Below, in pieces: positions 1 to 64,000 of a stretch of DNA of 64,000 nucleotides. A program made the translations under genes and the position numbers. How positions within the stretch are numbered: position 1 is the stretch's first letter; each line of letters opens with the position of its first letter. Under the pieces are notes generated by a model. That model saw only the letters and a program-made list of their open reading frames with translations. It was not told the origin of the DNA and made no database searches. Source of the stretch: Gekko japonicus (taxonomy: Eukaryota); contig NW_015174849.1 in the NCBI RefSeq assembly GCF_001447785.1, positions 16,760 through 80,759 of the forward strand, given 5' to 3'.

Positions 1-627
1 CGGCGGTTGCAGTCTCGGGTTCCGGAGACCCGTCTTCCGCTGTCGGGGACTGGCCGCCTGTGTGAACCGGGAGCCACTCTCTCGGTTCTTCTGCTAACGC
101 CTGATAGGGCTCAAGGTCTCAGTCTGGCAAAGAGTGACTTATTTCTCTCCGTCAACGTTCCAAGCAGTTTATGCTTAAAAAGCTCACCTCTTTAATCTCC
201 GGTTCGCCTCTGGACAAGGGGAGGGAGTCACCCAGTAACAACGCTGTTCCACAGTTCAAATGTTGAAAGATCATAGCAAAATTTATTGAAGATGATTACA
301 AAATCACTACTCACTGCACCCCAGCAGTGAGTATCAGACGCCGTGAGATTCACAGAGTACCCTGCTTCCTGGCCCCCGTGGCCTGGAAAGGTAAGTAACT
401 AAAAAACTGCAGAAAGACATTGGATATCAAGCTGTCGCTCCCCCCCCCCTTCAAGGGCTGGCAGCTAATTATTATCTGCAGCTGTGGAGTTCTTAAAGAA
501 AAAGGCAAAACTCCAAGGTCTTCTGCTAAGACAGTTCACGGGGCTGGAGCTGAAACCACTTAGAGTGTCTGTTTCAAATTAATCATCTAAAAGTGAAAGG
601 AGAAGCATATGCTGCTTCCGTACAGCC

Positions 628-1177
628 CCTATCTATACCTTGTGGCTAATAGCCACTGGTGGACCTCTGCTCCATATGTTTATCTAATTCCCTTTTGAAG
701 TCGTCCATGCTTGTAGCCACCACCACCTCCTGTGGCAGTGAATTCCATGTGTTAAACACTCTTTGGGTGAAGAACTACTTCCTTTTATCCGTTTTAACCT
801 GACTGCTCAGCGATTTCCTTGAGTGCCCATGAGTTCTTGTATTGTGAGAAAGGGAGAAAAGTACCTCTTTCTCTACCTGCTCTATCCCATGCATAATCTT
901 ATAAACCTCAATCATGTCACCCCTCAGTCGTCATTTCTCCAAGCTAAAGAGCCCTAAGCGCTTTAACCTTTCTTCATAGGGAAAGTGTTCCAATCCTTTT
1001 ATCATTCAAGTTGCCCTTTTCTGCACTTTTTCCAAAGCTGTAATGTCCTTTTTTAGGTGTGGTGACCAGAACTGTACACAGTATTCCAAATGAGGTTGCA
1101 CCATTGACTTATATAGGGGCATTATGATATTGGCTGATGATATTGGTTTTCAATACCCTTCCTAATAATCCTCAGCT
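628..1177 (-). mobile_element. CR1 LINE 3' fragment (degenerate ORF2 C-terminus)
   Basis: Minus strand reads like YEERLKRLGLFSLEK.RLRGDMIEVYKIMHG...FFTQRV..TWNSLPQEVV, with stops. Confidence 0.85.
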
Positions 1178-1372
1178 TGATGCGTGGGCCCTGATAGAAT
1201 CTTGGTGAGCCCTAGTGCTGCCATGGATGACACCAGGTCTGTAGCCTGCTACAATGGGGCAGCATTGGCATGGATGTTAAAGTTCCCAAGCATAACAAGC
1301 CTTGGGAACTCCAAGGCCCCACTGGTGGCCTCCTCTAACAGGCTTAGGAGGCTGTATGCTGGGTGCTAGGCG

Positions 1373-1733
1373 AACAGTAAACCTGAAAGACAGCCAAACT
1401 CACCTCAGGGTTCCAAACCAGGCCTACACAATCAATACCAGAGATCTTTTGAATGGGGGCACCATGAATAATTCCTCCCTGTGTTCCTCTTAACTAGCCT
1501 TGTGTGTGTTCTCTCTGTCTCTCTCTGTCTCTGTCTCCCTCTGTCTTTTTGTTCATATCTCTTTCTTTTAAATAAAAACCTTTCCAGTTGAACATCTTCC
1601 TGCTTTACTGAAGAGTTCTCTTAATAGAAAATCTCCATAAACATAGATGGAGAATCCCAGTTAACCCATCTTGCTCTGCCTCCTTTAAGCTAATCCCCCC
1701 CAACTAATTAGGAGACTGCCTCCTTGGGTAACA
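1373..1733 (+). mobile_element. LTR-like remnant
   Basis: CT-rich tract, AATAAA near 1572, ends ...GGGTAACA (typical LTR 3' end). No internal ORF or TSD seen. Confidence 0.35.
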
Positions 1734-2565
1734 ATACGGAATTCAATAGAAATTGTGACTGCATTTGTACTGGATGTGTTTATAAAGTAGTGCATGGGCT
1801 ATAAGGAAGAAAAGAATGAATTATCATTATGACTTTCTGCTTAAGTCTGATATGCCCAGTTTGCTCTTTAGGGTGGAAACCTGCCTTCACGGGTGGGACC
1901 TTGTGAAACAAAGAGTCGAGTTCTGGTTCAGGGGTAATAAACCTGCTCTTGCCTGGTGCAATTGTCATGGCAGACCATGAGAAAGCAATGATCACCAAGA
2001 TCTTTACCCAGCCTCCCATTCGCCTGGTCACAGCTTCAGCCATGTTGATATTTTCTGAAGGTTGTTCTTCCCTGAAAGTTTGGGAAAACTCATATGCCCC
2101 TTCCATGATCCCTTTCACAGGGAGGCATGTTGGTGAGTTCTCGCAAACATGCCTTCTCCATCTCTGCACCTGCGTTCAAACCCAAAGAGAGAGTCCAGGA
2201 CGATGCAGATTCTTTCCCTTGTCATTATCCAAATCATGGTGATTTATTCCGTCGCTCGACAAAGCTCCGGGGATTTCTCTAAAGTTTGCTTTGAAACCAA
2301 TAAGGTAAATATGGGAAACAAGAGCAAGATGATGTAATGTCTTGCAACAGGCCTGGAAAGTCTGGTGCATAAAAGCCTCTTGTTCCAGTGAGTTCAGGGG
2401 ATGAGATGTCTTTTGGGGGGGATGACTGTGTTGATCCAAAGCTCGAGATCATTCACTTTCAACTTGATTGAGGGCAGTACTGTTCAAGTGACTGCAGCCT
2501 TGCAGCTTCTCTGTCAGTCTTTGAGAACAGGTGCCTGTGAGGGGAAAGGCGCAAGGAGACAGAGG

Positions 2566-2780
2566 ATGATCTTGCGTCTGCTGCTGCTGCTGCTGCTGCT
2601 GCCTCTTGCAGCCTGCCGGGTGGGGAGGGTCAAATGCCCATCCATTGGAATGACAGATGAAACAGTACCTTTTAATTACTTCCGAACAGGAGACTACCTT
2701 ATTGCTGGACTCATCACCTTTTTACTTAGAAGCATCCCACCACGAACCTTCAGGGAGCCTCCCTTTTTAATGAGAACAGT
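2566..2780 (+). CDS. V2R (vomeronasal type-2 receptor, class C GPCR) exon 1: signal peptide and start of Venus-flytrap domain
   Basis: ATG at 2566 gives MILRLLLLLLLLPLAACRVGRVKC...YFRTGDYLIAGLI (signal peptide plus class C GPCR 'GDYxIGG'-like motif). Donor GTAAGT at 2781, phase 2. Confidence 0.9.
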
Positions 2781-3979
2781 GTAAGTCAGTCCTCGGTGAA
2801 CCTTTTCAGCGTGTATGATGGGACAGAATTGTGGGTTCTTTCTTATGAACAACTGTCAGTGTGCCGCTTTGCTTCTATCTCCTGCATCTGATAAGCGAGT
2901 AAAATGTTGCCAAGTGTTTCCCACTGCCAAGAATCTGGGAATCAAGCATTTTATAACATATTCCCAAATTGGAGAAAAAACAGTAGGATTTGCTCACTTC
3001 ACAACTTCACTACCACAGCTCCTTGAAACCCAAAACGAACAAGCGGCAAAGAGCCTCCAGCAGGGTGATTTTCAAGACAGGTTCCTCAAGGAGAAAGAGA
3101 TTGCCTGATTCCTGTCCTTACATAATGACTGGGAGGAGGATTAAAGCCCGGTCCTCTGTAGTCTCAGTGGAATGTAACTGCTGTTGGACTGCGGGGGGGG
3201 GGGGCTTGCATTTTAAAAAAATCTGTAAAGTCAGATTGCCAATTATTATTTGAGAGAGCATCTTTCTTCTTCTTCTTCTTCTCACAGTGTTCCCTCTGAG
3301 CAACCCTAGTTCCTGGCCCTACCTGAGCTTTCATCACCTGTCCTGCTCCTGCCTCTTTCCTAGCTTTGGATGACGTCACCTCCTCTTGCCATCTCCCCCA
3401 GGTCCGAGGCCCTTGTCTTGTTCTCCTCCCCCTCCCCTTCTCTCTCCTAGCTGCTGCCCTTTAACTCTCCGGACCAGTTATCTAGGGTTGACAACCTCCA
3501 GGTGGCGCCTGGGGATCTCCTGCTATTATACCTTTTTATTATTAATTTTATCAGAACCATAAGATATAACCTGTTACAACAATAAGCCTCACATGAAAAC
3601 AACAAGACATATCTGTGGCATAAATGTAAACTGCCGATAACTCTAAAATAACCTGTTTCTAACTCTTAGAAATACAACAATTCTTGGTAATGTTTGTTTT
3701 TAGGAATTACTTCTCCCTCTGCAAGGTATTGAACCACTGGGAACCATACTGCTTGAAATGCTTTAGCGTTCCAGTGTGTTTGAGGAAACATTATTTTCCC
3801 ATAAACATCTTTCAGGTGAAATTTTAGTCCTCCTTTCACTGGCAAGGCAGCCCTGATAAACCTCACTGCGAACCAGTCGAAGCTGTACCAATCCTAGAAG
3901 AAAGAGACTGCATTTCCACAGGTAGCCCAGCACTGGGATACTGCCCCAAAGGATCGTGTGTGATACACCATCCAGGTGC

Positions 3980-4190
3980 TGGGACTGCTGTGGCTCAGTG
4001 GAAGAGCCTCTGCTCTGCATAGAGAAGGGCCCAGGTTCAATCCTTGGCCTCTCCAGTTAGAAAGGACCAGGCAGTAGGTGCTGTGAGAGACGTCAACCTG
4101 AGATCCTGGAGAGCCACTGGCAGTCTGTGTAGACAGTTCTGACTTTGACGGAGCAGAGGTCTGCTTCAGTAAAAGGCAGCTTCAGGTGTG
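3980..4190 (+). mobile_element. tRNA-derived SINE (Squam2-like)
   Basis: A box GTGGCTCAGTGG, B box GGTTCAATCC, non-tRNA body. A related inverted copy lies at about 15822-16010. Confidence 0.65.
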
Positions 4191-4298
4191 CTCTCTCTCT
4201 CTCTCAGTCTCCAAAAATGACCAATTTCATTGTCACTGCAAATCACCACAACCAAGGGCGTAGACTTTCCAATTTCCCGGGGGGGGCTGGGGCTGGGC

Positions 4299-4468
4299 CA
4301 GAGGCATTGCTAATTCATTAAAAGAACTGGGACCCAATGACATCATAGGGAGGAGCTAGTGATATCACAGGCATGGTCACTATCTATGGAGGTGGACCCA
4401 TGTGGGATTTAGGCATGGGCTCCCCAGAAATTTAGGGAGGCCTGGGAACCGCCCTAGCAATGTCCCTG
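4299..4468. mobile_element. hAT MITE nested in the left end of the composite element
   Basis: TIRs CAGAGGCATTGCTA / TAGCAATGTCCCTG; TSD GGCTGGGC at 4291-4298 and 4469-4476. Confidence 0.75.
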
Positions 4469-4991
4469 GGCTGGGCTAACCCCAGGAACAGTTGCCTTCT
4501 TAGCACACTGCTTAGAAACTTAGAAAGCCCCCCACACTGGAATAAGAACATAGTATCAGGCCATACCACATTGCAATAAAGCCCCTACAACTGTATACAG
4601 AAATACTGAGCTTCCCTAACATTTGCCACAACTAGCCCACCACACAAGAAGAAGAAGCGGTGATGTCAGGGGGCGTGGCATATGCAAATAAGTTATGCTA
4701 ATGAGTTATGCTAATGAGCTCCGGCAGCTCTTTTTCTACAACAAGACCCCTGCATACATGTATGACAGAAACTGCTCATACTAGGTTGCCAGGTACCTCC
4801 CGGCCACTGGCGGGGGATGCCAGATACAGACTGGGAGCCAGCAGGCTCTGTTTCAGGCCATCCGCCACAGCCTCCAACCCCTCAAAAAGTTCTCCTCTTC
4901 CGAGATCTATCATTGGAAGCATTAAATAAACAGAGAAGCCTTAAACCCATCACAACTAGGCTTGCTAATGCATGCATTCATTACAGATAAC

Positions 4992-5328
4992 AACATAAGA
5001 GAAGCCATTGTTGGATCAGGCCAATGGCCCATCCAGTCCAACACTCACACAGTGGCCAAAAATACCAGGTGCCATCAGGAGGTCCAGCAGTGGGGCCAGG
5101 ACACTAGAAGCCCTCCCACTGTGCCCCCCCCAAGCACCAAGAATACAGTGCATCACTTGCCCCAGACTGAGAGTTCCTATCTATAGCTTGTGGCTAATAT
5201 CCACTGATAGATCTTTGCTCCATATGTTTATCTAATTCCCTCTTGAAGCCGTCCATGCTTGTAGCTGCCACCACCTCCTGTGGTAGTGAATTCCACGTGT
5301 TAATCACTCTTTGGGTGAAGTACTTCCT
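4992..5328 (-). mobile_element. CR1 LINE 3' end
   Basis: Near-identical to the copy at 35027-35382 and overlapping 628-1177; begins with the AACATAAG tail motif. Confidence 0.85.
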
Positions 5329-6189
5329 CGTCTGGTCTGCTACAAGTAGTATCATCCTTAATCACCAAGAGAAGACCTATGTAGCTACAAGATCTAGAGA
5401 GCAGGCAAGGTCTCCTCCAAGCTTTAAACATCGAAGCTCCAGCAGACCCTCCAAAGATTTCTTCAAAGGAAGAAAACAAATGGAGCAAAATACCAATTAC
5501 ACAGTCTCAATAACATTAAAGCTAGCATTAATACTGATGCACTTTCTCCTTATTCTTTTCTTAGTTATATGATATGTAATTTGAACAAGGGATCAAGGTT
5601 GTTTCCTTGAACAAGTCATGATTTGGGCAATAGGATTGATGAAATTTTTGTTTAGAGTCTGGGGGGGGGGTACCTATTAGAGAGATTGACATAGAGGTCC
5701 AGTTAGCTTGCCTGAGGGCCACAATATAACTGTAATTAGTGAAAATGAGCCTTGTTTGCTTCAGAAACAGCGGTGCTACCCTGTTTGTTTAAGATGGGGG
5801 AGATAAATTACCAGGGCTTGAAATGCTCGTTAAAGATATGCATTATTTTCTCAAACCCAGTGGCCAATGTGAGGATGGCGTGGGGATGGTATAATTTCCT
5901 GCGAAGTCCTTCCCATGCTGTGTGCTCACAGGCTCCTTGGAGCTGAGCACCATATAATTGATGTGCAGCCTGCATTGCTGAAGCTTGGACTGCACCATTC
6001 TCAGCGTGAGGGAAGATGTAATCTGATCTCCGTGCCGCTAAGGGAGGAATCTATTCAGTCAAGGCTTTGACAGGGCAAACTCTCCCTCCAGGCTTCTCCC
6101 CCCCCCCTTTCATTATTCCCTTAAGTTCTTCTCAGACAAGCTGTATGCATGTATGTGTGCCTGGAGAAGCTGCTTGATACCGAGCTTCG

Positions 6190-7264
6190 TTCACGTTTGT
6201 TTGCAGTGGAGTTTGGTCAGAGCAAGCGGGCCCCTTTCTTCTGACGGCCAAACGCAAAGCCGAGGGCGGCATGCCGCGTCCTCCCGGGCCCGGCGCAGCC
6301 TGAGGGCGCAGGAATCCGGCCCAGGGTGAATTCCGCGCACTGTTCTCCAGCTCAGGCGGCTCGTTGGCGGCCGCAGCTGGGGGGGGGCGCAGGCAGGCTG
6401 GAAAGGAAGGCGGGAGGGAGGCCGCCCGCTTGTTTCTCTCACCACCGGGAGCCGGGCAGGCAATGCCCAGGCAGCAGGGACTCACCGAGGGACGCAGATG
6501 GGCGCGGAGCCATCCATCTCCAGGCCGAGATTTCCGAGCCCTTCCGCCTTCCTCCCCTCTGCCTCGGCAGCCCAGTGCGGTGCGCGGCCGCGTGCCTCCT
6601 TTGTCCGACCTCCCGCTCTTCTCCCGTGCCCCCATTGCCTCTCTCGCGCACGAGCCAGTGCACTCACACGTGCCACCACTGCACGCGGTTAACCAACCCC
6701 GCCGGCCATGCAGAGGGCGCGTGGCGGCGGCCCCGCCTCCCCCGTGACGTCCCGCACCTGGCCGCCCTCTCGCCCAATGAGCGGCCACAGGGCCAAGGGC
6801 GACGAGCGGCGGCTTCTGCCTGGGGTCTGGCCTGGCGCTCCGGAGCGATGGCGGCGGCAACAGCGGCGGTGGGTCGCCCCACGGAGGCCTCCCGAGCGGG
6901 GCGGCAGCGGCGCCCTCGGGCGAACAGAGTCATGGGCACTCCCCACTTCTCCCTCCCCCCCTCCCCGGCCACTGGACTGGAGGCAGCCGCTGCAGCCACG
7001 TGCCGGGCGGGTGAGGCGCGGCAGAGAGAGAGCACCTCTACCCACCCATGCCGCCGCGGCCTCCCCGGGCACGCACAGCCACCTGAGAGGCGCCTCCGGA
7101 GCGGGCATTTGCGTTCCCCCCGGCCAGAGCCGCGGGGAGGAGGAGGAGTGAGGGAAGCCGGCCAGCCGAGGAGAGCAGCAGCGGCTCTTTGGTGCAGGGC
7201 TGGCTTGGGAGGGCCAGGGGTGGGCGGGGCTTCTGGGAAATTTCGGGGGGGGGGCGGGAGAGCC
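6190..7264. promoter_or_regulatory. CpG-island-like GC-rich segment with promoter-type motifs
   Basis: CpG-dense against a CpG-poor background. GC box CCCCGCC 6731-6737, CRE-like TGACGT 6745-6750, CCAAT 6774-6778, ATGGCGGCG at 6848. Confidence 0.5.
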
Positions 7265-7519
7265 NNNNNNNNNNNNNNNNNNNNNNNNNNNNNNNNNNNN
7301 NNNNNNNNNNNNNNNNNNNNNNNNNNNNNNNNNNNNNNNNNNNNNNNNNNNNNNNNNNNNNNNNNNNNNNNNNNNNNNNNNNNNNNNNNNNNNNNNNNNN
7401 NNNNNNNNNNNNNNNNNNNNNNNNNNNNNNNNNNNNNNNNNNNNNNNNNNNNNNNNNNNNNNNNNNNNNNNNNNNNNNNNNNNNNNNNNNNNNNNNNNNN
7501 NNNNNNNNNNNNNNNNNNN
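7265..7519. other. Assembly gap (255 N)
   Basis: Run of N flanked by very GC-rich, G-run sequence. Confidence 1.
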
Positions 7520-7658
7520 GGGCTGAAGCCCCCCAGCCCCCCCGAAGATTACGCCGGTGACCACAACTGCTTTTGCCCATACCAGGTAATGCATCAGCAA
7601 GGCCCAGGTGCATATGGCATCCCTAGAATATATTACATGTTTATGTATTTCCTGGCAG

Positions 7659-7950
7659 GCTTCGAGGGCCAATCTGGCACCGCTTTGCCTTCTCATTGGC
7701 CATTCAGGAGATCAACCAAAATCCCAGACTCTTACCAAATAATATCACCCTCGGCTACACCGTCTATGACAACAATATGCATCAAAGAATGACGTCTAAT
7801 GCTGTGCTAGACCTGCTGTCCTCTGGCCAGGAGATCATTCCAAACTACAAGTGTGGCAGACAGAATAACCTCTTGGCTGTTCTTGAAGGGTCTGAGTCTG
7901 ACATCTCCATTGACGTTTCAACACTCTTGAGCACCTACAAAGTCCCACAG
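7659..7950 (+). CDS. V2R exon 2
   Basis: Acceptor CAG ends 7658; reads (V)[38 protein letters not shown]...IPNYKC...YKVPQ, with the canonical AIxEIN..LLPN.TLGY motif. 292 nt; donor GTATGA at 7951, phase 0. Confidence 0.93.
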
Positions 7951-8249
7951 GTATGAACCCGGGATGGGGCCAATGTCTCTGGAGAAACACTGATGGACTT
8001 CAAAATGTTTCTGGCACAGATCAAAACCAGGTTTTAGGGGAGTTGAGGGGATTTGAGAGAGAATTTGGTCCTCTGGTGATTGATCTGCATCCCTCCTTAC
8101 ACTAGTTGTACTAGGTTCTGAAAAAGTCTTTGTTGCCTGGAGGAGGAACCCAACAAAGGAACTCTCTGCAAAAAGGGACTCCCTTTCTTAGATGGCCTGT
8201 ATACATCTTCCTTTAGAAGCTGAAAACTTTTGGAACAGCCAGCCTGGTG

Positions 8250-8455
8250 CAGTGTTCCCTCTAAGCTGAGTTAGTGTGAGCTGGCTCACAGTTTTTTAAC
8301 CTCTAGCTCACACATTTTTGTCTTAGCTCAGGAAGGATGGCTCCAGAGCAAATTAATTCATGCAGCAGCCAAATCGCTTGCTCACAACTTTAATGCTGGT
8401 AGCTCACAAAGTAGAATTTTCGCTCACAAGATTCCAAAGCTTAGAGGGAACATTG
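8250..8455. mobile_element. hAT MITE family A, copy 1 (206 bp)
   Basis: TIRs CAGTGTTCCCTCTAAG...CTTAGAGGGAACATTG; TSD not clear. Confidence 0.85.
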
Positions 8456-8547
8456 GTGGTGGAGTATGGAAATCTAGGAATATTGACTTATAGAGCCTCA
8501 TTTGAGCAAACGTTATTTTGTGTGAGAGAGATTTCTATATCAATATG

Positions 8548-8890
8548 CAGAGGTCATTTCGGGGGGGATCGCGGGGGATCGCAGTTCCCCCGGGTGAGGT
8601 GTGGGAGGGCGGGGCACACGATGAAGCCACACCCCCTGCTTCCAGCCGCCCTGCTTCCGGCCCTCATTCAGCCAGGAGGGGGCAGGAGAAGAGGGAGGGT
8701 AAGTTGCTTCTTCCCCACCTCTCCCCACCCCTGCCTGCCTGGGGCCAGGGAGGGCCTTGGCGGGGCTTCCTCGCACTCCCGCCGGCCTTGCAGGTCCACC
8801 GCCGGGCCTTATGATGTCAGGGGGTGTGGCATATGCTAATGAGTTATGCTAATGAGTTCCCCTAGCTCTTTTCCTATGAAACGACCCCTG
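8548..8890. mobile_element. hAT MITE family B (GC-rich core)
   Basis: TIRs CAGAGGTCATTTC / GAAACGACCCCTG; exact TSD TCAATATG at 8540-8547 and 8891-8898. Confidence 0.85.
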
Positions 8891-9215
8891 TCAATATGAT
8901 TTGCATTTTTAAAAATTGTTTTGTCTAATGAAAACGTCGTTGTTTCACCTTCCGAATGACCTGGTGAGGGTTACAGATCTTGGGTTCTTATGGGTCAAGG
9001 TTATCCCTAGGGCAAAACCTCTCCTCCACTTCTGATCACCACTGAAAGTGATGCCACAGTGTGGGAGATCTCCATCAGAAAAGTTCAGGGCTGAAAACAA
9101 TCCCTGCGTTTCAAGGGTTTCCCTTTAACATCATAAAGCTATATGAAGCATTTTGTAAAATTTATTGACAGTTATTTAAAGTGATGAAATCCAAATGTGA
9201 CTTCCCCCCCATCAG

Positions 9216-10037
9216 GTCAGTCATGATGTGGATTTTACAGTTCTTAAGGATCAAACTCGGTTTCCTTTCTTCTACCAAATGGCCCGAAAGGAAGAAGCCC
9301 ACTACCTGGGCATTGTCAACCTGCTCCTGCATTTCCGATGGACGTGGGTTGGTCTCTTTGCTTCTGACACCGACACTGGGGAAAAGTTCAAGAGCACCTT
9401 GACACGTCTCATGCTCAGGAGTGGCATCTGTGTTGCCTTTGCACACAGCTTTGAAGAACGTGGTGTTGGTGCCTTTATTTGGCCAGAAGAAAGAAGGCAA
9501 CGCTTCAGTTCATTTCTCACTGAAGACCAAGTCAATGCATTTGTTTTCTATGGAGATTTTGTATCCCTAATATTTCTTATAGTGAATTTAAATCAAATGA
9601 AAGTCAAACGGCATGGAGTTTGGATCACAACTCTTTCGTTCAACTCCCTCTTCAGCTTGAACTGTCTTTCTATTCCCTTTGATGCCCTGTCTCACGGATC
9701 TTTCTCCTTGAGAATTCAAACAAAGGAAAGGGTGATGTTTCACAATTTACAAGTATGTAACCCTCTTCTCCAGGAGTTTGAGAAAGCATTTAATTTGGGT
9801 TACACAATTCCCATTTTCTCCTCGAGAGCCCAACGGAGATGCAGAGAGGCTGCAGAGAGGCTGGAGGACAGGAGTTGGGAAGTCCTGAAAGAACACCTGC
9901 CTCTCAGGGCCTACAATGTTTACACCTCCATCTATGCGGTGGCACATGCATTACATGCTGCCTACTCATCCAGATCTCAGAGGCTGATGAGGGCTGGTGG
10001 AGACAGATGGGACCATGAACGAATACAACCTTGGCAG
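9216..10037 (+). CDS. V2R exon 3
   Basis: Acceptor CAG ends 9215; VSHDVDF...RFPFFYQM...LLLHFRWTWVGL...GICVAF...VYTSIYAVAHALH...QPWQ. 822 nt open; donor GTATCC at 10038, phase 0. Confidence 0.93.
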
Positions 10038-10408
10038 GTATCCCTTTCCTGTAAATTGAGAAAACTATTCAGCAGTTTTTCATTGAAAGGATTATTGTGG
10101 ATCTAGACAGAAGTGGTTGTCAAGTAGCATTTAGCAAATTTCCAAGCCAAACCCAGTCTCTGACTCCCTTGGGAACCTCCTCCTTCTTGCTCCCTCTGGG
10201 GAACTGAAGAGGGGAAATCCCCATTAGTTCCCCCGGGGTGCCCTACTGCTCATCCTTCTTACTGAACGGAAACTCTCCCCCTCACCACATTCAGTTCTGT
10301 CCACAGTCTGGGCTGGACTGACTGGGATGCAAGGGGGAACTAAGATCAGCCAGCCAACCTTAGTGACATTTCCATGTATGTTTCAAGACAAGATTCTTAA
10401 CATGAGGT

Positions 10409-11201
10409 TTGTTGTTGTTGTTGTTGTTGAGTCGCACTGTCGAGTCCGACTCTTTGCGACACCATGGAACACATCACGCCAGGCCGTCCTGTCTTCCGCT
10501 GTCCTCTGAAGTTGGCTCAATTTCATGTTGGTTGCATCGATGACACTGTCTAACCATCTCATCCTTTGCCGTCCCCATCTTCTTTGACCTTCAATCTTTC
10601 CCAGCATCAGGGTCTTCTCCAGTGAGCGCTCCCTTCTCATTGGGTGGCCAAAGTATTTGAGCTTCAGTTTCATTATCTGGCCTTCCAGGGAACAGTCAGG
10701 GTTGATTACTTTTAGGATTGACTGATTTGATCTTCTTGCAGTCCAAGGGACTCTCAAGAGTCTTCTCCAGCACCATAGTTCAAAAGAATCTATTCTTCGG
10801 CGCTCGGCCTTCCTTATCGTCCAACTCTCGCAGCCATACATGACTACTGGGAATACCATTGCTTGGACCATGCGTATTTTTGTTGGCAGGGTGATGTCTC
10901 TACTTTTTATCATGCTGTTTAGGTTCGCCATCGCTTTCCTCCCAAGGAGCAGGCGTCTTTTAATTTCATGGCTGCAGTCACAGTCTGTGGTGATCTGGGA
11001 TCCCAGGAACGTGAAGTCTGTCACCACTTCCGCGACTTCCCCTTCTATTTGCCAAGGAGTGATGGGGCCGGATGCCATGATCTTAGTTTTTTTGATGTTG
11101 AGCTTCAAGCCCACTTTTGCGCTCTCCTCTTTTACCCTGAGCAAGAGGCTCTTTGGGTCCTCTTCACTTTCAGCCATTAGAGTGGTATCGTAGAGTGGTA
11201 T
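10409..11201 (-). mobile_element. RTE-BovB LINE, 5'-truncated, open reading frame retained
   Basis: DTTLMAESEE...GLKLNIKKTKIM...HEIKRRLLLGRKAM...VFPVVMYGCESWT...FELWCWRRLLRVPWTARRSNQSIL...LKYFGH...MRWLD; (CAA)n 3' tail. Confidence 0.95.
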
Positions 11202-11758
11202 TAAGACACATACAGGCAATTAATTCATTTGGGAAACAAATTTGTGCTCAGTCCTCCTTAGTTATTTCTTAGACAATGGGGATTTCAATTGCCGAAAGTG
11301 CGGACTATTCTGCAATAATTGTCTGAGAAAGGTTATGGGTGGTCCAGAGTCATCACCAGTGGTGGATTTCTTGTATTAGCCAACTTAAAGCATTGCCCAC
11401 AATGGGTAGGAACGTTCCTGTAGATTTGAGGGCAGAGCCTGGCCATGGACCCTTTCATTGAGAGCCAACGCAGTTTAGTGGTTCGTGTTTTGGCCTGGGA
11501 TTTGGGAGATGCTGGTTTGAGTCCTCATATACCACTGAACCTTCGGCTAGTGACTCCCTCTTATCCTAACACACCTCAGTCATTGGGGGGAGAAGACTCT
11601 TGCTACCATGAAGAATTTGTCATTGTTTGCTTAAAGGAAAGCATGGTGTAGACATCTAAATGTATAAAACTGATGAGTAAGAAGAATACCACAGCTGCAA
11701 TGACTTTGTAGAAGAGTCTTCTGTCTTCTAAATGCTGCTGTTTTCTTTGTGATTCCAG

Positions 11759-11986
11759 CTTCATCCGTTCCTGAGACACTACCAGTTTCACAACACTTCT
11801 GTGGGTGGGAAGGATTTGGGTGAAAACGGGGACCTAGAAGTCAACTCAGACATTGTGAATACAATCATCTTGCACAATGGTTCCGTCTCGAGTGTGAAAG
11901 TTGGGAGAATAGAAAGACAGGCCTCTGGGGAGATAAAGCTGACCATTGATCAGGAAGCTATTGTGTGGCCCCTTTGGTATAAGCAG
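11759..11986 (+). CDS. V2R exon 4
   Basis: Acceptor CAG ends 11758; LHPFLRHYQFHNTS...ENGDL...DIVN...VKVG...IVWP...KQ. 228 nt; donor GTGGGG at 11987, phase 0. Confidence 0.92.
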
Positions 11987-12243
11987 GTGGGGAAATTCAT
12001 TACTTTTTGTTTTTATTAAGGTTGCATGACGTAGAAAGATCTGCTTAGTACCATACATGAAACCTCCACGGGAGTCTTATGAGCCTTTCATTTGAAACAA
12101 TAGTTATCAAGGTTTCTAGTAATAAGCACATGAAATGTCACATTTAATCAAATCTATATTTTATGAAGACATATATAAAATATTATTGCCAAATAATAAA
12201 TTCTAATTCCTCCAGATAATGCTCCTTGTCTTTGTGTGCATAG

Positions 12244-12370
12244 AGGCTGCCTGATTCCAGGTGTACCCCCAGCTGCCTCCCTGGACATGCGAAAGTGACC
12301 CTGGAAGGAAAGCCCATTTGCTGCTATAACTGTTCCCGGTGTAGAGAAGGAACCATCTCCAGTCAGGAAG
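12244..12370 (+). CDS. V2R exon 5 (first part of the cysteine-rich domain)
   Basis: Acceptor TAG ends 12243; [42 protein letters not shown]. 127 nt; donor GTGGGT at 12371, phase 1. Too short to appear in the ORF track. Confidence 0.93.
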
Positions 12371-12669
12371 GTGGGTGACGGGAGGACGTCCCTTTGGGTA
12401 TGGGGTAAAGAATAAGTTCGTTATTTCTGAGCATTATTCTAGAACTTTGTTGACTAGTCTAGAGGAAAGACCTGATGGGGAGAGGCTCCTGGGTAAATGG
12501 TGGTGAGTATGGAGAAAAGTTCAGCACCACCAGCTTTTGACGCTTTCAATGGCATTCATTGTTTTTAGCACAATGCCATACAGTGTGGTCCTTTATTTGC
12601 ACGGTCAGTCCTGTCAGACAAATCAAGCTTTACTGGAGTCTTGGAGCATGCAACCGTATGCATTATAAC

Positions 12670-12875
12670 CAGTGTTCCCTCTAAGCTGAGTCACTGTGAG
12701 CCAACTCACAGTTTTTTAGCCTACAGCTCACAGATTTTTGTCTTAGCTCGGGAAGGATGGCTCCAGGGCATGCTAATTTATGCAGTAGCCCAATCACTCG
12801 CTCACAACTTTAACGCCAGTAGCTCACAAAGTAGAATTTTTGCTCACAAGACTCCACAACTTAGAGGGAGCATTG
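12670..12875. mobile_element. hAT MITE family A, copy 2
   Basis: Same TIRs; exact TSD ATTATAAC at 12662-12669 and 12876-12883. Confidence 0.9.
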
Positions 12876-13542
12876 ATTATAACCCCCCCTCCCGGTATCT
12901 TCTGCAGGCTCCTTGGATCCCTGGAGAGGCATGCAGATGTCCCTTGGTACACCCCTTGATGTCACACAGGTTGTAGCTGAGTGATTTTGAGCCACTTATT
13001 ATTTCACTGGGTTGGTGTGAGGATATTGAGGGAGAATTCCATGTATTTCAAACTGAAAGGCGACATCCACATGCAATTCTCAAGTCATGGTTTTCTCCTT
13101 GGCTTCATTGTACCTCTGGGTTTCTACTGGAACACTCGGCCTTATAATGAAGCTGAGGTCTATCTGAGCCACAGGACTTTGATAGTGGCTCTCCCATAAC
13201 TGAAGGAGTTATGCTTTGATAACCCAGGAATCCCTTGGTTGTGCTGATACCAAGGATGAACCAGGAACACTGCCTTGCACAGCTTTTAATCTTCCAGTGA
13301 GCCTCTGTTCTTCCCAGATCATTCCATGTAACCGTGTTTTGACTTCATCCCATCTTTGTCTTCTATGGCTCTTGAATAATTCTGTTTGAGGAAGAAACAG
13401 CTTTCGCCACTGTAACGGATTATTCTGCCTGGGTGAAGGATGTGGGGAGAACCTTCAGGACCTCTTGGTGACATCATTAACTGCAAATTCCATTTGGGGA
13501 CATTGGTTGGGTTTGGAGTAGTGGAAACAGGCATTTAGTTGG

Positions 13543-13600
13543 TCCTCTTCTTCCTCCTTCTCCTCTTCCTCTTCTTCCTCCTCTTCGTCTTCCTCCTCCT
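13543..13600. repeat. (TCC/TCT)n polypyrimidine microsatellite
   Basis: Imperfect trinucleotide run. Confidence 0.9.
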
Positions 13601-14169
13601 TGACTGACCAATTGAAGAAGGTGCTGCTGAGAGATCGCTGTTTCCCCCTGTTGTTCAAGCTATGTTTCACCTTGTGGGAGGGGGGAGAAAGGTATTTCTG
13701 GTCATTAAGGGGAAGTCTGTGGTTTCCAGTTTGTATTTTTTGTATTTCAAAGAGTCAGGTTAGGTTTTCTGGACCTGATGCTCATCTTCCGTAGTCAAAG
13801 GACAACTATGGAGAACTAATTGCCAAGTTCTGTGGTTTCCAATTTGAAGAGGGAGAGCAGGATGAGGCACAAAGGCCTTCAGCCTCCCCCCTGTGCAGTC
13901 GTCTCAGCCCCAAACAGCCTCTTCTCTCCCTGTCCCATAGTCTTTATTGAAACTGTATCTCTGCAGCACTTGAGAAATTAGTCATATGCAGCTGACATTT
14001 GGATGTGTGACATTTTGAAGTGCCACATCTAATCTGAGCCTTCATTGGATTACCTGGTGCTGGATGCAAAACAGACAGAAAAGAAGAAAAGCCCTTTGCG
14101 GGGAATATAAAGCCCTAGCTCAGTCGATCCAGTAGAACACTTCAGTTCCTGAGCAATAATGCATTTTCA

Positions 14170-14815
14170 AGGTATTTGTGGGCTCAGTGCGGCTCACAAC
14201 ACAAAATCAACAAACAATAATAACAACAAAACAATAAATAGTCCCGGGGGGGTGGGGAGGTAGGGAATTAGTTACCTGATTAGCCGAAGGTGATAAAAGG
14301 CTGATCTGGCAACCAAAATGGCCTGGGCCCCCAAAGTAAGTGAGGAATCCAGCATCAAAGACTCCTTACCTCTGGCACTGGCACCAATGGCACCCCACTG
14401 AAGACCGGGAGCCTAATTCCCAATCCAACCCTCCCACAACTCTGTTGGTCTGTTGGATTCAACTCTAGCCGACTCTGCTGCAACCATCCAGCCACAGCCG
14501 TCAAGGCCTGGTTTAAGATATCTGGAGCGGAGTCCAGTCAGCTGTCCGTCAACAGATAGTGCTGGGTATCATTAGCATATTGATGACAGCCCAGTCCAAA
14601 TTCCTGGATCCATTGGGCAAGGGGATGCATATAGATGTTGAATAACATTGGAGAGAGGATCGCCCCCTGCAGTACCCCACATTTCAGCGGATATCGTGGG
14701 GACATCCTCTTCCCAAGCGCCACCCTCTGTCCCCGACCATGGAGAAAGGAGGAAAGCCATTGTAAAGCAGTCCACCCGTATCCCAATGTCGGCAAGGCGG
14801 TGGGTCAGTAGATCA
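14170..14815 (-). mobile_element. L2 LINE reverse transcriptase fragment
   Basis: LQWLSSFL.GRGQRV...CGVLQGAILSPMLFNIYM.PL...GCHQYANDTQ. Confidence 0.85.
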
Positions 14816-14929
14816 TAGTTGTTGTGTACCAACTGAGGACCGCACACGCGGTCGGGTTAGCATGTGTGCATGCGAAGAAGCAAAGCTTCGCATCCAGAGA
14901 CAATAGCCAGCACGGATCCTAGAGGGGAC

Positions 14930-15135
14930 CAGTGTTCCCTCTAAGCTGAGTTAGTGTGAGCTAGCTCAGAGTTTTTTAGCCTCCGGCTCACATATTTTTG
15001 ATCTTCGCTCAGGAAAGATGGCTCCAGAGCAAACTAATTTATGCAGTAGCCAAATCACTTGCTCACAACTTTAGTGCTAGTAGCTCATAAAGTAGAATTT
15101 TTGCTCAAAGACTCCACAGCTTAGAGGGAACATTG
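14930..15135. mobile_element. hAT MITE family A, copy 3
   Basis: Exact TSD GAGGGGAC at 14922-14929 and 15136-15143. Confidence 0.9.
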
Positions 15136-15492
15136 GAGGGGACCTATCAGGTAGTCAGGATCCGAGTAATGACCTATGGGATTTGGGGACACTGTAAATA
15201 ATCCTATTACAGGTGTGGGTGGGTGTTGGGTGTGGTTTGCAATGGGGATTTAAGCAGGCCTCTGGTCCTGCATATCTGTCTCAGTTTTTGCTAGCCAAAT
15301 AAACTATGAGCTGATTCACCACCAATGCATCCTGGCTCAGTATATTATAATAGTCAACTGTCAAACGCTGCTGTCAAGTCTAAAAGCAACAGCAGCGCTG
15401 ATCCACCTTGATCTATATGCCTCTGGAGATCATCTGTGAAGGCAACTATCGTAGCCAGGGTAGACACAGATCAGTTATATATGTGCTGTCAT

Positions 15493-15710
15493 TTTTGCTT
15501 CTTTTTCCTCATGAGTTCTGGGAAGTGAAGGTTTTTTTCCTCTTGTTCACACTGCTACCAGGTTGGGGGAAGTTCCCAGTAGATGCATCTAAGTCAGGTC
15601 AGAAATTTTGCTTCCTTTTTCTCAGTGGTTCTGGGAAGTGAAGGCTTTTTCCTCTCCTCCACACTGCTGCCAGGTTGGGTGAAGAGTCCCAGTAAATGAC
15701 TCTGAGTTGT
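15493..15710. repeat. Diverged tandem duplication, two units of about 110 bp
   Basis: Both units share TTTTGCTTC...GTTCTGGGAAGTGAAGG...CACACTGCT.CCAGGTTGGG...TCCCAGTA. Confidence 0.75.
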
Positions 15711-16199
15711 ATTTTGCCCTGCGCCTCCCATATGGTTGCCTTCTCCTTCCCTTTTCCCCTCCATCTGATGTTTCAGCTGCCTTCAACAGGGGCTGTGGAG
15801 ACAGGGGGAAAACAAGCTGTTCTATATAGTATCAGACCATGGGTCCATCAAAGTCAGTATTGTCCACCCAGACTGGCAGTGGCTTTCCAGGGTCCCTGGT
15901 GGAAGTCTTTCACATCAGCTCCTACATCATCCCTTAAACTGGAGATGCTGGGATTGTACCTGGCACCTTCTTCATGCAAAACATGACTCTTTCACCGAGC
16001 CACAGCTGTGACCCTCCCCAGGCCATTTGAGTGCTTGGCCTGTGTTTGCTCCATTAGTTCCTCTGACCAGATGCAGCGGAACTGGAGATTGAGCTACTCG
16101 GACTATTCCCACAGCAGGGTGAGTTTCCCAATCTGCCTTCACTCCTGTATTTTCTAGCTAAAGTCTGCTTTACGTACATTGCTTGAAGTTGCTGAAAGG

Positions 16200-16577
16200 C
16201 AGGGCTATTTTTGGGCAGGAACGCACAGGAACGGAGTTCCGGCTGGCTTCAGAGTTGGCCACGCCCACTACAGCCAAAACCTCTGCATGCGTGGCTACAG
16301 AGGGAAGGCCTGGAGAACAACACCCCCCGGTGACTTTGAAGCGGGTGGGCGGGGGGGGCGCTGGAAGGATTGGGAAGACATTTAAATGCCTCCCCCGGCC
16401 TATCCAAAGGCTGGCTTGCCTGGGCAAGCCAAGGGAAGGCATGGGGGGGTGGCCTAATATGTTGTCAGCTGTGCTGTCGGGTGTGTGTGTCCTAATATGC
16501 TAATGAGTTCCTGCTGTTGGGTGTGGCCTATGATGCTAATGAGTTCCTGCTGGGCTTTTTTTACAAAAAAAGCCCTG
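16200..16577. mobile_element. hAT MITE related to family B
   Basis: TIRs CAGGGCT.TTTTTG / CAAAAAAAGCCCTG; exact TSD CTGAAAGG at 16192-16199 and 16578-16585; shares the TATGCTAATGAGTT motifs. Confidence 0.85.
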
Positions 16578-17079
16578 CTGAAAGGTATTTTATGGCATTT
16601 TATATCCCTGGTTTTTGTTTTCCCTTTTAAAAAGTTGATATATCATCATTGATCTTATGTTGTTGGCTAATCATTTCATTGAGCTGTGAGCTGTCTCCAG
16701 TAGTTCTGTGGGAAGGTGAGAATTTCTTAATACATAAATATTTGCCATCTTTATTTTTTAGCTCTGTGCTTGTTTTTAATAGATGCACTTTTTAAACCTC
16801 TCTCTCCATTTGAAAATTTGTGTGTGGTTTTTTTTTTTTAAATTGTCTAGTGCGGTTATTTTTCTCTGGTTAAGGGAGAAGTGTTTTTGTGCTCTTGAAA
16901 TGTATTGCCTTGATAGTGGCTTTAAGCCCAATGACAGAAAGGGCAGCAAATGCCATAAATGTATAATTTTCTTATAATTCTCACCGTGGTGTATAGGTGT
17001 TATGGAATCTAAAGGAGTACAATTGTTGTGGATATGCATGAGATATGCATGATGCTAAAGTCATGCTTTTCCTTTCCAG

Positions 17080-17990
17080 ATGCAGATCGTTGCACCAAGT
17101 GCCCAGAAGATCAACATCCCAACCTGGACCACACTCAATGCATTCCCAAAGAGATTACTTTCCTTTCTTATGAGGATACTTTGGCGATTATCCTCATCGT
17201 TTTGATCCTATTCTTGTCCATAGTCACGCTTCTCATTCTAGGAATCTTTATTAAATACAGTGGTACGCCAATAGTCAAAGCCAATAACCGAGACCTCACC
17301 TACATTCTTATCATCTCACTCCTGCTTTCCTTCCTATCCTCCCTGCTATTCATTGGCCAACCAAGGAGAGTGACCTGCCTTCTCCAACAAACCACCTTCA
17401 GCACCATCTTCACAGTTGCTGTCTCTTCTGTGTTGGCGAAAACGATCACTGTGGTGGTGGCCTTCATGGCCACCAAGCCAGGAAACAGGATGAGGAAATG
17501 GCTGGGGAAGCGTCTGGCAAACTCTATCGTCATTCTGTGTTCCACTGTTCAAATTGGCCTCTGCCTCATCTGGCTGAGTATCTCTCCCCCCTTCCCAGAG
17601 TTTGATATGCACTCTCATCATACACAGATCATATGGCAATGCAACGAAGGGTCTGTGGCCATGTTTTATGGCGCCCTGGGCTACATGGGCTTCCTGGCTG
17701 CCATTTCCTTCACAGTGGCTTTCCTGGCCAGGAAGCTTCCTGGGGCCTTCAACGAAGCCAAGCTGATCACCTTCAGCATGCTGGTCTTCTGCAGCGTTTG
17801 GGTGTCCTTTGTGCCCACCTATCTGAGCACCAAGGGGAAATACATGGTAGCCGTGCAGGTCTTCTCTATCTTGGCCTCCAGTGCTGGCTTGCTGGGCTGC
17901 ATCTTCATCCCCAAATGTTACATCATTGTAGTGAGGCCTGATCTGAATATCAAGGACCATCTCATGATGAAAAGTCAAGATGGAATTTGA
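17080..17990 (+). CDS. V2R exon 6 (end of cysteine-rich domain, 7TM domain, C-terminus)
   Basis: Acceptor CAG ends 17079; [15 protein letters not shown]...[11 protein letters not shown]...SSVLAKT...CNEGS...[21 protein letters not shown]...[16 protein letters not shown]...FIPKCY; TGA at 17988-17990. Confidence 0.96.
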
Positions 17991-18672
17991 TTTCTCAGAA
18001 CAGCATTTTTCATTGTTGCAATTTTACCACATGTATTGTCTGTGAACCCACCTCACAATTGAACTCTATGATACGCTTCTGAAGAAAATTTCCTTCACAT
18101 ACATCCTGACAGATACTAGTCACAAATCATGTAGGCAAACACTTAACAGCATAGCAATGGCCACAGCTAATTTCCTTAGCATTAGTTGTTGATCTCACCT
18201 TGCCTCCCAGTTGTTTGATGGTAATCTGCCCTCACTGAATGATACAGAGCATCTAGTCTCACATATGCTTAAGAGTTGGATGGGTAGGAGCAATTGGAGA
18301 AGATTACCAGCTCTTTCTTTGATTGATTACTTTATTTAAAACATCTTTAGAATCCCTTTCCACTTGATCAAGTTCCCCAGGGCAATGAACATGAAAAGAT
18401 TAAGTATTTTGAAGAAGTTCAATCAACCAGGAGAATGAAAGGGCAGTTTTGTCTTACCCCGGCAAATGTAATTGTCTGTCTTTTCAAATGACCACCAGTC
18501 CTGACATGGTGGTTTATGTCTGTCATGTGGGATTCATCCCCTTTAAAACAGACGTATTTGAAACTCAGAGTCTCTTTTGTCTGCTGCAAATCAACACATT
18601 GACCACTAAATTACAAGACTGTATTGACACTATGAAATGATTATTTTCTCTTATAACCTATCTCTGACCGTA

Positions 18673-18678
18673 AATAAA
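18673..18678 (+). promoter_or_regulatory. Candidate V2R polyadenylation signal
   Basis: AATAAA about 680 nt downstream of the V2R stop codon. Confidence 0.35.
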
Positions 18679-19598
18679 CCCTCTGACTGAACATCGATGC
18701 ATCGATGAATGATATCGGACACAGAGAAGTCACCTCAAGCCACAAGGGAAAGGTGGGGTAGAAATGTTTTAATTTTTTACAGAGTAATCCTGTGATGTGC
18801 CTGCATTGTGGTCCCTGGCCACTGTGTAACTATGGCATTGCTAGTCCATTCCCTATGGGTACAAGTTATGCAGTGGCCAGTAGACAAAGCTGGTGGGTTT
18901 GCAGTATTTTCTGATCATTACCAGGGTAGCATCTACAGGAACCGTGCAGCAGTGGTCAATGGAGGTGTTGGAGGCAGTGGTACTATGATGGATGGGGCCA
19001 TCAGAACCAATCAGGGGCCATGTTGAAAGGGGGCGGAGACCAGCATCCATCTTAGGCAGGGGGTGGAAAGGGGCGGGCCTAGGAGTTCTGCTTGTTGTCA
19101 GGAACAAACATCCCTCACCCCCTTAATGGGACCCACTCCTGTTAGCAGATCCAGGCACTTGATAGTGGGGAAGGGGTTTGAGCTGTCTGCTCCACCGACA
19201 TGCACAGCTGCCTCAAGGCCCACACAGATCATGGGGTCCCTGAAGGGCAGAAGGAGGAGATGCCATTTCCACCCTATGCACTTGCTCACCAAAGGGCGCA
19301 CTTCACTGTAGCACAGCCACATTGCTGAGAGCACTCCCACACCACCCCTTCCAGTTGTGGAGCAGGAGAGGGGGCCACTGGGGTGGGCTGAGATGTTGGG
19401 GCAATGCAGCACCACCCTGAGATCCCCCAATTCCCTCCTCAATGGAGCAGAGGTGGTCATGGACTGGAATGACCGTCCTTCCCCTCTGTCATTCCAGTCC
19501 CAGGGCAATCAGTGCCCCGAGGCAGTCATTCCAAATCCATTCTGCATTCATCATTACATCTATGTGTAGTAATGACATAGCAAGGTACTGCATATGGA

Positions 19599-19828
19599 GC
19601 ATATGGAGCAGAGGTCCATCAGTGGCTATTAGGGGCTCTGGGGCAAGTGATGCTCTGTCTTTTGGTGCTTGGGGGGGGCAACAGTGGGAGGGCTTCTAAT
19701 GTCCTGGCTCCACTGGTGGACCTCCTGATGGCACTGGTATTTCTCGCCACTGTGTGACACAGAGTGTTGGACTGGATGGGCCTTTGGCCTGATCCAACAT
19801 TGGCATCTCTTATGTTCTTATGTTCTTA
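19599..19828 (+). mobile_element. CR1 LINE 3' end
   Basis: Reverse complement of the 4992 and 35027 copies; ends in a (TTATGTTC)n tail. Confidence 0.85.
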
Positions 19829-20109
19829 ATAGAAACAATGCATTCCTAGCTGTCAGTATGTCACCACCTCCAAAAACACAGAGTCGGCCCTCTGCATTGG
19901 CTTCCCCCTACCCTTTCACTCTTGAGACCCTGTGATCCCCTGCCCCCTCACTGTTACCTTCACAAATGTCTACCCCCTGGGTGACCCTTTTTTTAGAGCA
20001 GACACACAGTTATGAACTTCAGTTATCCACTCTATCTAAAGCAGACCTTTCTCCCTTGCGTGGCTTGCATCGTTCCCCTCTTGAACATTTTATGCTCACA
20101 AGAACCCTG

Positions 20110-20860
20110 TGAGGTTGGTTAGGATTGCCTTCTCGAGATCCAGGTCATCCTGGCTTACCAGCTTCCTCTGCAGTTTTGGTTCCCTCAGTCCCACTAGGAA
20201 CTGGTTGAGGAGTGTTTCTACAAGACTGGAGAAGGAGCACCTGGTCACATCCCGCCGCAGAGCCACCAGGAAATCTGAGGCGGTCTCGTCGGGGCCCTGG
20301 ACTTTTGCGAAAAAGTCCAGGCGCTCCACAAACTTAGTTGGTTTGGGAGCAAGGTGGTCGGTCAGCGCCTTGACCAAAGAGTTGTATGACTCGTCTTTGG
20401 TCAGCTTGGGCGCTATTAAGTCCTTAAGCAGGAGATGGGTCTCCATCCCACAGTGGCGCAGCAGGTACGCTTTTTTTATACCTGGATCCACTACGTTGTG
20501 GATGGTGAAGTGGCTCTTGAGGGTTTCCAGCCAGGTTTCCCACTGTGAAGGTTGGGAGATATCGAAAGCTGGGAGGCTCTCTGATGCGGCAGCCATCTTA
20601 CGGGTTCCATGTGGAAGCGAGCGGCGTAGATGGCGGAGCGGTGCAGGGCTGCTCTTGGGGCAGGCCCGTAGCCTGCGTGGGGCCCTGGGGGCCGGGCCCC
20701 CCTGTGGATTTTGTGGGCCCCCTCCCCCGATCTGCTCCCCCCATGTCCAGAACGTGGTCTCTGTTCAGAGGGAGATTAATCCCACCTTCGTCGCCAGTGA
20801 AAAGTATGCAGACGGAGAGTGATTTCAGCAAAGCGTACTGGATACATTACAATTGTATAT
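20110..20860 (-). mobile_element. Gypsy LTR retrotransposon 5' remnant: LTR end, tRNA-Ser PBS, gag N-terminus
   Basis: ORF 20096-20596 has a Mag/K02A2.6-like gag pattern (FD...WE.W.E....F...KKAYLL..CG...ER..F....Q...E....F...LR.....C.F). On the minus strand ...TTTTCA is followed by C TGGCGACGAAGGTGGGATT (20778-20796). Confidence 0.85.
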
Positions 20861-21711
20861 ATAGGAGTGGTTTGTTAACTTAGCATGCAAAATAGTGAGG
20901 ACACATTTTCTTTTTTTAACAGTTCCTGGTTGTCATCTGTTTTGGTTCAACTGGGGGGAAAAACAACATAGGTAATAAATATGTTAGAACTGGAGACTGA
21001 TGTGCCCTAATTTGTGAGAATCCTGTCCTTAAACCCCATCCATCTCCTTTCAAGCATGGAGCTGAATTTTACAGCATCTTGGGTGTGTAAGTTAAGTAAC
21101 AGTAAGTTAGGATCATTTTTAGATCCAAGCACATTTTCTTTCTTTCTTTCTTTCTTTTTTTTGAAGCCCCCAAAGGGGGATTTTTTTATTTTTATTTTAA
21201 CAACTACAAAAACTACTACTGTTGTTGATCTGTTGTTTATCTAAATGCTTGTCTTGCTTGGATTGGTATAGCGGGGAAGTGATGAACCTCTAAAGATGGG
21301 GAGGGGAACAAATGAGCACACACGTTTGCAATAAAGCATATCTGGTGCAGGCAATATACCTCAGAAGAGCAGAAGCAAGAGGCAAAATTTACAGTCACTG
21401 CACATTTTCAAGTTCCAGATAAATTGGCAGAAATGGGCGTTTTTTTGATAAGCTCTGCCGAGAAGAAAATAGCATAGCTTTTGCAGATAGAAAGTTTTGC
21501 CTCACCAGTGATTCAAAGTGTTTTCAAAAGGTGGAGAAGAGTGACCCTGTAAACAAAATATACTTGGGCAGGGGTGGACTCTGAAGTTAAAATGACTCAG
21601 GAGCCAGCCAAGCTGTGTTGCTCCTTCATAGGGTTGCCAGGTCCCCCCGCCCCCCGCCAGGGGAAGGGGTATAGGGTTACCAGGTCCAGGTTGGCAAACT
21701 CCTGGAGATCT

Positions 21712-22350
21712 TAGGATAGGGCTTGGGTAAAAAACCAGATTGATCTCTGTTTATTGTTTCCACTAATACTTTTTTTCAGTCTCTGTGCCAAAATTGATGC
21801 ATAAATCTTATAATCCACATTTAAAAGTGAAATCGGTCTATAATTTTTCATTTCTTTCTCATCCGAGTTATGTTTATGAATCAAAGAGATAATTGCTTCT
21901 TTCCATGTCTCTGGGATTATACCCTGTTCTCTCGCCATATTGCACATCTCCTTAAAAGTCAGTGCAATTTGTTCTTCAAACACGAGATAAAATTCTATCG
22001 GTAGACCATCCGGTCCCGGAGCTTTCCCTCTATTCTGTCTCTTTATTGCTTCAACCACTTCCATCATTGAAATTGATTGATTTAAGATTTTTCTTTACCC
22101 TTATGTAAATTTCCACAATTGATATTTTTCCAAATAGCCTTTAATTTTTTCAGTGCCCACTGATGTATGTTTTCCCATATAAGATTTTATAATATTCCTC
22201 CATTGCTTTTTTAATTTCCTCATTTCTATAAATTTCTTTTCCTTCTTTTCAATACTTTGATGAAAGTTCTTTCCTTCTGTTGCCTAATTTTGTATGCCAA
22301 CCATCTTGTAGGTTTGTTTGCATTTTCAAAAAAAAATTGTTTTGCAAAAT
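21712..22350 (-). mobile_element. L1-clade LINE reverse transcriptase fragment
   Basis: KAPGPDGLPIEFY...WKEAIISLIHK...NYRPISLLNVDYKIYASILAQRLK; upstream ENANKPTRWLAYK. Confidence 0.9.
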
Positions 22351-22651
22351 ATAGGCCCCTGCCACACGGGCAGGAAACTGCAGAGGAGAAGTGTGGCTGT
22401 TTGCCCCGGGGCAAACTAACATGCAGTAAAGCGATCAGACCTACTGTGGAGGTTCTGTGGAGGTACTGTTGGCCATCCCTATTAGAACTTTACACTTCAA
22501 AATCAGTGTGCTTATTAAACCTGTGTACTGGTGATCAGTAACTACATTTGCCAGTGAGGCAACTTATCTCTTTCTCCCCCCACCAAATATTTTTGTTCTT
22601 GTGCGAATGGTGAATATTGATATAATAAAAGGCCAGAAGGGACTTTGATCT

Positions 22652-22850
22652 GAGAGCCAGTTTGGTGTAGTGGTTAAGTGCACGGACTCTAATCTGGGAG
22701 AACCAGGTTTGATTCCCCAATCCTCCACTTGCACCTGCAGGATGACCTTGGCAAGCCATAGTTCTGGCACAGCTGTCCTTGAAAGAGCAGTTCTCGAGAG
22801 AGCTCTCTCAGTCCCACCTACCTCACAGGGTGTCTGTTGTGGGGAGGGGA
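22652..22850 (+). mobile_element. Squam3-type tRNA-derived SINE
   Basis: GAGAGCCAGTTTGGTGTAGTGGTTAAG head, GGTTTGATTCCCC B box, CCTCACAGGGTGTCTGTTGTGGGG core. Confidence 0.8.
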
Positions 22851-22934
22851 ATAAACCACTTGTATTTATTATTTAGTTATTATTTAGATGTATGAGCATG
22901 TCATGGCAGTACCACACAAACATATGGTGGTGGG

Positions 22935-23140
22935 CAGTGTTTCCTCTAAGCTAAGTTAATGTGAGCTAGCTCAAAGTTTTTTAACCTCCAGCTCGCAGAT
23001 ATTTGTCTTAGCTCAGGAAGGATGGCTCCAGAGCAAACTAATTTATGCGGCAGCCAAATTGCTCTCTCACAACTTTAATGGCAGTTGCTCACAAAGTAGA
23101 AGTTTTGCTCACAAAACTCCACAGCTTAGAGGGAACATTG
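22935..23140. mobile_element. hAT MITE family A, copy 4
   Basis: Same TIRs; TSD GTGGTGGG / GTGTTGGG (one mismatch). Confidence 0.88.
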
Positions 23141-25688
23141 GTGTTGGGCCCCCTGAGAAAAACGTGGGCCCCCTGAGCAAAAAGTTGTTAGCTACGGGCC
23201 TGATACACACAAATGCTGTTTTAATGTTTTGGTGTTTGCTGCCTTGGGAACCTACTTGACATTGAAATGTTTTAAATAAAAATTAAATAAACATGGGCAA
23301 TTAGAGCTGGGAACAGAGCAGGATGGGCCTGCTCAAATTGTCCTGCTCAAGCACCTGCCAGCACATAGGCTACTGGAAAAGTAGACAGGTGTCTGAAATT
23401 TGCAGGGTTTTTTTCCCCTCTCTGTGTAATTTCCTGTCAGCTTCCCATCTTGTTGCTTCTAACAGCCAACTTCACAGTTGATTGCACAGATAAGTTTGGG
23501 ACTTCTGTATACTCTAGGGATTCCCTAGTATGCAAAAAAACAACAACCCTTGCCTGTAATTTTTAAGACTAAGAAAAGGCAGCCTGATGATACTTGGCCA
23601 TGATTATTGCCCTTGGAATATTGACAGCAAAGTCAATTCAGGAGGAAAATAAGGCAGAGGAAGATGAGGAAATTAGCCTTTTCAAACCTCTAATATATAT
23701 TACCTTGGAGACAGTGGGATTTGGATGGGAGAGAAGTTTCTCAATGATGTACTACCCCATTGGTCCTTAAAGAATTTGAAATGGGTTGGCATACCTTACA
23801 TATCTTCTAGATGAAAGTTTAGATGTGCCTATAACACCATTTTATCAATGAGATTTTAATGTAGCTATTCTACTGCAGACTGACATGGCCAGCCTCTGGA
23901 ATCTCTATCAAGTATTACTTCCTAAACCCATTATAAACTGCTGAAGGCTCTTTTATGTTTGTCGTATGCTGAATTCCTTTATCTGCCAGTATGCGCTCAG
24001 TATAAACTGAGCCAACCCCCTCCCCTGATAAATACCTTTATTGGTATTTATTGGGTATTTACTCAGCCAGTTACCAAGTGGCCTACTGATTCAGCTATCT
24101 GAAAATGGCCACCCCCAAAAATCCGGAAAATATTCAGGATTTTGCAGGACCACTGGATAGCCATAGTTAAAGGGCACTCGAGGCTTGCAAACGGCATTTA
24201 AAGGAACCACATTCCCTTTAAATGCCTTTTCTTGCCTCCATTGGAAACAGTGGAGGATGGGGGTGGCTGTGTTGGACAGTCCAGTTTAAACCAGGCTGCC
24301 CAGCAGAGCCTGCAGGGAAAACTCTCCCCACAGGATCTGCCCCTGGGCAGGCTCTGTTGGGCAGTCCAGTCTAAACCAGGCTGCCGAGCAGAGCCTGCAG
24401 GGAGAAGCCTTGGCTGGGGCTGGCTTCTCTTTGCAGCTCAGTTTCATCTGAGCTGCAAAGAGGAGCCAGGCCAGGATCAGCTGGGGCAGCATGGAGCTCT
24501 CAGCGCCCGTTACCCCCGCTGATTGTCTTGGTTTTTCTCTTCTCGGGTCCATTACATCTGGAAAAATTCAGGAATCCTGAATATTTCCTGAATCTGAATA
24601 CCATACTGGTATTGGGATTTGGGAATATCAGGAAATACCTAAATTTCTTGGGATCAATACACACCCTTATTCAGCAGTAATCTGCCCTGTGTAGTTTCAA
24701 GGCCAAGTGTGAGTTTGTTCTTCAGGTTTAAAGTACTCAAGGAAAACATAGCTGTCTTAAAATCATTTATTATCAGTAGTTCTAAATAAATACTCAACAC
24801 TGAGGGCTGGCAGACTGTACCACTTGGACATTCGATTGTGTTACAGAAAATATACATCTCCTGGCTTACTCAGGGATTTACCTTCCAGACACACAAAGGA
24901 GGGGGACTGAATTCTCAAGAATGACAGTTCCAGCGGCTCAATCTACCATTTTCTAGCATTTTTCAATAAGGTGTACCTCAAAGGGAAAAGTAGAGGGGAT
25001 AGGAATAGGATTTGCCAAGATCACAAATCAGAAAATATGGACTCTCCCTGGTAAATAGTGACCTGAGGCAAAGCAGACCACCCCTTTGTAGAAGCCATGT
25101 TAGGTGACGTAAAAGTAATAAATGGGACAACTATAGCACCATCTTTTGTGTCAGCTAGGCCACTAGAAGAACACTTAGTGCCAAAATTTCCTTATAGTGC
25201 TGCCATAAGTAGAGTTACACCTTTCTGAGCTTCAATAGACTTCTATGTGTAAGTCTTATGTAACTTATGTGTTATAAATGCAAAACTTAACCTTTCCTCT
25301 GAGAACATATAAAATTTTCTTTCATACAAAGTTTGACTCTCATCAGATCTTTGTATTCACTCACTGTCGGTTTTTTGGAGACTCGCACTTTAACTGGAAA
25401 GTGTAAACTTTAGATCTTTTAACATTCAAAAGTTGCTTGTATGTTTATGCATTGCATAGCAATGTAGTAACATGCAGGACACCATCTTTACATCCTTACT
25501 GTGACAGCTGATATGTGTATAAAATTTGTGGATTTCTTTCCTGCCTTCAGTAAATTAAAATTATCAAATATAGCAGCTGCTAAGCACCTTGTTTTTCGAT
25601 GCTCAACTTACATAGCAGTGATATAAGTAAAAACAAACCTGTTATGAATACATTCTCTTCACACACAAGGCAGGGTTTTTTTCCAGTG

Positions 25689-25955
25689 ATCTGGGAGAAC
25701 CGGGTTTGATTCCCCACTCCTCCACTTGCACCTGCTGATGTGACCTTGGGTCAATCGCAAGCTCTGGCACAGCTGTTCCTGAAAGAGCAGTTTGTGTCAG
25801 AGTTCTCTCAGCCCCACCAACCTCACAGGGTGTCTGTTGTGGGGAGGGGGAGGGAAAGGAATTTGTAAGCCGCTCTGAGACTCCAAGTGAAGGGCGGGGT
25901 ATAAATCCAATCTCTTCTTCTTCTTCTTTTTCTTCTTCTTCTTCGTCTTCTTCTT
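25689..25955 (+). mobile_element. Squam3-type SINE, 5'-truncated, (TTC)n tail
   Basis: Homologous to the 22652 and 36528 copies. Confidence 0.8.
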
Positions 25956-27584
25956 CAGTGTGATATAAAAACAGGTCTATTAGTTGTTTTTAATAGAGAT
26001 CACCAATGAAAAATATATTTACTGACCCAATTGAAAAGAAAGTATAGTATAGACAGTGACAACCCCAAAAACTTTTTTTTCCAGAACTGTATTTATAAGC
26101 AACGTTTAGTCTAAAATAGATATTTTTACCAAATTAAAAAAAAATCTGTGTGAAAGAATGAGTCTCTGCTCCAACATGGAAAATGGAAAGCACCTAGTGT
26201 GTTACCTGGAGATGGTCTGAATTGAAAGATTACCGCATACAGAATGTCAGTCTTTCATAAGATGAAGAGACCAAGAATTTAATGAGTTCCTGCTTCCTGT
26301 GATGCGTGTGACAGGATTCCCTCCTGGATGATCTTTTCTGAGTAACTTTTTTTTCAAGTGTGCAGGTCTTATCCGTCTTCAAAGAACTAAAGTTTTCAGG
26401 AAACATAAAAAAAGAATTACCCTGAGGGGGAGATTCTGTTCCTTAGCCTTCCTCCCCCTGCTACTTTGTGCAGAGAGAACTTCAAGGAAACTTGAGAGCA
26501 TAAGTTCAGGCAGGCTCTATTCAGGGTGAAGAAGAACAATCTACAATTGTTCCTCAGATGACTTATTTTATTCCTATGAAGATTATTTAGTCATGGGGAT
26601 GGAGTTGTAAAGCTTTTTACCTTGTGATTTAGACCTCCTGATTTGGGGAATGTATTGAAGGGGAAGAAACTTAATGGTGTTTGACAGGCAGTCGTGTCCC
26701 TTGCTGTCTCCTGCTAGAATGTTTTATACACTTGTGGTCTGCTAAATATGCAGCTACAAAGGTAGATAAAGAAAGTGTTACTATGGCCACTGATAACAGA
26801 GAAATTAAGCCTGTATTAGTTTTCCACAGATATTACTAAGTAATATTGATTATTCACATAAAACTTTGCATGCACTCTTTGCTGTTGTACTTTTTAATAT
26901 ACTCAGGTGAGTAGCCTGAAGCAATAGAACAAACTTTGAATCCAGTGGCACCTGGACCCAAACTTTTTTTATTTATAGTCTGCCTTAGTTGCTGAGGCTC
27001 TAGGCAGATTACATAAATCACTACAATCAATAGAATAAGAAGACATCTAACAATGTAATAGGACTACAATTACAGAAAACTGAAACCAGGCAAAGTTTTA
27101 AACCTGACATGTTAAACAATGCAAGAAGCGGTACTGCATAAATAGAAACACCGTGCACTGAGAAGAAGGCAAAAACATACGTCAACAGATGATACATATT
27201 AGTAGCATGATCCACAGTTTTGTTCTCTATATTGGAACATCTTCCTGAACCATTCCGTTATAACCTAGCCCTATTCCTTTACAAAAATGCCTTCCTGAAC
27301 TGTTTTGTTGTACATAGTTTGTAGGAAGCTGAAACTGTGAGAGTCTTTCCATAAAGTAGGAGCAACTACAGAGAATTCTTATGTGTGGGTAGTTATTATT
27401 TCCCATTTGCAGAGTGGCACCAGTAGAAGGCACTGGTCATATGAGAAAAACTGTCATGTTGGAGCATAGGAGGAGAGGTGGTCCAAGGTCATGAAGAGCT
27501 TTTTATGTGATGGTCAGTACCTAGAGTTGAACCATTAACTAATGTGCAGAATGGGTATAATTTGCATGCACTGACTTTTCCCCC

Positions 27585-27784
27585 CTGCTAAGTTGCAGCC
27601 AGCTTACAGTGACCCTGTAGCATTTTAAGGCAAGTGATGTTCAGAGGTGGTTTGCCTGCCTGTCTCTGCATAGCAACCCTGGTATTCCTTGGTGGTCTCC
27701 CATCCAAACACTGGCCAGGGCCAACCCTGCTTAGCTTCCAATATCTGACTAGATTGGGCTAGCCTGGGCTATCCAGGTCAGGGC
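27585..27784 (-). mobile_element. 5S rRNA-derived SINE
   Basis: Minus strand has a 5S-like head (GGAAGCTAAGCAGGG...TTGGATGGGAGACCACC..GGAATACC) plus a non-5S tail. A second copy lies on + at about 41888-42000. Confidence 0.75.
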
Positions 27785-28035
27785 ATCACCTAATTCCTGA
27801 TAATAAACAAGCTGCAACATTTTGCACTAACTGAAGTTTTCAAGTTGATTTTGAGGCGAGATCTATATAAAGCACATGACAGTAGTCCAGTCTCAATATT
27901 ACTGTGGTGTAGATCCAGGTGGTCTCATCAGCCAACTCAAGGTAGGGGGCAGTCTTCCAAGCTAAACAAGGTTGGAAGAAAGTACTATTGTGACTGCATT
28001 AATTTGCTTCTCCAGTGGTCATGCTGTGTCCAATA

Positions 28036-28668
28036 TCTATATATCTAATTCTCAAGTGTGCCCCCTGTGTGTGGATGCTTAAATCCGCACACCGGGGGCA
28101 CCTGGGGGGGAGGGAGATGTTTGTGCGCACGTGGGGAGGTCCCCACGTCTGCACAAAAATCCGAAAACTTCAAAACAAAATCGGGGGATACTTAAATCCC
28201 CCCGAAACTGACAGAGCATCCCCTGCGCATGTGCAGGGAACGCTCTGCCGGTGCCCTCGCCGCCGCCTCACAGCCGCTTTGCAGGGGAGAGGGGGGAAGC
28301 GCCGAGGCCCGGCGGCTACAAGCCACGCAGGCCTCGCTCTCCAGCCGGGGGCCGGGGAGGAAGCGCCGAGGCCTGGCGGCTATGAGTCGCGCGGGCCTCG
28401 CTCTCCAGCCAGAGGCCCAAGCCGTGCAGGCCTCGCCTTCCAGCCGGGGGGCGGGGGAAGCGCCGAGGCCCAGCGGCTCCAAGCCGTGCGGGCCTCGCTT
28501 TCCAGCCGGGTGAGGAGGCAGGTGGGGGGAGATCGAGTGGGGGGGGCGATACGGATGAACCGGCGGGATGGAGGGAACGTTACCTGCTCCTGACTCCTCC
28601 GCCAGCTAAATGCAGAGCTCCGCCCCCCCGCTCCGCCCCCCCGCAAGTTTCACGGGTCGTCTGGCTTG
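28036..28668 (+). mobile_element. Non-autonomous Helitron with internal GC-rich tandem repeats
   Basis: 5' TCTATATATCTAATTCTC after an A. 3' hairpin CCCGcaagtttcaCGGG at 28640-28656, then CTTG followed by T. No TSD; L2 flanks rejoin. Confidence 0.7.
28293..28510. repeat. GC-rich minisatellite, about 3.5 units of 55-65 bp
   Basis: Repeats of GGAAGCGCCGAGGCC...GGCCTCGC.YTCCAGCC. Confidence 0.85.
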
Positions 28669-29074
28669 TAACACCTAGTTTCATGATCTAATCAACAAGG
28701 GTCAGGTGAACCCCATCGACGGTAGGAAGCATAATGTCCTTCAAGACCTCAGTCTTCCCAACAGACATTATCTCCATCTTGTTAGGGTTCACACAGGACA
28801 AATCTTTAACCAGTCTAAAGCACAATTCTGCCACCTCCTTCTGTTTCCAAATGTTTCAAAAAGATGGAGTTGTGTACTGTATCAAAGGCAGCAGATAAAT
28901 CCAGTAGAAGGAAAAAGAGACATGACCTTTGTCTACATTCAGCTCAGTCTACATCAGCTAAAGCAACCAGCACTGTCTCTGTCTCATAGCCTGGTCTAAA
29001 GCCAGACTGAAAAGGATCCAGAGCATGCTATTTATCCAAGAAGGCATGAGTTAGTCTGCCACTGCTTTCAGTTA

Positions 29075-30836
29075 TGTTGCCCAGAAACAGCATATTAGAG
29101 GTAGGGTATGAAGGACCCCTGTCACTCCACCACTATCAGGCAGGTTTTCCCACCAAAAGTTTTGTTCCCTACTATGACAGAGCAGCCCCAAGTAGTGTGT
29201 TAATATTTGTGGTTTTGGTAGTCTGTTTGTTCCACCCTGTCACAGAGAATATAATTTGGCTTTTAACCCTGTCGGGGAACTTGATGGGGAAAAGAGGAGT
29301 CCTCTTGTTTTACCGTTTGAAATGGCACTTGAGACAGAATAACATTCTAACAGAAATCTTAAGTTTATTGAACAGGCAAGGGATGAATAGGTGTAGTCAG
29401 GGATTGGAAAAGCTGTGGTAAAACCTGTTGATATTCCAAAGTACACTTCTTTTAACAGGCAAAATAATGATCTTGAAGCTTGTTGGCATATGTACAGGAT
29501 TAGCCCGCACAGGCCAGTCCAGGCATGATGAGAGGGAATCCTGTACTTTTCAATACATTAAACAAACCACGAGATGGTCTATAGTCTCTCTGGTTTCCAG
29601 ACAATTTGCCACCAGAACCTCTTTTCACTAGTCCCTGCCTTTCCTAAGGGAGAGATTCCAGCCCTTAGTTAGCATCTGGGACTTAACACATTAGCAACTC
29701 CAGAGATGCATGCTTTTTACCCTCCAATGGTAGCATAGACTTAGACTTGGAATTCAGTTACAACACCAGAGACAATTAGAAATAAGAAGGATCTTTATTC
29801 AGTACGGAGCTTAGCATAGACTACCAGAGATTACAAAAATAACAAAGGCTAGGGCTGTTTGCCTTAACTAAACATTAATGATTCATAGTTACCAAGTCAG
29901 GAGTATCCGTCCAAAATAGTCCAAGTACCAAGGGATTTTGAGGAGAAATCCCATCTTTGCACAACCATGTGCTCCAGTTCACAAAGCAGGTCCTTGTGTT
30001 CCAAGAGACAGCATTTCAGGTGCAATAAAACAGACAATGACAGGGGAGAGAGCAAGAGAACTCACTCCCATAGGGATCAAACAATTATACCCCAAGCTAA
30101 TCATGACTAGCCGTGGCCTTTGGCCAATCAGAGTAGCAGGGGTGTGTGGCCAATTTCTGGTTGCCATAGCTGTGTATAGATTGGCCAGGAGTTTGGAGAC
30201 CCCGCCTGCAGTCAGCTGACCCCAAACTCCAGCTACTTCATTGAGTATGTGACTTGTCGCATGCGGACCAGAAAGTGTAGCCATGAGGTCTGGCTTTTGG
30301 CATGAAAGTGTGAAAGAATGTGGGTTTATGGCGTGGCTATTGAGGCCATTTGACCTCACCATTTGGCTTGCAACAGGAAACAAGACACAGCATGTTATCA
30401 AAAGACATTGCAGGAGAAGGCATGTGAATATAGAAGCAATATACAGCATATATTCTAGGCTCTTAACAGGGAGAGATGTTTTACTTAGTATTTTAGTCAC
30501 AGCAACAATGTTTCTTCAGAGTTTCCAATGATAGTGCAGTTTTCCTGGAGTGGGTCTCTTTCTTTGAGCACGTAACTCACTCCTTTCTTGAAACTACAGT
30601 TTATTTCTGTCTCCTGAGTTATCTAAAACTGTTTCCTCTTCATATCAGACCCAAGGTCCTCCTCAGAGCTAAACACCCAGAGAAATAGGGCAGGAATTAA
30701 TCTTTTTCTCTGCAGAAGATATAACCCTGTTCCTTTTGGCTTGAAAGGGAGTTTCAGCACACTACCCAATCACTCTTGCCAAATAACCATCCCAGTTCTG
30801 ATATCTATGTAAAGTGTATTTCAGCTTAGGCTGACA
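29075..30836 (-). mobile_element. LTR-like / unclassified insertion
   Basis: Interrupts the old L2. Starts TGTTGCCC and has ...CTGACA at 30836; minus-strand AATAAA near 29794-29799. No TSD confirmed, boundaries uncertain. Confidence 0.35.
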
Positions 30837-30840
30837 TTTA

Positions 30841-32755
30841 GGGGAATTTCGCATTACCCTTTTAAGCCGTTTTTAAGTTGTTATTGTACTGGCTTGGAGT
30901 GAACCGGTACAGGGCTGCCATTTCACGCAGCCTTTCCCCTACTGGTAAGGAGCCGTCTCTGAAGTGGTTTGGCATTTCAGAGTGCGCCACTTTGTTTTCC
31001 CGCTCTCTTTTGCCCGCGTGGGTGATCTCTGTCCTTTTTTTTTTTTTTTTTAATTTTTCTTTTTCAGTGCACGGCTGCTAGATAGTTCGGTATCTCTGTC
31101 CTTTTTTTTTTTTTTTTTTTTGAATGTTCATTTTAGAGTGCTATGGTGCTATAGTGCTATAACATAACACCAAAAGAGCAACCCCATTGGAATGCCTGGA
31201 TTCCACTGGGATACATGAGATGGCTACATCTGCCACCTGGAAACAAGTACCTCATTGGACAGCAGGTGTAACAGATGTTGCTAACCCTTCCATGCCCACT
31301 GTGAGTCAGGGGAAGGTGATTGGTTGTCAGGTTGCCAGCTGGGGAGAAAATGCTCATTGGACAGCAGGTTTAGGCGGGAGATCAGGGCATCAGTGATTGG
31401 TGAGACAGATGTTGCTGACCCAGCCTGATGTGCATCCATCCATACCAAGAGGCGATTGGCTGGGAAGTGAATGGCACAGAACTGGATCAGGTATAAAGGG
31501 CAGGAAGGCAAACCCCTTATCTTTGTGGGCTGAAGTTGGTGAGTGGTAGGATTGTCTGGTTAGAGTAGTTTTGTGTGATTGTGTGAGAGGCTACTGATCT
31601 ATTAGTCATGGTCTCCATAACTACCTTGTTGCAACTGATCCTGGAGGTGTTGCAGATGATGATCAGCAGCACAGCAGCTTTAAGTGAGGTGCTTACGCAC
31701 TTCCTTCATCTCTCTAGGAGGAGGAGAACTGACATGCCTGTCTTGAGTCATGCACCCACCAGGTACAATTGGAGGGCATCTATCAGGGCATTGGCACCTG
31801 TCATTGCTGCCCATAGAGTCCCTCGATGTTGGTGGGTAAAAGAGAGGAGTGAGGACTGGTGGAACAACACTGTGATGGGCACATGGATCAATAAAGACTG
31901 GCTGAAGAATTTCCAGATGTCTAGGGCAACCTTTTTTGAACTAGCTGGTTCCCTGAGGCACCGTCTGGAGTGGCAGAACACTCACATTAGGATATCCATT
32001 CCAGTGTATAAAAGACTGGCCATCACCCTATGGTACCTGGCCAAACAAAAAGTATTCAGGGAACTCAGACATCAGTTTGGTGTGGGCCTGTCAACTGCAT
32101 TCCTTATTGTGAAGGAGGTGATTCTGGAGGAGCTCTTCAACATGAAGGTCTGCCTTGGAAATAAGCATAATTTCTTTGTGTTGAATGCAGAGCTTCCTGG
32201 ATTCTGTCATCCCCCCACAATGCAAGGACTCACAGTGGGCATAGAAGGGTTAGCACACCAATCACTGATGCCCTGATTTCCTGCCAAAGCCTGCAGTCCA
32301 ATGAGGTACTTGTTTCCAGGTGGCAGATGTAGCCATCTCATGTATCCCAGTGGAGTCCAGGCATTCCTATGGGGTTGCTCTTTTGGTGTTATGTTATAGT
32401 GCTATAACATCGTAGCACTCTAAAATAAACGTTAAAAAAAAATAACGGAGATCACCCACGCAGGTAAAAAAGGGCAGGAAAACAAAGTGGCGCAGGAGGA
32501 AGCAGTACGGGGCATTTTACACAGCACCCGTAGCGCTTCAGAAACGGTATAGAAAAGTGGAGACTGCTTGGAAACAGTTTGCAGGTAAAACGGTTCAGCC
32601 ATGTTTTCTGAATGGGACAAAAGCATTTCTGTATGAAAATGAAAATATATTCCGGTAGGGAACTGTTACTAAAATGGTTCTGTCTGAAATGTCAGACCAG
32701 AAACCGTTAGGGAACAGTTCCTGAACTGGAATATATCGGCTGTCTGATATTCCCC
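30841..32755 (+). mobile_element. PIF/Harbinger DNA transposon, internally deleted
   Basis: TIRs GGGGAATTTC / GATATTCCCC; TTA target duplication at 30838-30840 and 32756-32758; carries a transposase fragment. Confidence 0.85.
31608..32276 (+). pseudogene. Truncated Harbinger (HARBI1/ALP1-like) transposase, N-terminal HTH region only
   Basis: WWVKERSEDWW...W...DWLKNFQMSRATFFEL...L...IPVYKRLAITLWYLA...FRELRHQFGVGLSTA..IVKEV. The DDE core is absent. Confidence 0.8.
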
Positions 32756-33212
32756 TTAGTCTCTGAATTCTGATAGGAACACTACAGTTAAGGCAAAGGA
32801 GTCTTTTTCTTTCACTCTAAGGTGAACCTGTCTGACTTTTATGATATCTCTGATTCTGCTGCACTAAGAACCTGTTTTTTTAAGTGCACTCCATGATAAT
32901 TGGCCACAAAATTATTCTGTAGATATAGTGAATATTTTTGTAAATGAGGGGATGGAATGATGGCCTCCTTGAGTAGCTGGGGGAAGGTGTCATGAGACTG
33001 TGATTGATTTATGATAGTCATCAGTGACTCATTTATGTGGTCCTTAAACGATTTCAACATCCACCCAGGGTGGACAAGGAACTAAAGAACAAGTGGTAGC
33101 TTTCACAGATCCCAGGATCTTGTCAACAGCATGGTACATCACAGTAACTGAATCAGTCCCCCGGAGTGTTTTGGAATCCATTTGGATCCATGAGCCTTCA
33201 AGGGTGAACCAC

Positions 33213-36200
33213 TTTATTTAATTTGTAACCCACCCTCCCTGCCAAAGCAGGCTCAGGGCAGCTTAACAAGGCCATTTGGCTTCATAAAACAACATAAAAC
33301 CATCTAAGTACAGTACACAATACAGTTAAAAACAACTAAAACAGATTAAAACAGTATAACAACATTTTCATAAAGTGCAGTGTATAGTTTAACTAGATGT
33401 CTCAAGTGTAGGTAGTCTCCTATGACTATTCAGGTCCAGGCCACCGGGGGGGGGGGAGAGAAAGGGATGTCCACGGCCTCAATCAAAAGCCTGGTGGAAG
33501 AGCTCCATCTTGCAGGCACTGTGGAATTGTAATAAATCCCTCAGGGCCCTGATCTCATACAGGAGCTCATTCTACCGGGTGGGGGCCAAGGTCAAAAAGG
33601 CCCTGGCTATAGTTGAGGCAAGCCAGATGTCCCTGGGGCCGGGGACTACCAAAAGATGTTGGTTGATAGACCTCAGTGCTCTATGGGGCTCATATCGGGA
33701 AAGGCAGTCTCGAAGGTATGCTGGCCCCTGACCATATAGGGCTTTAAAGGTAAGCACCAACACCTTGAAATGGATCCGGTATTCGATGGGCAGCCAGTGC
33801 AGTTCATGCAGCACTGGGTGGATCTGAGCCCACACAGGCATCACCATCAATACCCATTCTGCACCAGCTACAACTTCCAGAGCTGAATCAAGGGTAGCCC
33901 CACGTAGAGAGAGTTACAATAATCCAATCTGGAAGTGACCATTGCATGGGTCACTGTAGCCAAATCATGGGGGGGTGAGATAAGGGGCCAACTGCCTGAT
34001 CTGTCTCAGGTGGAAAAAGGCAGATCTGGCAGTGGCAGTGACCTGAGCCTCCATAGAGAGGGAGGCATCCAGAAACACCCCCAGACTCTTCACCCTTGAC
34101 ATTGGCACCTATGGAGCCCCATCCAAGGTTGGGAGCCTGATTCCCTGACTCAATCTCCCACGACTCAGGTGCAGGACCTCCATCTTAGATGGATTTAACT
34201 TCAGTCGGCTCTGTCGTAACCATCCAGCCACAGCCTGTAGTTCCCTGTCCAGATCACCTGGGCCATGACTGGGTGGTTGTCCATCAGTAGGTAGAGCTGG
34301 GTGTCATCCGCATACTGGTGACATCCCAGCCCATATCTCCAGATAATCTGGGTGAGGGGGCGCGTATAGATGTTAAAGAGCATGGGGGAGAGAATTGCTC
34401 CTTGTGGCACACCACATTCCAGTGGGTGTCGTTAGGATAACTCTCCCCCAAGTGCCACCCTCTGTCCCTGACGTTGGAGGAAGGAGGTCAGCCACTGCAA
34501 TACAAGCCCCCTTTCCCCCACATCAACAAGGCAGTGGGTTAACACATCATGGTCAACCATATCAAATGCTGCTGACAGATCAAGAAGTATCATCAGCACT
34601 GATCCACCTCAATCCAGATGTCTTCAGAGATCATCTACCAGGGCAACCAGCACTGTCTCCATCCCGTGGGTAGGGCAAAAACCAGACTGGAAGGGATCCA
34701 GGACTTTAGCTTCATCCAAGAAGATCTGGAGCTGTGTTGCCACTGCCATCTCTACTACCTTATCCATGACCAGTAGGTTAGACACTGGAAAGTAGTTGTT
34801 AAGGAATGTAGGGTCCAGCGATGGTTTCTTGAGGAGAGTTTGGACGACTGCCTCATTCAGTCGCCCTGGGAAGGTCTCCAATAGAAGGGACAGATTGATA
34901 ATCTTCCACAGGGGGGTCTGCACCTCATCGCCGCAAGGGATCTAGGAGGCATGTGGTAGGCTTCACAGCTGCCAGGGTCTTCTCAACATTGTCCTGGGAG
35001 AGCGGTCAGATGCAATGGAGCTCGCATACATAAGAACATAAGAGAAGCCAATGTTGGATCAGGCCAATGGCCCAGCTAGTCCAACACTCTGTCACACAGT
35101 GGCCAAAAATACCAGGTGCCATCAGGAGGTCCAGCAGTGGGACCAGGACACTAGAAGCCCTCCCACTGTTGCCTCCCAAGCACCAAGAATACAGTACATT
35201 GCCCCAGCCTGTGAGTTCCTATCTATACCTTGTGGCTAGTAGCCACTGATGGACCTCTGCTCCATATGCTTATCTAATTCCCTCTTGAAGTTTTCCATGC
35301 TTGTAGCCGCCTCCACCTCCTGTGGCAGTGAATTCCATGTGTTAATCACTCTTTGGGTGAAGAAGTACTTCCTGTTATCTGTAGAAGTGTCTCTTTGTGG
35401 CCTTCACTGCCATCTCATAGGTTCTCATGAACAACCTATAGGATGCTCTTGTAGCATCATCACAAACTCGCTGCCACCCTCTCTCTAGTCGTCTTAGCTC
35501 TCATTTGATCCGCCAAAGCTCCAGGGTATACCACAGAGCTAATTTGGTACGAGCACAAAGAGGACACTTGGGAGCAACCTCGTTGATGGCTTCAAAAAGA
35601 CAGGATTGCTAGTCTTCCAACAGCACATCCAACGGGCTACCAGGGGGAATTGGATCCCACAGGGCTTCCTGGAACCTGCTGAGGTTCATTTGGCTCTACA
35701 GGCAATAAATTTGCTTGCCGCCTAAACAGGGAGGGTTAGGGATACCCAGCTGAGCCTCCAAAGCCAGATGGTCCGAACATGGTACTGCATTTGCAGTAAT
35801 CCGGTCCCTGAGGCAAAGATCAAGTCCAGCGTGTGGCCTGTTTGGTGTGTGTGGGGGGGTCAAAACAAACTGGGAGAGTCCCACTGCCGCCATGGATGAC
35901 ACTAGGTCCATGACCTAAGAGGAGGTCACATCATCTGCATGCATGTTGAAGACACCCAAGACCAAAAGTCTGGGGTACTTCAAGGCCCAGCTAGATACAG
36001 CGTCCAACAGGCCTGGCCTGGCATTTGCTGGTGCATTAGGTGGTCGGTACACCAGCCAAATGGCCAAACTTTCCTCGGCCTCCCACTCTATGCCCACACA
36101 GTCAGTGCCAGCTATCTTTGCCTCAGGGAGTGGTCTGAAGGAGAAAGCCTCCCAGATTAGTAGCACCACTCCCCCTCCGCCACACATTAGTCTGGGACTG

Positions 36201-36310
36201 GTGAAGGATTAAGAAATCTGGTGGGGCTAGTTGACTCAAGGCAACCGTTTCACCCTCCCTCACCCAGGTCTCAGTCACACAAGCCAGGTCTGCTGTCTGC
36301 TCCACTAGAT
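33213..36310 (-). mobile_element. Younger L2 LINE (endonuclease and RT, frameshifted), interrupted by CR1
   Basis: ADLACVTETW, GGGVVLLI, VYRPPNA, LDPFQSGF, PQGAILSPMLFNIY, HQYADDTQLY, LHWLPIEYRIHFKVLVLTFKAL. Confidence 0.9.
35027..35382 (-). mobile_element. CR1 LINE 3' end inserted in L2
   Basis: Near-identical to 4992-5328; (CATAAGAA)n tail. Confidence 0.85.
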
Positions 36311-36527
36311 AATTTTCTGTCTCATAGCCTGGCCTAAAGCCAGACTGAAAAGTGTCCAGAGCCAAGGGAACTGCAGTCTTGTTCCAAATGGAGCTGTTCA
36401 GGAAATCAAGCTATGCTACTTTCAATTAAGGTGTGGAATTCACAGGCTTAAGTAATATAGTACTGAAGATTTAGTACTGTAGTACCAAAGATTTTGAGCA
36501 AGTAAAGAATTTTGGTCTGTCAAAACT

Positions 36528-36774
36528 GAGAGCCAGTTTGGTGTAGTGGTTAAGAGTGGTGGACTCTAATCTGGAAAACTGGGTTTGATTCCTCACTCCT
36601 CCACATGAAGCCAGCTGAATGACCTTGGGTCAGTCACAGTTCTCCCTGAACTCTCTCAGCCCCACCCACCTTACAGGGGTCTGTTGCGCGGAGAGGAAGG
36701 GACAGAGATTGTAAGCCACTCTGAGACTCCGAGTGAAGGATGTGGTATAAATCCAACTCTTCTTCTTCTTCTTC
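36528..36774 (+). mobile_element. Squam3-type SINE, full length, (TTC)n tail
   Basis: Complete head, core and tail. Confidence 0.82.
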
Positions 36775-36775
36775 T

Positions 36776-38365
36776 ATTTCTTTATTTTCAACATAAGACA
36801 TACAGACATAAATACAGACAAATAGATGGGGGGGGGAGTTTATATCGATACATTAAAAATTAACTTTGCCTTCTTTACATTATTCTTTACTTGCCAATAA
36901 ACCGTGTCGTCACTGTAACATCTCTTTTTTACAGGTTTGTATAGCTTTATAAATATATTTCCTCAAGTTTCTAATTAATTGTATTTTTTGACATATCGTA
37001 GTTTTCAATCCAGGTATAGGAACTTGACCATGTTTTTTCAAATAGATCTGTTTCTGCTGTTTCCAGTATTTTGTTGATGATTTCGCTTCTGGGTGGTATT
37101 TCTGCCCTCTTCCAGTATTTAGCAAACAATATTCTAGCTGAGGTAATCACTTATAATATGAAATAGGTATCAGTTTTATTACATTGATCAGGCATAATAA
37201 TCAGCAAAAATAATTCTGGAGCAAAGGGTATAGAGACCTTTAAGGGTTTTTAGTACTATTTCATATATCCATGCCCAGTACCTCTTAGCTTTTTCACACT
37301 GCCACCACATATGATAGAAAGCCCCTACTTTACTTTGGCATTTCCAGCATACATTTGAACATTTTGAGTCAATTTTTGACAGGATATCAGGAGTAATGTA
37401 CCATCTGTGGAACATCTTATACATATTTTCCTTATATGGAACTGCTTTTGTAATTTTTATATTTTTTCCCAAATTTATGCCCATTGATACCAATCAATAG
37501 TATGTCCCAGATTTTGTGCCCATTTTATCATAAAACGCTTCACCATTTTGTCTTGCATTTTATTTTCTAAAAGCAGGTTATACATTTTTAAAATAAATTT
37601 CTGATCTATATACATCAAGATCTTATCTATTTCCAAGAGATTGTTGTAGAAACCCATTGATTTATCTTTACTATATCTAGACTCAATTTGAACCATTTGC
37701 CACTAGTTACATCTTTGTATTGTTTTAAGTTCTTGCCGAGTGTCTAACAGGTCTTGGTACCTTACAGCAGTTTCTTCTTGGTAAGCATTTGGGTTTGTAA
37801 AAGCTTCCAGGGGAGTCACCCATCTTGGGGTCTTAGTATAGAAACAGTTTCGGGTTTGTTCCCAGACTTTCCATAAGGAAGCTCTAATCCAGTGCTGTTT
37901 GAAATATTTGTGGATATCGGCTTTTCCACACCAAATGAATGCATGCCATCCTAGGAGCAAATCTTGGCCTTCTAATTTCAGAAGTCTAGTATTGTCCAAA
38001 GTTATCCAGCCTTTGATCCAAGCCAACGCTACTGCTCTATAGTGTAGAGACCAGTTTGACATGGCGAACCCACCTCTATTCTTAGTGTCTTGGAGTGTTT
38101 TAAATTTAATTCTTGGTTTCTTTCCTTGCCAAATAAACCAAGTTATAATTTTATCTAGTTCTTTGAAATAGCTTTGGTTTTGTATTATTGGTATAGTTTG
38201 GAATAGAAATCTCAGTTTTGGAAGTAGGTTCATTTTAATGGTAGCTATTCTCCCCATTAGAGATAGTTGAAAGTCCTTCCAATTTTCTAAATCTTTCTTG
38301 ATCTCTTTTAACAGTTCCATATAGTTATTTTCCATCAGGGAACTGCATTTGTTTGTTACTGCCAA
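36776..38365 (-). mobile_element. L1-clade LINE 3' region (ORF2 C-terminus with CCHC motif), frameshifted
   Basis: LSLMGRIATIKMNLLPK...FIWQGKKPRI...GGF; CWKCQSKVGAFYHMWWQC. Confidence 0.9.
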
Positions 38366-38369
38366 GGCA

Positions 38370-38582
38370 AGTTTCCCCTATTCTATAATTATGCATTTGA
38401 TTTTTCCTACCTAAATGCAGAACTTTACATTTATCTCATTGCAATTCATTTTATTTGTTTTAGCCCAGTTTTCCAGCCTGTCAAGATCATCCTGCATCCT
38501 GACTCTATCTTCTACTGTATTTGCTACCCCTAATAAGCATTCCATCTATTCCTTCCTCCAAATCATTATAAAGATGTTGAAT
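38370..38582 (-). mobile_element. CR1 reverse transcriptase fragment
   Basis: Minus strand resembles VRMQDDLDRLENWAKTNKMNCN..KCKVLHLGRKNQMHNYR. Confidence 0.75.
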
Positions 38583-39239
38583 CATCAGGATTATGGATTC
38601 CTCTTTTCAGGCAAGGTTCAATGAGCAAGGGGTTGCAGCCACTTATAAAGGCTCCTTATTTATTTAGAGTATTTTTGTACCCCACCTTTCTGCCAACACA
38701 GTCAGGGCTGAAACATTTTGTTTCCATTCTAAATTCCTATATTAGAGAAATATGTTAAAACAGAATTCTCTTCATCATTGCCCATTATATACTATTATTC
38801 TTTTGTTTTATCTTTGATAGTCAAATTTTGTGCCATTACTAACAAAACAGAACAAAACCAAAAAACCTCAACATCATCTCTGGTTTATTTTGCATGTTAG
38901 CAGTGGCAGTAGTGTTTTTATAAAGTTATATTTTCCCCAGTACTTCTCATACTATGTCTTTTTTCTTGTTTGAATAAATCCTTTTGGTTTTTGACATGAT
39001 CCAGCAAAGAAAATGTACAATACTTCACTTTGTGCTATCCAATAATTTCAGTTGCTATTCAGATATTTTGCTGCTGCCTTTTGAAGAATATGTTCTGTTC
39101 TCTTATATAAAGGAATTGACTGGACTCAGAAAAAACAGCTTTAACTGGAATTAGCCAAACGTATTTACCTCTTCTTTCTAAATAAAGATGCAGGGTTTGT
39201 TCTGATGTGTTTCTGCTTTCCTCCAATTCCATTCAACAG

Positions 39240-39352
39240 ATTTGGATTTGTCCCTTATTCCCAGCGGAACAGTTATTAAACAGATTGGAGAGGCACTACC
39301 TGTATCCTGTACAGTTTCTTCTAGTAGAAATGCCACTTTGTTTTGGCTAAAG
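39240..39352 (+). CDS. ALCAM: ALCAM/CD166 coding exon (start of Ig4; equivalent to human exon 9)
   Basis: Acceptor CAG ends 39239; (Y)LDLSLIPSGTVIKQIGEALPVSCTVSSSRNATLFWLK, versus recalled human YLDLSLNPSGEVTRQIGDALPVSCTISASRNATVVWMK. Starts phase 1; donor GTAAGG. Confidence 0.93.
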
Positions 39353-41032
39353 GTAAGGATTGTATAATTTTGCTGCTGTTACTTATTAATGTGTTCATGT
39401 CTCTTGTCTGGTCATCCTTCATGTTTCTTCAGACTTTAAAAGAACAATATTTTTTCAGGGAATATAATAAAAATTTTGTTAGACAGTTTTAAATCCAAAC
39501 TCTTTCCAGCAAAGCCTTGGTGTACATGCTTGCTGCCCGGCAACTGCCAGGAACAAAGAATGTACAGATGATTGGAAGAGCTGAGGAAACAGGACAAATG
39601 CCAATGTGAAGTCTCATTTTCTTTAATACCCAGTTACCAGAAGACAAAAGACGTGTGCTTCTCTTTAGCTGTGAGGAACATAAAATCAGGAGTATTTCTT
39701 TAACCTCCCTTTTAGCAGTCATTACTTTGAAGTATCATGTAAATACACTCAGCCAATGATGGCTCTTTCCTACATAACACTTGTGAATCAGGTTGAATGT
39801 AATTAATGTTGTGTAAAGACCAGTTGTATCTCTCTATAATAAAACACTGCGTAGCGGAATAAGCATAACTAATTAATGTGAACTACCTTTACTATTCTGT
39901 GAGTATGGAGACAACAATGTAAGCTTTGAATGGGAAGCTGAAGTTGTAAATAAGGATGATTAACAGTTTGAATTCTGAAGTCATCAATAGCTGCTATCTC
40001 ACAACATCCTGTCCTGTTTTTCTACAGTCATAAAATGTAAATCAATTAACCACTTAAAAAAATAACTTTTATTGTCCTACATCTGGGGAAAAATAAGTCA
40101 GTAAATATAGAGATGATTAAATAAGTATTGATCATTTTCAGCAGTACCGTTCAACATAACTGATGTAATACATAGAGTTTTAAAAATATTATCCATTTGA
40201 ATAATGATTTGTGGAGGCAATATATCTTTTAATGACACTGAAGTGATCATAGGCATATGGTATATACTGGAGTACTTGGATATAGGTCGTTTCCCCCCCA
40301 TATACTTCAGTAACTCTTAAGTGTCCCAAATCCTAAATCCATACACAGCTCCAATAGTGCATGGAGTTGCTCTGAAGGGACTTGTGTAGAAAAAGAATCC
40401 AGCTGTTCAGGTTTATACCTTGGTCCTCTCAAAGAATTATAAAAAAGATAACAATGTCCTGATCTAGACCATGCCTTGCACAGCAAGGGGTTTGATGTAA
40501 TGCAGGAGTTAATGGCAGGAGCTCTGAAGATCTTTTGAATTGCTCTTTGTTGTGCACTCAGATGGGTCATTGTCATTGTCTGGGATTGGGAGGCAGTTGT
40601 GCATTTGTATCTTCTACATTCTTTGCAAGTAGAAATGTATTTATTTATTTGGTTCAATTTCTAACCTGCCCTTCTGCAAGTGGGCTCAGGGCAGGTTACA
40701 ACATTAATATAAAACAATAAAATCAAGAGTAAAACTATAGACTTAACCCTTAAATGATGGCGATCAAACTACATCACAACTAGAAGCCAAGGGAAGCATG
40801 TATAGCTGAACATTTTTTGTACAGGAAGGTATGACACATCTATGTTTTTGTGTAGATGGACAGTTGGAATTTAATAATAAGTAGGTTGTTTATTTAAAGT
40901 AACTTTAAAAAATATAAAATGGAGGTAGCTGCAAAGCAATTGGTGTCACTGAAGTAACTTGTTATGAAACCTATAGGCTACCCTGTTTAAATTTGTGAAT
41001 GTACTTAATTTTCACTTGCTACTTTTTATCAG

Positions 41033-41168
41033 GACAATACCAGAATGCGGTCAAGTCCATCTTTTTCAAATTTACAGTATAAGGATGCAGGAAATTATAT
41101 CTGCGAAACTACCTTACAGGAAGTTGAAGGGTTGAAGAAGAGGCAAACGCTTACACTGGTAGTAGAAG
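41033..41168 (+). CDS. ALCAM: ALCAM coding exon (end of Ig4)
   Basis: DNTRMRSSPSFSNLQYKDAGNYICETTLQEVEGLKKRQTLTLVVE(G); AG/GT boundaries, 136 nt. Confidence 0.94.
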
Positions 41169-41347
41169 GTAAGGGTGAGCAGATTATCATGTGATGTCAC
41201 TGACTATCATTTCCATATTGCTTTCAAAACTTTGAAATGTCTGCTGAGAACAGCCCCACGTGTTTGACAGCATATATATTTAGTGAGAGGGTAAAGAGCT
41301 ATACATTTGACCAGGCCTCCAGGGAACTGGTATATACTTCATATAGA

Positions 41348-41465
41348 TAAAGCCGTGTTGGTCTGAAGCAATAGAACAAAGTTAGAGTCTAATGGCACCT
41401 TTAAGACCAACAAAGTTTTATTCAAGGTGTGAGCTTTCGTGTGCATGCACACTTGATCAGACAAT
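41348..41465 (-). mobile_element. Penelope-like element terminus with degenerate hammerhead
   Basis: AGCCGTGTTGGTCTG...AAGACCAAC; minus strand reads CTGATCA-AGTGTGCATGCACAC-GAAAGC. Confidence 0.6.
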
Positions 41466-41549
41466 GAAATGGAGATGGATGGGGGGGTCTAAGGATGGGA
41501 TTCTCACAAATTAGGACACATCAATCACCAGTTCTAACATAGTTATTAC

Positions 41550-41853
41550 CAGGGGTCATTTCGTAGAAAAAGAGCTAGGGGAACTCATTAGCATAACTCA
41601 TTAGCATATGCCACACCCCCTGACATCAGGGGCCCGGCGGTGGACCTGCAAGGCCAGCGGGAGTGCGAGGAAGCCCCGCCAAGGCCCTCCCTGGCCCCAG
41701 GCAGGCAGGGGTGGGGAGAGGCGGGGAGGAAGCAACTTACCCTCCCTCTTCTCCTGCCTCCTCCTGGCTGAATGAGGGCTGGAAGCGAGGCGGGCGGAAG
41801 CAGGGGGCGGGGCTTCATCATGTGCCCCGCCCCCCGTACCTCACCCGGGGGAA
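41550..41853. mobile_element. hAT MITE family B, inverted partial copy of 8548-8890
   Basis: Highly similar reverse complement of about 8590-8890 (compare ORFs 8360 and 41588). Confidence 0.85.
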
Positions 41854-42226
41854 AATAGTAAACCACCTCTGCTCATCTCTTGCATCCACCTGGATGGCCC
41901 AGGCTAGCCCAGTCTCGTCAGATCTCAGAACCTAAGCAGGGTCATCTCTGGTCAGTATTTGGATGAAAGACCACCAAGGAAGCCCAGGGTTGCCACGCAG
42001 TGCCCCACTGGACTCTAATTTTGTTCTAATACTTCATGTAGTCCTCAGTTTGATTTATCTATTGGCCCTTCTTATTTGAGTATTTAAGTAAACCCCTCTT
42101 AAATATTAGTTTTAAGTCTTTTATACTTGTTAGTTATTTTGAATCTTTCGTAGCGAGGCAATAAGTAGATCACAAATTTAGAAAATATATGTGCAACTTG
42201 TTCCTTTGATAATTTTCCCCCCTTAG

Positions 42227-42360
42227 GAAGACCTCAGATCAAAATGTCAAAGAAAACCAGCTCAGATGGAACATTTAAAACAATATCGTGTCATGTGGAA
42301 GGTTATCCCAAGCCAGCCGTACAATGGACAGCCACTGGCATTGGAACCCTTAATAATAAA
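42227..42360 (+). CDS. ALCAM: ALCAM coding exon (start of Ig5), ending at a GC donor
   Basis: (G)RPQIKMSKKTSSDGTFKTISCHVEGYPKPAVQWTATGIGTLNNK, followed by GCAAGT at 42361. Confidence 0.9.
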
Positions 42361-42845
42361 GCAAGTAAATTTCTCATTAGTTTCTGAATGATACTTTTCA
42401 ATTGCAGCTGGAAAGCAATCACCTAGAAGTGTTAGTTATAAAGATTTCTCCCCTCTGATAAAGTTGGTTATTTAATTTACTACCTTTGATGCAGCTGGGT
42501 TTTGCATTGGAGTGGTACTGGCCTTCATTTATTGTCTAAATAACTAACAGTAACCAGTAAAGGACAGAATCCAACAAGAAAATTGTGACAGAAAAATATA
42601 TTTGTCTGAAGAATATTGTTCAAAGGAATTTTACAAATTTCTTGCAAGAGACAGATAATATAAAATCTATGGTGAGCAATGGAACCTAAGCCCCAAAACT
42701 TGTAAATGTATCGTTCACACTGTGTAACCATACATGTATCCATAACCACACAGAGAAACCAGGTATATATCTAATTTAGATCACCTTCTAAATTATTTTA
42801 GAGATTTGTTGTTCTTTCAGTAACCTTGATTAATTTTGTTTCCAG

Positions 42846-42978
42846 ACAGAGGAGACTAAATATGTCAATGGCAAGTTTTCCAGTAAAATCATAATTGCTC
42901 CTGAGGAAAATGTTACTTTAACATGTACTGCAGAAAATCAGCTAGAAAGAACCATAACATCTTTGAATGTATCTGCTA
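42846..42978 (+). CDS. ALCAM: ALCAM coding exon (end of Ig5)
   Basis: TEETKYVNGKFSSKIIIAPEENVTLTCTAENQLERTITSLNVSA; donor GTAAGT at 42979. Confidence 0.93.
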
Positions 42979-44981
42979 GTAAGTATGGTTATTTTTTTAA
43001 AAAAGGAAAGTTTTAAAAAATAAGAACAAGAGAAGTGATTCTTTCTTGCTTCCATCTACTTTCACACAAAATATTCATCACTGTTTTCTCATATGTAGCT
43101 CTATGCCAGAATGTTGTTTTTCCAAGTTGCTTTATTGTATGCACACAGAAATCGGAAAGAAATGAGCAAACACTTAACAGCTCATTCCTCAGAACTGGGT
43201 TGCCATGGTAAATTCTGGCATTTATTTCTTTTTCTGGAAGATGACCAAAAATGTGAAATGAGTTTGGCTATGCTAACATACTTTAGCTGATAAGTGTCCA
43301 TGCCAAGGACTCCAGGAGTGTTTAACTGTCTCACAGTGCAATCCTAAGTAGAGTTAGAGCTGTCTAAGCCTATTGAAGGCAGCAAGCTTAAACGGGTATC
43401 ATTCTGTTTAGGATTATACTGCTAGTCTTTCATGCAAAGACTGCTGTATTCTCTTTTATCACTGTTAATTTATAGCCTTATAATTTGACAACTACCCATA
43501 TCTTCTAGGCCAAGACCAAATTAGCATTTTAATTACATTTATCTATAGATGCTTTCATGTGGGTAACTTGTCCTACAGCAATTTTGACCACATCTATCTG
43601 ACAGCCTTCTGCTGACTAGTAGCTTGCTATCATAATGTGTTTTCTCAGAAATCCTATTGGGTTTAATGGGTCTTACTTCCAAAACAGTGCATATATGATG
43701 GCAACATACCTCTGCAAAAACCAAAGTCCTTATGGCCAACCAAAATTACACAAAATGTTGTGCAAGCTTTTGAGCTCACCAAAACTCTTCATCAAGCTAA
43801 ATATTAAAAATAAAAACGTTTTTGAGAGGAGGAAAAGAGTAGCTATTTCAAGTCATGTTCTTAAGACATCCATGCCAGCATTTGGATAGATCTTGTGCTA
43901 GCTAGTTGTTCTGAATTGCTGCTAGTGTTAAATCACACTATTTGCATACTGGGAGGAAGAACTAAACAAAAGATGGTTCTCATCCTGGAAAGGTAAAGGT
44001 CCAGCAAAGTCCAAATGTGAGTCAAAAACTCAGGCAAGAAGCACAGTTCTCCTTGAAGGCTGAGAGCAGAAGGGAGCACTTGGTAGCCTTTATGTTCACA
44101 GTATTTGAAATAAGTTTAAGCTGGAGCTTAAGTTGGTAGTTAACTGAAGCCTCATTGAGTAGTTTTGCCTCTATTAGCAGTTCTGAGTGAAGAGATCTCT
44201 ACTTCCACACTGAAGCTGAACTGGATTATTTTTCTAGCTGTACATATTTGTGGTTCCTGTAGTACTTAGAAATACCAGGTTTTGTTTTTTAAAGGAAAAC
44301 TTCATAGCCCTCAACTGAGGAACAGACCCCAGAGAGATGAATGTGACGTCTGCCCTCTGAGTGATCAGCCCATACAGTTTGCACAGACACATTAGTCAGG
44401 CACAGGTTTTTTGTCTGGATATAGTAAAGATGACAATTATTGTCAAAAACACAAATAATTTGGCATGCAGCCCAAAATTCTTAAGTTCCATAGAGCCTTT
44501 CCATTGAAAAAGCAGAAATGGTTCCAAACCACACTTTTCATGAAACCCCTGCAAGTGCCTTTTCAGTGTCAGATGTCTCATATCCTGGCCACGTGTAACA
44601 GAAGATAAGGAAAGGAGCTATTTAGTTTTGTTAGCTATACTTTTGCTACCTTTTAAAAACAATTCAACTATCAGAAAATAGTTTAGGCAACAGGATAGAA
44701 GATATCCCTAATTACATTATGGGGGAAATCCATCAAACGTCTTAACAGACAACTACACACCATATGCCTGGCACAATTATAATGAGTGGCAACAGAGAGA
44801 ATTATCGTAGTTTCCCAGGTACAAATATAGTGCTTTGATTATTCAGAACATATAGTACTCCTTCAAAAGAATAAATTGGATGGAAGACATGTGGACAGAA
44901 CATAAATATACATCTTTGCACAATAAACAACTTGACTACAAAAAAATTCATCTTATTTTCAAACTTGGGTTAGGGAGCTTT

Positions 44982-45093
44982 ATTTTTAATCCTGAAGGTA
45001 GTACCATCATACTATCTACCTTCAAGCCCCCCTTCGCTGGATTTTTAATCCTGAAGGTAGTACCATCATTACCTTCAAGCCCCCCTTCGCTAG
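44982..45093. repeat. Tandem duplication, units of 59 and 53 bp
   Basis: ATTTTTAATCCTGAAGGTAGTACCATCAT...TACCTTCAAGCCCCCCTTCGCT occurs twice. Confidence 0.9.
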
Positions 45094-45578
45094 GGGTACA
45101 GTCTATCCTGTTGTGATTGCATCATGGATTACATGGACAATCACCATGAATCATGTGGTGCCCTTCTCAGCTTGTTTTATAGTCTCCAGCAGATGCACTG
45201 ATCAAGAAGTGTTTGCCTGAATTCACCCAAGGGTGCTAAAGTTTAATCAAATCTATCTACAATAATAAAGTGATGAAAAGTCAGCATACAGGCAGGGTAA
45301 CACATAAATATTTCTTCTGACTAAGCATTTATAAGATTAAACTTGTCATTTTTGGAATAAAGCTCTTTCATATGATACATTATAGATATAAAGTAAGGAT
45401 TGCTGCCTAAAGAAATAAGATTAATCATTTTGTTGTGTGGCTGATGCTGCATTAAGTATGAACACTTCTGTCCCAGCTGAAAAATAGATCTTTTTATTGT
45501 TAAATATCACAGGAGATTGAAACTTTTGAAGGTGACTTTCATATATCTATGGTTCTGGGTTTTTTTTTTCTTTTTCAG

Positions 45579-45617
45579 TAAATATTCCAGAATCTGATGA
45601 ACCAGATGAAAGAAATA
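45579..45617 (+). CDS. ALCAM: ALCAM 39-nt membrane-proximal stalk exon
   Basis: Long T tract plus CAG, then (I)NIPESDEPDERN, then GTAAGT; corresponds to recalled human ISIPEHDEADEIS. Phase 1 at both ends. Confidence 0.88.
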
Positions 45618-47255
45618 GTAAGTACCATAAAAAATAGAAGACACTGCACTGTTCAATCAAAAATGTTTTATGCATTTTTCTCACTTACCTCTGCCTTACA
45701 GTAGTATTAGAAAAATAAAGAAATAAAACTGATCCTCAGGATAGGCTGACCTACTACATATTTGAAAAACAAACTACTCTTGCAATTTATGGAACTGGTA
45801 ATCAAAGATGAAGTCACATTTATGAAAGAATGTCAGGTTCTCCCTCAAGATTATCTAGTAATTGTACTAGAACTAAATGAGTGAATACGTCAGGTCATTT
45901 ACCCCGGTAGCATATGAGTTTTATGCTGTCACCTAGGTTTGGAGTAAGGAACAGAGGTTTTCAAACATAGAAGCAATGTTACAGCAATTAGAGACCATAG
46001 CCATAAAAAATTAAAGAAATATCAGAGGTTACACGACTAGTAAGGTCCAAAGCAGGACAAATAATTGAGATACAGCAATTTGAAAAGAGAACCAGTAACA
46101 TATTTCTGAACAGCAAGATTCACCGAGTGACAGGAGCATTTAGTATACATCTAGGTGAAAACATCTAAATTGCAAACAGTGTTGGCAAATCAGAAGTGAG
46201 TGGCTTAATATTGACTGTTAAATATAAAACTCTGCTACTGAAACTCAGGGGATGGTCCCTTGTATCGTTATTCTTATTTGTAGACAGGGATAGAATGACA
46301 TATGGGCATTCTTGCCATCCAACTGAAACGTGTAACTCTATTACAGCTGTGGAACAAATGGTTTAAGGCAGTGATACGAACTCAGTGGCTTGCAAGCCAC
46401 CTATAGTTCTTCAATATGGCACTTCTGGGCACTGTTCCGCAGTGTAGTACCTGCCCTATGTTTCTGAAAAGTGGGCAAGGACATTGCCTGGTGGGACTTG
46501 TAGCTGGAAGTCACTTCCAACCTTGAAACTGCTGCTGCTGTAGGGACTGGAGGACATGTATGCAGCAGTTCTTACTCTGGGGATGGAAATAAAGAACCCA
46601 TCCTCTACAACAATTTTCTGCTCTTTTGTGTAGCCTCTGTGCTCTCATTCTAGTACCTGTGCAGCTGCCAGGAGGACAACAAGCTGGCTGCAGGGAAGAG
46701 AGGGTAAAACCTCCACCATCACCATAGTAGTGACTCAGGAAATGAGCAAGCTGGCCATAGCAGGATTCCTTCCTGTTCTCCATGATCATGTTGCTCTGCT
46801 CTGGGTGCCTTGGCAGTCTCTCTCTCTCTCTCTCTCTCCCTTGAGCTGCTATGCCTTGTGCTGGGGAGGGAAGTAAAGGGCACAAAGGCTTCTCGCAAAG
46901 AGGGACTTCTCAACACCACTGGGTAGCTTGGAGCAGACTCCTGCAGTAGGAGGCCTGAGCACCGTTTAATTCCCTCACTGTCTTCTTGTTCTCTCCCTGA
47001 CACGAGGCAGAGTATTCTTGGACATCTTGCTGCCATACAGGCTGTGAGCCTTATAACAGGGAGAGAGTGAGGGAAATAAAGGGGGTTCAAGCCTCCTGCT
47101 GCAGGAGCCTGCTCTGAGCCACCCAACAGCACTAACAGCGCCTTCCTTGGGAAAGCTCGTCACCTGACCCGAGCAGGTTAGCCCACAAACTGTGGAGTGC
47201 TCACAGCAGCCAATTTAATCATTGTCAATACCATTAGAGGTGCATGCTTTCACAA

Positions 47256-47483
47256 TTGCTCTTCTTGATCAACTTTGTAATTTAAATTTTTAAAAATGTA
47301 ATTTGAAAACTGTTTGGGGTATGATCTGTAAACAGTTTTCCATACTTTGTTTGGTCAAGTCACTCCGTTGCTCTTCTTGATCAACTTTGTAATTTAATTT
47401 TTTAAAAATGTAATTTAAAAACTGTTTGGGGTATGTATGATCCGTAAACAGTTTCCCATACTTTGTTTGGTCAAGTCACTCCA
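47256..47483. repeat. Tandem duplication, two units of about 112-116 bp
   Basis: Units start at 47256 and 47368 (TTGCTCTTCTTGATCAACTTTG...GGTCAAGTCACTCC). Confidence 0.92.
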
Positions 47484-47508
47484 TTGTTTTCTTCTTCTTT
47501 TGTTTTAG

Positions 47509-47626
47509 ATGATAATAGGGAAAATGTTAATGACCAGGCAAAACTAATAGTGGGAGTCGTGGTTGGTCTTCTTCTAACAGCTCTGGTTGCTGGTGTTGCT
47601 TACTGGCTATACATGAAGAAATCAAA
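47509..47626 (+). CDS. ALCAM: ALCAM transmembrane exon
   Basis: (N)DNRENVNDQAKLIVGVVVGLLLTALVAGVAYWLYMKKS(K); AG/GT boundaries. Confidence 0.95.
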
Positions 47627-50600
47627 GTAAGACTTCCCTGATAAAATTGTTAACATTTTATACTCATCCAGTTTATATAGCATTCTGAAAATCTAGGTAA
47701 CAATGAACTATGTCCATCCAGTCCTAAGTCCCATGTGTTTATCAGTGTTCACATGGAGCTCTCAGGAAAAAAATAGGTATATTCAAGAACATTTGGACAA
47801 TGGGGTATGCACTAAACCCCATCCCTAGTGAACCCAGTTTCTGGAATGAGAAGTCCATGTTCCTGTTTACCTGTTATCTAAATGGCAGCCCATTTATTTT
47901 CCCATCTCTTGAACACCTGTTAGGTATCCAGCCAACCTCCCTGGTGCAGGCCCATCCTCTTATCTGCATAGCCTCTGCCAGGGTTCTGTTTCTTGATCAT
48001 ACTAGAGTATGGCAGCATTCTAGGAACTAGTTTTATAAAGCAAATATTGTATTTTCAAGAAGCACTGTTTCCTTAAATATGGCACACCTGTAGATATCAA
48101 CAATTTTCTGTCATATTGTTGAAAGTGAAGAATACTTGAAATACTGTATTATTATTATTTGAAACTTCCTTCATACAGTGATAAATATTTCCTGAGATTA
48201 ATAGTTGTCAATGTGAAGAGAGTCTCCATGGGCTGTAATTAATCATCATGTGAGTGGGTTATCCTCAGATTCCCCAGTGTCCTAAATTGAGCCTGAATAT
48301 ACAGGAGCTCATTAGAAGTATCAGCTTTAAAGCTAGCATATCACTCTCTTATGACAACTAATAGGGAGTCAGCAAACAGGATGCAGTTGTTTGGTTGTTC
48401 ACTTTTTCTCTAAAAACAGTGCTATATTAAACTGGTGCTATATTTAGATAGCAGTGTAGTATTATCAGTTACTATAACTTCATTACAGTTGTTTTCCCCC
48501 CAGCAAAGAGTGAGAACTTGTGTCGTTTCTGGTTAATGATAAGCTTTCAGAAAATGTTAGTAGAATATGTTATATCTACCTGTTTGTAATCTGAGTCCTC
48601 CAATATGGGTTTGATTGTATTAAGAAGTGCTCTCACCTACTGTAAGCAATAGGCAATTTGTAAAACTTTCTTTTAAATAATGGTAGATTTTGCTTTTCAT
48701 TTATTGTAAGAATGCCAGGTGTATGCCAAACATAGGGCTTTCTCAGGTTTCCAGTGTCTTTGCTTTTAAGAGACTGAATAAGAGAGAAGGGGAAACAAAA
48801 AGCCATTGGAATTTCTCCTCTCTTAATCCAGTGCTAATTATCTTTGCTTTGGGAACTCCCCAGATAAAGGTGGTCTGCAGAAAGATGTTAGGACTTTTTA
48901 TTCTGACTTCTCAAAAGTTGGCTCCTCTGGCTATTCAGTAATGGAGAACCAGGTGTAGCAAACTTGATTTGTTAGGGCTTCCACCGCTATATAGCCTTAG
49001 AGTCTTGTTCTTCTTCAGTGAGCAAGAAGAAAGCAGCAAGTGAGCCAAAGCTGCTTCTTCCAGCTTTTTAATCTACCTACTGTTAATGTCCTTTCTCCAT
49101 CTTCTTTTATAATCTCTCTCTCCCCCCCAATCCTGGTTCATCTCAGGGAATTGCTTATAGCTAAGTGGATAACCAATGGATCTGCTAGTGAAAAGCACAG
49201 TGTAAGAGACAAAGGCAGTCTCAGATCTTGTTTTCTGATTTTAATCTGACAATACTCATTTGGTTGAACAATTCACAAATTTGTTTTTCTTTTGTGTGCC
49301 TGTTTGGTCCCCTCCAGATGTTTCAGCCCAACTCTATTACAATGTACATTTGTACTCTAGGGGGACAAGAACCCTTATTTATCACAGTTTCAGGTATTAG
49401 TTACTGAAATCAGTGCTAGATGTGGTTTTCAGGCATTGAGACTAGTTGTTCCTGTGTTTTATTTCTTGCTATAATCAGATTCTTTCAGCCACAGTATGTG
49501 CGTTTTCTAGGTCCACTTTTAAGGAACATGGGTATTTTTAATAGGCTCTGTCACAGGCTCTGATGAAGAGTCAGTGGGAAAATTTCAGATAGGGAGATGT
49601 ACTAGGTCAGAAATAAGTACTTTTCATAAGTAAATCATGGGACAACCCTAGCACCAATTATATCTTCTTGGTATTTTCCTCTTTGAACTTCCTGATACTT
49701 CTAAGCTGCTCTGCTATAGATATTTCATTCCCAGCAACAGGCAACTGGAGAATTTGTATGAATCTTTGGACTTGAGTTGGTCAAAATGGACTCTGCAGAG
49801 AGACATCACCACATCCTAACACTTTACAAAAGGGGGGGAGTAAGGAGTCCAGCAAAAAAAAAAAAATTAATTAAAAGGCGTTGCAACTCTTCACAGCAGT
49901 AAACTGATTTGCTTTGCATTCCAGAAATGCATCCTTTTCTTTTCCTACTAGACATGAAACCCAATCACAGTAAGTTCAAGATTGTGGCTTCCTCTGCTGT
50001 TCCACTTCTGCAATTTATCCTGCTTCTTCCTTCTTTGTAACATAATATGTGCCAGTGTTACCAGTAGCTGGAAGACAACCCAGTTTGCTAAATGCTAGTC
50101 GGAGTGGCTTTCTGCTGTAGAAATGCATCCCTTCACCTTTTATAATGCATATTCCCATGTAAAAATTTCTTCTCCTAAGGATTCCTTCCTCTCACACTTT
50201 GAATGGCTACAATTCTTTCTCTCTAGAGGTCCAACTGTATAATTTCAGAAATACATGACTGTGTAATTCTTGTTCTAGGATTAGCTTCAAATACGTAAGC
50301 TAAAGGTACCCTTCAGCAGGGGACCTCAACCTTGTTTATTCATTAGCACTTTCGGAATGTTAATACTTTTTGGAATTCATAATGGCCGTCACGGGGAGTG
50401 AAGCAGTCACAAATTGCTGGAAGGTTCCCAGTACAAGTGATGATGAAAACAACTACTTCTAAGTGCTTGTTCTGTATAAATACAAAGATGCTGATTCCTA
50501 GGCTTTTCTGCAGCACCTCCTGCCCTGAGAAGATGGACAAAATCCAAAATTAGGAAGGCTGGCTACATGGCAGCGGGGAGATGGTTCCAAGCACAGAGAC

Positions 50601-50843
50601 ATGAGAAAGTTCGTGTTTTGTGTAAGATACTTTATAGTCAGAAGTCCCAGAGTGACCCAGAACTTCCCAAGAAGCAAATGGGCACAAGGAAATCACTGGA
50701 CATTGTTGCTGTATAGATACTACATGGAGACTTACAGGATTTGGCAACCCATTTCTTCTCTTTTGTGCTCTCTTTCAGCCACCATATTCCTTTTTAAATG
50801 TATGAATGGTGTTAGCTGACCATTCTGTCTACAATCTGTTGCC

Positions 50844-51552
50844 TCAAGAACCTCGAAGGTAAGTTAGAAAACAAGTAAGGAGCCAGTGGTTAAAATTTCA
50901 ATATAGAATAATTATAAGTAAAAATGTATGTATTTATTGCAAATACTTTTTTAAAAAATACAAAGGCTCAAAACATACAAAGGCTCAAGTCAAGCCTCAT
51001 CACATGATAAAAGTGACATATGCACTAGAGGAAACATTTATGACCTAATGTTTTGGCTCAGACGGGCCTTACTCAGAGGTCAAACATTAAAAGGTACATA
51101 TAGGCTCCTGTTACAATCAAAAGGCAGTTAACAAGTTGATATAGGACCAAAAAAGGCATTTTCCAATATGGAATCAAATGACACAGGAAAAATATTATTT
51201 TTGAGGCCTCCTTGAAACGCAATATAGAGCAGTGCTAAAAGACAGGTGTAATAAGCTTATATGGTGTCTTTTAACACTGCTCTATAATGAGGGAACATTG
51301 GCTCTGATCAGGTGGTTTCACCCATACTTTCTAGACCAAACTTGGACGGCATACACATGCAGCATTACTCAGCTTGTATACATCTGTAAATGACACAAGG
51401 CTATGTTATGAGGCTTGATTTGGGCCCTTGTATGCTTTTTTTTTAAGTCTTTGCAATAAATACACATATTTCTACGTATAATAATTATTCTATATTGCAG
51501 TTTGAACTATTGGCCCCTTACTTGTTTTCTAACTTACATTTGAGGTTCTTGA
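50844..51552. mobile_element. Long inverted repeat, probably Penelope-like
   Basis: Arms at about 50844-51004 and 51403-51552 are diverged reverse complements; hammerhead-like motif at 51042-51081 on the minus strand. Confidence 0.6.
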
Positions 51553-54500
51553 TTCCATTTGGTTGGGTTGAGTCCCCCCCCCCCTTTTCTAGCTTACTTT
51601 CTTAGGCATAAGAGTACCAGTCCAGATTTCATTATATAACAGTTCCAATTAGGAAGAGTTAATCTTATGTAACTCCTGTTGCTAGAATGGCTTCCAGTGG
51701 GTTAGACCATTGAAAACTGTCTTTGTATGATTGACTGTAAGTCTGAAAATAGTGTATTATTAGGTCAGAATAATACAAGAAAAGGAACAGCTATTGTTCA
51801 AGATGAGATTATGAAGCTGGCAGTGCTTAGACATGTTTTGTTTAGAAACAATTTGTTGTTAAATAGTAGGTGATTGCTGTACCGGACCCATATAAATAAA
51901 ACCTAATCTCAATTATCAATGTTGGTGACCTTCTCAGCAAAAAGGTATTATGTACTATATGTCTGTGACAGAAGAGATGCAAATCTTTCGGAACATATAT
52001 ATGGTAAAATAAGAATTTCAGTAAAAACCAATGGCCATAGAAACTGAACGCTGCCTTTTAAAAAGTTTTTACCAACATATTATATGTTCCCTTCCCCATC
52101 ACAAATATCAGTATCCACAGATCACCCTCAAGCAATTTTTGAAACCCAGTTGAACAAATTATTCACATAATCTCTGTCCCCAAAGGGATGTCCACGGAGA
52201 GTCTGAGAAGGAAGCAGCACAGAACAGTCAAAACCTCCCGAGGCAAGAAAGTTACTTTCTTATGTGTGTTGTGGTTTTGTAGATTTTTCTATTGTCTTGT
52301 CATCCCTGTAACAAGGTTTTTATTTATATAAATAAATGACCCTGAAGGCTACTCAAATGTTACAGATTCCCATTAAAACGTTTTGATGGCTCCTTCCTGC
52401 TACCATCCAAAGTGCTCCTTGAAAGAATGCTCCTGCATACGTGGAGGCTTTCAGACACAGTGCAGTCTGCAATTCCTAATATTCCAGTCAAAATGTTTCC
52501 AGTATTATCTGTAACGTTTCATTCTGAAATCCAGCAAACATCTCCCCTTTTCAGTAGAGGAGATTCTATTAATGATAATAAGGCTGGATCCAACCCTTTG
52601 TAGTTGGTTTAATGGAAACAAGTTATTCAGCATGGCTCCTCCTAGTAACCCCTTCCAAATTACATGCACTTTAACAAAAAGTGGAGGTATACATGAACAC
52701 TGTTCATTGGTCCTCTTTAAATAAGATGCGGGGGAAATTGTTCTTTTGGTATGTGTGCATATGTGTAATACAATTTCCCTGTCAAATAGGCATGGTATGA
52801 GGAGAGATTAGCCAGCAGCCGCTCAAAGTTGAGACACACCTGCCTTGATTCAGCTGTGTTGTTTATAGAACTTTCCTCTTAGAACAGTTATTTTCTAAGA
52901 ACTTTTTTGAACAAACTCTTTGAATAAAAAACTTACCAGTTCCTATTTCCTTTTTGGACTGTAGAATCTTTATCTGAATTTGTTTGTACAAATTGAATTA
53001 CAATTTTTTGTTATCTTTAGTTGAAAGGGATCAGAGGTTACAGGTGACTAGGAAATGGGTGATAGTCAAATGCATGCAATAAAAAAAGGCTACAGTTTGG
53101 TCAGAAGTGGGGACTGCGGCTCTTTTTATGATGCAAGTGCTTTTTCTTGGAAAGTTCTTGGAAACATTCTCCCACCATCTTTAATCATTCACAGTTAATT
53201 CTTAATTTCTCACTAAAAGAAATCTGTCATTATACAGTGACAAAAAAAATCTCTTACCACAGTTGTTGGGTAGTGCAGAAAAATTAAAAGTGTCAGGCTA
53301 TATTTTAATATACTTGGTTCATCAGGTAGAGTGTTCATTTATTTTCTAGTACAGATTACCCTTTTAATTATTAAAGAGAGCCCACCCCCATCTTGGTGTA
53401 GCTGCTGGGTGAGCAACTCAAAACCTGTTTTTTAAAGTTAATTTCTTCCATATTGATAAGTTCAATTGCCATCCTAATTGTACTTACCTGGCAGCCCCAT
53501 CTTTTAAAAAAATCTAGGACAGGGATGAATTTTCCTTACATTTTAATCAACAATTCACAAAGGTAGAAATGAAGCCCTTAAATACTGCAAAGGTCTTAAA
53601 TAGTTTTTTTCCTCCCCTTACATTATTGTGGATTAGATCTCCCAAAATATATTTTAGTCTAAAAACAGCTTGGAGGGATCAATTTGGCTAGAGCTGCATC
53701 ATGAAGGATTTACAGTGGAATCCTAAACAGAGTTATACCTTTCTAAATCTGCTGGAGTCATCAATCATTCCCCCCCCCCGCCGCTGTTTTCCCCAAAGAC
53801 CTCCCCATAAGGAAATAGATGAGGGGAAATGGTTAATACATCCTTGCCTGTTTCAGCATTCAAACCTCAGTCCTGTAGCTTCTTTAACATATCCAAACAA
53901 GGAAAGAGAGACAGAAATCGGATTACACATGATATATTTTATTCCTAATATTCCAGTCAAAATGTTTCCAGTATTATCTGTAACGTTTCATTCTGAAGTC
54001 CAGCAAATACCTTCTAAAATATATTTTCCTTAGGAACAACATGTCTAATAGCAAGTAAAATTTTGTGAAAATAATTGTGACACTATTGAAAGAAGAAGAA
54101 AATACGTATTTTGAGATAACTAATTCTCCAATAATGTAGTTATACAAAGCCAGAGATGACTTTTTGTTTACACTGTGGACAAATGTGATTGCTATGAATT
54201 TCAACAAAGTTACAAGATACAAATAATACTGAATAAGTATTAAATATTTTGTGCTGTCACAAAAGTGGCTAACATCCAGAAAACCCATGACATGCTTCAG
54301 TAATATCTTTGGCATTTTATTTATATTTCGTTATAGCAACTCATTTTTAAGTCAAGTATAATATATCCTGATTGATCTTACAACATTAGAGACAGGAGAC
54401 AGAGTTTGCTTTCTGAATGTAGAGAGAGCTGCAAACTTATTGCCCCTGTTGTGATGGATTATGTTGCCATTTCTTTCCTTTGTTGTCTTTTTCAAGTAGT

Positions 54501-56746
54501 CTGACTGGATTCTCTCTAAGAAAACAAGGAGGCACTACCCACTGATATTTCTGAGAGAAGGGTCACCTCTCAAATTACCTTTTCAGTTCTGTTCAGAGCA
54601 AAGTTCTTTTTTTTCCAAATTGGCCATCACTCTCATTAATATATGTCTTATTTTATTTATAAAACAGTATATCAAAACTGTGTCAGGTATGTTCATTTGT
54701 TTTGTTCCCTTCACTTCATGTATACCACTCCAGTTTTCTGCAATTTTATTGAAGGCTCATAGCCATTAATTACTTCAGGTTTTCATTTCAGAAATTCCTT
54801 TGATATAATTTTAACCAGTTACATGCTTGTTATTGGGGATGACAAAACAATGACATTTGGAATTAAGCCTCCGGTAGCAGGACCTCAACATAGCAGGTGC
54901 TGTCAAAAACATTTATATACTAAAATATTCTAAAATACATTAAAAAATCCATGGAAGTGATGAAAAGACATAATTTAAGGGGAAACATTTTAGTCCCAAT
55001 AATAGAAATCCAGTCACAACAGTGATTCGGGCTCTATACTTTCTATACAGTGATTCAGGCTCTATACTTTCTAACATAATCCACAAGCTTCTCTATAGAT
55101 TTGACAATTCAGTATCAAGTCTGTTTGTTACACATACCATTTATTTGATAAAAGCTGGGGTGTCTAGGTTTTTCAGTTTTTACTGAAAAAAAAGACATTT
55201 GAAATCCAGGAAGATTATACCCCATTACAGCTGATAATTCTGGAAGAACAGCTGTCTCACTCTGTTGCAGCAAAAATAAGTTAGTCGTACTGTTTTGTTA
55301 GTCTTTATGGTGCCTTAAGACTCCTGTTAGTTTGACCTCATGGAAGCCAGTGTGGTGTAGTAGTTAGAGTGCTTGACTAAATAGAAACAGAGAGATCCAG
55401 GTTTGAATTCCATCTCTGCCATGGAAGCTTTCTGGGTGAACTCCAACTGCTAAGTGGGGCCTTATTCTGGTTGGGACCTCTGCAGTTTGGGGAGAAAGAG
55501 GGGATACTAGCTCCCAACTGTGCCATTTGGCCAACCCAAAATGGCACCGAGGGCATTGTTTTCTAACACACACACAGTGCCTTTTCAGGGTGGAAAAATG
55601 GTGCAGGAGGGTGGCAGGGAACTAACTTTTTAAAATGGTGGCACATCACCAGGGCAAACCTGGCGAAGCCAGTCTTGTTCATAGGTTATTTAATATGAAC
55701 TCGCAAACAAACAAAAAACCCTGACTTGAGTATCTAACTAGTCTACTCCTTACACTGGGTGATAAACAAGCATAGAATAGCTAATGAAAACCTTTAATTT
55801 TTAAAAGAGGTGTTCTAAGAACACATTAGAAATATACACGAGACTGAAATATTATTTCTAATGCCTGATATTAGTCCTTACTCTTTCTATTCCCTCTGTT
55901 TTGTGTTGCCAATCAGATCTTTTGCCCCCTGCCTCCTGAGAGCAGTTTTTGTTGTTCACTTTTGTGCTATATAAGGCAAGAGCACCATGGAGGGAAGCTA
56001 CAAAACACAATGCAAACAGTCTGCTGTCACATTTGTATTTCCAAATGCCATGACCAAGCAACTTTGGGAAGGCAAATCTGCCCTTTCACTTTAAGCACTG
56101 CACATACACAGGATCAGCCCAGAAGTGAACATCTGATGCTGTCCTTTTCCCACTTTAAAATGATTACAGGAAAAGGAATGCTTCTCCCTCTGCCCTGACT
56201 CAGAATTGTTGGAGAAATCGCACACATAAATCCAAGCAGCAGATGAAAATTTGTACCAGAAATCGAAATTCCAATAAGCTTCAGAAATTTTTCTTACATG
56301 CCTGTGCATGATCTGCAACAGTCCTTTCTTTGCTACACTAATCCAGTTGAAAAATAGTTTGTCACTTCTTCCTTCTCATCCTTATTAAGCTGAGACTTAA
56401 CCTCATCACCAGAGACCCTGCTCTTTTTCGTCCTAAACACAAGGGATTTTATTTGTATCACTTGTATGGATTTGTGCATTTACATTTTGAAGCCTGGGTT
56501 TTAAAATGTTATCACACTAATACAGGAGTCTTTCATCCTGACAAACTGGGGAAAGTAGTTCAGCATTCAATGACAACTATAATATGGTATTGTGTTCCGT
56601 GACAGTATGCCTTCACACAATACCTATCTTTATATAAAACTAAACTTGTGCTTTAAATGAGTCATACCTCCCTTTCTGTTCACTGTGCTTGAACATTCAG
56701 GACATTCCAAGACATTGGTGTTTGTGAGACATGCAAGTCAGACTGT

Positions 56747-57085
56747 TAGGGATGGGCACGGACTGGACCACGGACCTAATTTTTCCATCGACTGGGGCCC
56801 AGTTCTTGGTCCATGAGCCCGATCCATGCCATCCCACTAACATGAACCCCCACAAGTCCATGACCCTCCCAGGAGGTTCGTAAGGCCTGTCTTGGCAGGG
56901 CTGCAAAAACCATTTAAATTGAGTGCATTCCCTTTAAATGGCTCTGTAAGCTGCGTAGTGTCATGGACCAAACAGGCCACAACCCAGTCCGTTAAATGTG
57001 TAGGTTCGTGGTCTGGGGATCCTTAAGCCCCATGGACCTCCACACCTCAACAGACCACAATTTTTCTGGACTGTGCCCATTCCTA
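56747..57085. mobile_element. Non-autonomous DNA transposon (MITE)
   Basis: TIRs TAGGGATGGGCAC / GTGCCCATTCCTA; no TSD seen. Confidence 0.6.
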
Positions 57086-57344
57086 CTCCCTGAATTGACT
57101 GCTAGCAGTAACATGGATCACTCAGCAACAGTAGCACCAAGACTGTAATAGACTTGCTCCAGCAGCATCTTGTTTTCCTCAGTGGAAACAACTGCCACCA
57201 GAACAAGTGAGTTAAGCCTGGAATTAAAAAGAAGAAAAAAAGGAGCTGAAGTTTAGGTCCAAAGCTGCCTAAAACCCTATGACTAGATGTGACTGTGGTA
57301 AACAGCTCTAAGTGTGGGAGAGAAAAGCAAACTAAAATGTGAGA

Positions 57345-57635
57345 AGGTTCAGAGGGTAGCCGTGTTGGTCTGCAGGAGAACAGTTAGATTATGTCCAGTA
57401 CACATTATGGTCTGCAGTAGAACAGTTAGATTATATCCTGTAACACCTTAGAGACCAACAAGAGTTTCAGGATGTAAGCTTTTGAGTCAAAGCTCTCTTC
57501 ATCAGACACAGTAGAACAGAAGTGAAGATCCTTATTTTCTACTGTGTCTGCTAAAGGAAGCTTTGACTCTTGAAAGCTTACATTCTGAAACTCTTACTGG
57601 TCTCGAAGCAGCTGCTGGATTCTAATCTAACTGTA
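57345..57635. mobile_element. Penelope-like inverted pseudo-LTR pair
   Basis: GTAGCCGTGTTGGTCTG start; inverted arms at about 57420-57517 and 57536-57633, each with a degenerate hammerhead core. Confidence 0.65.
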
Positions 57636-58266
57636 GGATGTGAGAAATTATTTCAGGCAATACATACATGTGTTGGCCTAAAGGGCAAAGGGTACAACAG
57701 CTCCTCTATTCATGAAGCTTCCTCAATGGACTGAGGTCTTTGTTTCATGTTACCAGAAGTTTAATAGAAACCATATGCAGCTTGACTAGTGTCCAGAAAG
57801 GGTTGTTTGTGTATATTATTTTAAATGGCACTTTTTAAATTATCAGTATCTGAAACTGTGTTATACTTTTTTAGAAAGGCAATTAACACCTTATTGCACA
57901 GAAAGGATTGGCATATTGATAAAAATGTCTTAACCTTTTCAAGTATGCATGGAGAAAATTCTAGCCAATTAACTTATATAAAGAAACACACATTATTATT
58001 GACAATATAACTTGATCATTTACAGTGAGGGTCAGATTAATTTCAGACTTCTCTTACCTGAGAACATACCCAATACTGTTGTAACATTTATTATCATTAA
58101 AGTTTATGATTTGCCAGTGGTAGCCATAATCACATGATGTTAGCAGACTTATAAAAATCCTAACCCTTGTAGCAGATAAAATATTGTGTGTTGATCCAAA
58201 TGGCTTGATATAACTTAAAGGCAATAGGCAAGGCAAGATATCATACTTGTGCTTTTTCCATTTTAG

Positions 58267-58354
58267 GACTGCATCAAAACATGTAGATAAAGATCTTGGA
58301 AATCTAGAGGAAAATAAAAAGTTAGAAGAAAACAATCACAAGTCAGAAGCTTGA
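58267..58354 (+). CDS. ALCAM: ALCAM last coding exon (cytoplasmic tail)
   Basis: (K)TASKHVDKDLGNLEENKKLEENNHKSEA*; TGA at 58352-58354. The exon continues to donor CAG|GTAGGT at 58383/58384. Confidence 0.95.
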
Positions 58355-59193
58355 GATACAGAATGAGTCAGTCATCAGTCCAGGTAGGTGAGAAGAATTA
58401 TGTAATGCATCATTTTTGTCCTCTCAGTACAGTTGTTTCTCCAGTCTCTGTATTGCCTAGATGAAAGGAACTGGAGTTATCTGCTGACCATTTGGAATGT
58501 CTTCTGCAGCTCTTTCAGTGGCTTGTTGTGACTTCTTCAGGTGGGGCACGAGAATAATATTCAGAATACTCATCATGTGAAGAAAAACTCAGGTGGCTGT
58601 TCAATTTATTAAGATTTATTGCCTCTCCAGTGTCACCTTTTTTATATTTCATGGGATTGACTTGGCTATAATTCCACAGTGTTTACTAAGGTGCCATCAG
58701 TAGTTTCTACGAGACATGTAGTCTTCTATCTGACTCCTCCCCAGACCATCTGTTTTAAAATAGAGGCATGCAATTTCTTTTTAGTTTTGCTACAGAACTA
58801 TAATTTGATTTAGTAGTTCATGTTCATTTTAGTTATTTTTGTTGCCACATGTGAACAGCTCTCATTCTCCTCTTCCCTTGCACACATAGCTGCACTTACT
58901 GTGCTGCTGCTGGCCAAGCTTGATAAGTGCCAGGTGAGCACCCTGAGCACTGTATTCTCCATGGTGGCCCAAGGCTCAGCACCTTGAATGCATTGGAAAC
59001 ATTGCCATGCCTCCTGATCATTGCCCTCCACTTCTGTCTATCTGGGTGCTGTTACCATAGCCATGTTGCCGAGTCCGGCTTGCAGCATCCATCAACAATA
59101 AAGAATTAAAGCAAGTGAACAAGAAGAAATAGCAATGTGTGATGTTCACCTTAGTTTTTCACTTCCATTTCTGTTACCACAACAAATTAATCA

Positions 59194-59745
59194 AGGGGTT
59201 GAAGCACCTTTCCTATGAAGAAAGGCTGGAGAGTCTGGGACTTTTTAGTTTAGAGGGGGAAAGGTGAAGGAGGGACATGGTGGAGATTTATAAAAGTATG
59301 TATGGGGTGGAAAGCATGAATACGGGGAGCTTTTTCTTCCTTTCCTATAATATTAGAATTTGGGGGCACCCAGTCAAGCTGATGGGCAACAGGTACAGGA
59401 TAGACAAAAGTAAATACTTCTTTACTCAACAAGTAACTAAGTTGTGGGATTCACTGCTAGTGAAGGTAGTGATGGCCAAGTGCATAGATGGCTTAAAGGG
59501 GGGTTACACAGATTAATGGAGGATAGGTCCATCAATTAATACTAGCCATGGTAAGTAAAGGGGAGCCTCTGTATTGAGATGCAGTAAACCTGTGAAACCC
59601 AGTACTACAAGGCAACATCAGGGGAAAGTATTGGTTTCTGTGCCCTGGATGTTGTTCCTCCAGGGCAACTGGTTGACCACTGTGGGAGATGTGATGCTGG
59701 ACTAGATGGACCACTTCTCTGATCCAGCAGGGTTCCTTTTACATT
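59194..59745 (+). mobile_element. CR1 LINE 3' fragment (older subfamily)
   Basis: YEERLESLGLFSLE...RDMVEIYK.M.G...GHPVKL...KYFFTQQV.KLWDSL. Confidence 0.85.
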
Positions 59746-60210
59746 AAAGAAATGCAAATGTGCTTTGGGGGTTAATTCCCCCCCCCATTCATTTCGTTAT
59801 GGATGTGCATCCCTACTTTATTTTATTTCTTTTAAAACATTATATCCTAAAATATGCTATGTATATAGAGGTTTCCAGAAAGTACAAAAATACTATTAAT
59901 GTAAAACACCAGTCATGATTTAAAAAAAAAATCAAAACACCCTTGGATTTTACACAAAAGTGCCTTAAAAGTCACGGTGGCATGATGCTTGGGAAAGTCT
60001 TCTACATTCATGCATTTATTTTTGAAGGCTACATGTCCTACCTTTATATATAATTTCTAACATGGGACTCATAAGATTTTACCTTCTGAAAATGTCTATA
60101 TTATCTAATATAACTCCAGGAGCCATTTCCTTGCTTACTAGTGTGGAATGGTCTATAGAAGCATTTACCATTCCCATCTAGACCTTTGACCTTCTTTTTC
60201 ATATTTTCAG

Positions 60211-62590
60211 GAATAAACATAGACCGACTGAAGCATGAACATGGATTGTATTTAAGATATATACAAAGATGTGACAGCTATTCATGGTTCAAGTATTAAA
60301 CAGACCATTCTACCAAGTTTTCAAAGGAATTTACAGTTATCTCAAGCTCACAAAAAAAAACAGCAAACTAATTTTGGCAGCAGCCGTGATAATAGGTCAC
60401 AAAGTTGTGTTCTGTTTGAATATATATTTTTTTTGTAAATGTCTGCACTGAAAATTTCTTTTGGTTTGCCTTTATGTAAATTTTTTACGTAGCTATTTTT
60501 ATACACTGTAAGGCTTTGTTCTGGGAGTCGCTGGTAATCTGATGTATAGTGTAATGTTTTTATTTCTGTTGGTTTTCACACCCTTTAAAGAGGTACATTT
60601 CTAATTCTGATTGCTATCAGTAAAGTTCCTACTTTGCACAGCAAGTATCTAATTTATAAGATTGCCTTATGGGAAAATGAGACACTTCTCTCTCTGTTTT
60701 TCAACCACCATTAAGAAAAAGGGGGAAAATAAATCTGATTTAAAAAAAACACTACATAGTTTATAAAATAATGAGAAATTGATCAGCTATAATGAACATG
60801 TACATAATTTCCAAAAGAGTTGGTTGTTAAGCAAAATTCATGTTGTTATGTATGCAAATGTCTACTAATAAGTCTTTTTTTAGACAGGAAAACCTTTTTA
60901 TTGATAGCATTCTGAAAAACTAATTGTTCTTGCAATTCCATAATATATAGTGTGAATGACTGGAATTATGAATTAGTTCTGAAATGTTTTGTTATCCACT
61001 GCCTTAAAAAATCTTAATTTCAAAGAAGAAAATCAGACAGAATTGGATTTTTTAAAAAAGTAATCATATCAAAGCTGCATTTTCCACAAAATAGAATATA
61101 TATTTTTTGTGTGTGTGTTTTTGTTAACTACACTACAGATATTGCACCTTGGAGATAATTTTAGTGTTTTTAACTGGTACATAATTTATCAAAAACAGTA
61201 CATGAAATTGTAACAATGAAATTAAATCGATGTATCTTTAGTTACATTCAAGATTGTATCTTTATAGACCTGTTTTATGTTTGAGAATTTTTTTAGAAAG
61301 TTAGCATAAAAAGAAACCTTTGGATAGATCAGGGCAACTAGACAACAGTATTTAGCAATGTTTCCTCATTTAGTGGAAAAATAGCATCTGGAAGAATGTA
61401 ATAGATAATTTTGATCACAGCAGGAAGTTACTAGGAGTAAGTATCAGGTTTCTGTTTACAGATTTACGAGCCAGGAAAACAGAATGTTTTATAGATTGCA
61501 GGGAGATTAGTAGAAGGGAAAATTGATATGGAAATTAGGAAATGTATTTGCCACATAGGGGAAAAAACACTGTTACTTGTAAATTTGTAAAATGTAGTGA
61601 CTGATGTCTTAAATAAAAGCTTCCTGTAGTGTATTGGCATGGATTAAATACATGAAATGTCCTATAAATTCAACTCTGTATAACATATTATGGAAGAATC
61701 CTGTTAAAAGTCCTTTCAGCATTTGTTAAGGCTTTATTTGGCAAGGAAACATAAAATAATCTTGGTCGATGTTTAAACCAAAGTTAAAAGGGGGTAAAAC
61801 CAAAGTCATTTGTTTTGCATGGCTAAGCCATTTATGATATCTTTGTAAATACTGTTTTTTTCTTTTCCTTTCTTTTTGTTTTTTTTAAGTTTGTTTTTGA
61901 AAATCCTACAATTTTTAAACACCTGTTTTCCAAAATAAAATGTGAACACACATAAAAAAAGATTATATATAACTTTTTTTGGTGTGAAGATATCACTTCT
62001 ATAAAATAAAATTCAACTGGTTTGAGAATAGAAAAGGATTTACAGGGCAAATTACATGTTTTTTGAATTATATGAAATATATAAATGTACTCCTATTGAG
62101 AAAGTGAATCCTACTGGTCTGCTAAAGAAAGTGTCACACAGCTTACCAGGCTTGAAACAAGATTGGAGACCAAAAATGGAAGTTTCTAATAACTGCATCC
62201 AGTATCATGAGGAAAGAACAGAATTCTCGCCTTCTGAGGTTCTTCTGACCATCCAATGTAATTCTCGGGGGTGTATCCTTCACTGTGCAGAGTTTACATC
62301 AAACACTTTTCAGGAATCAACAGTACCAATTCATTGTTGCCATTCATGCCTGAAAGACAATAAAAGTGAAGTATGTTTTCTCATTCCTGTCTGACATTTC
62401 AGTTCAAAGGAGACACTTGCATGTACACAAAGCAAGAAGAGTCTCAGTGGTAATGATGGCATGTTCTGGTCACACAAGTGCAAAACTTTAGTTAGGAGAT
62501 GGATCACTTTCATGCCATCCATTTATCAGGGAGAGAAATCCACACACATGCACATACACAATGTATGGAAATAAATACTGAATTAAATGC
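60211..62590 (+). other. ALCAM: ALCAM terminal non-coding exon (3' UTR)
   Basis: Pyrimidine tract plus CAG ends 60210. The following sequence (TGAAGCATGAAC..TGGATTGTATTTAAGA; GTAAATGTCTGCACTGA; TTTTTTACGTAGCTATTTTTATACACTGTAAG) resembles the mammalian ALCAM 3' UTR as I recall it. AATAAA at 61612 and 62570; 3' end uncertain. Confidence 0.7.
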
Positions 62591-62756
62591 TTTACTATCA
62601 CATAATTTTCAGTTAATTGTTTATATCACCTGATACATAAAGTGGACTGAGACTAGTGGGTAAAAGTGAAGACAACCTTTGCTAAGACAGCTCCCCACCA
62701 CCACCAATAGTAGCCCTATTCACCTGTTACAGTGAATGCATGTACATCCTGCTTCA

Positions 62757-62932
62757 GCAGGGGTGTAGACTTTCCAATTTTCGGGGTGGGGGCTGGGCCA
62801 GATGTGTTACCCAGTGACATCAGAGGCCATTGTCACTATCTATGGAGGCAGAGCCATGTGGGATTTAGGGAGGGGCTCCCCAGAAATTTAGGGGGAGCTG
62901 GGAACTCCCCTAACAATGCCCCTGGGCTGGGC
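62757..62932. mobile_element. Second copy of the composite hAT left end with its nested MITE
   Basis: CAGGGGTGTAGACTTTCCAATTT...GGCTGGGC CAGA...CAATGCCCCTG GGCTGGGC, colinear with 4253-4476. Confidence 0.75.
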
Positions 62933-63679
62933 TGAGCCTGCTTTGGCAGATTAGGGCGGGATATAAATTAGAATATAAATAAATCCAAGAAAAGGTGGGA
63001 GTTGGCCAGTGGCTATAGTGATATCTCAGCATTCTCTTGCTGTGTCTTAGTTTTGAAATTCAGTTTTACAGTAGTCACATTAAGATCTGGAAATATGCAT
63101 ACGATGTGCATAGGACAAACTAATGGTCACAAATTTGACAGTAAAAGAAAGGCAACACAGAAAATCCTGTGGGAAAACTTTTTAAAAGCTTTTCTGGACA
63201 TTCATTTACAGGAGTCTTGTTTCTGCCATATTCATAAGGGTGACTTTGTACTGAAATTTACAAAATTATGGCACCACATATGCCTTTGTTTGGTAAATGT
63301 ATAGCTGAAGTCTCTGAGCCAGGGCAGAATACAAAACAGTTGCTGTGCACTCAATTCAGAGTAGGAGCAATCTTTTTCTCACTTCAAACACACATCCTAC
63401 AAGTGATTACAAGTACATTTTGTGGCAACTCAGAACAGTGCCCATAGCCATGACCCCAAAGAAAACTTATAGTTATGCCACCTAGCATTTTATATACCTT
63501 GCCTTCTTAGCCCACTGCTTAGAAACTTCACATTAAAAATATAGACACTTAGAACAAAGTGTTAATAAAATAAATCACATAATTAAGTTTATGGGCATGG
63601 TTAATTTCTGCTCTTTTTTAAAAAAAAGATTTATGATTTTTACATTACAAAGAGAAAAACAAAGATTTACTTCATAACA

Positions 63680-64000
63680 TCATAGAAACGGGAAACTTAC
63701 CAAACTCATGGAAAGATGCCTTGATTACATTAATACACAAACCTAATACTGAAGATAAAGAAATCCAAAACTATAAACCTATATCACTTCTCAATGTTGA
63801 CTATAAGATTTTTGCAACTATCATAGCCATCCGTTTCAAGAAGATATTGGTACAAGTTATACATCGAGACCAATCTGGCTTTCTCCCGAAGAGACAGATA
63901 AAAAATAAGTTAAGAACTATTCTAAATATACTATGAACAACATCCTGGAAGACAATTAACACTAGTTTTTCTCGATGCGGAGAAAGCTTTGACAATGTAA
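63680..64000 (+). mobile_element. L1-clade LINE reverse transcriptase fragment, runs off the window
   Basis: ITLIHKP...NYKPISLLNVDYKIFATIIA.RFKK...IHRDQSGFLPKRQI...FLDAEKAFDNV. Confidence 0.9.

Follow-up and report, generated by a model that had tools for sequence, protein, structure and literature searches.

Close to the beginning of a scaffold of 1,631,692 bp in the Gekko japonicus assembly, an intact chemoreceptor gene of the V2R type stands on the same strand as, and directly upstream of, the 3' half of ALCAM (CD166), whose first exons are missing. How did these two genes become neighbors? The stretch of 64,000 nucleotides analyzed here (G000:C15139:16760-80759; hereafter the window) had previously been described from its letters alone, and three readings had been offered: a V2R-bearing segment nested in sense orientation in an ALCAM intron, a 5'-truncated ALCAM duplicate next to a V2R locus, or a scaffold misjoin. 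The last of these, and the place proposed for the junction, were borne out by the analyses below, whereas the nesting and the duplicate were not. The adjacency is best explained as an assembly misjoin through two copies of one transposon family (probability roughly 0.95), while both genes, the V2R and the part of ALCAM present here, are real, intact, and ordinary; they most likely come from unrelated loci. Feature coordinates are given in Table 1.

Table 1. Features along the window (window coordinates).
Feature	Position	Strand	Remarks
V2R-type class C GPCR, 864 aa, six exons, intact	2566..17990	+	ORF, Pfam, and paralogues
V2R exons	2566-2780, 7659-7950, 9216-10037, 11759-11986, 12244-12370, 17080-17990	+	
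V2R 3' flank	17991..20121		homologous to flanks of paralogues on C4139 and C4706
Truncated gag-like piece, LTR retrotransposon family	20122..20660	-	many copies match from 20122, 82-90%
Left end (82 bp) of hAT-type transposon copy 1	20661..20742	+	preceding 8-mer TCTTGGGG
Foreign fill, 1,727 bp	20743..22469		C1808 match, then LINE, then MITE-like
Right arm (733 bp) of hAT-type transposon copy 2, left side cut	22470..23202	+	90-98% to other copies
Target-site 8-mer ATACACAC of copy 2	23203..23210	+	partner precedes left TIR on C142246
ALCAM intron 8, 3' 16 kb	23203..39239	+	single-copy stretches and interspersed repeats
ALCAM exons 9-15	39240-39352, 41033-41168, 42227-42360, 42846-42978, 45579-45617, 47509-47626, 58267-58354	+	open
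ALCAM alternative 57-nt exon	52186-52242	+	GC donor

The V2R gene and its flanks

The V2R gene proved to be as complete as the preliminary description had claimed. Its spliced exons amount to 2,595 nt, the sole stop codon is the terminal one, and the ligand-binding domain, the nine-cysteine domain, and 7tm_3 all lie within one open frame, with Pfam matches above the cut-off (ANF_receptor, NCD3G, and 7tm_3) in four of the five exons scanned. A look-up of the protein in the Atlas returned generic class C names only; its designation as a putative V2R rests on the domain order, on the expansion of the family, and on the six-exon layout, which is that of V2R genes. A paralogue on scaffold C4139 is colinear over the whole gene with window positions 1750-20090 at 76-89%, and a paralogous region on C4706 is colinear to about 20121. 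Exon 3 has at least 41 other matches in the genome at 70-88%, four of them on one scaffold (40 scored of 62 candidates). Upstream on the window's own scaffold lie a second V2R exon 6 (92% at the amino acid level) and a fragment, and the V2R block extends to the scaffold start. This colinearity, the second exon 6, and the expansion of exon 3 together identify the first 20 kb of the window as V2R-cluster DNA, and the gene probably belongs to a tandem cluster elsewhere in the genome. According to one study (10.1101/551978), squamate V2Rs cluster and fragment assemblies; of the 151 V2Rs of the Komodo dragon, 99 are grouped into 26 clusters, and scaffolds shorter than 10 kb hold many of the others. 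The gene described here resembles the members of such clusters in its class C GPCR domain order, its six exons, and its many close paralogues on small scaffolds, and there is nothing unusual about it.

The 3' flank of V2R ends in a SINE-like piece that is cut in the window and of which C4706 carries more. Microhomology at the 20121/20122 junction amounts to just 2 bp, and the V2R flank may have undergone a genuine, old deletion at this point. Just upstream of the window, the scaffold has a gap of 5,218 Ns bordered by a 529-bp duplicate (98% identical). Within V2R intron 1, the stretch 6200-7264 is CpG-rich (GC 72%, CpG o/e 0.75). It was rejected as a promoter, as it matches dispersed repeats and is missing from the paralogue on C4139.

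One ALCAM on three scaffolds

The ALCAM exons of the window are open from 39240 to a stop codon at 58352-58354, as had been noted before. They encode the second half of the Ig region, the stalk, the transmembrane segment, and the tail; the exon 42227-42360 has a GC donor at 42360. Their best protein matches are CD166 proteins, and their frame continues that of exons 1-8. The reported lack of earlier exons upstream was confirmed when four full-length gecko ALCAMs were compared by tblastn with the scaffold's first 160,759 bases: none of exons 1-8 was found in the window or in the 16,759 bases upstream of it. The only match with E<1 before ALCAM residue 338 was a chance one (E 0.74) at about 117 kb in window coordinates. 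A whole-genome search with another gecko's ALCAM (P0004) yielded 14 matches, namely 13 ALCAM exons, each found once, and one weak, unrelated Ig match. Residues 1-252 of P0004 (exons 1-6) are located on scaffold C2843 and end 8.7 kb from the scaffold end, residues 253-338 (exons 7-8) are on C8365 and end 2.3 kb from its end, and residues 339-590 (exons 9-15) are on the window's scaffold. Joined from the three scaffolds, exons 6-15 code for 399 aa, free of stops and gaps, with 95.5% identity to P0004.

Cbl_N exons were found on the minus strand at C15139:174588 and 161888, about 100 kb downstream of ALCAM, and the former scores 168 bits to CBL-B vs 119 to CBL. The synteny check proposed in the preliminary description thus placed CBLB tail-to-tail with ALCAM, downstream on the same scaffold. 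This is the usual order of ALCAM and its neighbor; a literature search on ALCAM, CBLB, and synteny found no paper on this gene order. Judged by sequence, the window exons are part of the genome's one ALCAM, at its CBLB-flanked place. The locus is like other ALCAM-CBLB loci in its identity to P0004 and in the position of CBLB, but differs in being split over three scaffolds in this assembly.

ALCAM is also broken between exons 6 and 7, where the end of C2843 faces the 725-kb C8365. An apparent overlap between the C2843 end and C8365:11850-12282 (88%) was discarded as a repeat with at least 39 other copies at 78-87%, and the 29-mer at the C2843 end matches the genome solely at a SINE-like piece on C2258. 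A Pfam scan of 140 of the 159 unmasked frames in C8365 13.5-100 kb detected no genes, but one reverse-transcriptase match.

Two ends of different transposon copies

The preliminary description had suspected a junction at about 21-23 kb, where the sequence seemed to become richer in AT. GC content indeed falls from 48.0% over 1-20121 to 43.8% over 23203-39239 and 38.2% over 39240-58354, a step that had been correctly placed, and the seam between the two parts (20661-23202) lies in the suspected interval. It contains no N and is part of a chain of cut repeats that extends from 20122 to 23202. The gag-like LTR piece at the start of this chain, of which a related copy exists on C1808, is the target into which the transposon on the V2R side was inserted. 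At the opposite end of the chain, all other copies that match the right arm 22470-23202 continue leftward. The bases 23205-24000, beyond the seam, are single-copy.

The TIR-to-TIR span of positions 20661-23202 is 2,542 bp and falls within the range of 2,246-2,723 bp in other copies (five copies, four of whose lengths include N runs). Nine other copies were fetched, of which seven were checked for their ends and five had both ends in the fetched 5 kb. All five are flanked by an exact 8-bp TSD, whereas the two ends in the window mismatch, with TCTTGGGG at the left and ATACACAC at the right. Because the flanking 8-mers are unequal here and duplicated in 5/5 other copies, the two ends in the window stem from different insertions. 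The interior between them has no match to any of the five full-length copies. The family troubles this assembly generally: N runs occur in four of the five copies, and an end is duplicated in two. Visual inspection of the one copy without gaps revealed no transposase-like frame. The element, about 2.5 kb long, is putatively a young, non-autonomous, hAT-type transposon. It shares the 8-bp TSD with non-autonomous hAT transposons and has short TIRs, of which 12 bp are perfect; the definition of hAT elements in PMC11008031 calls for TSDs of 8 bp and TIRs of 15 bp.

The DNA between the two ends is foreign to the element. Its first 1.28 kb (20743-22021) differ from a part of C1808 (about 48.8-50.1 kb) by no more than a single substitution and indels in homopolymers, and outside this stretch the identity to C1808 drops to about 88%. 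The middle of the fill is LINE sequence (~88%), and 22352-22469 is the first 118 bp of a very young MITE-like element of ~535 bp, which is 100% identical at 39/39 other listed places. Over 19401-39400, an interval dominated by repeats, one RNA run and the contigs of several other samples were aligned; eight pieces were listed per DNA run, and a further 539,887 lay beyond the listing. At 21228-21767 the depth was 66 in run X1 vs 70-85 in the other seven listed pieces, and 79 vs 44-104 in run X2; both runs have the C1808 letter at 21536. The C1808 match and the single-copy depth in X1 and X2 imply that this part of the fill is placed twice in the assembly, but exists once in two other animals.

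The probable course of intron 8

A right arm that stems from a copy in ALCAM intron 8 should have a partner left end preceded by ATACACAC. The pattern of ATACACAC plus left TIR has one match in 2.49 Gb (control, 0), for which the probability of a chance match is ~0.009 (580/65,536, with at most 580 candidate left ends). This match falls close to the end of C142246, an orphan contig of 277 bp that has no other close copy in the genome. C142246 begins with the 29 bases that, read in ALCAM sense, end C8365 2.3 kb past exon 8; this 29-mer occurs in the genome exactly twice, at those two contig ends. The left transposon end on C142246 differs from the window's left end at base 14. The end of C8365 has no direct overlap with the window, and the link runs via C142246 only. 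That C142246 continues across the interior of the transposon to 22470 is suggested by the TSD, and intron 8 would then consist of 2,344 bp of C8365, 221 bp of C142246, a transposon of ~2.2-2.7 kb, and window positions 23203-39239 (2,344 + 221 + about 2,550 + 16,037 = about 21.2 kb). The left junction on C142246 and the 29-base overlap with C8365 thus point to a real intron 8 of ~21 kb without V2R.

The aligned contigs are consistent with this course. Those of run X7, from a related species (organism B), align piecewise from 23203 to 38052. One of them starts to align at exactly 23203 and has 151 unfitting letters before this position, as an empty site would; these letters are a candidate empty site of copy 2. 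The eight pieces listed per DNA run, in which repeats dominate, include none that crosses or contradicts the seam and no contig that bridges 20742-22470. In the RNA run, no junction of exons 8 and 9 was displayed over 19401-39400, and the single-copy bins of this interval lack intronic signal (0-0.08), so that the seam is not placeable by nascent RNA.

A probable misjoin and alternative explanations

In summary of the seam, the V2R-side sequence stops 82 bp inside one transposon copy, the ALCAM-side sequence begins 733 bp inside the right end of another, and the true continuation of the ALCAM side is present elsewhere in the assembly, on C142246 and C8365. The scaffold misjoin listed in the preliminary description, which these different copies, the foreign fill, and the orphaned flank support, could have arisen in three steps. 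The scaffolder would have taken the 82-bp left end on the V2R contig and the 733-bp right arm on the ALCAM contig for one element and opened a gap of one element length between them; gap closing would then have replaced the Ns with 1.7 kb of repeat-bounded sequence from another place. One point against this account is that the right junction expected for copy 1, on the V2R side (right TIR, TCTTGGGG, and LTR), has no exact match in the assembly. With one mismatch allowed there are six matches, none of which (0/6) is followed by LTR sequence.

Among the alternatives, a real insertion fares best, although it is improbable. More than 37 kb of a V2R cluster, with a transposon copy of its own, would have entered ALCAM intron 8 in sense orientation after the split from a close relative. 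Recombination between two copies of the young hAT-type transposon, or alternative transposition, would have left hybrid elements at both ends, and the sequenced animal might carry the insertion in a fixed or a heterozygous state. Under this scenario, too, the TSDs would be mismatched and the left junction would lie on the orphan contig; it agrees with the lack of N at the seam and meets no opposing bridging data among the eight pieces listed per DNA run. TE-associated movement of V2Rs has been proposed in a varanid lizard (10.1101/2025.04.01.646716). However, recombination should yield a full hybrid element, whereas the interior is foreign DNA of element length, which is placed twice in the assembly and is single-copy in two other animals. 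The reciprocal junction is missing from the assembly, and most of the examined copies of this transposon family have gaps or a duplicated end. The nesting put forward earlier is not supported. A nested gene needs host exons on both sides, but no ALCAM exon exists upstream on the scaffold, and the 5' part of intron 8 reaches the transposon at 23202, downstream of V2R. If the insertion were true, a receptor cluster would recently have become nested, on the same strand, in a conserved gene, and ALCAM splicing would need to skip two or more V2R genes on its own strand together with their polyA sites.

Still less probable is a real chromosomal break, a translocation through the transposon that split ALCAM between exons 8 and 9 and made the V2R block its new neighbor. 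The second interruption of ALCAM, between C2843 and C8365, would fit such a history. However, all ALCAM exons are open and the protein closely resembles that of another gecko, suggesting that the entire ALCAM protein has stayed under selection, and the same assembly holds an intact intron 8 path. A 5'-truncated ALCAM duplicate next to a V2R locus, whose only point in favor is that this scaffold lacks exons 1-8, can practically be dismissed, as exons 9-15 lack a second copy in the genome and exons 1-8 another 3' half, CBLB follows downstream here, intron 8 is traceable to exon 8, and 38499-39400 has single-copy depth in X1 and X2.

Consequences for the V2R and ALCAM loci

In short-read assemblies, repeat-induced misjoins fuse unique regions via near-identical repeats, and gaps can be filled falsely. 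The misjoin proposed here resembles such errors in its fused unique regions, an orphaned flank, a twice-placed stretch, and a gene spread over several scaffolds. It differs in that the seam is free of N, and thus passes as clean sequence, and in that the error is provable inside the assembly by TSD bookkeeping. A literature search on ALCAM, V2R, and gecko found no paper. Hence the V2R-ALCAM arrangement is, in all likelihood, an assembly error and not a real feature of the genome. A cheap test for such misjoins is to compare the TSDs at both ends of a transposon and then to search the genome for the TSD plus TIR. The misjoin leaves ALCAM as partial gene models, P0122 with 250 aa and the public P0128 with 278 aa, the latter with a false first exon whose 26 residues, from window positions 31608-31685, replace exons 1-8. 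It also gives the V2Rs a false address beside ALCAM and CBLB, which would mislead analyses of synteny and counts of V2R clusters.

Second break in ALCAM

ALCAM is broken a second time, between exon 6 and exon 7 (regions G000:C2843:1-8673 and G000:C8365:1-13508). Exons 7 and 8 lie at the end of C8365, a scaffold of 725 kb, and the end of C2843 is 8.7 kb away from the end of exon 6. One repeat occurs in the same orientation at the C2843 end and at C8365:11850-12544; its copies are 82-88% alike, and this pair was the top non-self match among 40 scored. The likely join at the break is the 398-N gap at C8365:13111-13508.

Exon structure of ALCAM

The first 26 residues of the public partial model P0128 (278 aa) are taken from window 31608-31685, and ALCAM exons 9-15 follow. 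This segment, a false first exon, lies inside a repeated element of about 1.9 kb with inverted ends (about 30840-32770). Gecko proteins P0016 and P0033 also contain the 19 extra residues that the alternative cytoplasmic exon encodes. Past the ALCAM stop, a splice donor follows after 30 bases (58384) and an acceptor lies at 60210, which suggests that the last exon, from 60211 onward, is non-coding and holds the long AT-rich 3' UTR.

Splice features of ALCAM and MITE-like element in the window
Feature	Window position	Remarks
MITE-like element (~535 bp), left end	22352-22469	further copies L078-L082
GC splice donor of ALCAM exon 11	42360/42361	
Alternative ALCAM cytoplasmic exon, 57 nt	52186-52242	GC donor

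V2R surroundings, gaps and repeats

Upstream of the window, two V2R pieces (G000:C15139:5511-6419 and 7798-8482) comprise a second exon 6, 92% at the amino acid level to that of the window V2R, and a broken fragment with a SINE inside. The 5,218-N gap ahead of the window is flanked on both sides by a 529-bp stretch at 98% (window 57-585 and G000:C15139:11018-11541) and is probably false. In V2R intron 1, a CpG-island-like stretch (6200-7264, GC 72%) beside a 255-N gap matches dispersed repeats, and its counterpart is absent from the paralogue on C4139.

In two further copies of the seam transposon, L065 (G000:C5037) and L066 (G000:C1722), one end is duplicated (99 bp and 174 bp), and gap-closing errors are the probable cause. 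The MITE-like element is inserted at TA/TTA, with 2,014 candidates at first look; its copies are 97-100% identical, and it apparently went through a very recent burst.
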